Below, piece by piece: positions 1 to 64,000 of a stretch of DNA of 64,000 nucleotides. Below the pieces are notes generated by a model. The model worked only from the letters and a program-made list of their open reading frames with translations. It ran no database searches and was not told the origin of the DNA. Source of the DNA: Lytechinus pictus (Eukaryota). The position numbers and the translations under genes are program-made. The DNA lies in NCBI RefSeq assembly GCF_037042905.1, contig NC_087259.1:30752001-30816000 (forward strand), given 5' to 3'. Every line of letters begins with the position of its first letter. Within the stretch, counting starts at the first letter, position 1.

Positions 1-985
1 TTTATATAGATCACTTGCGATTGAAGAGGTTGTTTTGAAAATGAAATTGACATTGTAGAATATTTTGATGCATTGAGTTCCATATCATTTTGAGAAGTCC
101 ATGATTTGAGTAATTCAATTTCAGTTTGTATTTGTGAAGTTTGATTATTCATTCTACACTCTACCATGGTTAAGTCATCTACATATTTAAAGTATGACAA
201 ACTACTATCACTACAGGCACCATTTACCATTATCAAAAATAAAATGGGACCAAGTTTGGTACCCTGAGGTAGACCCGTAACACTGCATTTTGATTTTGAT
301 AACTGGCCCCTATACTTCACAGTTTGTTGGGGATTACTTAAGAAATCTACTACCAAAGATATAACACAAGGTCGAACATGCATTTCACATAATTTAGTAA
401 TAAGAATATTGTGATTTATCCGATCGAAAGTTTTCGAAAATTCTGTCAGTATGAGTGTTGATATAGACTTAGGTTTATCAGCATTCCTTCATAATTCATG
501 TAACAACCCAATCAATTAGTGACATGTAGAGATTCCTTTATTGTTTCCGTACTGATTTGATCAATTTTGTTCGAAATATATTCCCAAAGCCATTTTGCAA
601 TAAATGTTTCCGCAATCTTCGCAAAAAATGATGTTAATGCAATTGGTGTTAACTCATCGATGTTTGATGGGGAAGACTTAGGAACAGGAATGATCTCAGC
701 ATACTTCCACATTTGAGGAAAAACACCTAGATGGAAAGATGAGTTTAAGATATCAGCTAACGGAGTACTCAATTCAACTGCAAACTCTCGAATAATGCGG
801 ATCGGTAAATCATTGGAGATACTTGATTTTTGTGATTTTAGTTTACACAGTATATATTTCATACGGCTGAACAATAGGGCACATAGAGGGCGCTGGTAAG
901 AAACACAGTAATTGTTGTTTATTCAAACTAGGTAAGTTTGAAGCTATTTGTAGAAAATGGTCATTTACAATGTATACGATTGGCA
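1..985 (-). mobile_element. Degraded non-LTR retrotransposon (CR1/L2-group LINE) reverse transcriptase fragment, continues beyond the left window edge
   Basis: ORF 512-874 gives RT N-terminal motifs (FAVELSTPLADILNSS, FPQMWKYAEIIPVPK, PIALTS). After frameshifts and stops the minus strand reads FSKTFDRINH, PQGTKLGP (~246-269) and catalytic YVDD (174-185). Confidence 0.88.
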
Positions 986-2414
986 GTTTCTTTATAATTA
1001 TTTGGAACATCCGTTAACAGACCCGGAATGCTCCCTTGAAAAAATTAAATTTGTACATAATTTATGTACAATATAAATTTCGATTTTCAGAGGGTAAAAC
1101 CCATGTTAAATGAATGGGGAGACTATAGATTAATGGCAATGCGCATTTAGCCAGTCAGTCCTACGTGTCTGCATTTACTATAAGTGCATGCAATGCGTTG
1201 AATCTTAATTTTTAGTGACGTCACCTTTTCCTGACTTGTGCAACTTTACATTAGGACGGTACATTTTGGATGGTATTTGTGCAACGGTACGAATGTTTGA
1301 CATTCAGTCTCCCAATTGCTCGTGTACCACAAGCTAAGTAGGTTGTATAGTGAACTTTCTATCATACAATATTACTGGACTATATGAACTCCAAATTTGG
1401 CCTCGGTGAAATAAACCTGCACTCGGGATAATTTTATATTTGTCGTACATTATAATCCAGTATAGATTGTACACTATTTATAAAATATTATATTATATTG
1501 TATAAGGAATTTCTCTTTAAATAATAGCTTGCTACATCTTACTTCTATCTACTGTAGTTGGCTTTAAAGATGATGGACACTATGCCATTTCAATGTTTTG
1601 CACATATCTGCCTGTCTCAGTAGATTATAAATCATGTCTCTCCTGGCAAATACATGTATTTCAACAGTTCATTTCTAAAGGGGCAAATTTCCTGTTATCA
1701 ACTTTAAAAACAAGAAATACAGGGCCTACAGGATTCTGAAAGTTACCAAACTGTTCTCATTTTAGCTTTAAATCAGTAATCAAGCAAGTCATCATGCATC
1801 ATTCTTTTCCTATGCTGTTTATCTTGTTATGTGAAGAACTTGTTTCAGTTTGTAAGAGTGGTATAAAAAATGAACATATTTTGTATAATGGACAAAAGCC
1901 ATCTGACCGAGAGATATGCATTGAATATCTGGCCATCCTTATGACCAGCGTCAATGACAAACACCACTGCTGGACTATAAGTGTGATACCTATGATTACG
2001 ACCATCGTTACAGAGTCAAAGCCTTGCTGAAGGTGTTATCGTTTGCCATGATCGACGCAGCACGAATATGTAGAGGAAGCATTCAACGCCCTCACATATC
2101 AACATCGCAAGAAAAAAGACACTCTATAGATGTGGCTGGTGAGTCAGATAAAAGAAACCTAGCAACCTGTCATGTCAATGTCAATATTTCCTCACTGGAT
2201 GGTGGATAAGGCAACCAATTTGGGATCCGGTTAAATGTTGGAACAACTGATAGATTGTAAAGATTAACACCTGCCTTTAGCAGCCATTGTAGTGAGGATA
2301 ACCATATCAAGGAGTTGTAAAATGAGATATATTCCTGACTTCTCATGAATTTGGTATTTACTGAACACCATTTCTTTCTTCAACTTAATAAATATAGCAA
2401 GAGGGAAATATTAT

Positions 2415-2662
2415 AGGGTCGTGGGTTCGAATACCAGCTATGGCGTAATTTCCTTCAGCAAGAAATTTATCCACATTGTGCTGCACTTAACCCAGGTGAG
2501 GTGAATGGGTACCAGGTAGGATTAATTCCTTGAATGCACTGAGCGCTGAAAGGCAGTTCGAGCTAAAGCTGGGGTAATAATAATAACAATGCGCCACGGA
2601 ATAGATTATTTCTACATGTAGATAGATGGCGCCATATATATGCCTATTATTATCATTATTAT
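2415..2662 (+). mobile_element. 5'-truncated tRNA-derived SINE with L2-like tail
   Basis: Pol III B box GGTTCGAATAC (2424-2434), SINE core-like TCCTTCAGCAAGAAATTTATCC...ACCCAGGTG...AATGGGTACC, ends in GGCGCCATATATATGCC plus (TAT)n. Confidence 0.7.
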
Positions 2663-4470
2663 AGCCATGATGAAATCTAACCCAGGATTATCAATAGAAA
2701 TGAACCATATAAATTAAACGTGGAATTTTGTATACAGGCTTACAGACCAAGATTTGAGTTTTAGCTAAAGCAACATCCATTTCATTTAAATAATGGAAAG
2801 AAGGTCAGTTACGTCTAATGTAAAACTTTACTTTACAGAAACCCTTAATAAAAGATGGCAACTGTTTTGTATTATCTTTTTTAAAAGGTTCCAGTAAAGT
2901 AGAGATTTAACAATCGTCTTTATCCTTCATTGGAAAATCATCATCCGCCAAATACATGTAGGCATACTTTGTCTCCATTATTCTTTCATGCAAAGTATAA
3001 CTATTTTATGTGATCACCAACATCGTGTGTTCATACCTGCAGCCACCTAATGAAATCTTCATCACCTGTAGGCCGCATTCTCCAAGCAACCGTGTTCAAT
3101 TTTCACAAATTCATCTCAGAAAAAAAATTTATCTGCTACTCATGGCAACACCTAAATCAAAACAATGATGTCAACACAGCAGTAAGCAGGTGAAACAAAC
3201 ATAGATTAGCCTTGCTTAGAGGAAAGGCCAGGCAATGGAATCATCTAAAGGATTCTATGAAACAAGCTCTACTTCCAAAAATAATATCAAAACCTATTAA
3301 AGGTCAGGGTAAAATGCACTAAGATTCTAAGATTTTTTTTCAGTTGGGCTGACTTGTTTAAGAGCTGTTCTAATGGGAAAAATTTTGTGACATACTGGTG
3401 TATTTTCACAAAGTTTCTTCTCATCAGTTACACATCTAGGCCCTACATGTACATTGTATTATTCAGATGAGTCATTAACCAAGTGGACACAAACATAAGC
3501 CTGACCCTCTTTCCTAATACAACCAAGATGATTAAAAAGTTAGCTGATTCAAAGAAACCTGCCATGCTTCATTACCATAATATAATTCTACATCTATCAA
3601 AGTAGACTGTGATTAATGAAGTGAGTACCTTTAATTGTGAACGCCTATTACTGTGAAACAAACATATTAGCAAGAAAGCATCAAGGATGACCATGTACAT
3701 GTAACTGGTAAGCTGCATTGAGCGCTTCATTGAACGGAGAAAAGTAAGCGTGACAATAAATGAGCACAGGTTGTAACACGAGCTAATCATCTACAAGGAT
3801 GACTTATTACGCCTAGAGTCTTGAAAGATACATGTATGTTAGCATGTGCTCATGCACTGACTTGAAGGTTATCATATTAGAGTGTGAGTCTTTTATAATA
3901 TACCCTGACTGAAAGGTTTTTAATCAATCCTTGACATCATTTACAGTTACATGTACATGTACCATGAAATCTCAATTGCTCTTCAATAAAATAGACTTAA
4001 AGTGTACATCTGTTTCCTTTAAATCGAGGAACATTTCATAAATGAATTTGTCAAATGTTTCATCTGATAAAGACCAATTCATCTGACAATTACCATAGTA
4101 ACAGTCCGAAAAACTGTCCTTCTCAGCTTATCAAAAAGAAAGTTGTCAGTATCAGAAAACAAATGTTGATGAAAATTAAACACTCTTCATGTATAAATGT
4201 ACACATATCATCTCTGCATGATTTTTGGATCTTGCATTCTACCTGGTATACCATTAAAAATTTGTAAATCATTACTCTGCAAGAAGATACATTGAATGGA
4301 AGGTTTAAGGTCTGGAATTGTGAGACTATTGTACAATTTGACATTGGAACTTGCTAACGCTTCACCAAAACAACAGATCAATACATAGTCAATACCACAC
4401 ATTCCCCCACATGATTGATACATGCTCCTGCTTCACTAACTCTAAACCTGCCTCTGTCATAATCCCCTAA

Positions 4471-4868
4471 GGCAGTGCTGCACCAGCCCGAGTTTGCTCA
4501 ATCTCGAGATTTTAGCCCGATAAGCCCTCTTCGCGATTAAACTTAAGATTCAAGAAACCCCATCTCCACCAGTGCAAGAAGAGCAATTCTTGCTCGAGCT
4601 ACGCATGGATGCATTATGGTCCGATGCCATGAATAAATAATCCCGAGTGCGTCTGCACCTGCGATTTAGCGGGATAATTCGAAAATAGCGCGCTAATTTG
4701 CAAATGATCCCAAGTTGACTTAGGATTGCAATTTCGAGATTAATCCAGCGAACTACCCCGATGTTTGTATCTCCATTACAAATAATCTCAAGATTGTTCA
4801 GATTGGGAAAATTTGCCAGATCAGAAATAGCGCGATTATTTGAAAACTCAGGCTGGTGGAGACGGCCC
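4471..4868. mobile_element. MITE with ~25-bp imperfect TIRs (PIF/Harbinger-like)
   Basis: Left GGCAGTGCTGCACCAGCCCGAGTTT versus reverse complement of the right end GGGCCGTCTCCACCAGCCTGAGTTT. Flanked by TAA/TAT. CpG-rich relative to its surroundings. Confidence 0.65.
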
Positions 4869-5956
4869 TATAGGCATAGCCATAGAGCTTCCATTTATCC
4901 AGCACAAGTAGAGCTAATCACATGAATGGTAATCGTAAAATTACATATTTTTTTAATGGTGAATTAAAAATACTTGGCCATTTAAAAAACATACCCCCAC
5001 AACTATAGTTCTAAACAAACTTTTCTAAACTTTAAAAAAAAAAATTGTGTACATGTAACACATGCAAAATCTAAGTTTTTAACATTGTTTTGTAATACAT
5101 CCCTTGAAAGACCTTTAAGATCATCATCCTAGAATTCAACATTAAATCACAGCCCTGTTGAGTATGCTTGGTTCTTTAGTTATACTGTACCATGATTCAA
5201 TGTTATTCTCAATCAATTCATTTGAACAAATTTACTTTTTGGTGTCAGCGGTGGGATACTATCTCATATTATTCAATGAATGTACATGTACATGTATAAC
5301 AACACCATTCATTGCCATCGCATTCTACCATGCTTTCATATGTTTACAATCTTTCATATCTTTGTATATATAGATACAGTATATATATACATAATTCAAT
5401 TTACTGGAAATCTATGGAAAATGTATTGATGTATTACTGATTTATACGATATACTGCTACAAATATTTTTTATGATATCATTGTCTATATCGTAAAACAA
5501 AATGTTCATGTCAAGTGAATGAAGTTTGTTCATAAATTCTAATTCAATTAAAACATCATGGGATCAATCTGATGCATTCACACAATATAAATCAAACATA
5601 ACATATTGAAGGAAACCTGTCAAAAAATTAATAATCAATGAAATACATGTACATTCAATCTGCATAGTCTGCTGTGCAAACCCTTACTCGAGTAAAGCCT
5701 AAGGGTCTGAATTGCAGCCTACTCGTGCCTTGCGTACTGAAGGCCCTCTCGCTCAGGAATTGAAACAGCAATTTTTGTATGTGCTAGTCTTTGCATGGAG
5801 ACACACTTGTTGATCAAAGTTTCAATTAGGGTCTGTGCCTGCAGATTATAATCTGCATGCATTTGGGTGGTGCCAGACTAGGGGGAAAGCGTGGAATGTA
5901 TGAGTATAGAGAAACAAGCATAAGACTGATAAAATAATATTTGAATGAAATCTATT

Positions 5957-7274
5957 AACAAGTGGAATGCCTCTGGCTGTCTCACCTGCATCACGCGATT
6001 CAATATAGCAGCAGTGCTGACTTTGAAAGCTACTATAAAATAATTATTCACAAAAAACACCATTCATATAATGATACAATACTACGTTCATTGACATTTG
6101 ACCTTGATCATGTGACCTAAAACTTGTCAGTGATACTTGATTACCCTTTTATCCACATTTTATGCATTATCTATAAACTTTGAAAGTTATGACAGTAATC
6201 TAATAATTACCTCTAAAATGGCCAAAGTTCAATGACCTTAAATGACCTTTGACTTTGGTCATGTGACCTGAAACTCGCAGGAGATGTTCAGTGATACTTG
6301 ATGACTCTTATGTCCAAGTTTTATGAACTAGACCAATATCAGAGTTATGATGGTAATTCAACAAATACCCCAAACATGGCCAAAGTCCACTGACCTTTGA
6401 CCTAGGTCATGTGACCTGAAACTCGCACAAGATGTTCAGTGATACTTGGTTACTCTTATGTCCACGTTTTATGAACTAGACCAATACACTTACAGAGATA
6501 TGATGGTAATTCAACAAATACCCCCAACATAGCCAAAGTTCATTGACCTTAAATGACCTTTGACCTTGGTTATGTGACCTGAAACTCGGACGGGATGTTC
6601 AAAGATACTTGATTACTTTTATGGCCAAGTTTCATGAATCAGATCCATAAACAATCAAAGTTATAATGGTAATTCAACAGATACCCCATTATGGCCAAAG
6701 TTCATTGACCTTTGACGTTGGTCATGTGACCTAAAATTCACACAGGATGTTCAGTGATACTCAATTACTCTTATGTCCAAGTTTTATGAACTAGACCAAT
6801 AAACTTTCAAAGTTATGATGGTAATTCGACAAATACCCCCAATTTGGCCAAAGTTCATTGACCCTAAATGACCTTTGACATTGGTCATGTGAAGTGAAAC
6901 TCAAGCAGGATGTTCAGTAATACTTGATTAACCTTATATTTAAGTTTCATGAACTAGGTCCATATATTTTCTAAGTTATGATGACATTTCAAAAATTTAA
7001 CCTTAGGTTAAGATTTTGATGTTGATTCCACCAACATGGTCTAAGTTCATTGACCCTAAATGACCTTTGATCTTGGTCATGTGACCTGAAACTCAGGCAG
7101 AGAGTTCAGTAATACTAGATCAACCTTATGGCCAAGTTTCATGAACTAGGTCCTTACAAATGTATATGCTGTCATTTCAAAAACTTAACCTTAGGTTAAG
7201 ATTTGGTGTTGATGCCGCCGTTGTCGGAAAAGCGGCGCCTATAGTCTCACTCTGCTATGCAGGTGAGACAAAAA
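5957..7274 (-). mobile_element. Non-autonomous Helentron-associated (HINE/DINE-1/pearl-like) element with internal tandem array
   Basis: Perfect 14-bp subterminal inverted repeats TGTCTCACCTGCAT (5978-5991) and ATGCAGGTGAGACA (7257-7270). An extra short IR (GTCTCAC) and a GCC-rich tract sit next to one end. Minus-strand ends are T-run ... CTTGTT, with no TSD. Confidence 0.75.
6085..7200. repeat. Tandem array of ~7 units of ~150-190 bp (TGACCTTTGACCTTGGTCATGTGACCTGAAACTC core)
   Basis: GTGACC/GTGAAG anchor recurs at ~6112, 6263, 6411, 6574, 6726, 6889 and 7081. Confidence 0.92.
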
Positions 7275-7917
7275 TCAATACTCAACTGTACAGTGATCAT
7301 AATGATTGCCAAAGGATAATTGTGCTATATCATTGAAAATTGTAAATCCACAAACTTTCTCTAAGAAGTGTCATGAATCAATAACTGCTCAGAAGGAGAG
7401 TGTTTAATCAACATTCCATTCTTTGTCACCTTATAAAATGTCACATCTGACAACCTTCCATGCATGATTGACTGAGAGCCAGGTGTCTGACAGTTACTAA
7501 GGAATATGTAAAAAAGACAGACTGTTAGATAAAACATCCAACAGTCCTTTCATAAAGCGCTCCCAAGACATTAAAAATTTCAAACATGAAAATGAAATAG
7601 ACAATTTTGAAAGAACAAAAATCACACAACGCATCATGAATTCTCAAAAAGAAATTTTCAGAGAAGATCTACGGAACTCAAGAAAGAATGTCTGCTAAAA
7701 AATGGGATTTAACAACAAAGAGGCTGACCAATATTCTGGAATTGTGCAGCTTAAAATGCAAAATAGCTCAAGAAACAGAAACAACAAATTGATGTAGAGT
7801 CCATTATTGTGAAAATTGATGTTTGAATCTGTCAAATATGGATCGTTATAGTACATGTACATTGCTGAAAAAAATAATTTATAGCCAATATGGGTTTATG
7901 TTTATTATGCAACTTAA

Positions 7918-8488
7918 AGGACAAGTTCACCCCAACAAAAAGTTTATTTGAATAAAAAGGGAAAAATCCAACAAGCATAACGCTGTAAAATAAAAAAGTT
8001 ATGACATTTTCATGACAAATTTCGCTTAATTTCACACAACAGTTATATGCCTATCCTGGTCGGTATGCAAATGAGGAGACGTATGATGTCATCCACTCAC
8101 TATTTCTCACATATTTTATCGAAATATGAAATATTTTAAGATTCTCAATATCGAGTGAAACAACAATTAATTCCTCCCTGAACATGAGAAATTAGCATTG
8201 TTTAATACTGTATGGTTCAGTCTTGTCAAATCTATAAAAATGAAAAAAATTTATATAATTTTAAACAATAAAAAACAAAAGAAATAATGAGTGAGGGACA
8301 TCACCGACTGTCTCATTTGCATTTTTTTGAGTAGTGGATATATCACTGTTTTGTGAAAAATAAGCGAAACCTTAAAATGTCATAACTTTCTTATTTCACC
8401 TACGATTTTGATGAAATTTTCAGCGTAATGCCAGCTTGATTTTTCTCTATTTATTCAAATCAACATTTTTCTGTGGTGGACTTGACCT
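7918..8488 (+). mobile_element. TTAA-flanked MITE family A copy 1 (Kolobok-like)
   Basis: TTAA|AGGACAAGTTCACCCC ... GGTGGACTTGACCT|TTAA with long imperfect TIRs. Homologous to copies at 28.7, 46.0, 58.4 and 62.3 kb. Purine-starting termini with a TTAA TSD fit Kolobok rather than piggyBac. Confidence 0.85.
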
Positions 8489-9412
8489 TTAAATTACCAA
8501 TCTTCATCATACAGAGATGAATGTGAGTATACAAAGGTCTGTATGATGACAGTCAGATGTTTTTGTAAAGTACAGCAATACATTCAAATTGTCATGGCAA
8601 CAGGAAGAGTAGACATGATTTTTCTACATATTGCACAATTATTATTTTGTAGTTATTTTGTGTGTAAATCTGAATCTAATGACAGTCACAAATAAAAAGT
8701 AACCTTTTTGAATGCTGATCATAAAATCAGTATCCATACAAATACTATTAAATTTTTTTTTCACTTTCAATATTTCAAAAATCATACAATTATCTTCAAA
8801 GTTTCCATTTTATTTTTGCTTTGAAAGCCAAACTCCATAATCAATTTTTTATTTATCAACTCTTTTTGTAGTAGTGTTTTGCAGTATGTAATTTCAATCC
8901 TAAGATTAGTCATCATTTTTCATGGACAATGTACAATAGACCTTTGTACTGTTATCTTGGAATCGTTTCTTCTTTCTAAAATGAAATTACACTTTCCTTC
9001 TTCCCTCTCCCTTCTCCTCTCCCTCTCTCTTTCTCTCTCTCTCTCTCTATCTGTAATGTTAATCTTCATCACAATACAGTGCAAACTTTGCTTTTATTTC
9101 GTTATATTTCCTCATATTAATCGTCATAATGAAGCTTATGAAAATATAACATTATTTGAAGCATAATGATTTTGATGCTTCTTTTTTCACAAAGGCACAT
9201 ATATTGAATTTGATCATTTTAATGGTGGATTTGTGAAACTATATAGAGAAGTAAATAGGGGCTGTGAAATCCCTGTTAGATTATATTTCGCAGAAAGTAA
9301 TTTGGAGCATTACACAGCATGGGGAGTATTTCATCAATATTTGTCTGATCTGATAACTTTCCTTCATTTTGATTGGCTGATTCAATTTGAAAATTTGAAA
9401 TATGGTAATTTG

Positions 9413-9436
9413 ATATATATATATATTTTTATGTAT

Positions 9437-9468
<32 letters not shown>

Positions 9469-9482
9469 GTGTGTGTGTGTAT
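9413..9482. repeat. (AT)n/(GT)n microsatellite
   Basis: Direct reading. Confidence 0.9.
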
Positions 9483-9803
9483 AATATATTTTTTGTATTC
9501 TGTAGATGTAGGCCTACCATGTGTCTCTTCTCCCTTGATAGAGTGATAAAAACATTTGGATTCATTCTCATGTTAATAAAATATGCAAAATACATACAAA
9601 GCATAACATTGTCAAATAATAGGTAACAATCAAATTTATGCTGAACTTCAAGTTTGCCTTTCTAATGGAAATACTTACAATTTGTCAACCCAATAAATTA
9701 GCATTAATTGTTGCCACCCCTGTTTTTGTCAAATTCCTACTTTTACTCCATACTACTCTTCAAACTTATGCCTGCATCAACCTGATCACATCATTTGATT
9801 ATG

Positions 9804-10051
9804 CATGGCCCTGGTAAGTGGGGGTACCGCGTTTTTTTCCTGAGGGGTGTGTATCCAAGGGCAGCACCCCCTGGAATTCTGGAAGGTGTGTAAAATGGAG
9901 GAATGTAGTGAACCCCCCCCCCCCTTGGGGGGTTGCTTTTCAAATTTTTCAGGACTAAAATGACCTAATCTTAGTAGTGAAAAACTTTTTTTTTGGCTTT
10001 TCAAATTTGCATCAGCACCCCCAGAAAAAAAATCGTAACCACTGGGCGCTG
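9804..10051. mobile_element. Degenerate GC-rich MITE (CA..TG termini)
   Basis: CATGGCCC ... GGGCGCTG ends, flanked by GATTATG/GATTTATG, with internal poly-G/C runs. Confidence 0.4.
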
Positions 10052-10175
10052 GATTTATGGCAGCAAGCAATGCATCCTGGGGCCATTTCATAAAGTCACT
10101 TTAAGAATGACTGGTGATCCTTTCTTGCGATAAAAGATATGTTCACTGGTGATAACTTAACGCATGAGGTTCGAC

Positions 10176-10707
10176 CCCGGGGGGGGCACTCAGTATATAA
10201 TGCATAGTGGGTATGTGCCGCGGAGGGGACCCCCATTTTTACACTCAAATTTCCGTTCCAAGGCATAGCGTATTTGTCTTATTGAGAAAAAGAACAAAGA
10301 AAGCCGCTCCAAGGCATAGCATTTCCTTCTTATCGAGAAAAAAGAAGAAAGAAATCAGCTCCAAAGCTTCGTATATTTTTCGTTACGCCGTTCCGGTCGC
10401 ATTGATCTGCTACAATTTTGGTGAAAAGCGGCCGTAGAGCGCTTTTCGACCATCGCCTAAGCGCGAGCGCGCCCGGCGGAGGCCGCGCTAGCTGCGTCAT
10501 GCACGATTGCCCGTTCCATAGGGATGCATACGCACTCACAGAGATACGGAGATCCGTTCCGAGGACCCCCGTTTTCACAAACATTTGTAGTTCCGAAGCC
10601 CGTTCCGAGGACCCTCCTTTTTACAATAAGCCCGCTCCAAGGCCCCCGTTTTTTGCCTCGCCCGCGGCACACCCCTACCACTTTTTTGGTCGAGTGCCCC
10701 CCCCGGG
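10176..10707. mobile_element. Young non-autonomous DNA transposon, 16-bp perfect TIR, 8-bp TSD, nested in an older MITE (~10077-10768)
   Basis: TIR CCCGGGGGGGGCACTC / GAGTGCCCCCCCCGGG. TSD GGTTCGAC at 10168-10175 and 10708-10715. Confidence 0.92.
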
Positions 10708-10782
10708 GGTTCGACCAGTTAAAGTGGCTATTTAACTTATGGACAGATGAAACACAAACACCAACCTGGGATACATGTTATA

Positions 10783-10987
10783 CCGAGGTTGTTTTACCCG
10801 ACTGCTAAGAAAGCACGAATGCCTGTGAGCAAGCAACCAGTGGACCAACGGCTTAAGGTCCTCTCCGAGGGACCTGGTAATGAGGATAAATGCCTTACCA
10901 AAGGGCACTAGCGCACCACTTGGGAATCGAACCCGGGTCACCGAAATCCGAAACCCCCGCTCTACCGACTGAGCTATCGCGCCTCCC
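10783..10987 (-). mobile_element. tRNA-derived SINE (3'-truncated)
   Basis: Minus strand GGGAGGCGCGATAGCTCAGTCGGTAGAGC (A box 10965-10976) and GGTTCGATTCC (B box 10923-10933), followed by a non-tRNA SINE body GTGCCCTTTGGTAAGGCATTTATCC...CTCGGAGAGGACCTTAAGCCGTTGGTCC. Confidence 0.85.
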
Positions 10988-11077
10988 CTACATCATACAT
11001 GTATTTGATGTTTATGGAGCAAATACACTTTATATATTTCGAAATTGGGTTGGAATAGGAAAAGGGTGAGTACATGT

Positions 11078-11246
11078 CTGGGGGCCGCGGAACGGTTTTC
11101 AAAGTGGGGGGGGGGCTGAGCCATAAGTGGGGGGGCTGACCATGCAAAAATCACAATCATATGGTCTTTTTACGTTTTATTTGTACACGGTTTCGGAAAA
11201 AAGTGGGGGGCTGAAGCCCCCCAGCCCCCCGCTTCCGCGGCCCCTG
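11078..11246 (+). mobile_element. MITE family B (CAGGGGCCGCGGAA TIR) copy 1
   Basis: TIR remnants at both ends and a 5-bp flanking repeat CATGT. Near-identical to the 13091-13258 copy. Confidence 0.8.
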
Positions 11247-11575
11247 CATGTACGTGGTGGGTAGGTATGATGCAGATCACTCACTGATTTGCACCCGAGT
11301 CACTGTACATGATAGTACATGTACAGTAAAAAGTAAGAAAAAAAAAATCATGAACATATATATCCTGACCATATGTACCATTCACAATTTTAAATTTAAA
11401 CACACTCAAATACATCATATTCATATTAATTCGTCTACAAGAAAGTTTACTCATAGTTACATCCTTCATAATTAACCCACCCTGACCCTCGCCTCGGATC
11501 GCTTAATTCCATTTAAAAACAAATAATGAATCATAAATTGCATTATCAATTAACTTAAAAATCGTATTACCTTAC

Positions 11576-11890
11576 CAATCATGCCAATGCTTCTCAAAGC
11601 AAAGCTAAGTCTAGTCGGAGCTAAAACAATTCGACAATGCGTTACTAAAAGCTGAATTCCTGAGCATATAGTCACAGTCATAAGCACCAATGTCAAGTCA
11701 TGTCAAATGTCCACTTGTACTATGTTAAGCGTATATGTAGAATTGAACTAGATCTGTGGTTTGCAAACACAGGTGTATATCGTAATACTCGCATATCACA
11801 TCGGGCGGGCATTGTTGTGCGAGTATAATCGGGTAGTCATCCGTACAAATGTATGGGAAATGACGTAAGGTTGCCAAGACGTGCAGAAAC
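11576..11890 (-). promoter_or_regulatory. Candidate promoter and first exon of a second minus-strand gene
   Basis: CpG-containing segment at the edge of a CpG-depleted domain. CRE-like TGACGTAA (11861-11868), X-box half-site GTTGCCAAG (11870-11878), and donor ATGATTG|GTAAG at 11576/11575. No downstream coding exon was identified in the window. Confidence 0.3.
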
Positions 11891-12133
11891 AATAATTGAC
11901 TGATGATACATTGTCGAATGAGGGCGACACTAAAGAAAGAAATCCAGTGCTTATTGAGTAAATAGAAAAGAATACAAGAATGCAAGATGACGGTAGGGCG
12001 GTGTCACCACGGGGGGATGCCCGGGGGAGGGTCCCTGTAATTTTTCGACCAGTGAAAAAAAATTAGTAGAAGAAAAAGAAGGTGAGGAAAAAGGAAGAAT
12101 GGAAGAGTATGAAAATGAGAGGTGGGTCCGGTA

Positions 12134-12166
12134 CATAGAGATGTATACTAATTATATATCTCTATG
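12134..12166. mobile_element. 33-bp palindromic P-like TIR remnant (putative excision footprint)
   Basis: CATAGAGATGTATA-CTAAT-TATATATCTCTATG between a perfect 8-bp TSD GTCCGGTA (12126-12133, 12167-12174). Confidence 0.8.
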
Positions 12167-12302
12167 GTCCGGTATGAGTTACCCTAATTCCATTGTGAAC
12201 AATTATGACGTCACTTTCAAATCGTCTTCAAGTTGGCGACCCCCTAGCTATCAATATGTCATAAAGAGGCAATGCACTCGGAGGCGAGAACACACTCCCC
12301 AA

Positions 12303-12506
12303 GGTTCCATGACATTTGCTCCGGCGACTATTGCTCCGATGGAAAATCTGCACTGTTAAGCGAAACCTAAAACCTATAACCCCCAAAACTAAATAAACCC
12401 TAATCCTAATCTTTATATTATTCTAAACCAAACACTGATCTTCTACAACTCTAATCTGAGATATTAAGACCGGAGCGATTGCCGTAGGAGCAAATGTCGT
12501 GTCACC
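12303..12506. mobile_element. MITE with ~36-bp TIRs, GG..CC termini, 8-bp TSD
   Basis: GGTTCCATGACATTTGCTCCGGCGACTATTGCTCCG / CGGAGCGATTGCCGTAGGAGCAAATGTCGTGTCACC. TSD CTCCCCAA/CTCCCTAA. Internal AACCCT-like repeats. Confidence 0.8.
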
Positions 12507-13090
12507 CTCCCTAAGTACCCGCCTCAAATGCTTTCTCTCTCTCTCATTTATATAAGTCGTTTGATTTTTTTTAACTACCATTTTTATAGCTGCTAATGTT
12601 TTATTTTGCTCTATGTTTTGCGCCCCTTTCCTTTCATAGTGCCCCTTTACATTCTGATAAATGGTCTTTTTGAATTTTTGAAAATTGAGAGTGCGAGTTC
12701 CCCTCTAATCCGCTCATTCTTAACAAGTGCCAAAGTATAGAATGCCTAGTTTTTAAAAGTGCCCTCTTCGGGTTTTAAAAAGTTCTCATATACGGAAAAA
12801 AACATTTCTAAACTTAAAAGGTCTTCCTTTAGTCTAATTTGTGCTAATTTTTCGCTCCTTCTATGTAATTCACTATGCATTCAATTAATAACCCCTGTTT
12901 CAGCTTAACATTTTTTCCACATCTACCACTTTCTCATATTAAATTCCTCTTGATTTAGAACGGATCCTATATCATATTTGAAATCTCTAAGTGGAAGTGC
13001 TCATATTTTTTCTTGGGGGTGCATATATTAAGGGGAATTTTCTAACAATACAATTTTCCCATACTGATAGGCATACTCTGTACATTCATA

Positions 13091-13258
13091 CAGAGGCCGC
13101 GGAACGGTTTTCAAAGTGGGGGGCTGAGCCAAAAGTGGGGGGGGGGGCTGACCATGCAAAAAATCACAATCGTATGGTCATTTTTACGTTTTTTGTACAT
13201 GGTTTTGGAAAAAAGTGGGGGGTTGAAGCCACCCCAGCCCCCGCTTCCGCGGCCCCTG
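13091..13258 (+). mobile_element. MITE family B copy 2
   Basis: CAGAGGCCGCGGAA ... TTCCGCGGCCCCTG with a 5-bp TSD TCATA. Confidence 0.85.
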
Positions 13259-13602
13259 TCATACTTTCAACGACCCCTATTTAAAGTTATTGGTAAACTA
13301 TTTCTTTTCTTATAGTTCTGTGGGCCTGTAATTTCCTTTTGATATTTTTTCTTTGTCCAATTTAATGTTTAATCAGTGATTCGTTTATGCTACCTTCCTT
13401 TTAGATGAAGTGACCCTTTTTATATTTCCTTCTTTTCTCTAAAATATTAAATTGTCTCTAACAAATCGTTATTCGACCCGGTTTCAACTAAATAAGCAAT
13501 TTATTATGTAACAAAGTCTAAAACATAAAAGAAATGCCTGGGAAAAAATAATTTGTGCATAATCTATGATTTATTTATATACTCATTCATTTCATTTATT
13601 TG

Positions 13603-14428
13603 TTCTAGTCCTGACAAAATATGTTCCATTCAATAATCTAATTTTAAAAGGCAAATTAATTCATAAAATCAGTGAGTGGCTGAACTCTGTGTAACGGGGC
13701 TCAAGCATCGATCAAATTTGATTTTTTTTTCTCGTCAAGACTAACAAAGAGGTATAAAAGAGGTGGCGTTGTCACAGTTTAGCATCAGTGTAGTATATTG
13801 TATCATCCAAAACCGCATTAAAGAAAATTTGAATTATTATTATTATCATTACTTTTTTGGGGGTACCACGATCTTAAGATGTATAAATGAAAGGAGATTC
13901 ATCATCATGTATTTATAACAGCAGGGGCCGCGGAAGCGGGGGGGCCACTATTTTCCAAAACCGTGTACAAAAACGTAAAAATTACCATATGATTGTAATT
14001 TTTTGCATGGTCAGCCCCCCCCCCCCCCCTTGAAAACCATTCCGCGGCCCCTGTAACAGTAAAATATGAGGTGAATATCCCTGGATTAAAGTTAGTCGAA
14101 AATCAAACAAAGAAAAATACATTAATGGACATTTTAAAATTATGTAAATGCCTATTGCGAGCTGCTGAACATGAATATCACAAAATGCCATTGTGGCTAA
14201 AGCTCGCGATTACTGAAAGAGATGAAATAAAGTTTTAAAAAAATTACAGTTTATAGAATGTACATTATGACATCGCCACCTTTTTGTTAGTCCTGGTGAG
14301 ATAAAAAAAAAAATAATTTGATCGATGCTAGCCCCATTACACAAAGTTCAGCCACTCACTGACTTTATGAATTAATTTGCCTTTTAAAATTGAATTATTG
14401 AATGGAACATATTTTGTCAGGACAAGAA
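13603..14428. repeat. Long inverted repeat (foldback-type element), arms ~13603-13774 and ~14268-14428
   Basis: Arms are reverse complements (for example GTCCTGACAAAATATGTTCCATTCAATAAT / ATTATTGAATGGAACATATTTTGTCAGGAC). The spacer contains MITE B copy 3. Confidence 0.85.
13922..14053 (-). mobile_element. MITE family B copy 3 (inverted, internally deleted)
   Basis: CAGGGGCCGCGGAA ... TTCCGCGGCCCCTG with a 6-bp TSD TAACAG. Confidence 0.85.
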
Positions 14429-14479
14429 AAAAAAGGAAATACTAATGGGGGAAAACACGATTTCTTAACCTACGAATAA

Positions 14480-14756
14480 TATGACGCAGTCACATTTCCC
14501 CTACCATGCCCAGGGGCGGATCCAGCTTTTTATAAAGGGGGGGTTGGGGTGGTATGCGAGGGAGCGTAGCGACCGAGTCCAAGCGAGCGGAGCGAGCGAG
14601 GGGGGAGGGTGTGGGAGGGGGGTGTCCCCCCTTCCTACAGTAGGGAAAATTTTTGAAAATCTGTGTGTGAAAATGGCGTTTTCTTGCATCTAAAACACCA
14701 CTCTTTTTGGTATAGAGGTCGTTGCCAAATTAACCCCCCCCCCTCCCCCAAAAAGA

Positions 14757-14802
<46 letters not shown>

Positions 14803-15213
14803 GAAATAAATACATAGAAATAGAATAAAATAAAATTACAAGTTTAAAAAAAAAATAAGATTTAAAAAAATCGTCCCCGGATTTTTTTTAAATTTTTTTT
14901 TTGGGGGGGTTGCAACCCCCCCAACCCCCCATCTAGATCCGCTTCTGATGCCTACGGGCTACGGCGGCCGTACGGTGAGTCGAATACAGCAGTTTTAACA
15001 CTTTTTTTACCAGCTACATATAGGTGGTTTGAATAAAAATGAATAATACCTCGGTCACATTTGCTCTATGGCGGCCGTACGGCGAGTCGAAAACAGCCGT
15101 TTTATTGATTTTAATTCAAACCACCTATAATTATGTAGCTGGTACAAAAATGTTTAAACGGCTGTTTTCGACTCGCCGTACGGCCGCCGTAGGAGAAATG
15201 TGACTGCAGCATA
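14480..15213. mobile_element. Two adjacent, oppositely oriented copies of a palindromic MITE (partial 14480-15046, complete 15047-15213)
   Basis: Arms GTCACATTT..CTA(C/T)GGCGGCCGTACGGCGAGTCGAAAACAGCCGTTT and their reverse complement occur three times. Confidence 0.75.
14511..14947. mobile_element. MITE with CAGGGGCGGATC TIR containing an (AAT)n microsatellite (~14757-14800)
   Basis: CAGGGGCGGATCCAG ... CTAGATCCGCTTCTG with a 5-bp TSD ATGCC. Inserted into the left arm of the palindromic MITE at 14480. Confidence 0.8.
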
Positions 15214-15854
15214 ACATTTAAAAAAGTATATGTATTTCAGTTCCTCCCAACCTCTATCCTCTATTTAGTCCCCCCTCCTCATCTCTCACGCTATCTCTCT
15301 CTCCGCCTCACCCTCTCCCTTTCTCTATCTACTTCCTCTCATTTCCCCCCTTTTCTCCGTACTTCCCCCTTTCTAGATCTGTCTCTCTCACTCAATCTTT
15401 TCCTTTCTTTCATCTTTCAATCTTTCTCTTTTTCGTTTCCCTTTTCTATCCTTCCCTTTCCTCTCTCGTTTGCTCGCTCTCATACCCTTTATTTTTCTTC
15501 ATGTCCACGCTTTTCCACAAAATAGATTTTTGAAATAAAGAGGCATTGATGGGGGAATGACACTATTAAAAGACACTATTGAAAGAGTTTTAAAGTGAGA
15601 AGGCAATATCAGAAGTGAAAAGGGCCCTTTGAAAAATAATTTTAAAAAAGTTGTCACTTATAGGCTAATACCCTCCATCGCCAAATTGGATAACCCACTC
15701 TCCTCTTTTTCAAATCCATTCATCTTCTAGTGCCCTCCCTCCCCAAACTTCTCCCCCCTCTCTCACTCGCTCTTTCTTCCATCTCCTCTCCCTATACCCC
15801 CTCCTCGGGTGTTTTTTTCTTCTGAAAGAAAAATTAAATACAAGCACATTCTGG

Positions 15855-15860
15855 TTTATT
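15855..15860 (-). terminator. Candidate polyadenylation signal of the coiled-coil gene (3'UTR ~15840-17273)
   Basis: AATAAA on the minus strand followed by a GU/U-rich tract (TGTGCTTGTATTTAATTTTTTC), at the end of repeat-free AU-rich sequence. Confidence 0.5.
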
Positions 15861-17273
15861 GTTTATAATCTAGCTGATATATTTTATGTACACTCATACA
15901 ATAAATAAACCAGGTTCACAAATTCCTCATAAATCTGAATTATAATCATGGTAAGAAATTTAATATTAGTATGGCATGTTGCTACTTGCCATGGTGGTTT
16001 AATTTATGTAATATCTCTATAAAGACATGGTTTCTTTCTCAATTTTGAAATTTATCTAATATCATGAATATGCAATGCATGTCTGACACGTTTGATCTCA
16101 TGGTTTAATATAATGAAAACCTACATTTTCATCACCAACTTTCGGAGGACATGATAATGATAAATGACTCATGTCGAACTCTAATGTTAACTAAATGGAT
16201 GTCTGTATATTATTTTATACAACAAATATAAACGTAATGGAGGTTTGGTGAAAAAACAATGATATTAAAGTTCGAAACCATGTCGAAATACTAGTATCCT
16301 TAGTATACCAATCATCATTATCAATTCCTTTGGCTAGGTCGTAAAATTATCGGTCCATAGTTCATGCTTATAAGCATAAATTGCTTTCTTGGTAAGTAGG
16401 GAACATCCAAACTCAAATAAAACAACGAAAATACTTTTCTATTATCTCATAGAGTAATCTGTACTTGGGACACAAATTAGTTGTATAATGCGTAGTAACT
16501 AAACATCTTTATCCGGGAAGGGTATTTATCAACGTGGTCGACATGAATTTAGAGTTGTACAGTCATGACAATAATTTTATTCTCATACCATCAATGAGGT
16601 TGATACAGTTTGTTCAATCTTACAAAAACATTTATATCTATCTCTGCGATAAAACCAGACATTTCTATAATCACATATTTGAAGAAAACAAAAAGGAAGG
16701 GATCCAATGCTAATCGCAATATGCATTCAACTTCCCTTTTCGCCAATAAACGAAACTCAAAGTTGACATGTATTTACTGTATTACCAGCACATGAAAAAA
16801 CCTCATTACTGATACAACATACCTCTGAAATGTAATATTTATCTTCATTCATCTCATATAATTATAGTAATGTTCATTTACTTTGCTTTCAAAAATATAT
16901 TAATTTCTTGTCTTAACATAATCCGAATATCGCGGGATTTGCAGAAAAGTTCTTCCATGTTTCCTTATAGTTGGTGATCGCGTTTCACATTAATTCGTCC
17001 ATAAGTCTTCATTTTTCAAGCGATTGGCATTATCAAAACATCTTAGTTTACTGTACTGCAAAACTTGATGTATTACACGAGAAACTTCCACATCAATGAT
17101 TCCTCAAATCATTTTGTTGTCCATGTTGTCAGCCCCTATTAATCAGAGCGCCTTTAGTTCGAGTCAGCACGACTCCAACAATGCACAACCACGTGATATC
17201 TGTAGACAAGAATCTTTTCAAATAATAATATTCAAAGCAAGTTCTACATCTGCGTCATGCGCTTCAATTCATA

Positions 17274-18077
17274 TCAGAAGAACCTTATATTCTCATCACC
17301 TTCATTGGGTACAGGCAAGCGATATGCGGGCAAAGATATCTTCCTAGCTTTACTTCGATCTTCGGTTTTCATTAGGAAACCTTTTCTAGGTCTACTAGAG
17401 CTCAGGTCATTAACAACATCATCGACGAAGCGAACTCGATGTTGATGTCCGTTAGTTGGACTGCCAGCCTTAATGGTGTTGTTGTTAAGGTGTCTTATCC
17501 CACTGACTTGCTGCGACGTCGGACCCGTATGTACCGTGCATCGTCTACCGTTCGGACGTCGACTCGACATCATCGGTGAGGGTGACGAGACGCGTTCGGT
17601 CTCGCTGCTGTTGTCGTGACTGCTACTGCTCTCGTCGTGGTGCGAGTCGTCGCTCGACTTCGCTCCATTGCTTCTATCATCCTCCGACATCGACATTCCC
17701 CTCGTATCGTGTAAGCTACTAATAAGTTTCTCATTTGCTTTGTTCAGTGCGTTAATCTGTTTTTCTTGCTTCATAACCTGTCGTTCCAGTTCGCGTATAC
17801 GGCGATCCTTGTCACCAAGCTTTGAAACAATTTCTTGCCTCTCTCTCTTGAGACATCCCTCAAAGTACATCAAATCAGAGATGAGATCGGTAAACTGGGA
17901 GTCTTTCTCGTGTGCTTGCGACATGATTTTATCTTCGCTCTCTTCGAGTTTGAGTTTCCAGCCAGCTAAGAGTTGTCTTGTTCTTGTCTTCTGTAGGTCC
18001 ATCTGATGGCCCATCTCACCAAGGGTAGTCTGGGCTGCAGCCAGCTTCTCTCGGAGTAGCTTTACTTCGCTTTCCAA
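17274..18077 (-). CDS. Terminal coding exon (267 aa): SynGAP/DAB2IP/RASAL2-type C-terminal coiled coil plus Ser-rich disordered tail
   Basis: The longest ORF in the window, with higher GC than its flanks. Acceptor TTTTGTTCTTTTTGTCTGTGCAG|TTG (phase 0) at 18078/18077. Recalled similarity to the RASAL2/DAB2IP coil: EVKLLREKL~EITKLKERL, KLEESEDKIMSQAHEKDSQ~RLEDSEERLRRQQEEKDSQ, QEKQINALNKANEKLISSL~QEKRIVSLDSANTRLMSAL. Confidence 0.9.
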   Translation of the reverse strand: MESEVKLLREKLAAAQTTLGEMGHQMDLQKTRTRQLLAGWKLKLEESEDKIMSQAHEKDSQFTDLISDLMYFEGCLKRERQEIVSKLGDKDRRIRELERQVMKQEKQINALNKANEKLISSLHDTRGMSMSEDDRSNGAKSSDDSHHDESSSSHDNSSETERVSSPSPMMSSRRPNGRRCTVHTGPTSQQVSGIRHLNNNTIKAGSPTNGHQHRVRFVDDVVNDLSSSRPRKGFLMKTEDRSKARKISLPAYRLPVPNEGDENIRFF

Positions 18078-18165
18078 CTGCACAGACAAAAAGAACAAAA
18101 TGTACATCGTAAATGGACTAAATCTTTAACAAAAATAAAATTTGATCGATTCATGTCATTGATAT

Positions 18166-18450
18166 GGGTCGTATGGTCCAGTGGTAAGAACATTGGACTT
18201 ATAATCGCAAGGTTGTGAGTTCGAATCCCCACTCTGCCATTGTCTCCACTTTGATTTAAAAAAAAATCCTTGATCTGTCGTCTATAAGGTCAGCCATTAT
18301 GACTGAATAACCTAGACGTAAAATGTTTCCAAGGTACAGTATTTGGTTATATACCAGCTTGGCGATTACCAATAAAACGCTGTCCTGCCGAGTTCCTACG
18401 GGGGTTACCATCAAACAGAAACAAAACAGAAACAAAACAGAACAGAAACA
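18166..18450 (+). mobile_element. tRNA-derived SINE with (AAAC/AAACAG)n tail
   Basis: A box TGGTCCAGTGG (18174-18184), B box AGTTCGAATCC (18218-18228), simple-repeat tail at 18410-18450. Confidence 0.7.
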
Positions 18451-18543
18451 GTTTTGTAACTGAAGACGAAAAAGAGAGAGGTATGGGGATATAGGGGATC
18501 CAATATAGAGAGATAGGGGATGAGATGAAAGTGAGGGGTAGGT

Positions 18544-18574
<31 letters not shown>

Positions 18575-21500
18575 AGATAGAGTGGAGAGAATTTCAACAA
18601 AATACATTACAACAATATTTAGATTGGTATTATCCGTTGCCAAGTTACATCGTATGGGAAGAGAGCTAAGGGAATAAGAAGCCTCCCAACTAAAATACAT
18701 ATTCATTCTTTTCTTTTCTCCAATTTAAACGATTCTTAATCTCCAGCAAGAAGAAAATGCAGCATATTGTAAATCACGTCTTGAGACCTTGTTGTACTTT
18801 GGAAATCAAGTAAGGGAAGCTCCAGAAGAACTGGAGGCAGAGAAAGAAATTTCCTTGTATCTTCAATTGTGTGGCAAGACAGTTCGTAGAACTTCAGCTG
18901 TTTTGCAAACACACTTTCTAATTCAGCGAGCAAACTTGAAAAAGAGGGAAGCTCTGGGGCAGCTTAACAAAACCAAAAAAAGCCAAGATAAGAAGTAATT
19001 TTATGCCTCTAGATGAACAAATATGTAGATGGCATACCTGACAGGATTTTAAACACTGAAGTTAATGAGGTCGGGCTATTACAACGTCCCCTATCTAAAT
19101 ATCAGCAAATATTTCGTTTACATGCGTTATTAGGACCCCACGTGCAGTCTCGTCTACTTTGACGGGATTTTTTGGTGCGTTTTTTTATGACAGTTAACAT
19201 GACGCAAATAGAGAACTGCGGTGGGAGCAATATTAAATTATTTTTTTTATGTATTTCTGTCACGAACTGTTTTTTTTTTCATTATTTGACGTTTGCTTTT
19301 GACATGTTTTAAAGAAAGGGATAATTTTGAAAATCCACCTCCTCTTTCTCTCCTTCCTTCCATACGCGCATCCTCTTCCTCTTTCTCTCTTCTATTTCTC
19401 ACATTCTAAAACAAGTTGATGGTACCGAAAGCTTCGAATTTTCATTCGTGAAGAAAATGAAATAAAAGAACATTTCCCTTGTTTACAGAATATTCATAAT
19501 CTACCATTTTGATTGATGGGCAGGATCTGAGTTGTCATGAAATATTTTTATCAAATCTTCTGATACAAATCGGCAGTGTTGCGCATGGTTTAACATGAAA
19601 TCTCATCTTTCCACACGTCTCGTGAATAATATATTCTACACAATCAGACAATGGATTCCGAAAAACAAAAGAATAATGGTGCTGTATTTAGTGTCATCCA
19701 TGACAGAATCTGTATTTTCTCCGAGATTTCTACTTGACACTTCCCCCATAGAAGACATTTTGCCATTTAACCGATGGCTACAAAAGCATGACGATAACCT
19801 CTCCAAGGTTTGAACAAAATCACACTCGTCAGACTATTATATGTACCAGAGTAATGTCACTTGATTGATGTTTAATCAGATATTTTAATAGATAAATGCG
19901 AGATTTAATAATCACATGCAATTTTGTTAAATGTTTTATCAACCCTTGGTTTAATCGAGTTAACGTTATTGTTATAGTTGCTAAAAAATGGGCTCAATGT
20001 CTTAATACGAAAAATAAATCAGATACTTTGGCATAAGAACAGATTCATACTTACGTTCAATAAACGGAAGGATTTGACAGGAAATGGATATAAGAAAAAA
20101 ATGTCCCAGATTTCCTAGCTTTTATACCGAAAAGCGCAAATGCGGAACAAATCCTATAGTATTTCTTAAAGGGTTAGCTATGATCGCAAACAGTGAAGTA
20201 TTAACCTTTAGAACCAAAGCATTAGACTATTATATCACATTGTGTGTACATGTAATAGAATTGAAAAGTTTGAGGTTTTGAATCGGAAACGGAATGTCAA
20301 TTTCTTTGACTTGCTTCAGTGAAGTTTGTGAATTTTCGTGTCTTTTGTATAGCTGCACGTCGACGGGTTACCAAAAGGTGAAATTCCAGGGTAACTTTTA
20401 TAATTAGGATTTTTCTCATAAATTTGATCCAATTAGCCCCCAAAACGGAAGGGGAATATGCACTGAAATTATTGTCTATACATTTGAATTATGTTCACGT
20501 TAAAGCTTGCAGCGGTGCTCAAAAGTAAAGTGTTTATGTTATGACAATTTTTTTTTCTACATTCAACATTCAACGCTCAACAATCTTGATTTTTTTATAT
20601 AATGTAATTAAACAGAATACAATTCCATAATATTGTTCAGATACTCCCTTTCAAGTTGTGGCAAGGTATAAAGATCGATTTTTTTTTCTTCCTTTGCTGG
20701 TCTTAATTGATGTAAAAGTTTTTCTTGACTTATATACCGATATACAATAAGTTGCTTTTTTTTACTTTTAATTATACATCAGACCTTACTTTGTTTATAG
20801 AAACGGGAAAAATTTGTATCACTGAAAAAAAGATGGTTCTTTGTGAGAACTTCAGAAGAATGGTATCTCCGTGGAATCTACCCCTTAGAGAGTTTCAGAG
20901 TCTTTTGTCATACATCATTTAGCAATATTTCTATTATACCAGCTCGTTATTTTGATGTGATTCTTGAAAGGATTACAATGGGATGTGACAAAAAACGGGT
21001 GGGTAGATAATGGATGGAATGGATCAAATTGTGACCTGAAAATGTTGGATTCATCAATTCGTGAGAGAAGCGTGAGAAAAGAAAACATCTACCATGATGT
21101 AAAGGACTAAACCTATCACAAATTTTACTGAAACGAACTGGTGTGAACACTGAACTATAAATCATCTAGGAATACAAATCGGCGTAAATTCCTGCAGAAC
21201 ATCAATATACATTACAGTTATTGGAACCTAGGTAAGGTTAATTAATACTACGGAAAAGATACTAGGCACTGGTATTCCATATCCATATTCAATCCTCTAT
21301 GATAGTATCAGCAACATCGACGAGTCAAATGAAAATTGAAGCCCGTTATTTTTACTTTTCGTCGTCAGAAAGTTTAACGATTGCTGACATTCCGTGACGG
21401 ATACCATACATTTATCCCATGGATATTTGAATATAAATTCGTTTCTTCTTTCAACAAATGGCCTAGAAAAAAAGAAATACACTGATCTTATGAAATCAGT

Positions 21501-24034
21501 GAAGAACTTCATTCACCGCCGGATTCACCGTTAAGAAATTGGCCTCCAAATTAACGTTCCCATCGCAATTCACTGGGAGAGGAGTCGATTTTTTTTTGGG
21601 GGGGGGGTGGTGGAACTAACCTTAATAAAATGGTTCATTAAGACTCTCATTACTTTCCTGTCTTTCACCCGACATTATCATGTAGAATAAGTTGTTTATC
21701 ATCACAAACTACCCTTCATCTTCAAATAATCTTCTTTCCCCCATCGGTTTCGCCTTAATGGGTTATTAACAATACCTTACACAGTAATCAATACGAGTGG
21801 AACAGGAGAGTTGACTAGGGTTTGACTAATATCCCCTCTTCTTGAGGTCGAAAAGATTCGTTCCAAATTAGAACTGGGAGTTTATTATATTGACTGTTTG
21901 CTATCCATACAATGTACTTAAACATAAAACGTTAGGTCACTTTGTTGAATTAATGTAAACACTATTGAATGACGTCACAACAAACGTCTCGATTCTAAAC
22001 AAGGTAAACATGTATTTACCAATATCCGTTACTTTGGTTATGTTCTCGGGATAATCGTAGTTCTAACAATTCAACGCTTTCTGAAAAAGAAACAGTTTGT
22101 AGTGTTCGTTAAAAATACAATATTCTTCGTCATAATTTGTTTACTACTGGTTTGCTATCGGTTACAAAGACGGATAAAACCGACTTCCTCCTAAGTCCTA
22201 ACAAAAGAACGGAAGCTAATGCCGCGCATTTAACATAAAACATAAAAACATAGGAACACGAGATCTTGAAGATTTCCCTTTGGTTTCCAATATGAAGAAC
22301 AACCTGACAATATTCTCTACAATCATGACAATCATGACGATGTTCTAAGAATTAGGATGAGTAAATTGCTTGATTTATTTAATCATCAGCAAAACCTAAA
22401 CATTCATGTACGTATAAATCTATATTATCAGGTAAACGTATTTTAAGGATGGTTGAAAATATCATCAATAAAATTTGGAGTTCCAAAACTATTCACAAAA
22501 CCAGTAGTTACTGATGAAAATTCAGTTTATTTCAAGTTCTGAATTACAATTTACGGGTTATCTATGATAAATGAAGACAATAAATCATTATTGTAGTCCA
22601 ATATGTTTGCTCTAGTTCATTATTTCCCAACAAGCATCCTGCGTCCCACGTGGGAACAGTAATACTGAATCTCAATAGCTAAACACAAATAAAAACAAAC
22701 GTAAACGTTCGGCAATTATACTTGACTTTTTGTATAGAACTGGTACATGGAAATAACTGCATCCAACATTTGATCTTCTTTATTCGTTACCAAAGCTTTT
22801 CGCAAAAATGTTTGTTCGTTTGCCAATAGTTATTGCCAAGAGTTAACAACTCGAATAGCAATATTCGATTCTCGTTGGTAGTACAATCACGATACAATAT
22901 TGATCTAACCTGAATCTGTCACAAACGCATTCTCTATACCATGTAAACGATCCATCACAGGTATAGTGATTGACGTGTGTTACGCCATTCAGTTTGGTTT
23001 TGATTTTTTGTTTGATGAAGGGGGCGGGGCTCTTACAAATAATTAATATTATATAGCCAAATTGATTATAATTGTATATCTACACCGTTTTTAAACCAAT
23101 ATTGTTATACATCAGTATAATCTATGTAAATAATGTATGTATATTTTGTAATGCCAACAGAGTGAATTTCCATTGAGGACAATAAATTAATGAATCTGAA
23201 TCTGAACCTGATATCAGCAGTCAGTGTTAAATGAAGTAGAACATTTTATTATTCATAATCGTAATTATCTTGTCTCGGTCAGGGCCCATAATCTTTCTCG
23301 CCTGGGACACCCAAACTAAGCTATGTATTATTTATTTTCGAAGCCCATTCTCGGATTGAAATGTCAATAATTAACAGTAACAACCTCTGCACTGGCATGG
23401 TGGAATCAGTACGTTATGAATGCAATCTTTTAGGTCAATTTCCGACTTTCTGGTTGGTGAAAACAGGCTGCCTCAAATTCAGTCAGTCAGGTTTTTTTTA
23501 AGCATTTTGAGAGAGGTTTTTCACAGGGTTATTCCACATTTTCTGTTATAACAGTTTACATACACCAAAAGGTCAAAATCTGCCCTATTCCTTAGAAATT
23601 AAGCAGGTAATGGTCTTGACCATTTCTATTAAAGATAGCACTTCTGCCCACTCCTATTATTACATCCCATTGTAGGCTCACTTTTCTGAAGGGCATCACA
23701 AGGTTGTGACAGCTTGGAATTTTACATGGCATGTATATTTTATGTAAATGTACTCATGCGAACAAATATACAAACACTGTGGATTGGTTTTACATGCTGA
23801 GTGTGTAAATATAACGAGAAAGAATTATTCTGCACTTAACTGCCCCAAAGGATACGTACTCTGTACCAACGTGTTATTCTTGATGTCGTTTTAACCAATT
23901 TAACTATTTTAAATATAGAAACTAAAACATCAATTTCACCATAAGCATGACTGTGCAAAGTGAAATATAGATTGTCTTTATTTTGGTAAGATGACAAGAA
24001 AACATCAAAACACACAAGATGAAAGAATGAGAAA

Positions 24035-24320
24035 NNNNNNNNNNNNNNNNNNNNNNNNNNNNNNNNNNNNNNNNNNNNNNNNNNNNNNNNNNNNNNNNNN
24101 NNNNNNNNNNNNNNNNNNNNNNNNNNNNNNNNNNNNNNNNNNNNNNNNNNNNNNNNNNNNNNNNNNNNNNNNNNNNNNNNNNNNNNNNNNNNNNNNNNNN
24201 NNNNNNNNNNNNNNNNNNNNNNNNNNNNNNNNNNNNNNNNNNNNNNNNNNNNNNNNNNNNNNNNNNNNNNNNNNNNNNNNNNNNNNNNNNNNNNNNNNNN
24301 NNNNNNNNNNNNNNNNNNNN
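24035..24320. other. Assembly gap (286 N)
   Basis: Run of N. Confidence 1.
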
Positions 24321-25787
24321 ATAAGAGGAAAATAAGCAGATAAAGAAGTAGACGAAGAAGACTGTCATCGATAGATCAAGCTAAGAATTTTGATAAGAAC
24401 GGCATCTACATGGAATGCAGCTATCATTAATAGATAAACAAAGACAATAAGTAAGTTTGTCTTGCTGAATAGGAACTTAATATCAGGTTATCTCTCGAAT
24501 AAGAAAAATCGATACATTCTGTACCTTTATATCGAAACTCAATTAAATTTTCAGGATTTAGAAGATTCATTTTTAAGCAATTACTAGGTTGATGTTACAA
24601 TAAAAATCAACGTTTAAACATGCCAGGAGAGAAGTTCGAATAAAAACTTACAAAAGTGACTTTTTTCATGCTACTCTTCACCTTGAATCCACCAGCTTGA
24701 TGCTTTCCTAAAATTTGTTCCTGATGACATCGCTTTAACTGTAGTATATACATGCAAGCGAGACGCAACCATGACTATTGGCCACAAGTAAAAACAAATG
24801 ATATTTTTACATAAGCAACTTCTGAATGTAACAACTCGTTCTAGAGGTGCGAAGATGCGTTCCACGAAAGAAAAACAAAACAAAAATCAATTTCGCTCTT
24901 TTCACCCTTGTCATAGCGGTAGACCCCCGTCAAGTTCAATTGTTTATGCTCATTGGATATGATTATGGGTTGCGACATCTGAGGTCGTCAAAGACAATGG
25001 ATACTAGCACATAAACAAAAGTATATACGATGTAAACACTTTGTGGGGATGCGAGACATTTAAACGTCACTGGTTCTATGCGACGCACCATACACGTTCA
25101 ATGTCAAAACCCTGTCTAAATGGAGTAACTTTCACTCATCCTAGACTCGGCATGCTTCTTCGGTCCTTGAATGCTACAATTTCCATATAGCGTTATTTCA
25201 CTGTTATGTGTTATAAAACAAACAGGCAATTTAAACAGGCAATGTTGATGGTATGTATATCATGTATATGAGCTCGAGGAATTAAAGAGGTTTGAAAAAG
25301 TGAAAGATAATCCAGTGAAAAATAATCCAGTATTTTTCCTGTAGCCTACGTTCCCGGCCTATGTTATTGTCCTGAAAAATCGTCAGATAATATTCTGGTG
25401 TAGGTACTTTACGTTTTGCCTTTTTATTGTTATGTTCTAACTGAAGTGATTTGAGATTTTGAGGCAAGTTCTCGCTTAGGCAATCATACTTATTTTGCCT
25501 AGCCAGCAAATAATACACTGTTCTTAAAATTCTGTCTTTAGTATAGATTTATTCATCCACATGCAAACAAAATTTTAAGATATATTTATTGAACATGTGT
25601 CTACTCGGTAATTTTTTGCTACATTCTGCAGTTATCCAAGTCTGCAGTGGGTGATAACATGCTATTTAAAGACCTGTTATAATCCACTACTTCGAGACCT
25701 GGATGATTTTACAGAGCGAGACAGGATGATGGAGGCAATGTAACAAAGCAAAGATTGCATTGCAGTCGACATGCCGGTAATACTTAC

Positions 25788-25841
25788 TTTTATTAAATTT
25801 TTACCCACGTACACAAGCCTTTCCTTTCCTTTGGTCAGCAT
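25788..25841 (-). CDS. Possible alternative first coding exon (MLTKGKERLVYVGKNLIK)
   Basis: ATG with an upstream in-frame TGA and a phase-0 donor AAA|GTAAGTA compatible with the terminal exon. Signal-only evidence. Confidence 0.25.
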
Positions 25842-26946
25842 TGCAACATTTCAAACTCAGATGAGTTATTGATACAGGAAAAAAAGTAGTGCATCCTCGA
25901 AAAAACATAGATATTCCGCTCAAAGTCTCCAGATATGTAATATAAAGGGAATACTGGGCAGTATAGCGTTCGTGTAAAGTAATAAGATGTCACAAAGACA
26001 CAAGTTTCTGGAGCTCGTTAGATTACTGCAAGTCTTTCAGAAGACGAACTGAGAAATGGCAACAAAGAAATCGTCACATTTAACGAGTGCTCAAGCAGAG
26101 AAAGAAACGAAGTATCCCCCTTTTTCGACTGGACAAACAAAAGAGTAAATGCATTTAGTTCGTGTGCATGCGAAGCTCCAATGATTCACTAAGCAAGCCG
26201 CATACCTTTTCAACTGTGACTTCTGTCAATAGTCAACCCCATACCCCCCTGCCTTCTTCCTGCCTTGAAACATTTGAAATCTTATCTCTCGTTTTTCATT
26301 GTTTCACATCGGGCCTTATTTATTTTAAGCATTAGTACAATGACATAAGTTGCCATACGAATCACCTGAATTATCCCAAATATTGAATAATTGTGACAAT
26401 ATATAATTTATACATTAAAATCCTCAGATGTATCGTGATGTGATATCTATGTGTCGGTTGATTGCTCAAATACATCTGCTCATATACTTACGACTCTAAG
26501 TTTCATATGGCTTTCTTTCTCCCCCTTTTACCTTTTCTGTCTTATTTTCCCACTCTTTCCCCTTCACATTCCCGTCACCAAGCGCTCATTCCCCCTTATC
26601 TCTCAATAATTCTTACTTCCTCGTAAATTTGTATCTTCCCATCCATTTCTTTCCGCTTGTGTCCAAATATTTACCCTTCCAATTTGATTTAACGATTCCA
26701 CCAGGAATTTGTCAAGTCATTAACAAAACTAAGACCACCTATCCTCAGAAATCAAACAAATGTTTCCGTTTTTTTCTCTTAGATATGCTAAAATGTGGCG
26801 TTGCTGAGGAGAATTCATCTGATAAAAAGATCTTTAAATTTACTTGAAGTGATGGGGGGGGGTGAAAACTGACCGAGTCCAGAGTAAACAAAGGCTCGTG
26901 TGTATCACGCTGCAGTCACACCAAAGAAACCGAGCTATGGTATGAC

Positions 26947-26954
26947 CATCCATG
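26947..26954. mobile_element. 8-bp CAT-CCATG remnant between 7-bp duplications (putative footprint)
   Basis: GTATGAC-CATCCATG-GTATGAC (26940-26961). Confidence 0.55.
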
Positions 26955-26964
26955 GTATGACATT

Positions 26965-27180
26965 GGAGGTGTCGTGGCCAAGTGGTCTAAGGCGCCGACT
27001 ATACATTGTCTGGGGTTCGATTCAAACCACGGCACCTATGCCCATGAGCAAGGCATTTAATCGACAGTGCTCTTTTATCCTGCATTCAAATAAATGGAAA
27101 TGCAATGCATTTTCTGAAACTAGGTGTGGACTTATCTTTTTTAAATGGTAATAATCATGGTAAAGCAGGCCTAGCAGCTT
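26965..27180 (+). mobile_element. Degenerate tRNA-derived SINE
   Basis: A box TGGCCAAGTGG (26975-26985), B box GGTTCGATTCA (27014-27024), core-like TGCCCATGAGCAAGGCATTT. The 3' end is approximate. Confidence 0.65.
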
Positions 27181-28653
27181 TTGTCAGTCTGGAGTCGGTT
27201 TCACCAATGTAACTATCGAATCAGAGGGGCGATCGGACCTATCAAAATAACTTCATGGTAGAATCTGTTTGAATCTCCATGGTGAAATCAAACAAATTAT
27301 GCAACATGACTGAGTCTTTGTTTTTGTCCCTCCTGAAGTTTAGAAAAAAACATGGGAAAATCATCATGCGTCATCGTTATTTGAGGTATCAGATAGCAGA
27401 TTTGCGGCCGGTTAATTACCAAACCTCGTCATAACACCTACACCGATTGATTCATCATGGTGTTAATCCAATAGGATCAAAGACAAGAAAAGCTGGGATA
27501 AGCTTTTGCACTCTTTTAGGATGGTGACTCGTGTCAAGGAGCATATAAGTGTTTTATTATGCTAATGAGAAGAAATTGAAAGTCTCAGTTGATGCTGCTA
27601 CAAAGTAGACTTGAGAAAAGTTTAGATGTTATTAGAAGAGAAAGAAGTTATTTGTAATTCAAGGATCGATGACGACGACAAAAGAAGGAAGTGTGGTTTA
27701 AGGAGAAGAAAACAAAATAAATTTTTATTTTCATTTTCTCTATTGTACACTGCTTTCATATCAATATTCAATATATGTATGTTCATTCGTTTGCATTAGG
27801 CTTATCTTAGTTGGATAAACGGAAATATATAGAGTATTTTGTAAGTAAATTTTCCTTTGTTTCTGAAAGATTAAAAAACCTTAATCAGAACTTAATCAGA
27901 ACTGTATCAGTACTGATATTAGAACACAACTCGACATCAATCTAAAATTTCAACTGATAAATTATCCATGGCTGTCGAATCGATATTAATATGTGACTGA
28001 TTGGTGAAAAAATTACTTAAATGGCATTATTTTCCTTGGAATATAGTATAATAAATCTAAGACCACATTATATAGTGCTATATTCTCCAATAATAACCGA
28101 AATTTATCACAGATTTCAATTCGTCTATCCATGAATTTGACAGTGAATTTAGAATGGAATATAATGGAATTACTCGAACAATATAAAAATAGGCAAATTA
28201 TGAAGATTGGAATGCAAAGAATGCCATTATGTATTTGCTTTCAACCCATTAAATGCATTGTTAAGTGTATTGTAAACACTTTACAAAGGTGATAAAATAT
28301 GAAGATTAAATCAAACCCATTCAACAGCCTACTCGTCAAACATTTGCATGTTGCTCGGCATATATGCTCTTCAATTTATAAACTATACACATCCATGTCT
28401 GGGTCTGCAATAAATTATCTTAATATAAAGCTATTTTGTATTCGCAAAACATATATGACTACTGATATGTTCCAGAATAAAACACAAGACATATTCCCAA
28501 CTCTAAATACTTATCGAAACTAAAAAAAAGTCTACATCTTAAAAAAATATGGACACATTTAATGAATACTAAATGAATAATCTATCAATGATATTAATCA
28601 TTCATCATTCATGACACTGAAGGGTCGGGACGGTCAGAGGTACACCTTGTTGA

Positions 28654-29256
28654 AGGTCAATTGAAGGTCCATCCCAGAAAATGTTGACTTGAATAAATAG
28701 AGAAAAATCAAAATAGCATAATACTGAAAGTTTCATCAAAATTGGATGTAAGTTAAGAAAGTTATGACATTTTAAAGTTTCGCTTATTTCTCATATATAA
28801 AACAGTGATACATACAATTCAGTGAAATGCAAATGAGACAGCCGATGATGTCCCTAAATTACTCTTTCGTTTATTTTTTATTGTTTGAATTATACAATAT
28901 TTCATTTTTTACAGATTTGACAGAAGGACCAACTTGACTGAACCATATCGTATTAAACAATGCTAATTCCACATGTTCTGCAGTGAGGAATTAATCGTTG
29001 TTTCACTTGACAATGAGGAGAAAATTAGAATATTTCGTATTTCATATAATAAAATACAAAGGAAATAGTGAGTGGATGACGTCATCATTCTCCTCATTTG
29101 CATACCGACCAGGATGTGCACATAACTATTTTTTTTTAATTAAGCAAAACTTTAAAATGTCATAACTTTCTTATTTTATATCCGATTTAATTTGCAGTGT
29201 TATGCATGATGGATTTTTCTCTTTATTCAAATCATGTTTTTGTTGGGGTGGACTTA
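28654..29256 (-). mobile_element. MITE family A copy 2 (inverted, termini decayed)
   Basis: Reverse-complement homology to the other family A copies along the whole length. Confidence 0.85.
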
Positions 29257-32200
29257 CTTGGGAGGGGGGGGGGTATAGTGTGAAGATCAAACCGGCGCGA
29301 GGGTATGGTAATTCCGAGGTCGTTACAAGAACGCCTCGCTTGTATAGCATGACGAAATTACTATTTGCCACATCATTTCCAAAGAACCTCGAGAAACGTT
29401 TCTGTTTATAAATTTTGTATAGATTTATATCTACTTGAATAATTAAGTCTGAAAATAATACAATAAAAACAAACATACATTTGTTATTATCATTTGGAGC
29501 AGAAAGGATTGCTTTAATAGTCTGCTGGTATTTTATAAAAGAAAAATATGCCCAACCTTGAGTGAGGAATTGAATGGAATTTATATCTCAAGTAAAGCTT
29601 CACTGATTTAGTATCATACGGGATTTTTAAAAAATCTATAAATGAGATATTTTCGCCTAATTACTCCATGGTACTCTAAGTAATCGTAAGAGTTCAGTAA
29701 AGGGCCAAGCTTGTACAGAAATGTTGTATTCTACATAATGGAGACTCTTGAATGCTCCCCTAATAATAACAATTATATAAAACACATTTGATTATTTTAT
29801 TAGTGAGTCTTAGAACTTTGTGAGATCGACATTGGCAGGTGTATTTGGGGTCTACTTCATTCGCTCTCACTTGGATTAAATTTTTTTTTTTGCATTTTTG
29901 TGACAATTATAATAAAATGACCCACCCCGCCCCAACCTGGCCTATCAAATAGAACACACACTTGCCTATAAGTATTGTGAAATCTTACTGTCTTGACATA
30001 TTGCAAATAAGAATCATTTTATGCATTTGCCATCGACTGAAAATTGATCGATGTGTATTTTGATAGGATTTGTGTTAACAATAGTCCGCCATTGTGATAT
30101 CGATTTCTTGTAGTTACTAAGCTCATCAGACTTCATTCGTTTTGTGCAGTCACCATAAAGTCTTCAATTTTATCGAGAGGCTATCGTTGACAAGAGAACA
30201 ATGGGATGGGCTAGAGCGATGTGAGAAGGCATCGTACTGTGCAGGAATCATCAAGTTTCTTTTTTTTTTCTCAAGAAACGATGAGGAATCGAACTAACGA
30301 CTGATGCTGAAATTGGAGATTAGAAAAGGTGACTGTATTCACCTCACCTCATTGATATACAGAGTTATGAAGAAGAGATAGTGTAGTAGGTTTCACGGTA
30401 CACCATGTATCTTTCTTGGGCAAGTGTTGGTCCTGAAAAGGACCATCCAATCTCTTAAAGAGACATTAAGTAAATGAGAGGTAAAGACTGACCAGAGAAG
30501 TATATCCATGGTCTGAGAAAGGATTTATGAAGGTTCGAAATCATCACTGGAACATTATCAGAAGAAGTGTGAGAGCCAAGCGCTGCAACGTATAGGCCTA
30601 TATACTCTCCACACAAAAAAGAAACGTTGGAATGGGGTAATTCACCTTTTAAGAGGACATGGAAAGGACAACACTTTTTAATAAAGGTGGAAAACGACGC
30701 CTCTCCTCGATCGGCCCACATAGAGGTTTTGATTTTTTTTGGGGTGTATGCCTAAATGGGGGGGGGGGGGGAGAGGAGGGGTTTTATGATGATCTTTGAT
30801 TTTATGGATATAATGTAGTGAGAATAGAGAAGAAGGAAAGACAAAATTGCGAAGTTTACCGAAGGTCAGCTTGCTTCATTGTTGATTGTGCACATGCTTC
30901 GACAAACTGACCAACACAAACATTTAGAGTTTAATCTAGCCTAAATAAATATCACAAAGGACATCCATGGATATATTTTTACATTTTGTCGGTCACATTT
31001 ATTCGACCTATGTCATGTATGTCAACCTGTGGTTGTCGAGTTTTTTAAAGTAAAATTAAAAACTGAAGCCAATGCATACAAATATGTTATGACAAGTACT
31101 AGGCCTTCCTGCATGTCCTACCTATCATTATAAAATCGTTTATTTCTCAATTTCAAATGGAGTAAAATCCGTACATTCCGTAAATAATGTATAGTTAACA
31201 TGAAATTGTGATATAAGTCTGTCGATGTTAAAACTGTTTTGGATGGAAGCTTAACCTAGCATAAGAACTGCGTTTTGAAGAACATTGTCTTAACTGTTAA
31301 GATTCCAGGCCCAAACTTAATCATGATCAAGCAAAAATAGTTAGTCCAAGTCTAGCTTTATTTCACATTATATATCTGCATATTTACTTCTAGAGGAGGA
31401 GAACGAGTGGTGACTTCTACGATCAATATATTCAGAATATTACGGGTGTGAAATGCGATCTACAACCTTCAAGGAAACCTTAAGATTCATCAAGGATTAT
31501 GTCATGACGCCAATCGAAGTCGAAGCCCTATCAGAACACCCTTACATCCATGAGATATTGAGATATATCGATAGATCATTAAGAATTGGGCTGGATAATG
31601 GAGCTAAGTGCCCCTCCATTGGGAGTATGTGTCCTCCTCTTTGAACAATCAAGAAAAGAATCAATAGTTTGTACAATAATGATGGACTGGTATAAAGTCA
31701 AGCTGTAGTGAAATTTATTCGCCACCATCTCTGTTTTTTTAACAAGGAGTTTCGTGACGCCATCTCAAGACAAACCTTCTAGATAGCTTTTCGATATTCT
31801 CTTACAAGGCTGGGGATTACCTCAAATGTTTCCAAGACAAGTCAACCTTCAGAACAGGGGTTTGAGTTACTCAGACATTTACTATTTAGCCAGGTAAACA
31901 GCAAGACAACAAATAAACAACATACAAAAAAAACCACGATGTTGGGGTGATGAACTCTACTATAGGAAGCATCTACCTTCTTGGAAATATTATCTAACGA
32001 AACTGAACAACATAAATGACGAAAGTTAATGCGATACAATCAGCGGAATCCTTACTAAAAAATGTTCATTGCAACGAACAGAAAACTAGGCGAAAATTAA
32101 TTTAAAGCACTTGAATTACAGAATAACATATGATGGATATGAAAGTCGGTTATTGTCTTTATCTTTTACACGTTTCAGTTGCATCTCACTCACACAATAC

Positions 32201-32957
32201 CACTTGTAAGTGGCTCCTTTCAAGGAGGGGTTGTATAAATTGTTCTCTTTAGAATGTTAGACAGGTGGTACCTTAATATACAAGAAAATGGGTGTAGCCA
32301 GGGAGTTAATAATGTTTGACGTACGAGGTCTGGGCGTGTAAGTAGACGAATAAATAACAAAGGTAAATAGAGAAACAATAACAAGGTAGATTGACTTTGC
32401 CAAGCTAAGGTTGCCTTGTCGATGCTTAATACTTCGCAAGACGGGGACAGCGCGAATACTACTACTACTAGTAGTAGTAGTAGTAGTAGTAGTAATAGTA
32501 GTAGTACACTGTTAGAAAAAAAAAAGATTTTACAGAAAGAAGTAACCAAATCATTCTGTAAATTGTTAAAACAGAAAAGATTTTATACATTTTTTTATAG
32601 AATTTTGCAGAACAGGTCTGTTTTAAAAAGGGGGAAAACAGTTTCATTACAATAAATTTGTAAGGTTACATACACCAAATATCTATTTTTTGTAATTTTA
32701 CACAAATGCATGTTATATTACAGTGCAGTAAGATTACAGGTGTTCTCGAGACTCTGCTGCAGGATTTTTTTTAAGTAGAAATTTTAGTAGTAGTAGTAGT
32801 ATGTACTCTAATGCGAATCTTTTCATATTTTTGTTATTAAACGTTGCTTTATGCAATAGCAAATCGATAGTGCGATCCATAAATACAGAGCATTTTTGTT
32901 AATACAAATTATGTTAAACTCGTTTTGGTGAAAACTTTTCTTTCTTCTTATATTAAT

Positions 32958-32987
32958 CATGGACCTACTAGTATTAGTAGGTCCATG
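32958..32987. mobile_element. 30-bp palindromic CATGGA-type remnant (putative footprint)
   Basis: CATGGACCTACTA-GTAT-TAGTAGGTCCATG, a 13-bp perfect stem. Flanks TATTAAT/CAATAAT match at 5 of 7. Confidence 0.6.
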
Positions 32988-35900
32988 CAATAATCAATTG
33001 ATGAAATGAAATTCATGAACATGCTACACTTTCGTATAAAAACAGGAATGCAATAGTCGTTTTCGGCCATTATTATGTACCATATAAAACATAAGGCCTA
33101 TCAATAGTAAAAATCCTTTAAAAACTTACCCATTTTGATTATTATGCACACTGTCAATTAGGGAAATATGTCGGGAAAACCCACACCGCGACAACTTTTC
33201 GAACAGGTATGTTTAACTTCTATAGTATTCTGACGATCTTATAATCAAAATGATGTTCTGCAGTATTTTATGAATGATTCACAACTTCAAAAATACCTTT
33301 TCTCTCAATTTATATGGACATGACTATAAATAAACCTGATATCCTGGTAAAATAATGTACCCACGCATACCAGGAAAAATCAAATTCTCCCTTTGAAACA
33401 GTTTAACAATGAGTTCTTTCTCACAACATACCCGTATAATTTTTGTTGTTTGGATTGCGGACGTTTCATATTTCCAATTCAACTTTAGACAACCGTAATT
33501 TGAATCTCATGTCGCCGATGATGAAATTCATACCCAACACGAGAAAAAAGTAACACGTGTATAAATGGACGATGAAACGATAGGAGGGAAGGGACTCAAA
33601 CAAAGACAGTATTGGGAGAGGAGGAGACCAGAAATTAGGTAAAATCCCGGAGTAAAATAAATTGGTTAACATTGATTAAAAGTGTAATTCGGTACACGAC
33701 CACATGACATGCTATCTAGGCAACCATATTTGGCATTGTACGAATGAGGGAAACGGAGAATAAAGGAAAATATTCTCTTTTTTTGTAAAAGGAAAAGTAT
33801 CAAACAAGGGTGGCCCAAAAATATTCAATAAATCTCCTGGTGTGACCGAAGATGGCGCACTTTAAGACGGCGTTCGATGCACTGATCGATGGCACCACCT
33901 CAGTAAACATGGTAAACTAGAATGATGAAGGGGGAGGGGCGTTCTGTGTCGAAATTATATCAGTATAAAATTATGAGTCTTTCAATTTAACTTCAAGTTA
34001 TATAAAATGTATGAACTGTGTTTCCGTAAAAGGCAAACAACAAAATTGATACGATATATATTTTTTTTCTGACGGCGTATCAACAAGTTATACCTTCCCG
34101 GACTTCATTGCACTTTTTATTACCAGAAGATCCTTCATATCATGTGTATTAGAGTCAAGGTTAATAGAAGAGTCTATTCCCCATCCAATGCCATTAAAGT
34201 ACAGTGACGTCATCTTAACATTGATGATATCAAAAGTGGTTGCTTCGAATTACCACCAGTTGAAGAACATCTACGCTTTGAACAAGGAAGCTTGATTTCG
34301 CCATAGTTAAATGACCAAAGAAAAACATATTACCGTTGGGGAGATAGAAATGGAATTTAAATTAGTGAGTCTGTATTGTGAGAAACTTTCCATAAAGATG
34401 AGAATTTATACCTCGACCTTATCTAATATTTGTGATGCGGATCTCAAATAATAGCAGGCATGACAACGCGAGCATCACCTTGCTGCTATGTTAGGAAGAC
34501 CTCCTTCATCCCTTTATGTTGTGACAACTACATTAGTTTGAAAGCAACTGTGTAATTTGACTGTGTTTTGTTTTGTCAGTAGGCCTATCCAATATTCATT
34601 GTGCCCACTGACAGTGATACAGTTCGTGATACGATGAATGTCAACATTTGGCATTCTAGTTGAGCGCCCTCTGCGGTTTAGTAATCATATTTGGTAAATG
34701 TCGATAACAGAAAAGCAGTACAACACATGGGAGCACTGAGAAATTTGTACTAAAAATGAACTAGATGAAGGAGAAGAAATAATGGATTACAAAACCCTCG
34801 TGAACTGCAGAAGTATTACCGTTAAATGAATATATTTTGGACTTGTAGGAGTCATAAACAAAAATATTTTCAAGTTTCCCAGAGGGCTTAAAAACTTTGC
34901 TATCGGTTTACATTGATCCACACATTTAAGATTTTCTCTTGACTTGTTTATTAACTTTCCCTTCAGCTGATATCTACCATATGTTAATAAATTTGAAAAA
35001 GATCAGATCTTATGAAACATATTGTTTCTTTGAATAACATAATAAACAGGACAATAATATATCTTTATTATTATCTTCATGATGTCATGTTACGTGCGTG
35101 CATGGTTCCAAACCATTTAATGTCAGGTCACTGGTTGCCATAATACCTCACCAATAAGGATGACGTATTGTATACATGCCCAAGCCTAGTTGTTCACTTT
35201 GCTACGAACCTGTAACAATATACAAATCTTATAACAAAGAAACAAAAATCGATGTAACTGGTGAACCCCAAGTTCAACGTTGTATACAGCCAATTTGCCA
35301 AGTCACATTAGCACCTCCCGGCAATATATGGCATTGTTAGTGAATGAAAAGCCACGATCTAATCGGGCCATGTAGTTATTGTATCAAAATGATGGTTGCT
35401 TTTCGATGAAAGGAATGTAGTGTATACCAGGGTTCAGATTCAGATAATTTAGTCGAGTATATATATGAAATAATACTCCCTACTCTAACGCAATACAATA
35501 CAAAAAACGATGAGGACTTACCAAGGGGATAATAACCCCAGTCCCATGTAGGCTATAATATCTGCCTATTCTAGATCCCTATGAATACATACAGATTAGA
35601 CTGTTTTCATGGTTTTAGGCAACTTTCTTAGACGAAAAACGGTTCAGAAAATTTACGTATAATACAGTATATTTTAAATATTATTGATGCACCATACTAT
35701 AAGCATTGCCATCATGGTAAACTCAGTCATACTGAAACCAATGTCTCTAAAGAGTGTTTCCCACTACAGAAAATCATCGGTCAAAACTTTCTCCCAAGAC
35801 ACAAATGAAGATAATTAGACGTTCCTTTGACTGTAATCTACCCGACACAATGGAGGTATTAACACACACTCGACATATTCAAATCAGCGGGGGATAAAAG

Positions 35901-38900
35901 AAGGACTCCGTTTGGTGTCTCCTCACAAACTAAGCCAGAAAGATATAGCCAGAAACAAAAAATCAATGATTCGTGTATATCATTATTCTTTTTTTATCTA
36001 AAACTTTTGTCACAAGACAAAACTTAACTAAAAAATTTGGAACAACAGTGTACTGAAAGAGATTTTGTTTTAGAAATTGTCTTACAATGAAAGACAAATA
36101 ATAATGTTGTGCTCTTATACACGTTGAATCATGTCCGTCAGACATTTTCTACGACTGTGTTAAAGACAGTTTGAAAGGAAATGAACGGATTCGTTTTTAT
36201 TTATCTTTAAATGAGAGTAGTAACGTTGGCAACCACATTTATCTCCTAGTTTGTACAGAAAAGGAATTCTTCCGGGAAGGGGGGGGGGTCCAACCCCTTC
36301 CTAATTAGGTCTTCATCATCCTCATAAAATGTCACTAACGAGAATGACGTCGTTCCTTTCAGAGAGTTTAATGAACGAAGGGTTATACGCTACCATCCGT
36401 TTCAAAACTAATATTCCGTAATAACTTTCGCCTGGCTCCTTGGCTATCGTAAGGACCAAGGGGGGTGGTTCTTCTTTTTATTTGGCAACCAGTCAATTTG
36501 ACTATTTTCGCCATCATAAATATTATATTATTAACGTTTGTTTTATTTGAAAAAAAAAGGTAAATGAATAAAGTAAAATTAACATATTTATTTTTTTTTT
36601 CTTTTTTTTTTCCTTTTTCTTTTCTATGTCTTTTTTTAATGGATATCTACTAGGATTTAAAGTCGAGTAGGTGTGTTTCACAATTTAAAACCAGGGCTTT
36701 TACTGAAAATATGTTAGATATAAGGGACTTCGATCGCTTTGACCTCTCGTCAAGCTTTAAACCACCTTTAGAACTCTTTTGTTGTACACGATGTTGATCC
36801 TCTGTTAATTCCTTGTCAGTGAAAGCGGCTTGATGATCTCATTAAGGGCTTGGTATTTTGGTACTATTATGAGAATGACTTTCAATTTCAAAGTCTAGTC
36901 GGGACCCGAATCTTTTATGATCCACGAACCCGGATTCAGGACATTCTTAAGCTTTTTTATTTACTAAAAAAGGAAGCGATCATCTCTCCACGAGACAGGT
37001 ATTAGATATGTGTTTGTTAGACATGTTGACATTACCATGGTTACGTATGTTATCTACTTAAGATGAAGACTCATTTTATTTTTTGTACCTCTCTCTCTCT
37101 CTCTCTCTTATTATATGTGCTTATCTTTTACATTTTACAACCAAAACACACGCACACCCATCCCCTCTCTATATCTGCTCTCTGCTCTTTTAAGCTCCCA
37201 TTCAGCAGAATCATTTAAAATAGATCGGTTTTGATACCTTTCCACTGAGTCAATCCATGTATTGTATGTACAAAGAAGTGCGTGAATTTCGATATGAATT
37301 TCAGAAACACAACTCCATTATTTACTTCTATGCAACTATCTATGGTATCACTATTCACATATAAACGACCTGTTACAAACGAGGGTCATTGTTCAGTATA
37401 TCGTTATCGTTGGATAGAAAAACAGCCCGCTGTGAAATTGACCACGACTTTTTGTTATTCTTCGATTTCAAATCGATCTTTTAAAAGCAAGCCTAATTGT
37501 TTGGTTTGGGTTTAATGACGGTGTAAGGGGTCGGTAATCTTTCCATAAGAAACGTAGGTTTGTTTCTATCAAGGTTTTCTTCATTTAATTTATAATATAA
37601 GACGAACTCACTACTGGATTTTAATAAGATTTTCAGAAATTGTCCACTGGCATGACTGGGTCTGTATTTTAAATGGGAGAAGGATGACATTTACATTTTA
37701 TAAGTTTTAAACTGAAAGTACTTATTAAATTTTAAAAATAAACATTGTGCGAGTATAATATTGCAAGTTTTTTCAACTCCTCAGCTCATGTAACTCCAAA
37801 AATGTCGGATGAGGGGACAGGGTGATGATATATTATTTATCTACGATACGAATTTCTGGTCAGGGTGTTGATCATGATGATGATGCAGGTAAAAAAAACG
37901 TATTAGTTTATCAGAGAAAAGACTATCGACTCTTGAACAAAGGGCCCCGGCCCCCTAATATCTTTAATGGTGGATGGATGATGTTAAGCGATATGACTTT
38001 CAGATACTACCAAGATTAAAAATATCTTTATTACTAATTTTTTTTTTTTCGTTTCAAAGTTCCAGCAAGAACTCATAACTTTGCGTTACAGTAGACAGAA
38101 CATTGACAGTTGAATTGATTTGACTGCTGCCGATTTGAATTACAAAATAAGAACAAACTTCGATAAAATTGACAAAGGGGATAAGAAGCTTTGGTGGGGA
38201 GTAATAGATACTTTCAGAAAATCAACACGAGATAAAAAGAGAAAGTTCCAGCGGGACACCAATCAATAGTATCCCTTTACTAACACTAGGATCAAACCCC
38301 GCCTTAAAGAAAAAGGATGTTTCACTTGACCGCCTGAAATAACCTATTAACTTCAACAGTTTAGTCTTCTGCACCAGGCTAAATCAGTAGTGTAATAATT
38401 ATTGTTTTAGAATACCGTATGAAGGGAGGTGGATTATATTTGACCTAATACAGGTTTGTCTCGTCTTGTACATGATAAAAAGATAAATACACTTATAATC
38501 TTGCGAACAAATACAAAGAAATATAATTTTAAAAAATGGAATGAAGTCTAACGTAGTTGATGTAGGCCTCATGACTGATTTTTGTTGTTGATAAATTTTG
38601 TCTAAATTTATGTTTTCTATGGGTAAATCATTGTGGAAATAGAAGTCATTAAACATATTCCATACAATCGAACTCAACGGATACCGAATTCTTAATAATA
38701 TAATTAATGATAGACCACCTAATGACATTTTTAATAATTCAAGATCAGAGGAAATCCTGGGATAAGTCTTATAGGTTACACCTTTGCGATCGTTATTTAG
38801 TAATCGCTTGATCGCTTGGAATGCAAGAGAACAATAGAGATGCAAATAGGACATAATTGATGTGTTTGAATTTGTGCACATGGGATGTCACCTTATATAT

Positions 38901-39400
38901 ATAACAAGGACATCTCAAACAACAATTAAAGTCAGTTTGACTAGAAAAGAACAACACAAATATATAAAATTAATTTCAAACAAATACCCCTTACTATAAT
39001 GTAAGCAAATTTACACAACCTTCTGAAACTAAATCACCCCGCCCAACATGGAGCCATGAATAACAAAAATAATGCAGCCCATTCAATACCAGAAATTGAG
39101 TTACACAAGTTTCAATATGTTCAACATTTATTCATTTAAAGATCGAATTATGGATTTCTTGAAAATGCTCGGCTCATTTTCAATAAGAGAGATGAACAAT
39201 TGAAACCAGTGTGATCTTTTAATGATAACATAATTAGTCTTTCAAATAAAATTTAATCAAAATACAATTGAAACTGAAGGGCAAAACACGTTTATCACAA
39301 TCCATTGTTATCTCACCATACCTGTCAAAGAAATGAAATAATGATCTCTGTGCGCTCAATTTGAGGTGATATTGAGTCATAAATATAAATAGGTTCTATC

Positions 39401-39442
39401 CATAGAGTTAAATACGTACTCTATACATGATATAACTCTATT
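39401..39442. mobile_element. 42-bp CATAGAG-type remnant (putative footprint)
   Basis: CATAGAGTTAAAT ... ATATAACTCTATT between a perfect 8-bp TSD GTTCTATC (39393-39400, 39443-39450). Confidence 0.7.
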
Positions 39443-41226
39443 GTTCTATCAGGGGAGATGGAAGTGAAATTAATTACTCAGAAATTGCTTTCAGATAACA
39501 AATGTTTATTACTATTTTGTTACCGAGATAAAGCGATGACTTATAGAATGGCGAGCATGTGAATGTCGCCAGGGATACAGATATTTAGTTTTGAGCTGTA
39601 CTCTCTCAGACAATATAATCCATGCTCACTTTATGCATCTTTAATAACATGGTCCTAGTCATGTTTTGTATTATCTATTGCATAATGTACACTGCATGAA
39701 TTGTATATTGATACTTTTATGGTTGAGTAAATTGAAATTGAAAAATACTGAAAATCTGGTGGATAATTGTATTTCCTTATATTGGGATCATAAAATTGAT
39801 TCAAAATGATATCAAATTTTATTTCATTTTTAGCACGTGCTATCTCATTTGAATAGCACATTATGATGAACGTCTGACTGAAATAAAAATGTCTTCATTT
39901 TCCGTTATCGTGTTAACTTTTTTTGGCAGACTATACATAATTTTCATTTATGCACCAGTCCATTTGATCTTTAGCAGACGATATTCACGCGCTATAAACG
40001 CTATGCAATCTTTTCGAAATGTCATCCCTTTCTGGTATTCGGTGCCACTTGCGGGGGAAACCCATCTAATACTGATAGCCACATTAATCATTCTCCAATA
40101 GAAGGGTGTCATAAAGGGTATAGGGAAGTGGTGATTAACTGTCAAGAATTGACAGTCATTTTAAAGAGACTGCTTTGTTGGCTTAATTGGTATACGAATT
40201 CAAAACTTACACACTTAATACAAGGAGGTTGTTTATATTATTGGAAGGCCCGTGTACTACAGATTTTGGCTAAATGAAATGACAGTTCCTCTGCAATAGG
40301 TTTTGATAACAATTTTTCATATCGATTTGATAAGGAACAATAATTGTCCACTGGAACAGCTAACAGAGAGTTCCGTAATTTTATTTGTTAATATAATCTG
40401 AATCTTCATGACTTATCTACATTGATAGACTAGACAACATGTATGTCGTTTACATTGAGATAATTTGACAATAATTATCAAATACACAGGCAGAATAACA
40501 ACGGAAACACTATACACATAGCTATAATTAAATACGATTTCGAAATCCCTTTTTCAAGAGTTTGTACATGCACCTGCGTATGCAACATTTCAAGAGTAGG
40601 CCGACATTATAAATGGGGCAATCTTCCCTTTTCATCAGGACCGCCCATTTTTACTATTAATGCATGCATCAATACGTTGACAAGGAAAAATGCAACAATC
40701 ACAATACTGAAGAGGGTGTCTCAACCATGGAAAAATACATTTTCTACTGTAATATTTTTTTCAAATGAGATTTGGTCTAGCGGGGATATTGTATGAGTAT
40801 ATTTTATATAATATGTTTGTGAATCCAGTTGTTTCACTTGATTGATTTGAACTCCATACTAAGTTCAATTCAATATAAATCTTTTCTATAAACTGGAAGA
40901 ATTTTTTTTTACAATTGGTCCGCAGGGGACCATTCCGCCATTGGAATTTTCATTCATATTTCTTGTCAATGATCTCAGTGTAAAAAATAAAAAGAAGAGA
41001 GTATCTTTGGCTTGAAAACAAAATTATAAAAAGTTCAAGAATAGATTGGCAAATTCGATTTACAATGTCATTTGCCCATCGCTTTAAGATCAATTTTACT
41101 AACTCCTTTATTTCCATCCAACAAAATGGCCCGACGTTGATATACAAACATAGAAGGAGTATTGCCTTGTTTCAATATTCTATTCTTAAATCTATTTTTC
41201 GATAAGTCCCAAACCATGCAATTAGT

Positions 41227-41759
41227 TATTATTATTATTATTATTACTTATTATTTGTACTGCATGCGCTTTTCCCATTAGGCCCAAAGCGCTTACAATG
41301 AATTAATTAAATGCAACATTTTAAGAACTACAAAGTACGAAAGAGATGAGTTTTTAATGACTTTTTGAAAATTGCTAATGTTGGAGACTGTCTAATTATT
41401 AGTGGCAGGTCGTTCCAGGATTTTGAAGCCGACACCGTAAAAGTTCTGTCACCAGCTAATGTACGAGTTAATGAATATGTGAGGCGAAGGTGATCACTGG
41501 CCGACCTAAGTGCTCTAGTTGGTGTATACAGATTCAAGCAGTTACTTAAATACTGTGGAGCCTGTTTATTCAGTGTTTTGTAGACAATCAAGAGTAATTT
41601 GAACGTAATTCTCTGTTTAAAAGGAAGCCAGTGAAGAGAATTAAAGAGTGGTTGGGAAGGATGATCTCGGGAAGCCTTTAAAATTAATCGTGCTGCCCAA
41701 TTTTGTAATCGTTGAATACGGATTAATTGATTAGAGGGAATTGTAGAAATTAGTTGACT
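41227..41759 (-). mobile_element. 5'-truncated L2-clade LINE 3' end
   Basis: Open frame reads RIQRLQNWAAR..SLHWLPFKQRITFKLLLIVYK..APQYLS..LRS..GDRTFTV..WNDLP..FKKSLKTHLF*. It is followed by a short 3'UTR with an AGCGC..AGCGC L2-type tail motif and (TAA)n. Confidence 0.9.
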
Positions 41760-43496
41760 TTAGATCTTGGAAATTTAGAGTATGCGTTAACTTTCAGATT
41801 GAGAGTATAATTTACTAACATACTTAAGATTTGTATTCACGATGCGTCCTAAAATTATGAGATAACTAATGGCTAAAGGCCCTTTCTGAGCATGTCCCCA
41901 TCTTGGTTTTCATCCAAAAGAATTCAAACTAAAAAAATCCTATCGATCTTTGTTTGGCACTCAAAAGTTCCTGAAGCTTCTTTTGCTCAAGACTAGTAGA
42001 TCAATACGATGCGTTCTATGCCTATCATCCAAGGTCGACTACAGGTTAATTTGATTTTAGATAAAACCATCATAATATACAAACGAGGAGAATCTGTCGA
42101 ACCCCTAGCGAGCTAGCGAACACAAATTATCATAGGAAGATATCAAATGTTTATTCAAAAACACATTGAGAACTTGTACATTCACAGGTGCAAAAACATT
42201 GAATATCTATCTTGCAAAACGAACCCCGAATGGGGGTTGTGTCCGTAACGACAATATTACCTTAATCAAACGAAAACAATACTAGATTTGCTTTCATAGA
42301 TTATGTAAACAAAATTCTACATCAACTATGAATCAACATTGTGTCGTGCTACATTAAGGAAAACCGGGTGTTATTCTTTAATAATACGGAAAAAAACACA
42401 CAGCCAGAAGGGGAAGAAAAGAAGAAGAAAGAAAATGTAAGGAAAGATATATGCTTTGTATGTGTTACTACAACAATGATCTTTTCTTTTTTTGCACGTT
42501 AGGTATAAATCAAGCTTACCTTAAGGCCAACTTGGGCCACCCTCCGAATACATAGAGAGAGAGATATATATATATATATATAAATTTATATCGTGTCGGT
42601 GCCCCGCCCCTAGATCCCGCCACAAAATGCTTAAGGATTGTTATACATACAACCCTAACGTATTTTCTTTTACTCTGTATTTATGTGTTAACTTAATTTC
42701 TTCTATTATTTGAAAAATAACTTCAATATATTCACAGGATTGGTATAAAAATGAACATTATGTATGATTTTTTTACAAAACAATCAAAGTAGGTGACGAA
42801 ATACATCCTACAAAGTGCATGTACGATCTGTCGTATATATCCGCATCACCTGTTTAAACACTTAACATTAGTAGACCCCTTTTAGACAGTTTAATAACCC
42901 GACCATCTGTGCCAGCGTCTACAGTGTTACCATGGCAATGCTGACATATCATCGACTGGCAAAACAAACACTGCAACATTATGCGTATTTCATGGATGAT
43001 GTTTCATAGAATAGACATTCAATAGAATGGATAGTAGAATGGATAGTATAAAATGACTAAAACTAATCGATGTTACGAACAAAAACGTAGCCTAAAGAAC
43101 TCCGCTGATTAATCCTAATGCACTGATTCAAGTCAATAATTCATTGATAATGTGAGAGAAAGGAATGGTGTGGTTTTTATCAAGGGCACATTAAATCGAA
43201 CTTAAAGTTCGACGCTCTTCAAATCATGTTTGGTCGGTCGGATCATGGACCGAATCCAAGGGTGTGGATCATCAAGATTTGTTAATAGAAATAATAGTTT
43301 ACCACAAAATGGAAATATGTACAGTAGAAAGTAAATATGTAATACATGAGAACATACCGATATAATCCAGTCACAAAATAATTAACATTGTTAAGATTTT
43401 CCATTGTCAGAGAGGAGGTAAAAAGAACTAGAAGTTAAGATGAGTTAAGCTTGGTTCCCAGCATGCCTTGTCAGCCAGTCTCCCTTTGGGTATGAC

Positions 43497-43523
43497 CATG
43501 GACCTATTACCTCCATCTCCTTG
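43497..43523. mobile_element. 27-bp CATGGA-type remnant (putative footprint)
   Basis: CATGGACCTATT..TCCTTG between a perfect 7-bp TSD GTATGAC (43490-43496, 43524-43530). Confidence 0.65.
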
Positions 43524-44273
43524 GTATGACAAAAAATGTGAATGTGAAGGGAGAAACTCTGTTTCAGTCCCAGGAGCAAGTGGTTCCACCCCGTAATTTG
43601 GCCTGGGCTTACTGTCATTTCCCTCTACTTCTTATCGATTGATAAAGCCTCCAAATTGACAGATTTCATGATGATGATGATGATGAATACTGGAACGAAT
43701 GACCTTAGATTACATACAGTAATTTTACTTATGTTGTCTGTTATGGTTTTATTAACTCACTTCCTTTATTATTTCCTTTAGCCCCCAACACGGATTTTAG
43801 AATTGTGTAAATTTATAATCAACTGCATGGTTTGTCATAAGAACTTTCTTCTATTTATTTTTTCAATTATGTTTTATAATCTGGTTAATATGGTGGGCCA
43901 CTCTTTCACGGTAACATCAGGCCTAAAAGTAAAATGCAACCGCTCACGATGAAGATGTTCGTCATGAGACGAATTCGAACTCAGTACTACCATTTCCCGT
44001 TTAGTTGTAGATTTCAGAGGCAATATCATTGGGATAGTATCTCCTTGGCAATATCTTAATTTATGCATGTTAACCATGTTTAGATGAATGACCAGGGGCT
44101 TTGATTCCTGGTCGTGAATGAAAATCATCATCAGTATGGTGTTAGGGATTTGCAGACGTGCAGCCAATGCTGCTGGATGTGTATGGGTAAGCCAGTAAAT
44201 GCCATAGACCAAATCTCATACGAACCGACATATTTATTTCAATATAGATATTTAAATGTGATGAATTTCTTAC

Positions 44274-44357
44274 CTGTTGTTTAGTCTTTTCGCCTTTATA
44301 TCGGCCTATTACGTCCGAGTCTGGCGAGTGCATCATTCGTTGACTAATATCCTTCAT
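44274..44357 (-). CDS. Probable first coding exon of the coiled-coil gene (MKDISQRMMHSPDSDVIGRYKGEKTKQQ)
   Basis: ATG with A at -3 and an upstream in-frame stop at 44475-44477. Strong phase-0 donor CAG|GTAAGA at 44274/44273 matches the phase-0 acceptor at 18077, and EKTKQQ|LESEVKLL continues a helical pattern. Confidence 0.55.
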
Positions 44358-44869
44358 AGTGCAACAAAGCACCCGAAACTCCCCCGGTACAACGACCGTG
44401 TCCGTCCCCCCTGAGTAAATAATATTGCTTCGCAGTTTTGATTTAAATGCTCTTGAAAATGTGATTTGATCTGCTCAAATCACGGGAACGCGATACATCA
44501 AGGTTCGACAGAATGTCAGATATATAAATTTTCCAGTGATCAGATAAAAGTTTGATCATGAAGAATCACAGAAGAAAAAAAAATCAGTTAATAAATATCA
44601 CGAATCTGCAGGATTCCAGCCCAGGGTCACGATTCAGGATTCATGGGTCACGAAAACTTCTCATAGAGTCGTCTGCTAAAAGATTCAACGAAAACAGTCA
44701 TTTCCCGCGCTCTGTACATTTATGAAATTGCATTAACATCAACATCTCTTCACTCCCTAGCTTTCCTAAGTATAGAAACACATCTTCAACAGTTTGAGTT
44801 GAAAATAGTTCATTATACGTTCAGTTTATTCCATGGAATCCACACAAAGTAGCATCGTTCGTCCAGCTG

Positions 44870-45110
44870 AGCCGTTGAATGAAATAGTTTGTAGCCAGAA
44901 TAAGCTGGCGTGCAAGCTCTGCATGCACGCCAACGACATGGAACATTGGTTCCGCACGCACACTAAGCGCTGACGTGCACTCTGTAATGGTTGCTTTCTT
45001 CTGAAGAAGTACAGCAACCATTTCTCTTGTCTCTTTTTAAGAGGCTTTGTAGACATCTCCTTGTATTCATTATGGGGTCCTGTTCTGTTGAAAATTGGTG
45101 ATTGTTTACC
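44870..45110 (-). promoter_or_regulatory. Candidate promoter of the coiled-coil gene
   Basis: CpG-rich, repeat-free segment with CCAAT boxes (44945-44949, 45094-45098), CRE-like TGACGTG (44971-44977) and Inr-like TTCATTC (44877-44883), about 520 bp upstream of the ATG. Confidence 0.4.
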
Positions 45111-45985
45111 AAAGCAAGGGGCATTCTGATTGATTTATGGTCCAATGATCTGTCTAGTTTAACCTAATCGGATGTATGATGTCAAGCGGGTGGGATAATA
45201 GAACACACAATGAAATGAGATGATGTAAGTGGATTTAGAATGTTTAGATTCTTAAAAGCCTAACTATTACCTTGACCGTGACGTAAAATGGCATAGTGTT
45301 TACATAACAACATGACTAAACTCCACCCATGATTATATATTGGAAGTTCAAAGACACGTTCCAACGTATAGGCCTATAAGCTGACTTATATTGATTGCAT
45401 AATGGCGTTTCTTGAGCTTGGAAACCGAAAATAGATACATATTTGAAATGTGTATGTATATGCCTGATGTGCGGAAAAGATATTTCCATGCAGTACAAAA
45501 AAATAATTATTTTTCCATTTAATTTTACCGCCATGGAACCTAAATTAATTTCTTTCACACTTTCATCATGTTCATGATGATGTAAAAATAAAAATGATAT
45601 TTTGCGATCTCCCAAAAAAATTAGGCTTTCCAACATGAGTCGTTCGTTTATAATATGCATAAGAGATTATTTGCTCTATCAACCAAAATGTTGTAAAATA
45701 CGAGCAGCGGTTTTGCAGAAAAGGAGTTTAACTTGTTTGGATTCATAATCCCAGCATACATAGGCTTCTTTTTCTTTCTTTGTCGTCTGATCGTCAAACT
45801 GGTGCTGAAATTGTGTTACATTCGGGGCATGGTCGTCCGCCCTATAAGACTTTTCTAGGAATAAAAATAGGGGAACGTAGAGTTAAGAAATAACAAGAGA
45901 AAAGGCAATGATTAGTCTAGTAACTATTCGATACCCCTATCATATTCCAATTTTCATTTAAAATTTATAGCAAACTCACCTTTAA

Positions 45986-46589
45986 AGGACAAGTCCACCC
46001 CGACAAAAAGTTGATTTGAATAAAAAGAGAAAAATCCAACAAGCACAACACTGAAAATTTCATCAAAATCGGATGTAAAATAAGAAAGTTATGACATTTT
46101 AAAGTTTCGCTTCATTTCACAAAACAGTTATATGCACATCTCGGTCGGTATGCAAACGAGGGAACTGATGACATCACTCACTCACTATTTCTTTTGTATT
46201 TTATTATATGAAATATGAAATATTTTGATTTTCTCGTCATTGTCATGTGAAATGAAGTTTCATTCTTCCCTGAACACGTGGAATTCCATTATTCTAACAT
46301 TTTGTGCTTCAGGCAAGGAGGTCCTAATCATCAAATTCGTAAAAATTGAAATATTGTATAATTCAAACAATAAAAAATAAAAAGAAATAGTGAGTGAGTG
46401 ACATCATCGACTCTCTCATTTGGATGTAACTGGCTCGTTCATATAACTATTTTGTTAAAAATAAGCGAAACTTTGAAATGTCGTAATTTTCTTATTTTAC
46501 ACCCGATTTTGATGAAATTTTCAGCATTGTGCTTGTCTGATTTTTCTCTCTTGATTCAAATCAACATTTTTCTGAGGTGGACTTGACCT
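45986..46589 (+). mobile_element. MITE family A copy 3 (distinct subfamily interior)
   Basis: TTAA|AGGACAAGTCCACCCC ... GGTGGACTTGACCT|TTAA. Confidence 0.9.
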
Positions 46590-48194
46590 TTAAGTCACAA
46601 CTGACCCCATCAGAATATCCTGGCATGCCGCATCTGTTTGCATTATTTTTTATATGTTCTAGCATTTTTCACAGTCCCATTTAAGGAACCTCTGGTGGGG
46701 AAGGGGGCAAAATCATGGCTATTTTTTTTTTTTTTTGCATTGTCCCTCCCCACATTCCACTATTACATTGTTGTGCCCCTCACATACTGATTCTGTAGCT
46801 GTATACTCCTTTCAGCGACGGGGGAAGGGGGGAGGCTGGGGGCTGTACATACTTGAGACACCAACTGTAAATATTTCGTGAGCTTAAAACCAGCAATTAA
46901 ACCCTCCTTGAGTATAGATTTTAAAGTAAATAATTGAAAGTATTAAATCTTGTACAAATCCGGGAGGGAAACCTGTGTTGTGATCACGTATTTGGTTTAT
47001 AGGTTTCTTATTGATAAACAACGGAATAGAAAGGTGAGCAGACGAATTTCTTAGGGATTTTATGCAGATTAAAAAGCGCGCCATAATCGTGACAAATTTC
47101 CATCGTCTTTAAGACACCTCCGACGGAAGAAATGGACGTAATTAAGTGTGGATCAAGAAAGGAGGTCTAACCTTACATGGTATCAAACTTAAAGCGAGAT
47201 TAGAAAGAAATAGAGAACATTGCATTTCATTCATTTTCCCAATAGTGTTAGATAATCACTTCTTAATAGGCCTGCACGACAAATTAATTGTTGTGTCAAT
47301 CTTTAATGATGTATGTTGAGATGTTAATATAACATACTTCCATTCTATACATGCTCTACAATTTTAACAACTGAGACAATTATTAAAAAGATATTCCTTT
47401 TTTGTTAAAGATAAAGTAAATTAAAGATTTTCAGTGTAACACAATAATAACAGGTTACTGTGTCCAGTAGTATAGGCCTGTAATCATCCACTGTTATTTT
47501 TATTTGAATAAAAAAGAACATGGGTTCATTTTTCATAATAATGACCATGTTAGCAAAAAAACAGTATTGTCATTGACCTGGTTACTATACCATGGACCTA
47601 TACCACATGAACATACTAACTATATTCTGAGGACTATGCAGGGTTACTATTCATTGAGCGAATATCGAGAGATAATAACTTGATTGAAAATTAGTCACAA
47701 TGTATCATCGATCAATCAATGAAAAAAGGTTATTATGCAGCCAGACATTAATGTCACATCAATCTCGAGCTCAGATACTAATCGAAATTTAGGGGATGAT
47801 CTCTAAATTGATTCTTGAATGTAGTTCTACAATGAGGCACTAGTGATCTGGTCATTATAAATTGTATATTCATTATAGGATCATTCAGTATATTGCAAAA
47901 GAATTTGAAAGGCCTCATGCACTATTCTTAAACATAGACCTACCTGTATTAATAAAACATATTAAAAATCTGAATATACATTAATCTTTTTATTTTTTTA
48001 ATGCAGTCCTCTGTCCTTCAATTATTATCTTTTTTTTACATCTTTGTCGATTTGTATCATTATACATCCACACCCCCAAAGACTATAAGAGGGGGGGGGG
48101 GCAAGTTCTAATACTGACATGACTGAAGGGAAAAATAGAAGAAGAATATACAAACATGGCGAAGGGGGAAGGGTTAAAACCAAAATTAATATTT

Positions 48195-48388
48195 GGATTA
48201 TTATTATTATTTCATTTTGAAAACTATTTTTCGCTAGCAACATATTATTATTATTATTGTTATTACTATTATTATTATCATCATCATCATTTTTATCATT
48301 ATTAATGATAATAATATTATTATAATAATAATTATTATTATCATTATCATCATCATCATCATCATCATCATTATTATCATCATTATTG
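48195..48388. repeat. Compound (ATT)n/(ATC)n microsatellite
   Basis: Direct reading. Confidence 0.85.
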
Positions 48389-48645
48389 AAACACTATGTT
48401 CAGCCCTAGAGGTGGAGCTATACAGGGGACAGGAGGCGACCGCTCCTTATGGTTTTCAAGTCGTGGGGAAAAGAGGAAGAAAAAAGACGAAAAGGTGAAG
48501 AAATGAAAGAAAAAACAAAGATGAGCATAAAAGAATGTGGTATAATTTAGGTAGCTCTATATCAACCCTGTAAAAAAAGGCACCCCCGTCTATCAATAGT
48601 CGCTGCCATCGCCCCTGATCAGCCACCCCAATGCTTAGACTCATT

Positions 48646-48955
48646 GGCCCGTATTCTGAAGTCGGGTTTAATTTACTCTGGTTTTAAGTTGTGGTTTAAC
48701 TATGGATAGCCAATTATTACATAAATCTCTAACAGTAGAGGTTCAATGTGTCAGCTCATTTGACTCCCAAAACATTATTAACTGCCTGGGAAGGATAAGT
48801 ATAACAGTTGTCTTCACCATTAAAGAATTAGTAAAGAGCACAGTAAACATGAGAAGCATTCACCGTAAACAAAATTTTGAAACGTTTGGCTTCCCATAAT
48901 TTTAGCATAGAGTTAGACCATGGTCTAAGCTAAACCCGACTTCAGAATACGGGCC
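48646..48955. mobile_element. MITE with 25-bp perfect TIR and 3-bp TSD (Harbinger-like)
   Basis: GGCCCGTATTCTGAAGTCGGGTTTA / TAAACCCGACTTCAGAATACGGGCC with TSD ATT. Confidence 0.88.
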
Positions 48956-48974
48956 ATTGTGTCACTGCATTTTA

Positions 48975-49162
48975 ATTTCATTTCATTTATTGGTTTCTGC
49001 AACACTTTTTCATAAACACACATTAACAAAGAAAATACAATAATAATATACGTATAACTGACAAGCAAAACATTGAACAAAATTGCATTTTCTATTAATA
49101 CATATCGATTTTTAGAAGCAGGGGTTGCCACTATAAGCTAAGCTTGACTGCGTGGCAACCCC
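48975..49162 (-). mobile_element. LINE/SINE 3' tail remnant with stem-loop
   Basis: 11-bp stem GGGGTTGCCAC (49121-49131) / GTGGCAACCCC (49152-49162), then AATAAA and a (TGAAA)n tail on the minus strand. Confidence 0.5.
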
Positions 49163-51143
49163 ATATAATTTTGCACCGGGACGTTGTTTGGAGATTAGTA
49201 GCTCTTGCTAAAAAAAAATTCAGATACGTACATGAAGCAAATCGTCAAAAAAAATATTTGATAAACGTGGATTGAAATGAAAGGATCATAGTATGTAGGC
49301 CTAATTATAACGTTAGAAGGCTTCACAGATTGGTAAAGCTAAATCGATAGCTATTATGGTCTGTATCTAACCGAAAAAAGTTTTAATACTATACTATAGG
49401 TCTCTAATTTCTTTTATTCAGGTAATAATTTCACTACGCCACTAGACTCGTTCTATATCTAAAGGATCTTTAGTTAGAATGGCGTTCTGATTTCCATTAC
49501 TGCTCGTCTGATCATATAAAACTTGTGTAATTTTTGTAATCTACAAGACTACAATTATGTCTTTCTTTGATCTATGTATTGAAGCATATTCTCAAATAAG
49601 GCTGGCGTTACGTCAGGGATGAGTTTGGAATATTCTATAAACATAGGTCACATATAGGGATTAATATCTCTTATAGCATATACATTTCGAAAAAAAAGTG
49701 ACAGAACATGGATTATAATTTGGGCATCCAGCTATTCGACAGTAATCCAGTTTAAATAAATAAAGCTCAACATAATATTCGACACCCTCTCTAGATTAGA
49801 TTTAGGCCCTTTGTAAAATATGAAATATTCAATTCATCATTATATCGCATTCCTTTGCCCTCATTACCCGTGATGCTCCACTCAGCTATTAGGCAAAAGA
49901 GAACGAAATCCATTATGTAAAAAAGGGAATTATATTTATAAAAAAAAGGTGGACAGAAAAGCTAATTACCCGATGCCCCCTCCACAACAACGACAACAAA
50001 AAAAGAATTAAATGGAAACTACGAGATTACATTTGGCATGTTGGCGAGCGAAAAAAAAATCAACCAACAAAAATGGGAAACAAACTGTTATTGATTATTG
50101 GATGGGGTGACCTGGAACAACGGGCCTCTTCTTCATCATTTTTATTATTAGGCGTGTCCTGTGATGGCTAGCTTTACAAGAGCGATCAACATCTAAACAA
50201 TAATAATTTATTATCCAAATCGCTGGTACCTCCCCGATGCCACCGTTTTATTGATTAAAATTGAGCAATTTCGAGATACGATTTGATAAAACACCTCAAC
50301 CGAGAAATACAATAAATATGATAAATAATTAACCCTTTTCAATTTGTCAGGTTTTGATGACGACCGACCTTGTTTTTTAGTTTGTCCCTATTGTTAATTA
50401 GAATCTAGGATTCCGATATAACACAAATGAGTGATCATGCAATAAAGCGTTGAAGAATATTGTATTGTGAAATTATTGCTATTGATGTATCAATGAATTT
50501 ATGATTTAGTCGGAGCGGATGTCATTTATATGTGTCATTTAATGATGACAGCTGAGATGGAACAATATTTTAGGTTAAGTTCAGAAGTTGGAGACATATA
50601 TATGATACGAAACAAATTGGTATAGATATACCGAAACCCATCTTTGTTAGGAAACTCTCACCATAATAATGATATTATTTTCTTGATGCTCGTTTCATCA
50701 AATGAAATTTTAATAAATGATGTACCTCCAAGTACCTTCATTAAAAAGGGTATTAGAATGGTGAATCTTTAGTTTCTGTTGGAAACACTGTACGAAACTG
50801 TAAAATTAGAAACGATGTTTGTTCTATTATAATGTATGAGGGAAGAACATGTTTTCCCCTTTTAATTTCATTGCAATCATCTTAATTTTAATGAATAAAA
50901 ATGATCACATCCAAAAATCACAAAAACATCATCGATAAAACCCCGGTTGAATCGATACAACACACATCTACAGTATTGACATATCCAACTGCCTACACTC
51001 ATAATGAGAACATTTAATTAAACACATTCGACACTTAAGTTATCGTCCACTGCTTAGGGGCAAGCAATTTAAATGTGCCTTCAGTAACACTTTTCAGTTT
51101 TCAGTGCTAACAACTCTGATTTTGCCGCATATAAAGGTATTAG

Positions 51144-51171
51144 CATGGAGCTATGTGTTGATAGCTCCATG
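51144..51171. mobile_element. 28-bp CATGGA-type palindrome with 7-bp TSD and a local empty-site paralog
   Basis: GTATTAG-CATGGAGCTAT-GTGTTG-ATAGCTCCATG-GTATTAG. The same flanks without the insert occur at ~50744-50795. Confidence 0.88.
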
Positions 51172-51848
51172 GTATTAGAATGGTTAATCTTGAGTTTCTT
51201 TTGGAAGCACTGTACAAGAAATACGAAATCCTTGCCCAGGGTGGTTTTCCTCCTACTGAATTTCTTTTATTTGGATCAATAAAGCCATGTTTGCTAAGGT
51301 TAATATTTGCAGACGTAATTTGTAAGGACGGTTATTTTGTATGTTCACATTTATCCTCTAGTTGTAATGCGTTTAACACTTACCCGAAGGCGTATCGACG
51401 TAAGGTTTTATCTCTCCCAATTTTCCCACTTCTCTTTACTTTTCTCTTTCCTTATTTCCTCCTAGCTCCCCCATCCTCTCTCTCCCTCCGACCAGACACG
51501 GACCAGGGCTTCTCTCTATATCTTGATTTAAATGTATAGGCCTATAGTTTCCCTTTCTCTTACATACTCTCTCATCCCACTTATTACTCTCCATCCCCTT
51601 GCTTACCCCCCCCCCCCCCCCTCTCTACTACGAAGACGTATAATAGGATGTAATTCTCCTTTCCATTCATTAACGTATGGAATCCAGTACATCTCTGTTT
51701 ACACAAGTTAACAAATTATTCTTCGGTTCAAAAGCAACAAGTAAAGGAAATACTACATGTACCTGTTTTAAAGCCGTTTCCCAAGAGAGAGAGTCATGCA
51801 AAGAAATAATTTCCCCCGATCTAACATACAGTAATTAAAAGCCCTTAA

Positions 51849-52785
51849 GGACGTTCCACAGTTAAAGTGAAATCCATGTCATTTTCACCAAACTTTGCAC
51901 ATAGATACCTTAGAAGCTGAATATTCGAAATATTCAAAAATTAACATAGGTCCATGTGCTTGATTTTTTGCTATAGAGCTTCAAAGTTCACCCAAATGGA
52001 TGTTCTTAAGAATTGCGCATTCAAAAGAATTTGGCATTTTTAGACCTCGCAAGATCACTACAATGAGTTTAAACCTCTATTACTCAGTCAGAATACATGA
52101 AAAAGTCATCAAATTTCGCAGGAGAGTGAATTATTGTATCGTTAGAATGGAGAATCTATTTATAGTGCTATTTGTTTGCAATTTTAAGTCTAACAGCACT
52201 GTCAGTTCTTAAAAATGACGTAAAAGATAACAAAAACCCAATCTGAAAAATGTGAAATTTCAATAACAAACTACAAAAAAAACAATAAATGCTGCACTTT
52301 ATTCAAAATCCATGTCATTTTCACCAAAATTTGCAAAGTTGTAGAGGAAGGTATACCTAAGAGGTGCAACTATTAAAAATTAGGGGTTCATGTGCTTGTT
52401 TTCAAACTATCAGCATTTTTATTAGAGCAAATGTGCTTTTTGAAACACCAAAAATGCGCCAAATGCTTTGTATCTATGTGAAGAAAAAATCAAAACCACT
52501 CTACCATTTATTCAAACTCGGGGTCATATTCGTGATTCTTGGCAGCACTGCAGAGTAAAGTATTTTGAAATTGTAGAGATATTTTTAAAAATGGTCCATG
52601 GAATAATTCAATTTTTTTAGCTTCATGAAATAACGCATCGGATCTGCAGTTAGAGTGCATATGATGAGAAAAATCAGCTCATAACCACAACTAATTAATC
52701 ACCTGTTCATCCATTGTGACGTCAGCGCGCAGAGTGTAAAATATGCGCAGATCAGAATGCGCACAAACATAACTGTGGAACGTCC
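51849..52785. mobile_element. Non-autonomous TTAA element (Kolobok-like), 16-bp perfect TIR
   Basis: TTAA|GGACGTTCCACAGTTA ... TAACTGTGGAACGTCC|TTAA. Internal direct repeat AAATCCATGTCATTTTCACCAAA at ~51870 and ~52306. Confidence 0.9.
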
Positions 52786-55700
52786 TTAAGTAACAGTTTC
52801 CTCTTTTTGTAGGGTATCTGTGTAAATGAAATGAGGAAAAGGTACAATAAAACAAAATAGAAAGCTAGAGCTTCGAAAACAACATTAGCACATTAGATGG
52901 TTTCGTAATGTATGGTATTGCCTCTTAGTTACAAGAACTTTTTTTTTTAATACGAAATAGGATTTTAAAAGAAAAAATTATTGGCTTCTGATTTAAGTAT
53001 ATACATTCATTTGCATTTGTTTTATTGATGAATATTCTGAATAAAAAAATGATAGCGTTTTACTTCCAAAATTGATTTGATTTTTTTTATTCTTCAAGAA
53101 CATATATTCATACTTTACAAAAAATACAAATGTAAATACAAAATAAATATAAGGCTGCAAAATCGATATCTATTTTACAAATTATAATGAGTAAGGTAAT
53201 TTAAAAAAGGGGGAAATAAAAACATGTATTGTTACGGTACATAATGATGACAATTGTGGAATTATATATCATTGGCCAAATGAATCTTACCAAAACCATG
53301 AACAACTGAATATAAACTAAAATATAGTTAATTTACAAATGAATTTAATGAAAGCTGACGTACATAATTATATCAACTCTACTGATAAGATGCATGTGAC
53401 TTATTTCATCTTCGAGATAGGCTGCAGAGCCCTTTGAAGATTACAGCAGATGATGATGACTACTACATGAAAGCAAACAATCTGTTTGCCATACATAGAA
53501 CCGAATATGTCCTTTATAAGTATGGGCCTGTATAGGTCTATGCTTAAAGCGAGGTAGTATCAAACATACATATTATCCAAATCCTTTAACGATAATACTG
53601 TTTCATTTTCACTTCAGTATGGATGTACGCCCTCAAGATTGGCTGTTTGTTTTCACTCTCAGTTTCTAAGTCTCTATGACATACTAAGATTTAAAAAAAA
53701 CCGCTATATAACCACATGTAAAATATAATGGTAACGTTAAAGTTAGGTCATTAATATAAGCATACCATTTATCAACGAAGGGATATAATTATCAAATTTA
53801 ACGGAATATGTTATTACGGTGCCAATCTCATCAGTTGCGCATGTCAAGATCTCCATTTCACGTATGAACCTCAAACGCAAGGAGCCGAAAGTGAGTGAGT
53901 TTAGCAATTATATGTTTATCTTGTATATCGATCTAACCTAGCCTACATTTCAAATATTTGAGTTTTATATTAAGTTAAAAGACAGGAATACGAGGTATCA
54001 TTAGCGGTACTTTAGTTAGGTTTGGTTGATTGACGCCAGTCAACAATGGTAGAGAGCGAAAGGGTAAGAAAAGTGTCAATATTTGGGTAATCTACGGACG
54101 GGGGTAAGTAGATCATTGTTATAAAGCCATTGATTCCTGCAAACAAAAAAAGATTCAGAAGAAACCATTGTCTTATTTTTAATTTAGATGAGAGTCCTGA
54201 ACCACTTTGTTGCATACTCTTACTCTTTGAAGATATAAAAGGTAGTATATAAGAAAGATATATTTATAATGCTGATACTTATAACTATAAGTAAATACAA
54301 TCAATAATTGATTTAAATTGACATTGTATTTTGGCATACAACATTGATATTGTTGATATTTTTTTTCGTTTATCCTCTAAATCGAGGTGTTCAATAATGC
54401 AATGATTCTTTGAATATCATTTTTTTCCAATTTTTAAACATGCTTTTGTCTTTATATAAACTTTCTAGATAAACAATCATAGTAAGCTTGAATTCATTCC
54501 ATAAAGAATTTGCATCGTATGTTTTGCCTTTGAATACTTTTTATGTAATTTCGATAAATAACAAAATGAGCAGTAACATAGAATAGATTACACATAACAT
54601 GGCTGGAATTTGCAGATCAGAACCTATAATTAATGTTTTTCATCTATAGAAATGATAATCTTGAAAATATGAAACATCAATCTTTCTGCATGTATAATCT
54701 TCCAAAATAATCGAACATAATATTGTTGATGATAATACTGATGAGACATGGGTAAATTTTATACAAATTAAACTGACAGAAAATGTACCTTCTTTTATCC
54801 TAGCACAGCATACTTCTCAGTCTCATGTCATGTTTATCATTTTACTTTATGTTTTCTCCTTTACTCTATCTATAGGTGATTCCGACTTCAGATCACTGGA
54901 ACTTATTGCGGCCATAACGACGGGACTCCCAAAGAAGAAAAAGAAAATAAAAATAAAGCATTTGATACGCATTGAACCAGGTGCCTTGCTATATGCCAAT
55001 GCATACATTATATTTTGTTAGGCATACTTGAAGCCACCCCCCGTTAGAAAACAGCACACCAAGCCGAATTGGTAGGTTACATTTCATCATTCTGTCTCCA
55101 AGTTTTAAATTACCATGGCAACCATTTCATCTCATGCACGTTGCTTTTATATTAGTGTCTGCTCTTCAAACACATCCAATCTGCATCAGATGCTTTATAC
55201 AGACTGTCTAGCGGACAATCAAAATCGTCTTCATCTCCTCTTATACGCAGTAAAACGATTTAAAGGGATAGTTCATTGTAGCAGGTTAATGGTCACTGTC
55301 GTCAAACAACTTCTAATCTTTAATGTTGTATGCCAACATTCTGAAAAAATAGTTATAATAAAGTATCTTTTATTCACCCATTTTCACTACTTAATGTCGA
55401 ATGCATATTTGTCATTATTAAAAGTAACTCAATTGTATGGATACCCTTGTACCTAACCAGGGACTCGTCTTACACAGAATTACTATATATTGAAATCGAA
55501 TTCAAATAGCTATTGATCTCCAACTCCTATCTCTCAACTATACATTTAGATCTTTCGCAATTTAAATTCGATTTAATTTTTTTGTAGCTCTTTGCCCAGA
55601 TATCACTTTGAACAGGCAGGGATAAATAAATTACAATACATGGAATCCACTCTGCATACATCACTTGTTGCTATGTCGGACATGTCTCTGACAAGCATTC

Positions 55701-56964
55701 AGGTTGTCAAGACCACCCTTTCGTTAAAAAGCATGCATGTATAAAGATGCATGCATCTTGTTAGTAAACATGCATGTGTATTTGACCATTTTCATGATTG
55801 TTACGAGTCCTTTTTCTGAATCTACCTTCCCGATACCATTCATCAAACTAATTGGTGATTAGTATAGTGGCATTCCATCGCTACATGTGTAACGGATGAC
55901 ATTCTAAAGAAACTGCTTGGAATCCCACGATAATCCCTTTCAACTTGAAGCTCTGCCGAATAAGACATTTACAAAGAAGAACAAGAGACACCACCCTAAC
56001 ATCTTTTCAAAGGTTTAACCCCATGGCTGCTTCTATAAACTCCTCTACCACCAGTTCTTCGTCTGAAATCTTCTGGTATTCTTTTCAGATTTGTAAACGA
56101 TCTTTTAGAAAATAGTTTACCGCTCCAAGATACATGTTCTCAAATAATTCTGCCATCATTGCGTATATAGGGCGCATTGAACGAACTATATCATCTTATT
56201 AATTCTGATAATATTTAATGTACATCGAGAAACCTTTTGAATCTGCACAAGATCCTCATTGCAGTTTTCCTGGTTGTGAGTATGTTATTAGCTATGTTTA
56301 TACAATCATTTTAATTTCTAGAACAGAATAGCAACACTGGAAGGAATATTAATCTCATTTCTGTCATATAGTTCGATTGCGAACCCCCGTAAATATGTTG
56401 AATACATATGTCTAAATTCTGAATATTCATATGAGATTTGGGTTAATATTATGAACAAGCGCCACTTGGCAAAATATAGTTCGAAATGTCTTCGGTGATT
56501 ACGTATTATAATTATTGTTAATAAATTTTGGTGTCAAGTTAACATCAGCTCCACTCTTTTCATTTTTAACTCAGTGACACACCCTCATACCCCTTCTGTT
56601 GTTCTCTTAGTCTTACAAATTTGCATATCTTTGACATTATTTCTCCTCGTTCAACTGCATGATGTGTAGCTTGGTACAGGTATCACTTTCTCCATCCTAT
56701 TCAAACCGGTTTTATTGATCAAGAGCTAAAATCGATCAGTCCTCTAAGGCTAATTTCCGTTAAATGCCTACAATTATACGATTTCTATTCTACGGACGGA
56801 ATACACAGATAAAGAAAAGGTTTACTATACACCGACAATTTTTCGAATACAATACACTCTTTTTATTACACAAACAAAGTAAAGAGGATACGTCGCCAAC
56901 TGTGAAAAGTGCACATCGGGGTGAAAGCGATCCCTGATCTGATAATTAAGAATTATGCATCCTG

Positions 56965-57093
56965 GGTCCCGTAACACAAAGGTTAGCGATTGATCGTACG
57001 TTTGATTTTCACGATTGATTGTACATTGTAGTCAATGGAATCAATCGTAGAAAAGTGTTCTACGATCATTGCTAAGTCTTGTGTTACGGGCCC
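56965..57093. mobile_element. Short palindromic MITE, 3-bp TSD CTG (Harbinger-like)
   Basis: GGTCCCGTAACACAA..TTAGCGATTGATCGTA / TACGATCATTGCTAA..TTGTGTTACGGGCCC. Confidence 0.8.
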
Positions 57094-58351
57094 CTGGTTA
57101 TCGGTTGCAAAATGATTGCAAAATGAAATCAATGTATGGATATGCCATAACGTTCAGTTGTAAATCATTGCAAATAATTGCTTTGAATAGAGCATAATAC
57201 ATCTGATACTATAATCATTTATCGTTTTATGATATGAATTCGGAGAATGATTGAACAGTAGATAAGATACAGATAAATGAAGACAACAGGATATTAGAAA
57301 GTATATATTGGTCTTTAATGGATATTTTTTGTATCGTTTGTTATATAAGTTTAGGTTATTTCCGTTTTTCTGTCTCGTGGGCAAGTAACATTACAGAAAA
57401 AATATAATAAGTAATTTTCAATCGACGAAGTCAGGTAAGGCTTGTATTTATTTTGGCTAATGCAGTATATATAATAATTATATTGAATTAGTGTTTCCTG
57501 TAGTAATAGGCATGATGGGATATATATATTTGAAATGCACCTCGATCAATATGTTTATCCCCATAAACCAAGAATAACTTGGTGTATTAACATTTGGGAA
57601 GTAATAAACCTCAATTACAGCTATACAGTCGTCGATATGCAAGTCATTATAAAATGCGGAAACATAATTTAGAAGCATTTAATTACGGCCTTTGAAGAGA
57701 AAGACCGCATCGTTATCATCTAAAATCGATGAAACGATTCATAAAAAATTACGAACATCGGAAGCTAAGCTGCATGGGTCTTCCTATTGAAGTGATTGTT
57801 CAAAATAGGAGTCTAAAAGTTATCTTTACTTATTAAAGCTTGATTAAAAATTCATGAGGAATCTTAGGAGCCCTTTCAAAGAAACAAGTCGTGAAATCCA
57901 GTTGTTCAATTAAATGAAGACCGTCATTATTGATTTAACATTGTTATGTTATTATTGTAGATGTGTTATAACGATCTGTTATTTACACTAGATTTTCATT
58001 TGAAACATTCACCGGTCGATATCTTTAGTGTAAGTTCGAGGGGGGGGGGGGGTATATCCCAACGGTTGCGAGTAACTTTATTTGCACTAATGAGAGTTCT
58101 CTGATCAGGCAGTTCCAATAACAGATGCCCTGAAAATGACAATTAAGCTTACTCATCAGCTCATGCTATTTTCCTCCAACTCTATCCATATGAGCCTCTT
58201 CTCATATCTAAAGTAAGAAAAGTTATATTATACAGGCCCTGTCTGTTTATGATTGTGTTTGTTTTTATATGAACTTATACGTGATCTGAGAACATTCTTA
58301 GAAAATAAATGTATTCAATTACAGTGATCAATATAATTATATACCAATGAA

Positions 58352-58940
58352 AGGACAAGTCCACCCCAACAAAAAGTTGATTTGAATAAAAAGAGAAAAA
58401 TCCAACAAGCATAACACTGAAAATTTCATCAAAATCGGTTGTAAAATAAGAAAGTTACGACATTTTAAAATTTCGCTTAATTTCACAAAACAGTTATATG
58501 CACATCCAGGTCGGTATGCAAATAAAGAGACTGATGACGTCATCCACTCACTATTTCTTTTGTATTATATGAAATATTCAAATTTTCTTCTCATTGTCAA
58601 GTTAAACAACGATTAATTCTTCCCTGAACATGTGGAATGAGCATTGTTTAATACTATATGGTTCAGTCAACCTGGTCCTTATTGTCAAATAATTATGTAA
58701 AAAATGAAATATTGTATAATTCAAACAATAAAAACAAAATAAATATTGAGTGATGGACATCATCGACTGACTCATTCGTATGACACCGAGTTGTGCATAT
58801 CACTGTTTTGTGAAATATAAGCAGAACTTCAAAATGCCATAACTTTCTTATTTTACATCCGATTTTGATAAAATTTTCAGCATTATGCTAGTTTTGATTT
58901 TCTCTATTTATTCAAATCAACATTTTTCTGGGGTGGACTT
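58352..58940 (+). mobile_element. MITE family A copy 4
   Basis: AGGACAAGTCCACCCCAAC ... GGGGTGGACTT (last bases lost). Confidence 0.88.
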
Positions 58941-60382
58941 CTGCTATAGGTGTGTGATGAAGGAGATAACCGGGGTGGGGGTATTGTGTTCCATGACTTT
59001 GGGGTTTATAAGCATTCCTTTGCACTTCAACAAACATTTCATGAAATTTTATTTTATTAGGATGTTTGTAAGCTCATTATTATATCGATGACCGAATTCT
59101 CACATGTTTCTTTTTTAAAATCCATGTTGAAATAATGCGTCAATATAATTTAATCTACAAATTACTTAAATTTAAAAATGGCTGCACGCTTATCTAAATC
59201 TTTTCATAAATAATTGTCACTTAAAATAAAAATCAACGGCAAAGACTCGTTATGTACCGATCTTCACTCCCTCTGTCCAATAATCTCCCACTTCTAAAAG
59301 ACAAAAACGTTGATCCAATGATTCGATGTTCTAAACAAAGATCGCTGTACAATGACCTTGTAAAATCAATTGATACTAATAAACGAAAACACATCTACGT
59401 CAGACAAACATTCAATTAAATCACTTGGGTATTTTCATTCTTTAGTCTTCATCTTACTTTCCTTTACCCTACCATTGACCCGTTTGGTTCTTGTCTCGCA
59501 GGAGTGACCAAGCGACTAGTCGATAATCCAATGCAATGGAGTGTTATTTTAAATCCAGAAGGATTTCTTATTTTCTTAGAGTGACCTGTATTACCTATTA
59601 GACTTGGTGTCACTGTCCTTTGACTGTAAATATCAATAATAAAAATAATAATAAAAAACAAAAAAAGTTAAGATATGCAGGATATAAAGCCTTCTTTATC
59701 GTGTAAGTCTACTCAGTTTGAGCATTAAGGTGGCCTCTTAAGATAAAATACTGTCTTGGTTCAATTTTTTTTATAACTCGAATAAATGTCAACTTTGTTG
59801 GCAATTTGGAATATTTTTGTATACAATACCGCTGCATTTCCATTTTGATCATCATGATTATTGTAAAAGCAAAATTACCTTATACGAGAGAGAATGAAAT
59901 ACAATTATGCGACTGCGCATATGGAGTTGAAAATAGGGGGATAAGCAAATTCGATTTTCTTTACGCATAATACATTTCTTGTATGATGATGGGTTGGAAA
60001 GTAAAACCTAGTTCCTTTTCATATCTTTGGAATAATATATCTCAAATTTCTGAAGAGTTAAATGTGGTTTCTCCGCTTTAGTATTTGCTTTGCTTAAAAA
60101 AAAAAAAACTAAAATCGATATCTCTCATGAAGAATACAGTACGTGGCGATTATCATTAATAGTTTTTAAAACGAATTAATTTTAAATCCATTCACATTTA
60201 ATTTATGTGAATTAGGCTAAATGATTTTGGGATTAAAAAAAGGAAAGAAAAATCTCTTGTGCTTCATCTCCCCCCATTCCAGGAAATTTGTAGGGTATGT
60301 CTAAATATTGAAAATGTCTCACTATTCTGTTTTTATTTTTGAGATTTTCTTTTTTTATTTTAGAATTTCCTACTCTGCTTAA

Positions 60383-60961
60383 AGAGATACTCCGGGCTGA
60401 GGATATTTATATCTCAATAAAATAAGCAAAATGCTGAAAATTTCATCAAAATAGGATAACAAATAACGAAGTTATTGAATTTCAAAGATTTGCATTATTC
60501 AGGTGAAACAGTTCTAGGCATGCATGTCTTCATTGATATTCATTCGGTGGGCTGATGATGTCACATCCCCACTTTCCCCTTTCTTATGTTATTACATGAC
60601 ATCATAATTGTTTCATTTTTTTCGTAAATGTGTACAATGATGTGTCTCCATTATGATGAAATAAGCTGCAGCAAGAAATAACTAATGCACTTAGTTGTCA
60701 ATCCAGTTGTTTTAGTTCTTAGTATAATTTTTTTTTAATAAACCCAATTTCTTATAATAAAATGCAAAAGAATAAATGGGGATATGACATAATCAGCACA
60801 CCAATACATGCCTCGAACTGTTTCACCGGAATAATGCAAATCTTTAAAATTCAATAACTTTGTTATTTGTTATCAGAATTTTGATCAATTTTTCAGCATT
60901 TTGCTTTGTGAATTTTACTCTATTTATTGAGATATAAATATTCTCAGCCAAGAGTATCCCT
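60383..60961. mobile_element. TTAA-flanked MITE family C (Kolobok-like), long TIRs
   Basis: TTAA|AGAGATACTCCGGGCTGAGGATATTTATATCTCAATAAA ... TTTATTGAGATATAAATATTCTCAGCCAAGAGTATCCCT|TTAA. Confidence 0.88.
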
Positions 60962-62302
60962 TTAATCTATACCCCCTTTTTGTAAGTAATTTTTCTCTCT
61001 AAAAATAACAATGGAACTAAATCAAAATGAGTAAGAGAATGAGCAGCAAGCTAGTGGGCTGGAGGAGAGGAAGGTTAAGAGAAGGGATATGGGAAGTATG
61101 AGGGGAAATAAGAAAGAGGAAAGAAGGCGGACGATGACCAAAATACACCCAGCACTGAACATGTTATAGTATTCAATAAAAACCCGCTACATGTAGAGAC
61201 AAACATGATTTAGATAACCTTTCTAATGTTTGGATAGGTACGTCAGATTAATGATTTTTGAGCAGATGTTGGGAAGAGCAATTTTGTTGTCGGCCAGTGA
61301 TTATCGTTCAACTCAGCCATACGGGGGATCGTCGCCTTTTGGACGAAATACAAATTAAGTAACCGGTATAATTTTTTTGTCTATTGTCGTCGACACTTTA
61401 TTGACACCACCAGGAATGTTCTTTTTAAATCATCCAAAATTCTTGAAAGTTTAAGATTAGCTCTCTCTCCCCCTCACTCTCTCAAATTGCTTGAGAATAA
61501 TTCATTAGCGTAGAAAGATAGATGGTAATACAGTCGACTGACAATGTAAATACATTACACCCTGATCATATATATTTTGTCTTTCATCTTGTTACTTATT
61601 TCTAGATACATTAATTTCATTCAGACTACGAATACACAGATATTTCTGAAACATTAAAATTTAAAATCCTTCTCGAGTTGATTATTTTGGCGCCAAACAG
61701 GATGGTTTTAATTTGTGCGCATCGTCTGCTGAGATGGTGAAAAGAGTAAGTTGATATCTCTCTCTCTGATCAACGCCCTCCCTTTCTCCATCAATTCCCG
61801 AACTTGTTATCTTTTACTTTCATTCAAATCCATTTTTGCTGGACATGTTCCCTGAAGGTTTATACGATCATACTTGTATTATCAAACGACTCCTTTATCG
61901 TATATATCGGAAATTTAGCTTATTATTAAAATAAAATATTATTGTCAAATCAAGACATACGCCATGCAAATTAAAACGTAAACGTATGAAAAAATTGTAA
62001 TCTGCATCCTTTACAGGCTCTTCAATATACGGCTCCAGTCTAACTGAATGAAGATGAATGGGTTCCTTTTCATTTGGCAATAAAACCCTTAACTAGTGAT
62101 TTTGTGTAAAAATCTTTCTTTCCAAATCTCAGTTGAACTGTCGAAAATTCAAGTACTATACGAAATAATAGTCCTGACATTTATCTAAATACCTAATCCG
62201 ACCTCTCGATTCTTAATAATCAGTTCTATTGTATTGATAAGAAAATCCGAAAAGTATGCCAAAAAATCAGGTACTTCTCTTACTTCCAAATTGCCTTCTT
62301 AA

Positions 62303-62889
62303 AGGACAACTCCACCCTAACAAAAGTTGATTTGAATAAAAAGAGAAAAATCCAACAAGCATAGCACTGAAATTTCATCTAAATCGGATGTAAAATAAGA
62401 AAATTATGACATTTTAAAGTTTTGCTTAATTTCACAAAATAGTTATTTGCACATCCTGACTGGTATGCAAATGAGGAGACTATGACGTCATCCACTCACT
62501 ATTTCTTTTGTATTTTATGAAATATGAAAATATTCTAATTTTCTCCTCATTGTCAAGTGATACAATGATTAATTCATCCCTGAACATGTGGAATTAGCAT
62601 TGTTTGATACTATATGGTTCAGTCAAATTGGTCCTTATTGTCAAATCTGTAAAAAAAATGAAATATTTTATAATTCGAACAATAAAAAACAAAAGAAATA
62701 GTGAGTGATGGACATCATCGACTGACTCACCTCGTTGTGCATATCACTATTTTGTGAAAAATAAGCGAAACTTTAAAATGTCATAACTTTCTTATTTTAA
62801 ATCCGATTTTGATGAAATTTTCATCACTATGCTAGTTTGATTTTTCTATATTTATTCAAATCAGCATTTTCCTGGGGTGGACTTGACCT
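62303..62889 (+). mobile_element. MITE family A copy 5
   Basis: TTAA|AGGACAACTCCACCC ... GGGGTGGACTTGACCT|TTAA. Confidence 0.9.
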
Positions 62890-63702
62890 TTAAAAAGATA
62901 AATCCTCGGTGTTAAATACTTACAGATAGCAAATGGATAGAAAAAGCGCTCCTTTCATATTGGTGTTTGAATTGTATTTTCCAGTACATAATTAACCCTC
63001 CCCACCCCCCCAAAAAAATGCACGCGGAACGCAAATTAGGTGTGAGTCGGAACACTTTCACACCGCCAAAACAGATTAAGGTTGTGTAATGAATATTCAT
63101 GTAATTAACGATAAATGAAATTTAATGAATAATTAATTTTTGCTTGAAATATGTACAACAATTTACTACTTATTTATTAATCATACTCCGTCCGACTTTC
63201 ATATTTTAGAAAGTGAGTGAGTGAATAAAAAGCAGTGTCTCCGTGAAACTTTGGATTTTATTTCATATGACGTTGAATATTCATTATTAACACGATAGTA
63301 ACGTACTGTACAAGTTTCATGTTGTTGGTGTATCGTAAACTGCACATTTTCCCGTGAATTTTTCACAGATTGAGTGTCGAAATACTCAGTAACAACATCA
63401 AAAATGTGCATGTTGCATTATTCAACCATCTCTTAATCAGTCATGTCTACAGAGTATGTCCAGGTATCGGAGTTAAAGCAAATATTTTGGGATTTGACTC
63501 TCTCGAGAGTTTACCCACTCTTTTCAAACGTGCACCCCTTCTCTACCCAGACAATGGTATATAAGGACTTCAAGGTACCTCTCCATGGCTCTTAAAGAAA
63601 AGGAGTCACCACGGAAAGGGTTAACCTATTCATACTGGGTGCTCATCAATGAATGGAAGGGATAGCAAGGTGTCTAAACTGTACGGAAATGTTAGGGTAT
63701 AG

Positions 63703-63725
63703 CACTGAACTATAATAGTTCAGTG
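63703..63725. mobile_element. 23-bp CACTGA-type palindrome (putative footprint)
   Basis: CACTGAACTAT-A-ATAGTTCAGTG flanked by GGGTATAG and (G)GGGTATAG. Confidence 0.7.
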
Positions 63726-63747
63726 GGGGTATAGTACAAGCGTTTAA

Positions 63748-64000
63748 AGGAGAATGAAACCTTTAGAACAAGATAGCTTGTGTGAAAACAGACAAATCAA
63801 AGAAACAGATCAACGAAAGTTTGAGAAAAATCGGACAAATAATGAGAATGTTATGAGCATTTGAATATTGCGATCACTAACGCTATGGAAATCCTCACAT
63901 AGGCAATGCGACAAAGATGTGTGATGTCACTTGTGAACAACTCCCCCCATTACTTTAGTATATATTTCACTTAAATGGCATCTTTTATCACATCTATCAG
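63748..64000. mobile_element. Left end of another TTAA/AGG element (Kolobok-like), cut by the window edge
   Basis: TTAA|AGGAGAATGAAACC with subterminal motifs (AAAATCGGA..AATAA..GTTATGA) resembling families A and C. Confidence 0.6.

What the first reader, a model, noticed from the sequence alone, without database searches (positions are those of the whole stretch)
17274..44357. GAP-less SynGAP/DAB2IP-type coiled-coil gene (~295 aa) across a 26-kb intron
Seen: exon 44274-44357 (ATG, upstream stop, promoter-like flank, phase-0 donor) can splice in frame to the terminal exon 17274-18077. No PH, C2 or RasGAP-coding sequence was recognised anywhere between 18 and 64 kb. Established: in SynGAP this C-terminal coil mediates trimerisation and normally follows PH-C2-GAP domains. 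Inference: the locus encodes a stand-alone oligomerisation module, either a separate paralog or a short internal-promoter isoform. It could hetero-oligomerise with the canonical RasGAP and act as a scaffold or dominant-negative regulator.
Basis: partly seen in the sequence, partly recalled or inferred. Interest (0 to 1): 0.7.

Follow-up and report, generated by a model that had tools for sequence, protein, structure and literature searches.

The report
Stand-alone SynGAP-type coiled-coil gene
This is a real, expressed two-exon sea-urchin gene, already in RefSeq as an uncharacterised protein, that encodes only the coiled coil of the SynGAP/DAB2IP RasGAP family plus a motif-bearing tail, and it belongs to an old, unstudied family of such GAP-less proteins.

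Summary
Exon 44357-44274 (minus strand) splices in frame to terminal exon 18077-17274. A transcript contig from a sister species crosses exactly this junction.

The 295-aa product differs by one residue from Lytechinus variegatus XP_041481001.1. The window is Lytechinus pictus, and two models using other first exons equal RefSeq LOC129278092 isoforms exactly.

The terminal exon matches Pfam DAB2P_C positions 392-506 (E 4.5e-14) and the SynGAP coil 5JXC. No PH, C2 or RasGAP coding lies at 18-64 kb.

A coil tree splits canonical RasGAPs from short proteins at 100/100. The window coil sits with short orthologues from all five echinoderm classes; hemichordate, amphioxus, annelid and arachnid short proteins fall on the same side.

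So this is a separate ancient paralogue, not an internal-promoter isoform. Conserved tail motifs (HRVRF, RKISLPAYRLP) suggest an oligomeric adaptor. Pairing with the RasGAP coil is modelled (0.64 against 0.01) but unproven. The assembly gap lies inside the intron.

The parts
44274..44357 (-). Coding exon 1 (ATG plus 27 codons, MKDISQRMMHSPDSDVIGRYKGEKTKQQ) with a phase-0 GTAAGA donor. It is the conserved first coding exon.
   Evidence: sequence and translation.: the spliced contig's loose end maps uniquely to 44277-44306; identical to the N-terminus of L. variegatus isoform X1. Diadema homologue.
44358..44850 (-). Putative 5' UTR and promoter-proximal region. The extent is inferred, and colinearity with the genome is not shown.
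   Evidence: the X6 contig carries 576 nt upstream of the junction (84 nt CDS plus about 490 nt); in-frame TGA 120 nt upstream of the ATG, and 16 upstream ATGs within 600 nt, so the UTR may instead be spliced.
18078..44273 (-). Intron of 26.2 kb. It holds the assembly gap 24035-24320 and two alternative first exons.
   Evidence: direct junction; depth about 0 at 18100-18163. (the gap flanks are AT-rich non-coding sequence).
25788..25841 (-). Alternative first coding exon (MLTKGKERLVYVGKNLIK) of RefSeq L. pictus isoform XP_054770285.1 (285 aa). It is not conserved outside Lytechinus.
   Evidence: window model equals P0050 exactly. (no homologue in other taxa).
24652..24753 (-). Alternative first coding exon (MYILQ...KKVTF) of RefSeq L. 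pictus isoform XP_054770284.2 (301 aa).
   Evidence: window model equals P0047 exactly.
17274..18077 (-). Terminal coding exon: 267 codons plus TGA, with a phase-0 acceptor at the start of the coil.
   Evidence: (RNA-like contigs and raw RNA reads cover it and stop at 18077). (10 synonymous against 1 non-synonymous among the listed differences to the sister species).
17691..18077 (-). Coiled-coil region (exon residues 1-129, protein residues 29-157). It is homologous to the SynGAP/DAB2IP/RASAL2 C-terminal coil.
   Evidence: PF12004 positions 392-506, E 4.5e-14; 5JXC, E 4.8e-5; single helix over residues 26-157 with block-mean pLDDT above 90 from about residue 31 to 150; weak end-to-end similarity to the neighbouring gene's coil, with one extra heptad.
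17427..17441 (-). HRVRF motif (protein residues 241-245). It is a conserved island in a disordered tail and fits the RVxF-type PP1-docking pattern.
   Evidence: V243, R244 and F245 conserved in at least 90% of 21 orthologues. (coordinates). The match to the PP1 consensus rests on my own knowledge; PMC6544628 only states that such consensus sequences exist.
17313..17345 (-). RKISLPAYRLP motif (protein residues 273-283). It is conserved in all echinoderm orthologues and fits R-x-x-S-x-P, the pattern of a basophilic-kinase or 14-3-3 mode-1 site.
   Evidence: R273, S276, L277, P283 nearly invariant.. The motif reading is inference from general knowledge.
15948..17273 (-). 3' UTR of about 1.3 kb, with a poly(A) signal at about 15964.
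   Evidence: the 2130-nt X1 contig starts at 18077 and covers 16500-18077, so its remaining 552 nt must lie below 16500. AATAAA/ATTAAA at 15964.

Best explanation
The locus is an independent protein-coding gene of Lytechinus pictus, RefSeq LOC129278092 'uncharacterized protein'.

Gene structure. It has a short first coding exon and one large terminal exon. The conserved first exon is 44357-44274. Two lineage-specific alternatives are annotated at 25841-25788 and 24753-24652.

Protein. The roughly 295-aa product has three parts:
- a short N-terminus;
- one continuous helix of about 130 residues, homologous to the trimerising coil of SynGAP/DAB2IP/RASAL2;
- a disordered, Ser- and acid-rich tail with conserved short motifs (HRVRF, RKISLPAYRLP, C-terminal IRFF).

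Origin. It belongs to an old family of GAP-less coil proteins. The family arose by partial DNA-level duplication of the 3' end of a DAB2IP-type RasGAP gene, and the phase-0 intron at the start of the coil is kept. The split probably pre-dates the protostome-deuterostome divergence. In L. pictus the gene still sits 24 kb downstream of the canonical RasGAP gene on the same strand.

Mechanism (inferred, not shown). The helix forms a parallel coiled-coil oligomer, a trimer by analogy with SynGAP. This oligomer displays several copies of the tail motifs, so the protein acts as a multivalent adaptor. It may recruit PP1 through RVRF and a kinase or 14-3-3 through RKISLP. It may also co-assemble with the canonical RasGAP coil.
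For: Homology: PF12004 E 4.5e-14; SynGAP coil 5JXC E 4.8e-5.

Expression and splicing:
- RNA-like contigs and raw RNA reads cover the exon and stop at 18077.
- One contig joins 18077 to 44274.
- The 3' UTR ends near a poly(A) signal.

Annotation: window-derived models equal XP_054770285.1 and XP_054770284.2 exactly.

Selection: 10 synonymous against 1 non-synonymous among the listed differences to the sister species, against 26 differences listed in 774 nt of 3' UTR.

A separate canonical gene:
- PH at 114 kb, C2 at 106 kb and RasGAP at 95-90 kb in window-based coordinates.
- A linker exon at 80.9-79.0 kb.
- Its own coil exons at 78729-78527 and about 68850-68670, ending in a stop.

Family:
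- Short orthologues of 220-400 aa, with the coil starting at residue 18-32 in the named members, occur in urchins, starfish, brittle star, sea cucumber, crinoid, two hemichordates, amphioxus, Capitella, spiders and a scorpion.
- The two-exon structure is conserved.
- The amphioxus locus is under 1 kb with no RasGAP exon within 10 kb either side. The Saccoglossus locus is also under 1 kb, with 10 kb upstream and 3.7 kb downstream held.
- The tree separates canonical and short coils at 100/100, and the window coil lies inside a 100/99 echinoderm clade.

Structure: one helix over residues 26-157 with block-mean pLDDT above 90 from about residue 31 to 150, and a disordered rest.

Tail motifs: nearly invariant across the 21 aligned orthologues.
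Against: - No experiment or paper addresses the protein.
- In L. pictus itself the partner of 18077 was not seen directly.
- The oligomeric state rests only on homology and on a structure model.
- The RVxF and 14-3-3 readings are pattern matches, and such patterns are common by chance. Only their conservation argues for function.
- Protostome members carry a different tail (RDVKKR...FFSFAF), so a tail function, if any, is not family-wide.
- In the tree, some 'canonical' rows are fragments that I classed by their ...SSC C-termini.
Confidence: 0.8

Rival explanations
1. Alternative last exon or internal-promoter isoform. Here the 18077 exon is mainly a second, mutually exclusive coil-encoding 3' end of the upstream canonical RasGAP gene. 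It would be reached by splicing from the linker-exon donor across about 61 kb, and the short transcripts would be minor.
For: The two genes are on the same strand and in tandem. Both coil acceptors are phase 0 at the same aligned residue, so the splice would be in frame. Organism-A contigs break exactly at 18077, as expected when several upstream partners exist.
Against: - The canonical gene has its own complete coil and stop codon.
- The only junction seen goes to 44274.
- RefSeq models in two species are stand-alone.
- Amphioxus and Saccoglossus orthologues are compact stand-alone loci with no RasGAP exon in the flanks held, 10 kb on each side except 3.7 kb downstream in Saccoglossus.
- The coil tree puts the exon in a different, ancient family.
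Confidence: 0.07
2. Dedicated decoy. Here the protein's main role is to co-assemble with the canonical RasGAP coil into mixed trimers. That would dilute or retarget GAP activity in a microProtein-like, dominant-negative way, and the tail would be secondary.
For: - The ESMFold2 complex of two canonical exon-A coils plus the window coil (residues 1-80) passed. The score was 0.64 against a best control of 0.01, a mark reached by 51 of 78 solved complexes and 2 of 108 mismatched pairs.
- The three runs agree in at least 95% of their contacts, and the partner's pLDDT is at least 83.
- The modelled contacts pair equal or neighbouring residue numbers, as in a parallel, in-register bundle.
- Genomic adjacency in L. 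pictus could allow co-regulation.
Against: - The pass may be memory of the solved SynGAP trimer, the controls were not coiled coils, and the tool warns that a pass does not tell which family member binds.
- The two L. pictus coils align only weakly end to end and differ by one heptad.
- The families are separated by a long, fully supported branch.
- The strongly conserved tail motifs argue that the tail matters.
- The two genes are not adjacent within 10 kb in amphioxus, Patiria or Diadema.
Confidence: 0.2
3. Transcribed relic. Here the locus is a decaying partial duplicate of the RasGAP 3' end, without protein function.
For: It lies next to its presumed parent. It has several non-conserved first exons and a 5' region with many upstream ATGs.
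Against: - The 267-codon frame is intact.
- Listed differences to the sister species are 10 synonymous against 1 non-synonymous.
- Orthologues with the same architecture and motifs span several phyla.
Confidence: 0.03

Closest known systems
C-terminal coiled coil of SynGAP / DAB2IP / RASAL2 (Pfam PF12004 DAB2P_C, positions about 390-512; PDB 5JXC)
   Same: Clear sequence homology over about 120 residues. It is predicted as a single long helix. The phase-0 intron sits at the same aligned residue as in the neighbouring canonical gene. In SynGAP this coil drives trimerisation (PMC7314543).
   Different: No PH, C2, RasGAP or linker region. The coil starts at about residue 29 of a 295-aa protein. 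It has one extra heptad relative to the L. pictus canonical coil. The tail motifs are different, whereas canonical invertebrate proteins end in ...SSC. The tree separates the two at 100/100.
RefSeq LOC129278092 (L. pictus) and LOC121428455 (L. variegatus), 'uncharacterized protein'; UniProt 'Disabled homolog 2-interacting protein C-terminal domain-containing protein' (Patiria, Capitella)
   Same: It is the same gene or its orthologues.
   Different: These are automatic annotations with inconsistent names: nGAP, RASAL2, SynGAP, golgin-like, interaptin-like. I found no description of the family, its age or its motifs.
MicroProtein or Id-type regulators: small paralogues that keep only the oligomerisation domain of a larger protein (a concept from my own knowledge, not tested here)
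   Same: It keeps only the oligomerisation module of a multidomain relative. A mixed trimer with the canonical coil is modelled with confidence.
   Different: The split is ancient and the sequence similarity is weak. The protein has its own conserved tail motifs, and no evidence of actual hetero-assembly exists.
PP1-targeting subunits with an RVxF docking motif (general knowledge; PMC6544628 cited only for the existence of consensus patterns)
   Same: A conserved HRVRF lies in a disordered region and is followed by acidic residues. It is retained in echinoderms, hemichordates and amphioxus.
   Different: Binding is untested, the motif class is common by chance, and the motif is absent from the protostome-type tails.

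Membership tests
Pfam PF12004 DAB2P_C (coil part) | Score above the curated gathering cut-off (24.3 bits) on the C-terminal coil positions | tested here: met
   53 bits, E 4.5e-14, profile positions 392-506 of 512. Ten orthologues also pass.
SynGAP/DAB2IP/RASAL2-type RasGAP (the enzyme subfamily) | PH, C2 and RasGAP catalytic domains upstream of the coil in the same protein | tested here: not met
   There are no tblastn hits to these domains in 18-64 kb; they lie at 82-114 kb in the neighbouring gene. The spliced contig and the RefSeq models start 18-34 residues before the coil. Orthologues are complete at 220-300 aa.
SynGAP/DAB2IP/RASAL2-type RasGAP (the enzyme subfamily) | The coil groups with canonical RasGAP coils in a tree | tested here: not met
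   Canonical (12 rows) and short (29 rows) coils are split at 100/100, and the window coil falls on the short side.
Stand-alone DAB2P_C-coil family (unnamed; echinoderm, hemichordate and amphioxus type) | Two coding exons, with a phase-0 intron at the start of the coil and the rest of the protein in one exon | tested here: met
   Seen in the window. Also seen in Diadema, Patiria, Saccoglossus and amphioxus loci.
Stand-alone DAB2P_C-coil family (unnamed; echinoderm, hemichordate and amphioxus type) | Tail motifs: RVRF, RKISLPAYRLP (echinoderms) and an aromatic C-terminus | tested here: met
   HRVRF at 17427-17441, RKISLPAYRLP at 17313-17345 and IRFF-stop at 17277-17288. Conservation is shown.
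Parallel trimeric coiled coil (as in SynGAP 5JXC) | Self-association into a parallel three-helix bundle | tested here: inconclusive
   The evidence is homology to 5JXC and a modelled 2+1 bundle with the canonical coil whose contacts pair equal or neighbouring residue numbers (0.64 against a control of 0.01). No homotrimer job and no experiment was done.
PP1-interacting proteins (RVxF class) | A functional RVxF docking motif that binds the PP1 catalytic subunit | not testable with these tools
   The pattern is present and conserved. PP1c of this genome is multi-exon, and spliced sequences are not accepted by the complex tool, so no model was run.

The most novel reading that the evidence does not exclude
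An ancient GAP-less coil family, so far found only in invertebrates, forms mixed trimers with the DAB2IP/RASAL2/SynGAP-type RasGAP. Through its conserved RVRF and RKISLP motifs it brings PP1 and/or 14-3-3 to that RasGAP. Oligomer composition would then tune the RasGAP's phosphorylation state, localisation or condensation. This layer of Ras/Rap control would have no annotated vertebrate counterpart.
Probability: 0.1. Interest if true: 0.7.

Novelty: new variant of a known kind. Interest (0 to 1): 0.45.

Why it matters
The SynGAP/DAB2IP/RASAL2 coil is what lets these RasGAPs oligomerise and, for SynGAP, phase-separate with PSD-95 (PMC7314543).

A conserved gene that encodes only this coil plus a motif-bearing tail is a natural candidate regulator or parallel user of that assembly mode, and it has never been studied. 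L. pictus is a genetically tractable urchin, so a knockout and Ras/ERK read-outs are feasible.

At the same time the gene is already annotated, its existence is not surprising to a genome annotator, and every functional statement here is inference. Interest is therefore moderate.

Tried and rejected
- **Chance test of the first exon:** 10 look-alike candidates exist, so sequence alone could not decide.
- **ARAGORN on the tRNA-like repeat beside the acceptor:** no tRNA found.
- **Pfam on ten other window ORFs:** nothing found.
- **The look-up of encoding contigs for P0001, P0074, P0076 and P0032:** not on record, so the distance between the short and canonical genes in amphioxus could not be measured. 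I know only that they share a chromosome-sized contig.
- **Ten-kb flanks in Diadema, Patiria, amphioxus and Saccoglossus:** they show no RasGAP exon. For Diadema and Patiria this is inconclusive, because the L. pictus spacing is 24 kb.
- **Atlas search:** only unnamed arthropod clusters and generic coiled-coil families, all leads at best.
- **The search for homologous proteins with P0019:** only unnamed transcript-derived proteins.
- **Literature searches:** no paper on a stand-alone DAB2P_C protein.
- **PP1 complex model:** not possible, because PP1c is multi-exon in this genome.
- **Rejected ideas:**
  - A recent local duplicate of the neighbour's coil (the tree).
  - Retroposition (the intron is retained).
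  - A hidden exon in the assembly gap for the main isoform (direct junction).


Full report
**1. What is in the sequence**

On the minus strand, 18077-17274 follows a polypyrimidine/CAG acceptor. It is open for 267 codons and ends in TGA.

Exon 44357-44274 is an ATG plus 27 codons, followed by a phase-0 GTAAGA donor. An in-frame TGA lies 120 nt upstream of the ATG.

The two exons join in frame to give 295 aa. By itself the small exon is not remarkable: a mechanical scan finds 10 ATG-ORFs of at least 15 codons with a phase-0 GTRAG donor on this strand between 18 and 64 kb.

**2. Assembly gap**

The N run at 24035-24320 sits in AT-rich non-coding sequence, inside the intron of every isoform. No coding frame crosses it.

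The two ORFs that the ORF listing shows across it are artefacts of the Ns. A spliced transcript contig jumps from 44274 straight to 18077, so no constitutive exon of that isoform hides in the gap. I made no attempt to fill it.

**3. Homology**

- The terminal exon matches Pfam DAB2P_C (PF12004) at positions 392-506 of 512. The score is 53 bits against a cut-off of 24.3, with E 4.5e-14.
- It also matches the crystallised SynGAP coil 5JXC over 78 residues, E 4.8e-5.
- AlphaFold2, run with a 21-sequence alignment, gives one uninterrupted helix over residues 26-157, with block-mean pLDDT above 90 from about residue 31 to 150. The rest is disordered.
- SynGAP's coil is the element that trimerises and is needed for phase separation with PSD-95 (PMC7314543).

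**4. Transcript evidence**

- In two studies of organism A (2 differences in 1578 nt, so probably the window's own species), contigs cover 16500-18077 without a break and end exactly at 18077. Depth is 0 at 18100-18163.
- The 2130-nt contig starts at 18077 and covers 16500-18077, so its remaining 552 nt must lie below 16500. That places its end near 15948, 16 nt past a poly(A) signal at 15964. The 3' UTR is therefore about 1.3 kb.
- In organism B, a close relative, a 968-nt contig runs from 17689 to 18080. It continues with letters that map uniquely to 44277-44306. A further 576 nt of the contig lie upstream of it.
- Raw RNA reads of organism B cover the exon at about 30-65 per direction and vanish in the intron.
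- Among the listed differences to organism B, 10 of 11 in the CDS are synonymous. Twenty-six differences are listed in 774 nt of 3' UTR. The frame is under purifying selection.

**5. Identity of the gene**

- First exon 25841-25788 plus the terminal exon equals XP_054770285.1 (285 aa).
- First exon 24753-24652 plus the terminal exon equals XP_054770284.2 (301 aa).

All are named 'uncharacterized protein'.

Diadema setosum, a distant urchin, starts MKDTSQPIIMHSPNADVVGRYRGEKPEKTRQQ.

**6.

The window is G000:C15:30752001-30816000. Whole-genome searches place DAB2P_C and RasGAP hits just past its right end, on the same strand.

Fetching 120 kb and running tblastn with full-length RasGAPs gives a canonical gene. 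In window-based coordinates:

| Part | Position |
|---|---|
| PH | about 114 kb |
| C2 | about 106 kb |
| RasGAP | 95.6-90.6 kb |
| Linker exon (652-codon open frame; likely donor at 79018) | 80.9-79.0 kb |
| Coil exon A | 78729-78527 |
| Coil exon B, ending ...ALKQRCLTTSQH-stop | about 68850-68670 |

An earlier first-stage note on the adjacent window (s1-311639) also saw the intron that splits this coil. I confirm that intron.

The canonical stop is 4.7 kb beyond the window and 24 kb upstream of the short gene's ATG. Nothing resembling PH, C2 or RasGAP lies at 18-64 kb.

The genome has only these three DAB2P_C hits. That means one canonical gene and one short gene.

**7. Relation between the two coils**

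They align end to end with only weak similarity, and the short one has one extra heptad. Both coil-start acceptors are phase 0 at the same aligned residue. Both upstream exons end in ...KQQ.

In orthologues the Pfam match begins about 18 residues before the intron. This pattern fits a DNA-level partial duplication that kept the intron. It does not fit retroposition.

**8. It is an old family, not a local accident**

An exhaustive search returns mostly short proteins as best hits. Full-length RasGAPs come only at E of about 1e-7.

Named members are:
- urchins (Lytechinus, Diadema);
- starfish (Patiria, Asterias, Acanthaster);
- a brittle star (Amphiura);
- a sea cucumber (Holothuria);
- a crinoid (Anneissia);
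- hemichordates (Saccoglossus, Glandiceps);
- amphioxus (three species and a hybrid);
- Capitella;
- orb-weaving spiders;
- Centruroides scorpions.

Several others come from short transcript contigs that carry the whole ORF.

The two-exon layout holds in Diadema (39-kb intron), Patiria (9 kb), Saccoglossus (about 250 bp) and amphioxus (about 200 bp). In amphioxus the neighbours within 10 kb are a kinase gene and a CH-DIX gene, not a RasGAP.

A maximum-likelihood tree of the coil (41 rows) puts all 12 canonical coils on one side of a branch with 100/100 support and all 29 short ones on the other. The window coil lies in a 100/99 echinoderm clade, and the neighbouring gene's coil lies with the canonical ones.

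One caveat applies. Four 'canonical' rows are fragments that I classed by their ...SSC C-termini.

**9. The tail**

Across echinoderms, hemichordates and amphioxus the tail cannot otherwise be aligned, but two islands stand out.

- The first is H/x-R-V-R-F followed by acidic residues. V243, R244 and F245 are at least 90% conserved.
- The second, in echinoderms, is RKISLPAYRLP followed by an aromatic C-terminus (coordinates).

From general knowledge, RVRF fits the RVxF class of PP1-docking motifs. PMC6544628 only attests that consensus patterns exist. RKISLP fits R-x-x-S-x-P, a basophilic-kinase or 14-3-3 mode-1 pattern.

These are pattern matches. Conservation in a disordered region is the only argument for function. 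Protostome-type members instead carry RDVKKR... and end FFSFAF or similar.

**10. Test of hetero-assembly**

I ran one ESMFold2 job with two copies of the canonical exon-A coil (67 aa) plus the window coil (residues 1-80).

- It scored 0.64, with a best control of 0.01.
- That mark was reached by 51 of 78 solved complexes and 2 of 108 mismatched pairs in the tool's calibration.
- The three runs agree in at least 95% of contacts, and the partner's pLDDT is at least 83.
- The contacts pair equal or neighbouring residue numbers, as in a parallel, in-register bundle.

The tool warns that a pass for a family with a solved complex may be memory. Close cousins of a true partner usually pass as well, and the controls were not coiled coils. 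I take the result as showing that the short coil is still compatible with the family's bundle. It does not show that the two proteins bind.

**11. Verdict**

It is a separate, ancient paralogue rather than an internal-promoter isoform.

It is already annotated but uncharacterised, and I found no paper on it.

My best mechanism is inferred, not shown: a coiled-coil oligomer that displays conserved tail motifs as a multivalent adaptor, possibly also mixing with the canonical RasGAP.

A small possibility remains that 18077 is also used as an alternative last exon of the RasGAP gene. I could not exclude it, because the loose ends at 18077 in the window's own species were not listed.

Noticed in passing
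window 18164-18400: A tRNA-derived SINE-like repeat lies immediately upstream of the 18077 acceptor. Contig and read depth there runs into the thousands in all four runs, with many different flanks, so it is a high-copy transcribed repeat. ARAGORN calls no tRNA.
   Followed up: partly
beyond the window: G000:C15:30820670-30866240 (window-based 68.67-114.2 kb), loci L012-L017: A canonical PH-C2-RasGAP-linker-coil gene lies on the same strand. Its predicted C-terminus ...ALKQRCLTTSQH-stop lacks the ...SSC ending seen in other invertebrate canonical RasGAPs, so further 3' exons or isoforms may exist.
   Followed up: partly
window-based 79018 (L013) and window 44274: The canonical linker exon ends ...AEEKQQ|GTAAAG and the short gene's exon 1 ends ...EKTKQQ|GTAAGA. 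Both upstream exons end in KQQ before the shared phase-0 intron, which hints that the ancestral duplication included the end of the preceding exon.
   Followed up: partly
window 23922-24368 (-) and 23991-24335 (+): These two listed ORFs of 148 and 114 aa exist only because the N run 24035-24320 translates without stops. They are artefacts.
   Followed up: yes
window 17119-17238: In the sister species (organism B) a contig replaces 118 nt of the 3' UTR with 104 other letters. This is an indel or divergent segment between the two species.
   Followed up: no
window 10001-12000: A GC-rich patch (0.45 against about 0.34 elsewhere) has overlapping ORFs of about 100 aa on both strands at 9.3-10.8 kb. 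None has a Pfam match.
   Followed up: partly
window 44358-44957: Sixteen ATGs lie within 600 nt upstream of the start codon. If the 5' UTR is colinear with the genome it is rich in upstream ORFs. Otherwise the 576-nt upstream part of the X6 contig includes spliced non-coding exons.
   Followed up: no
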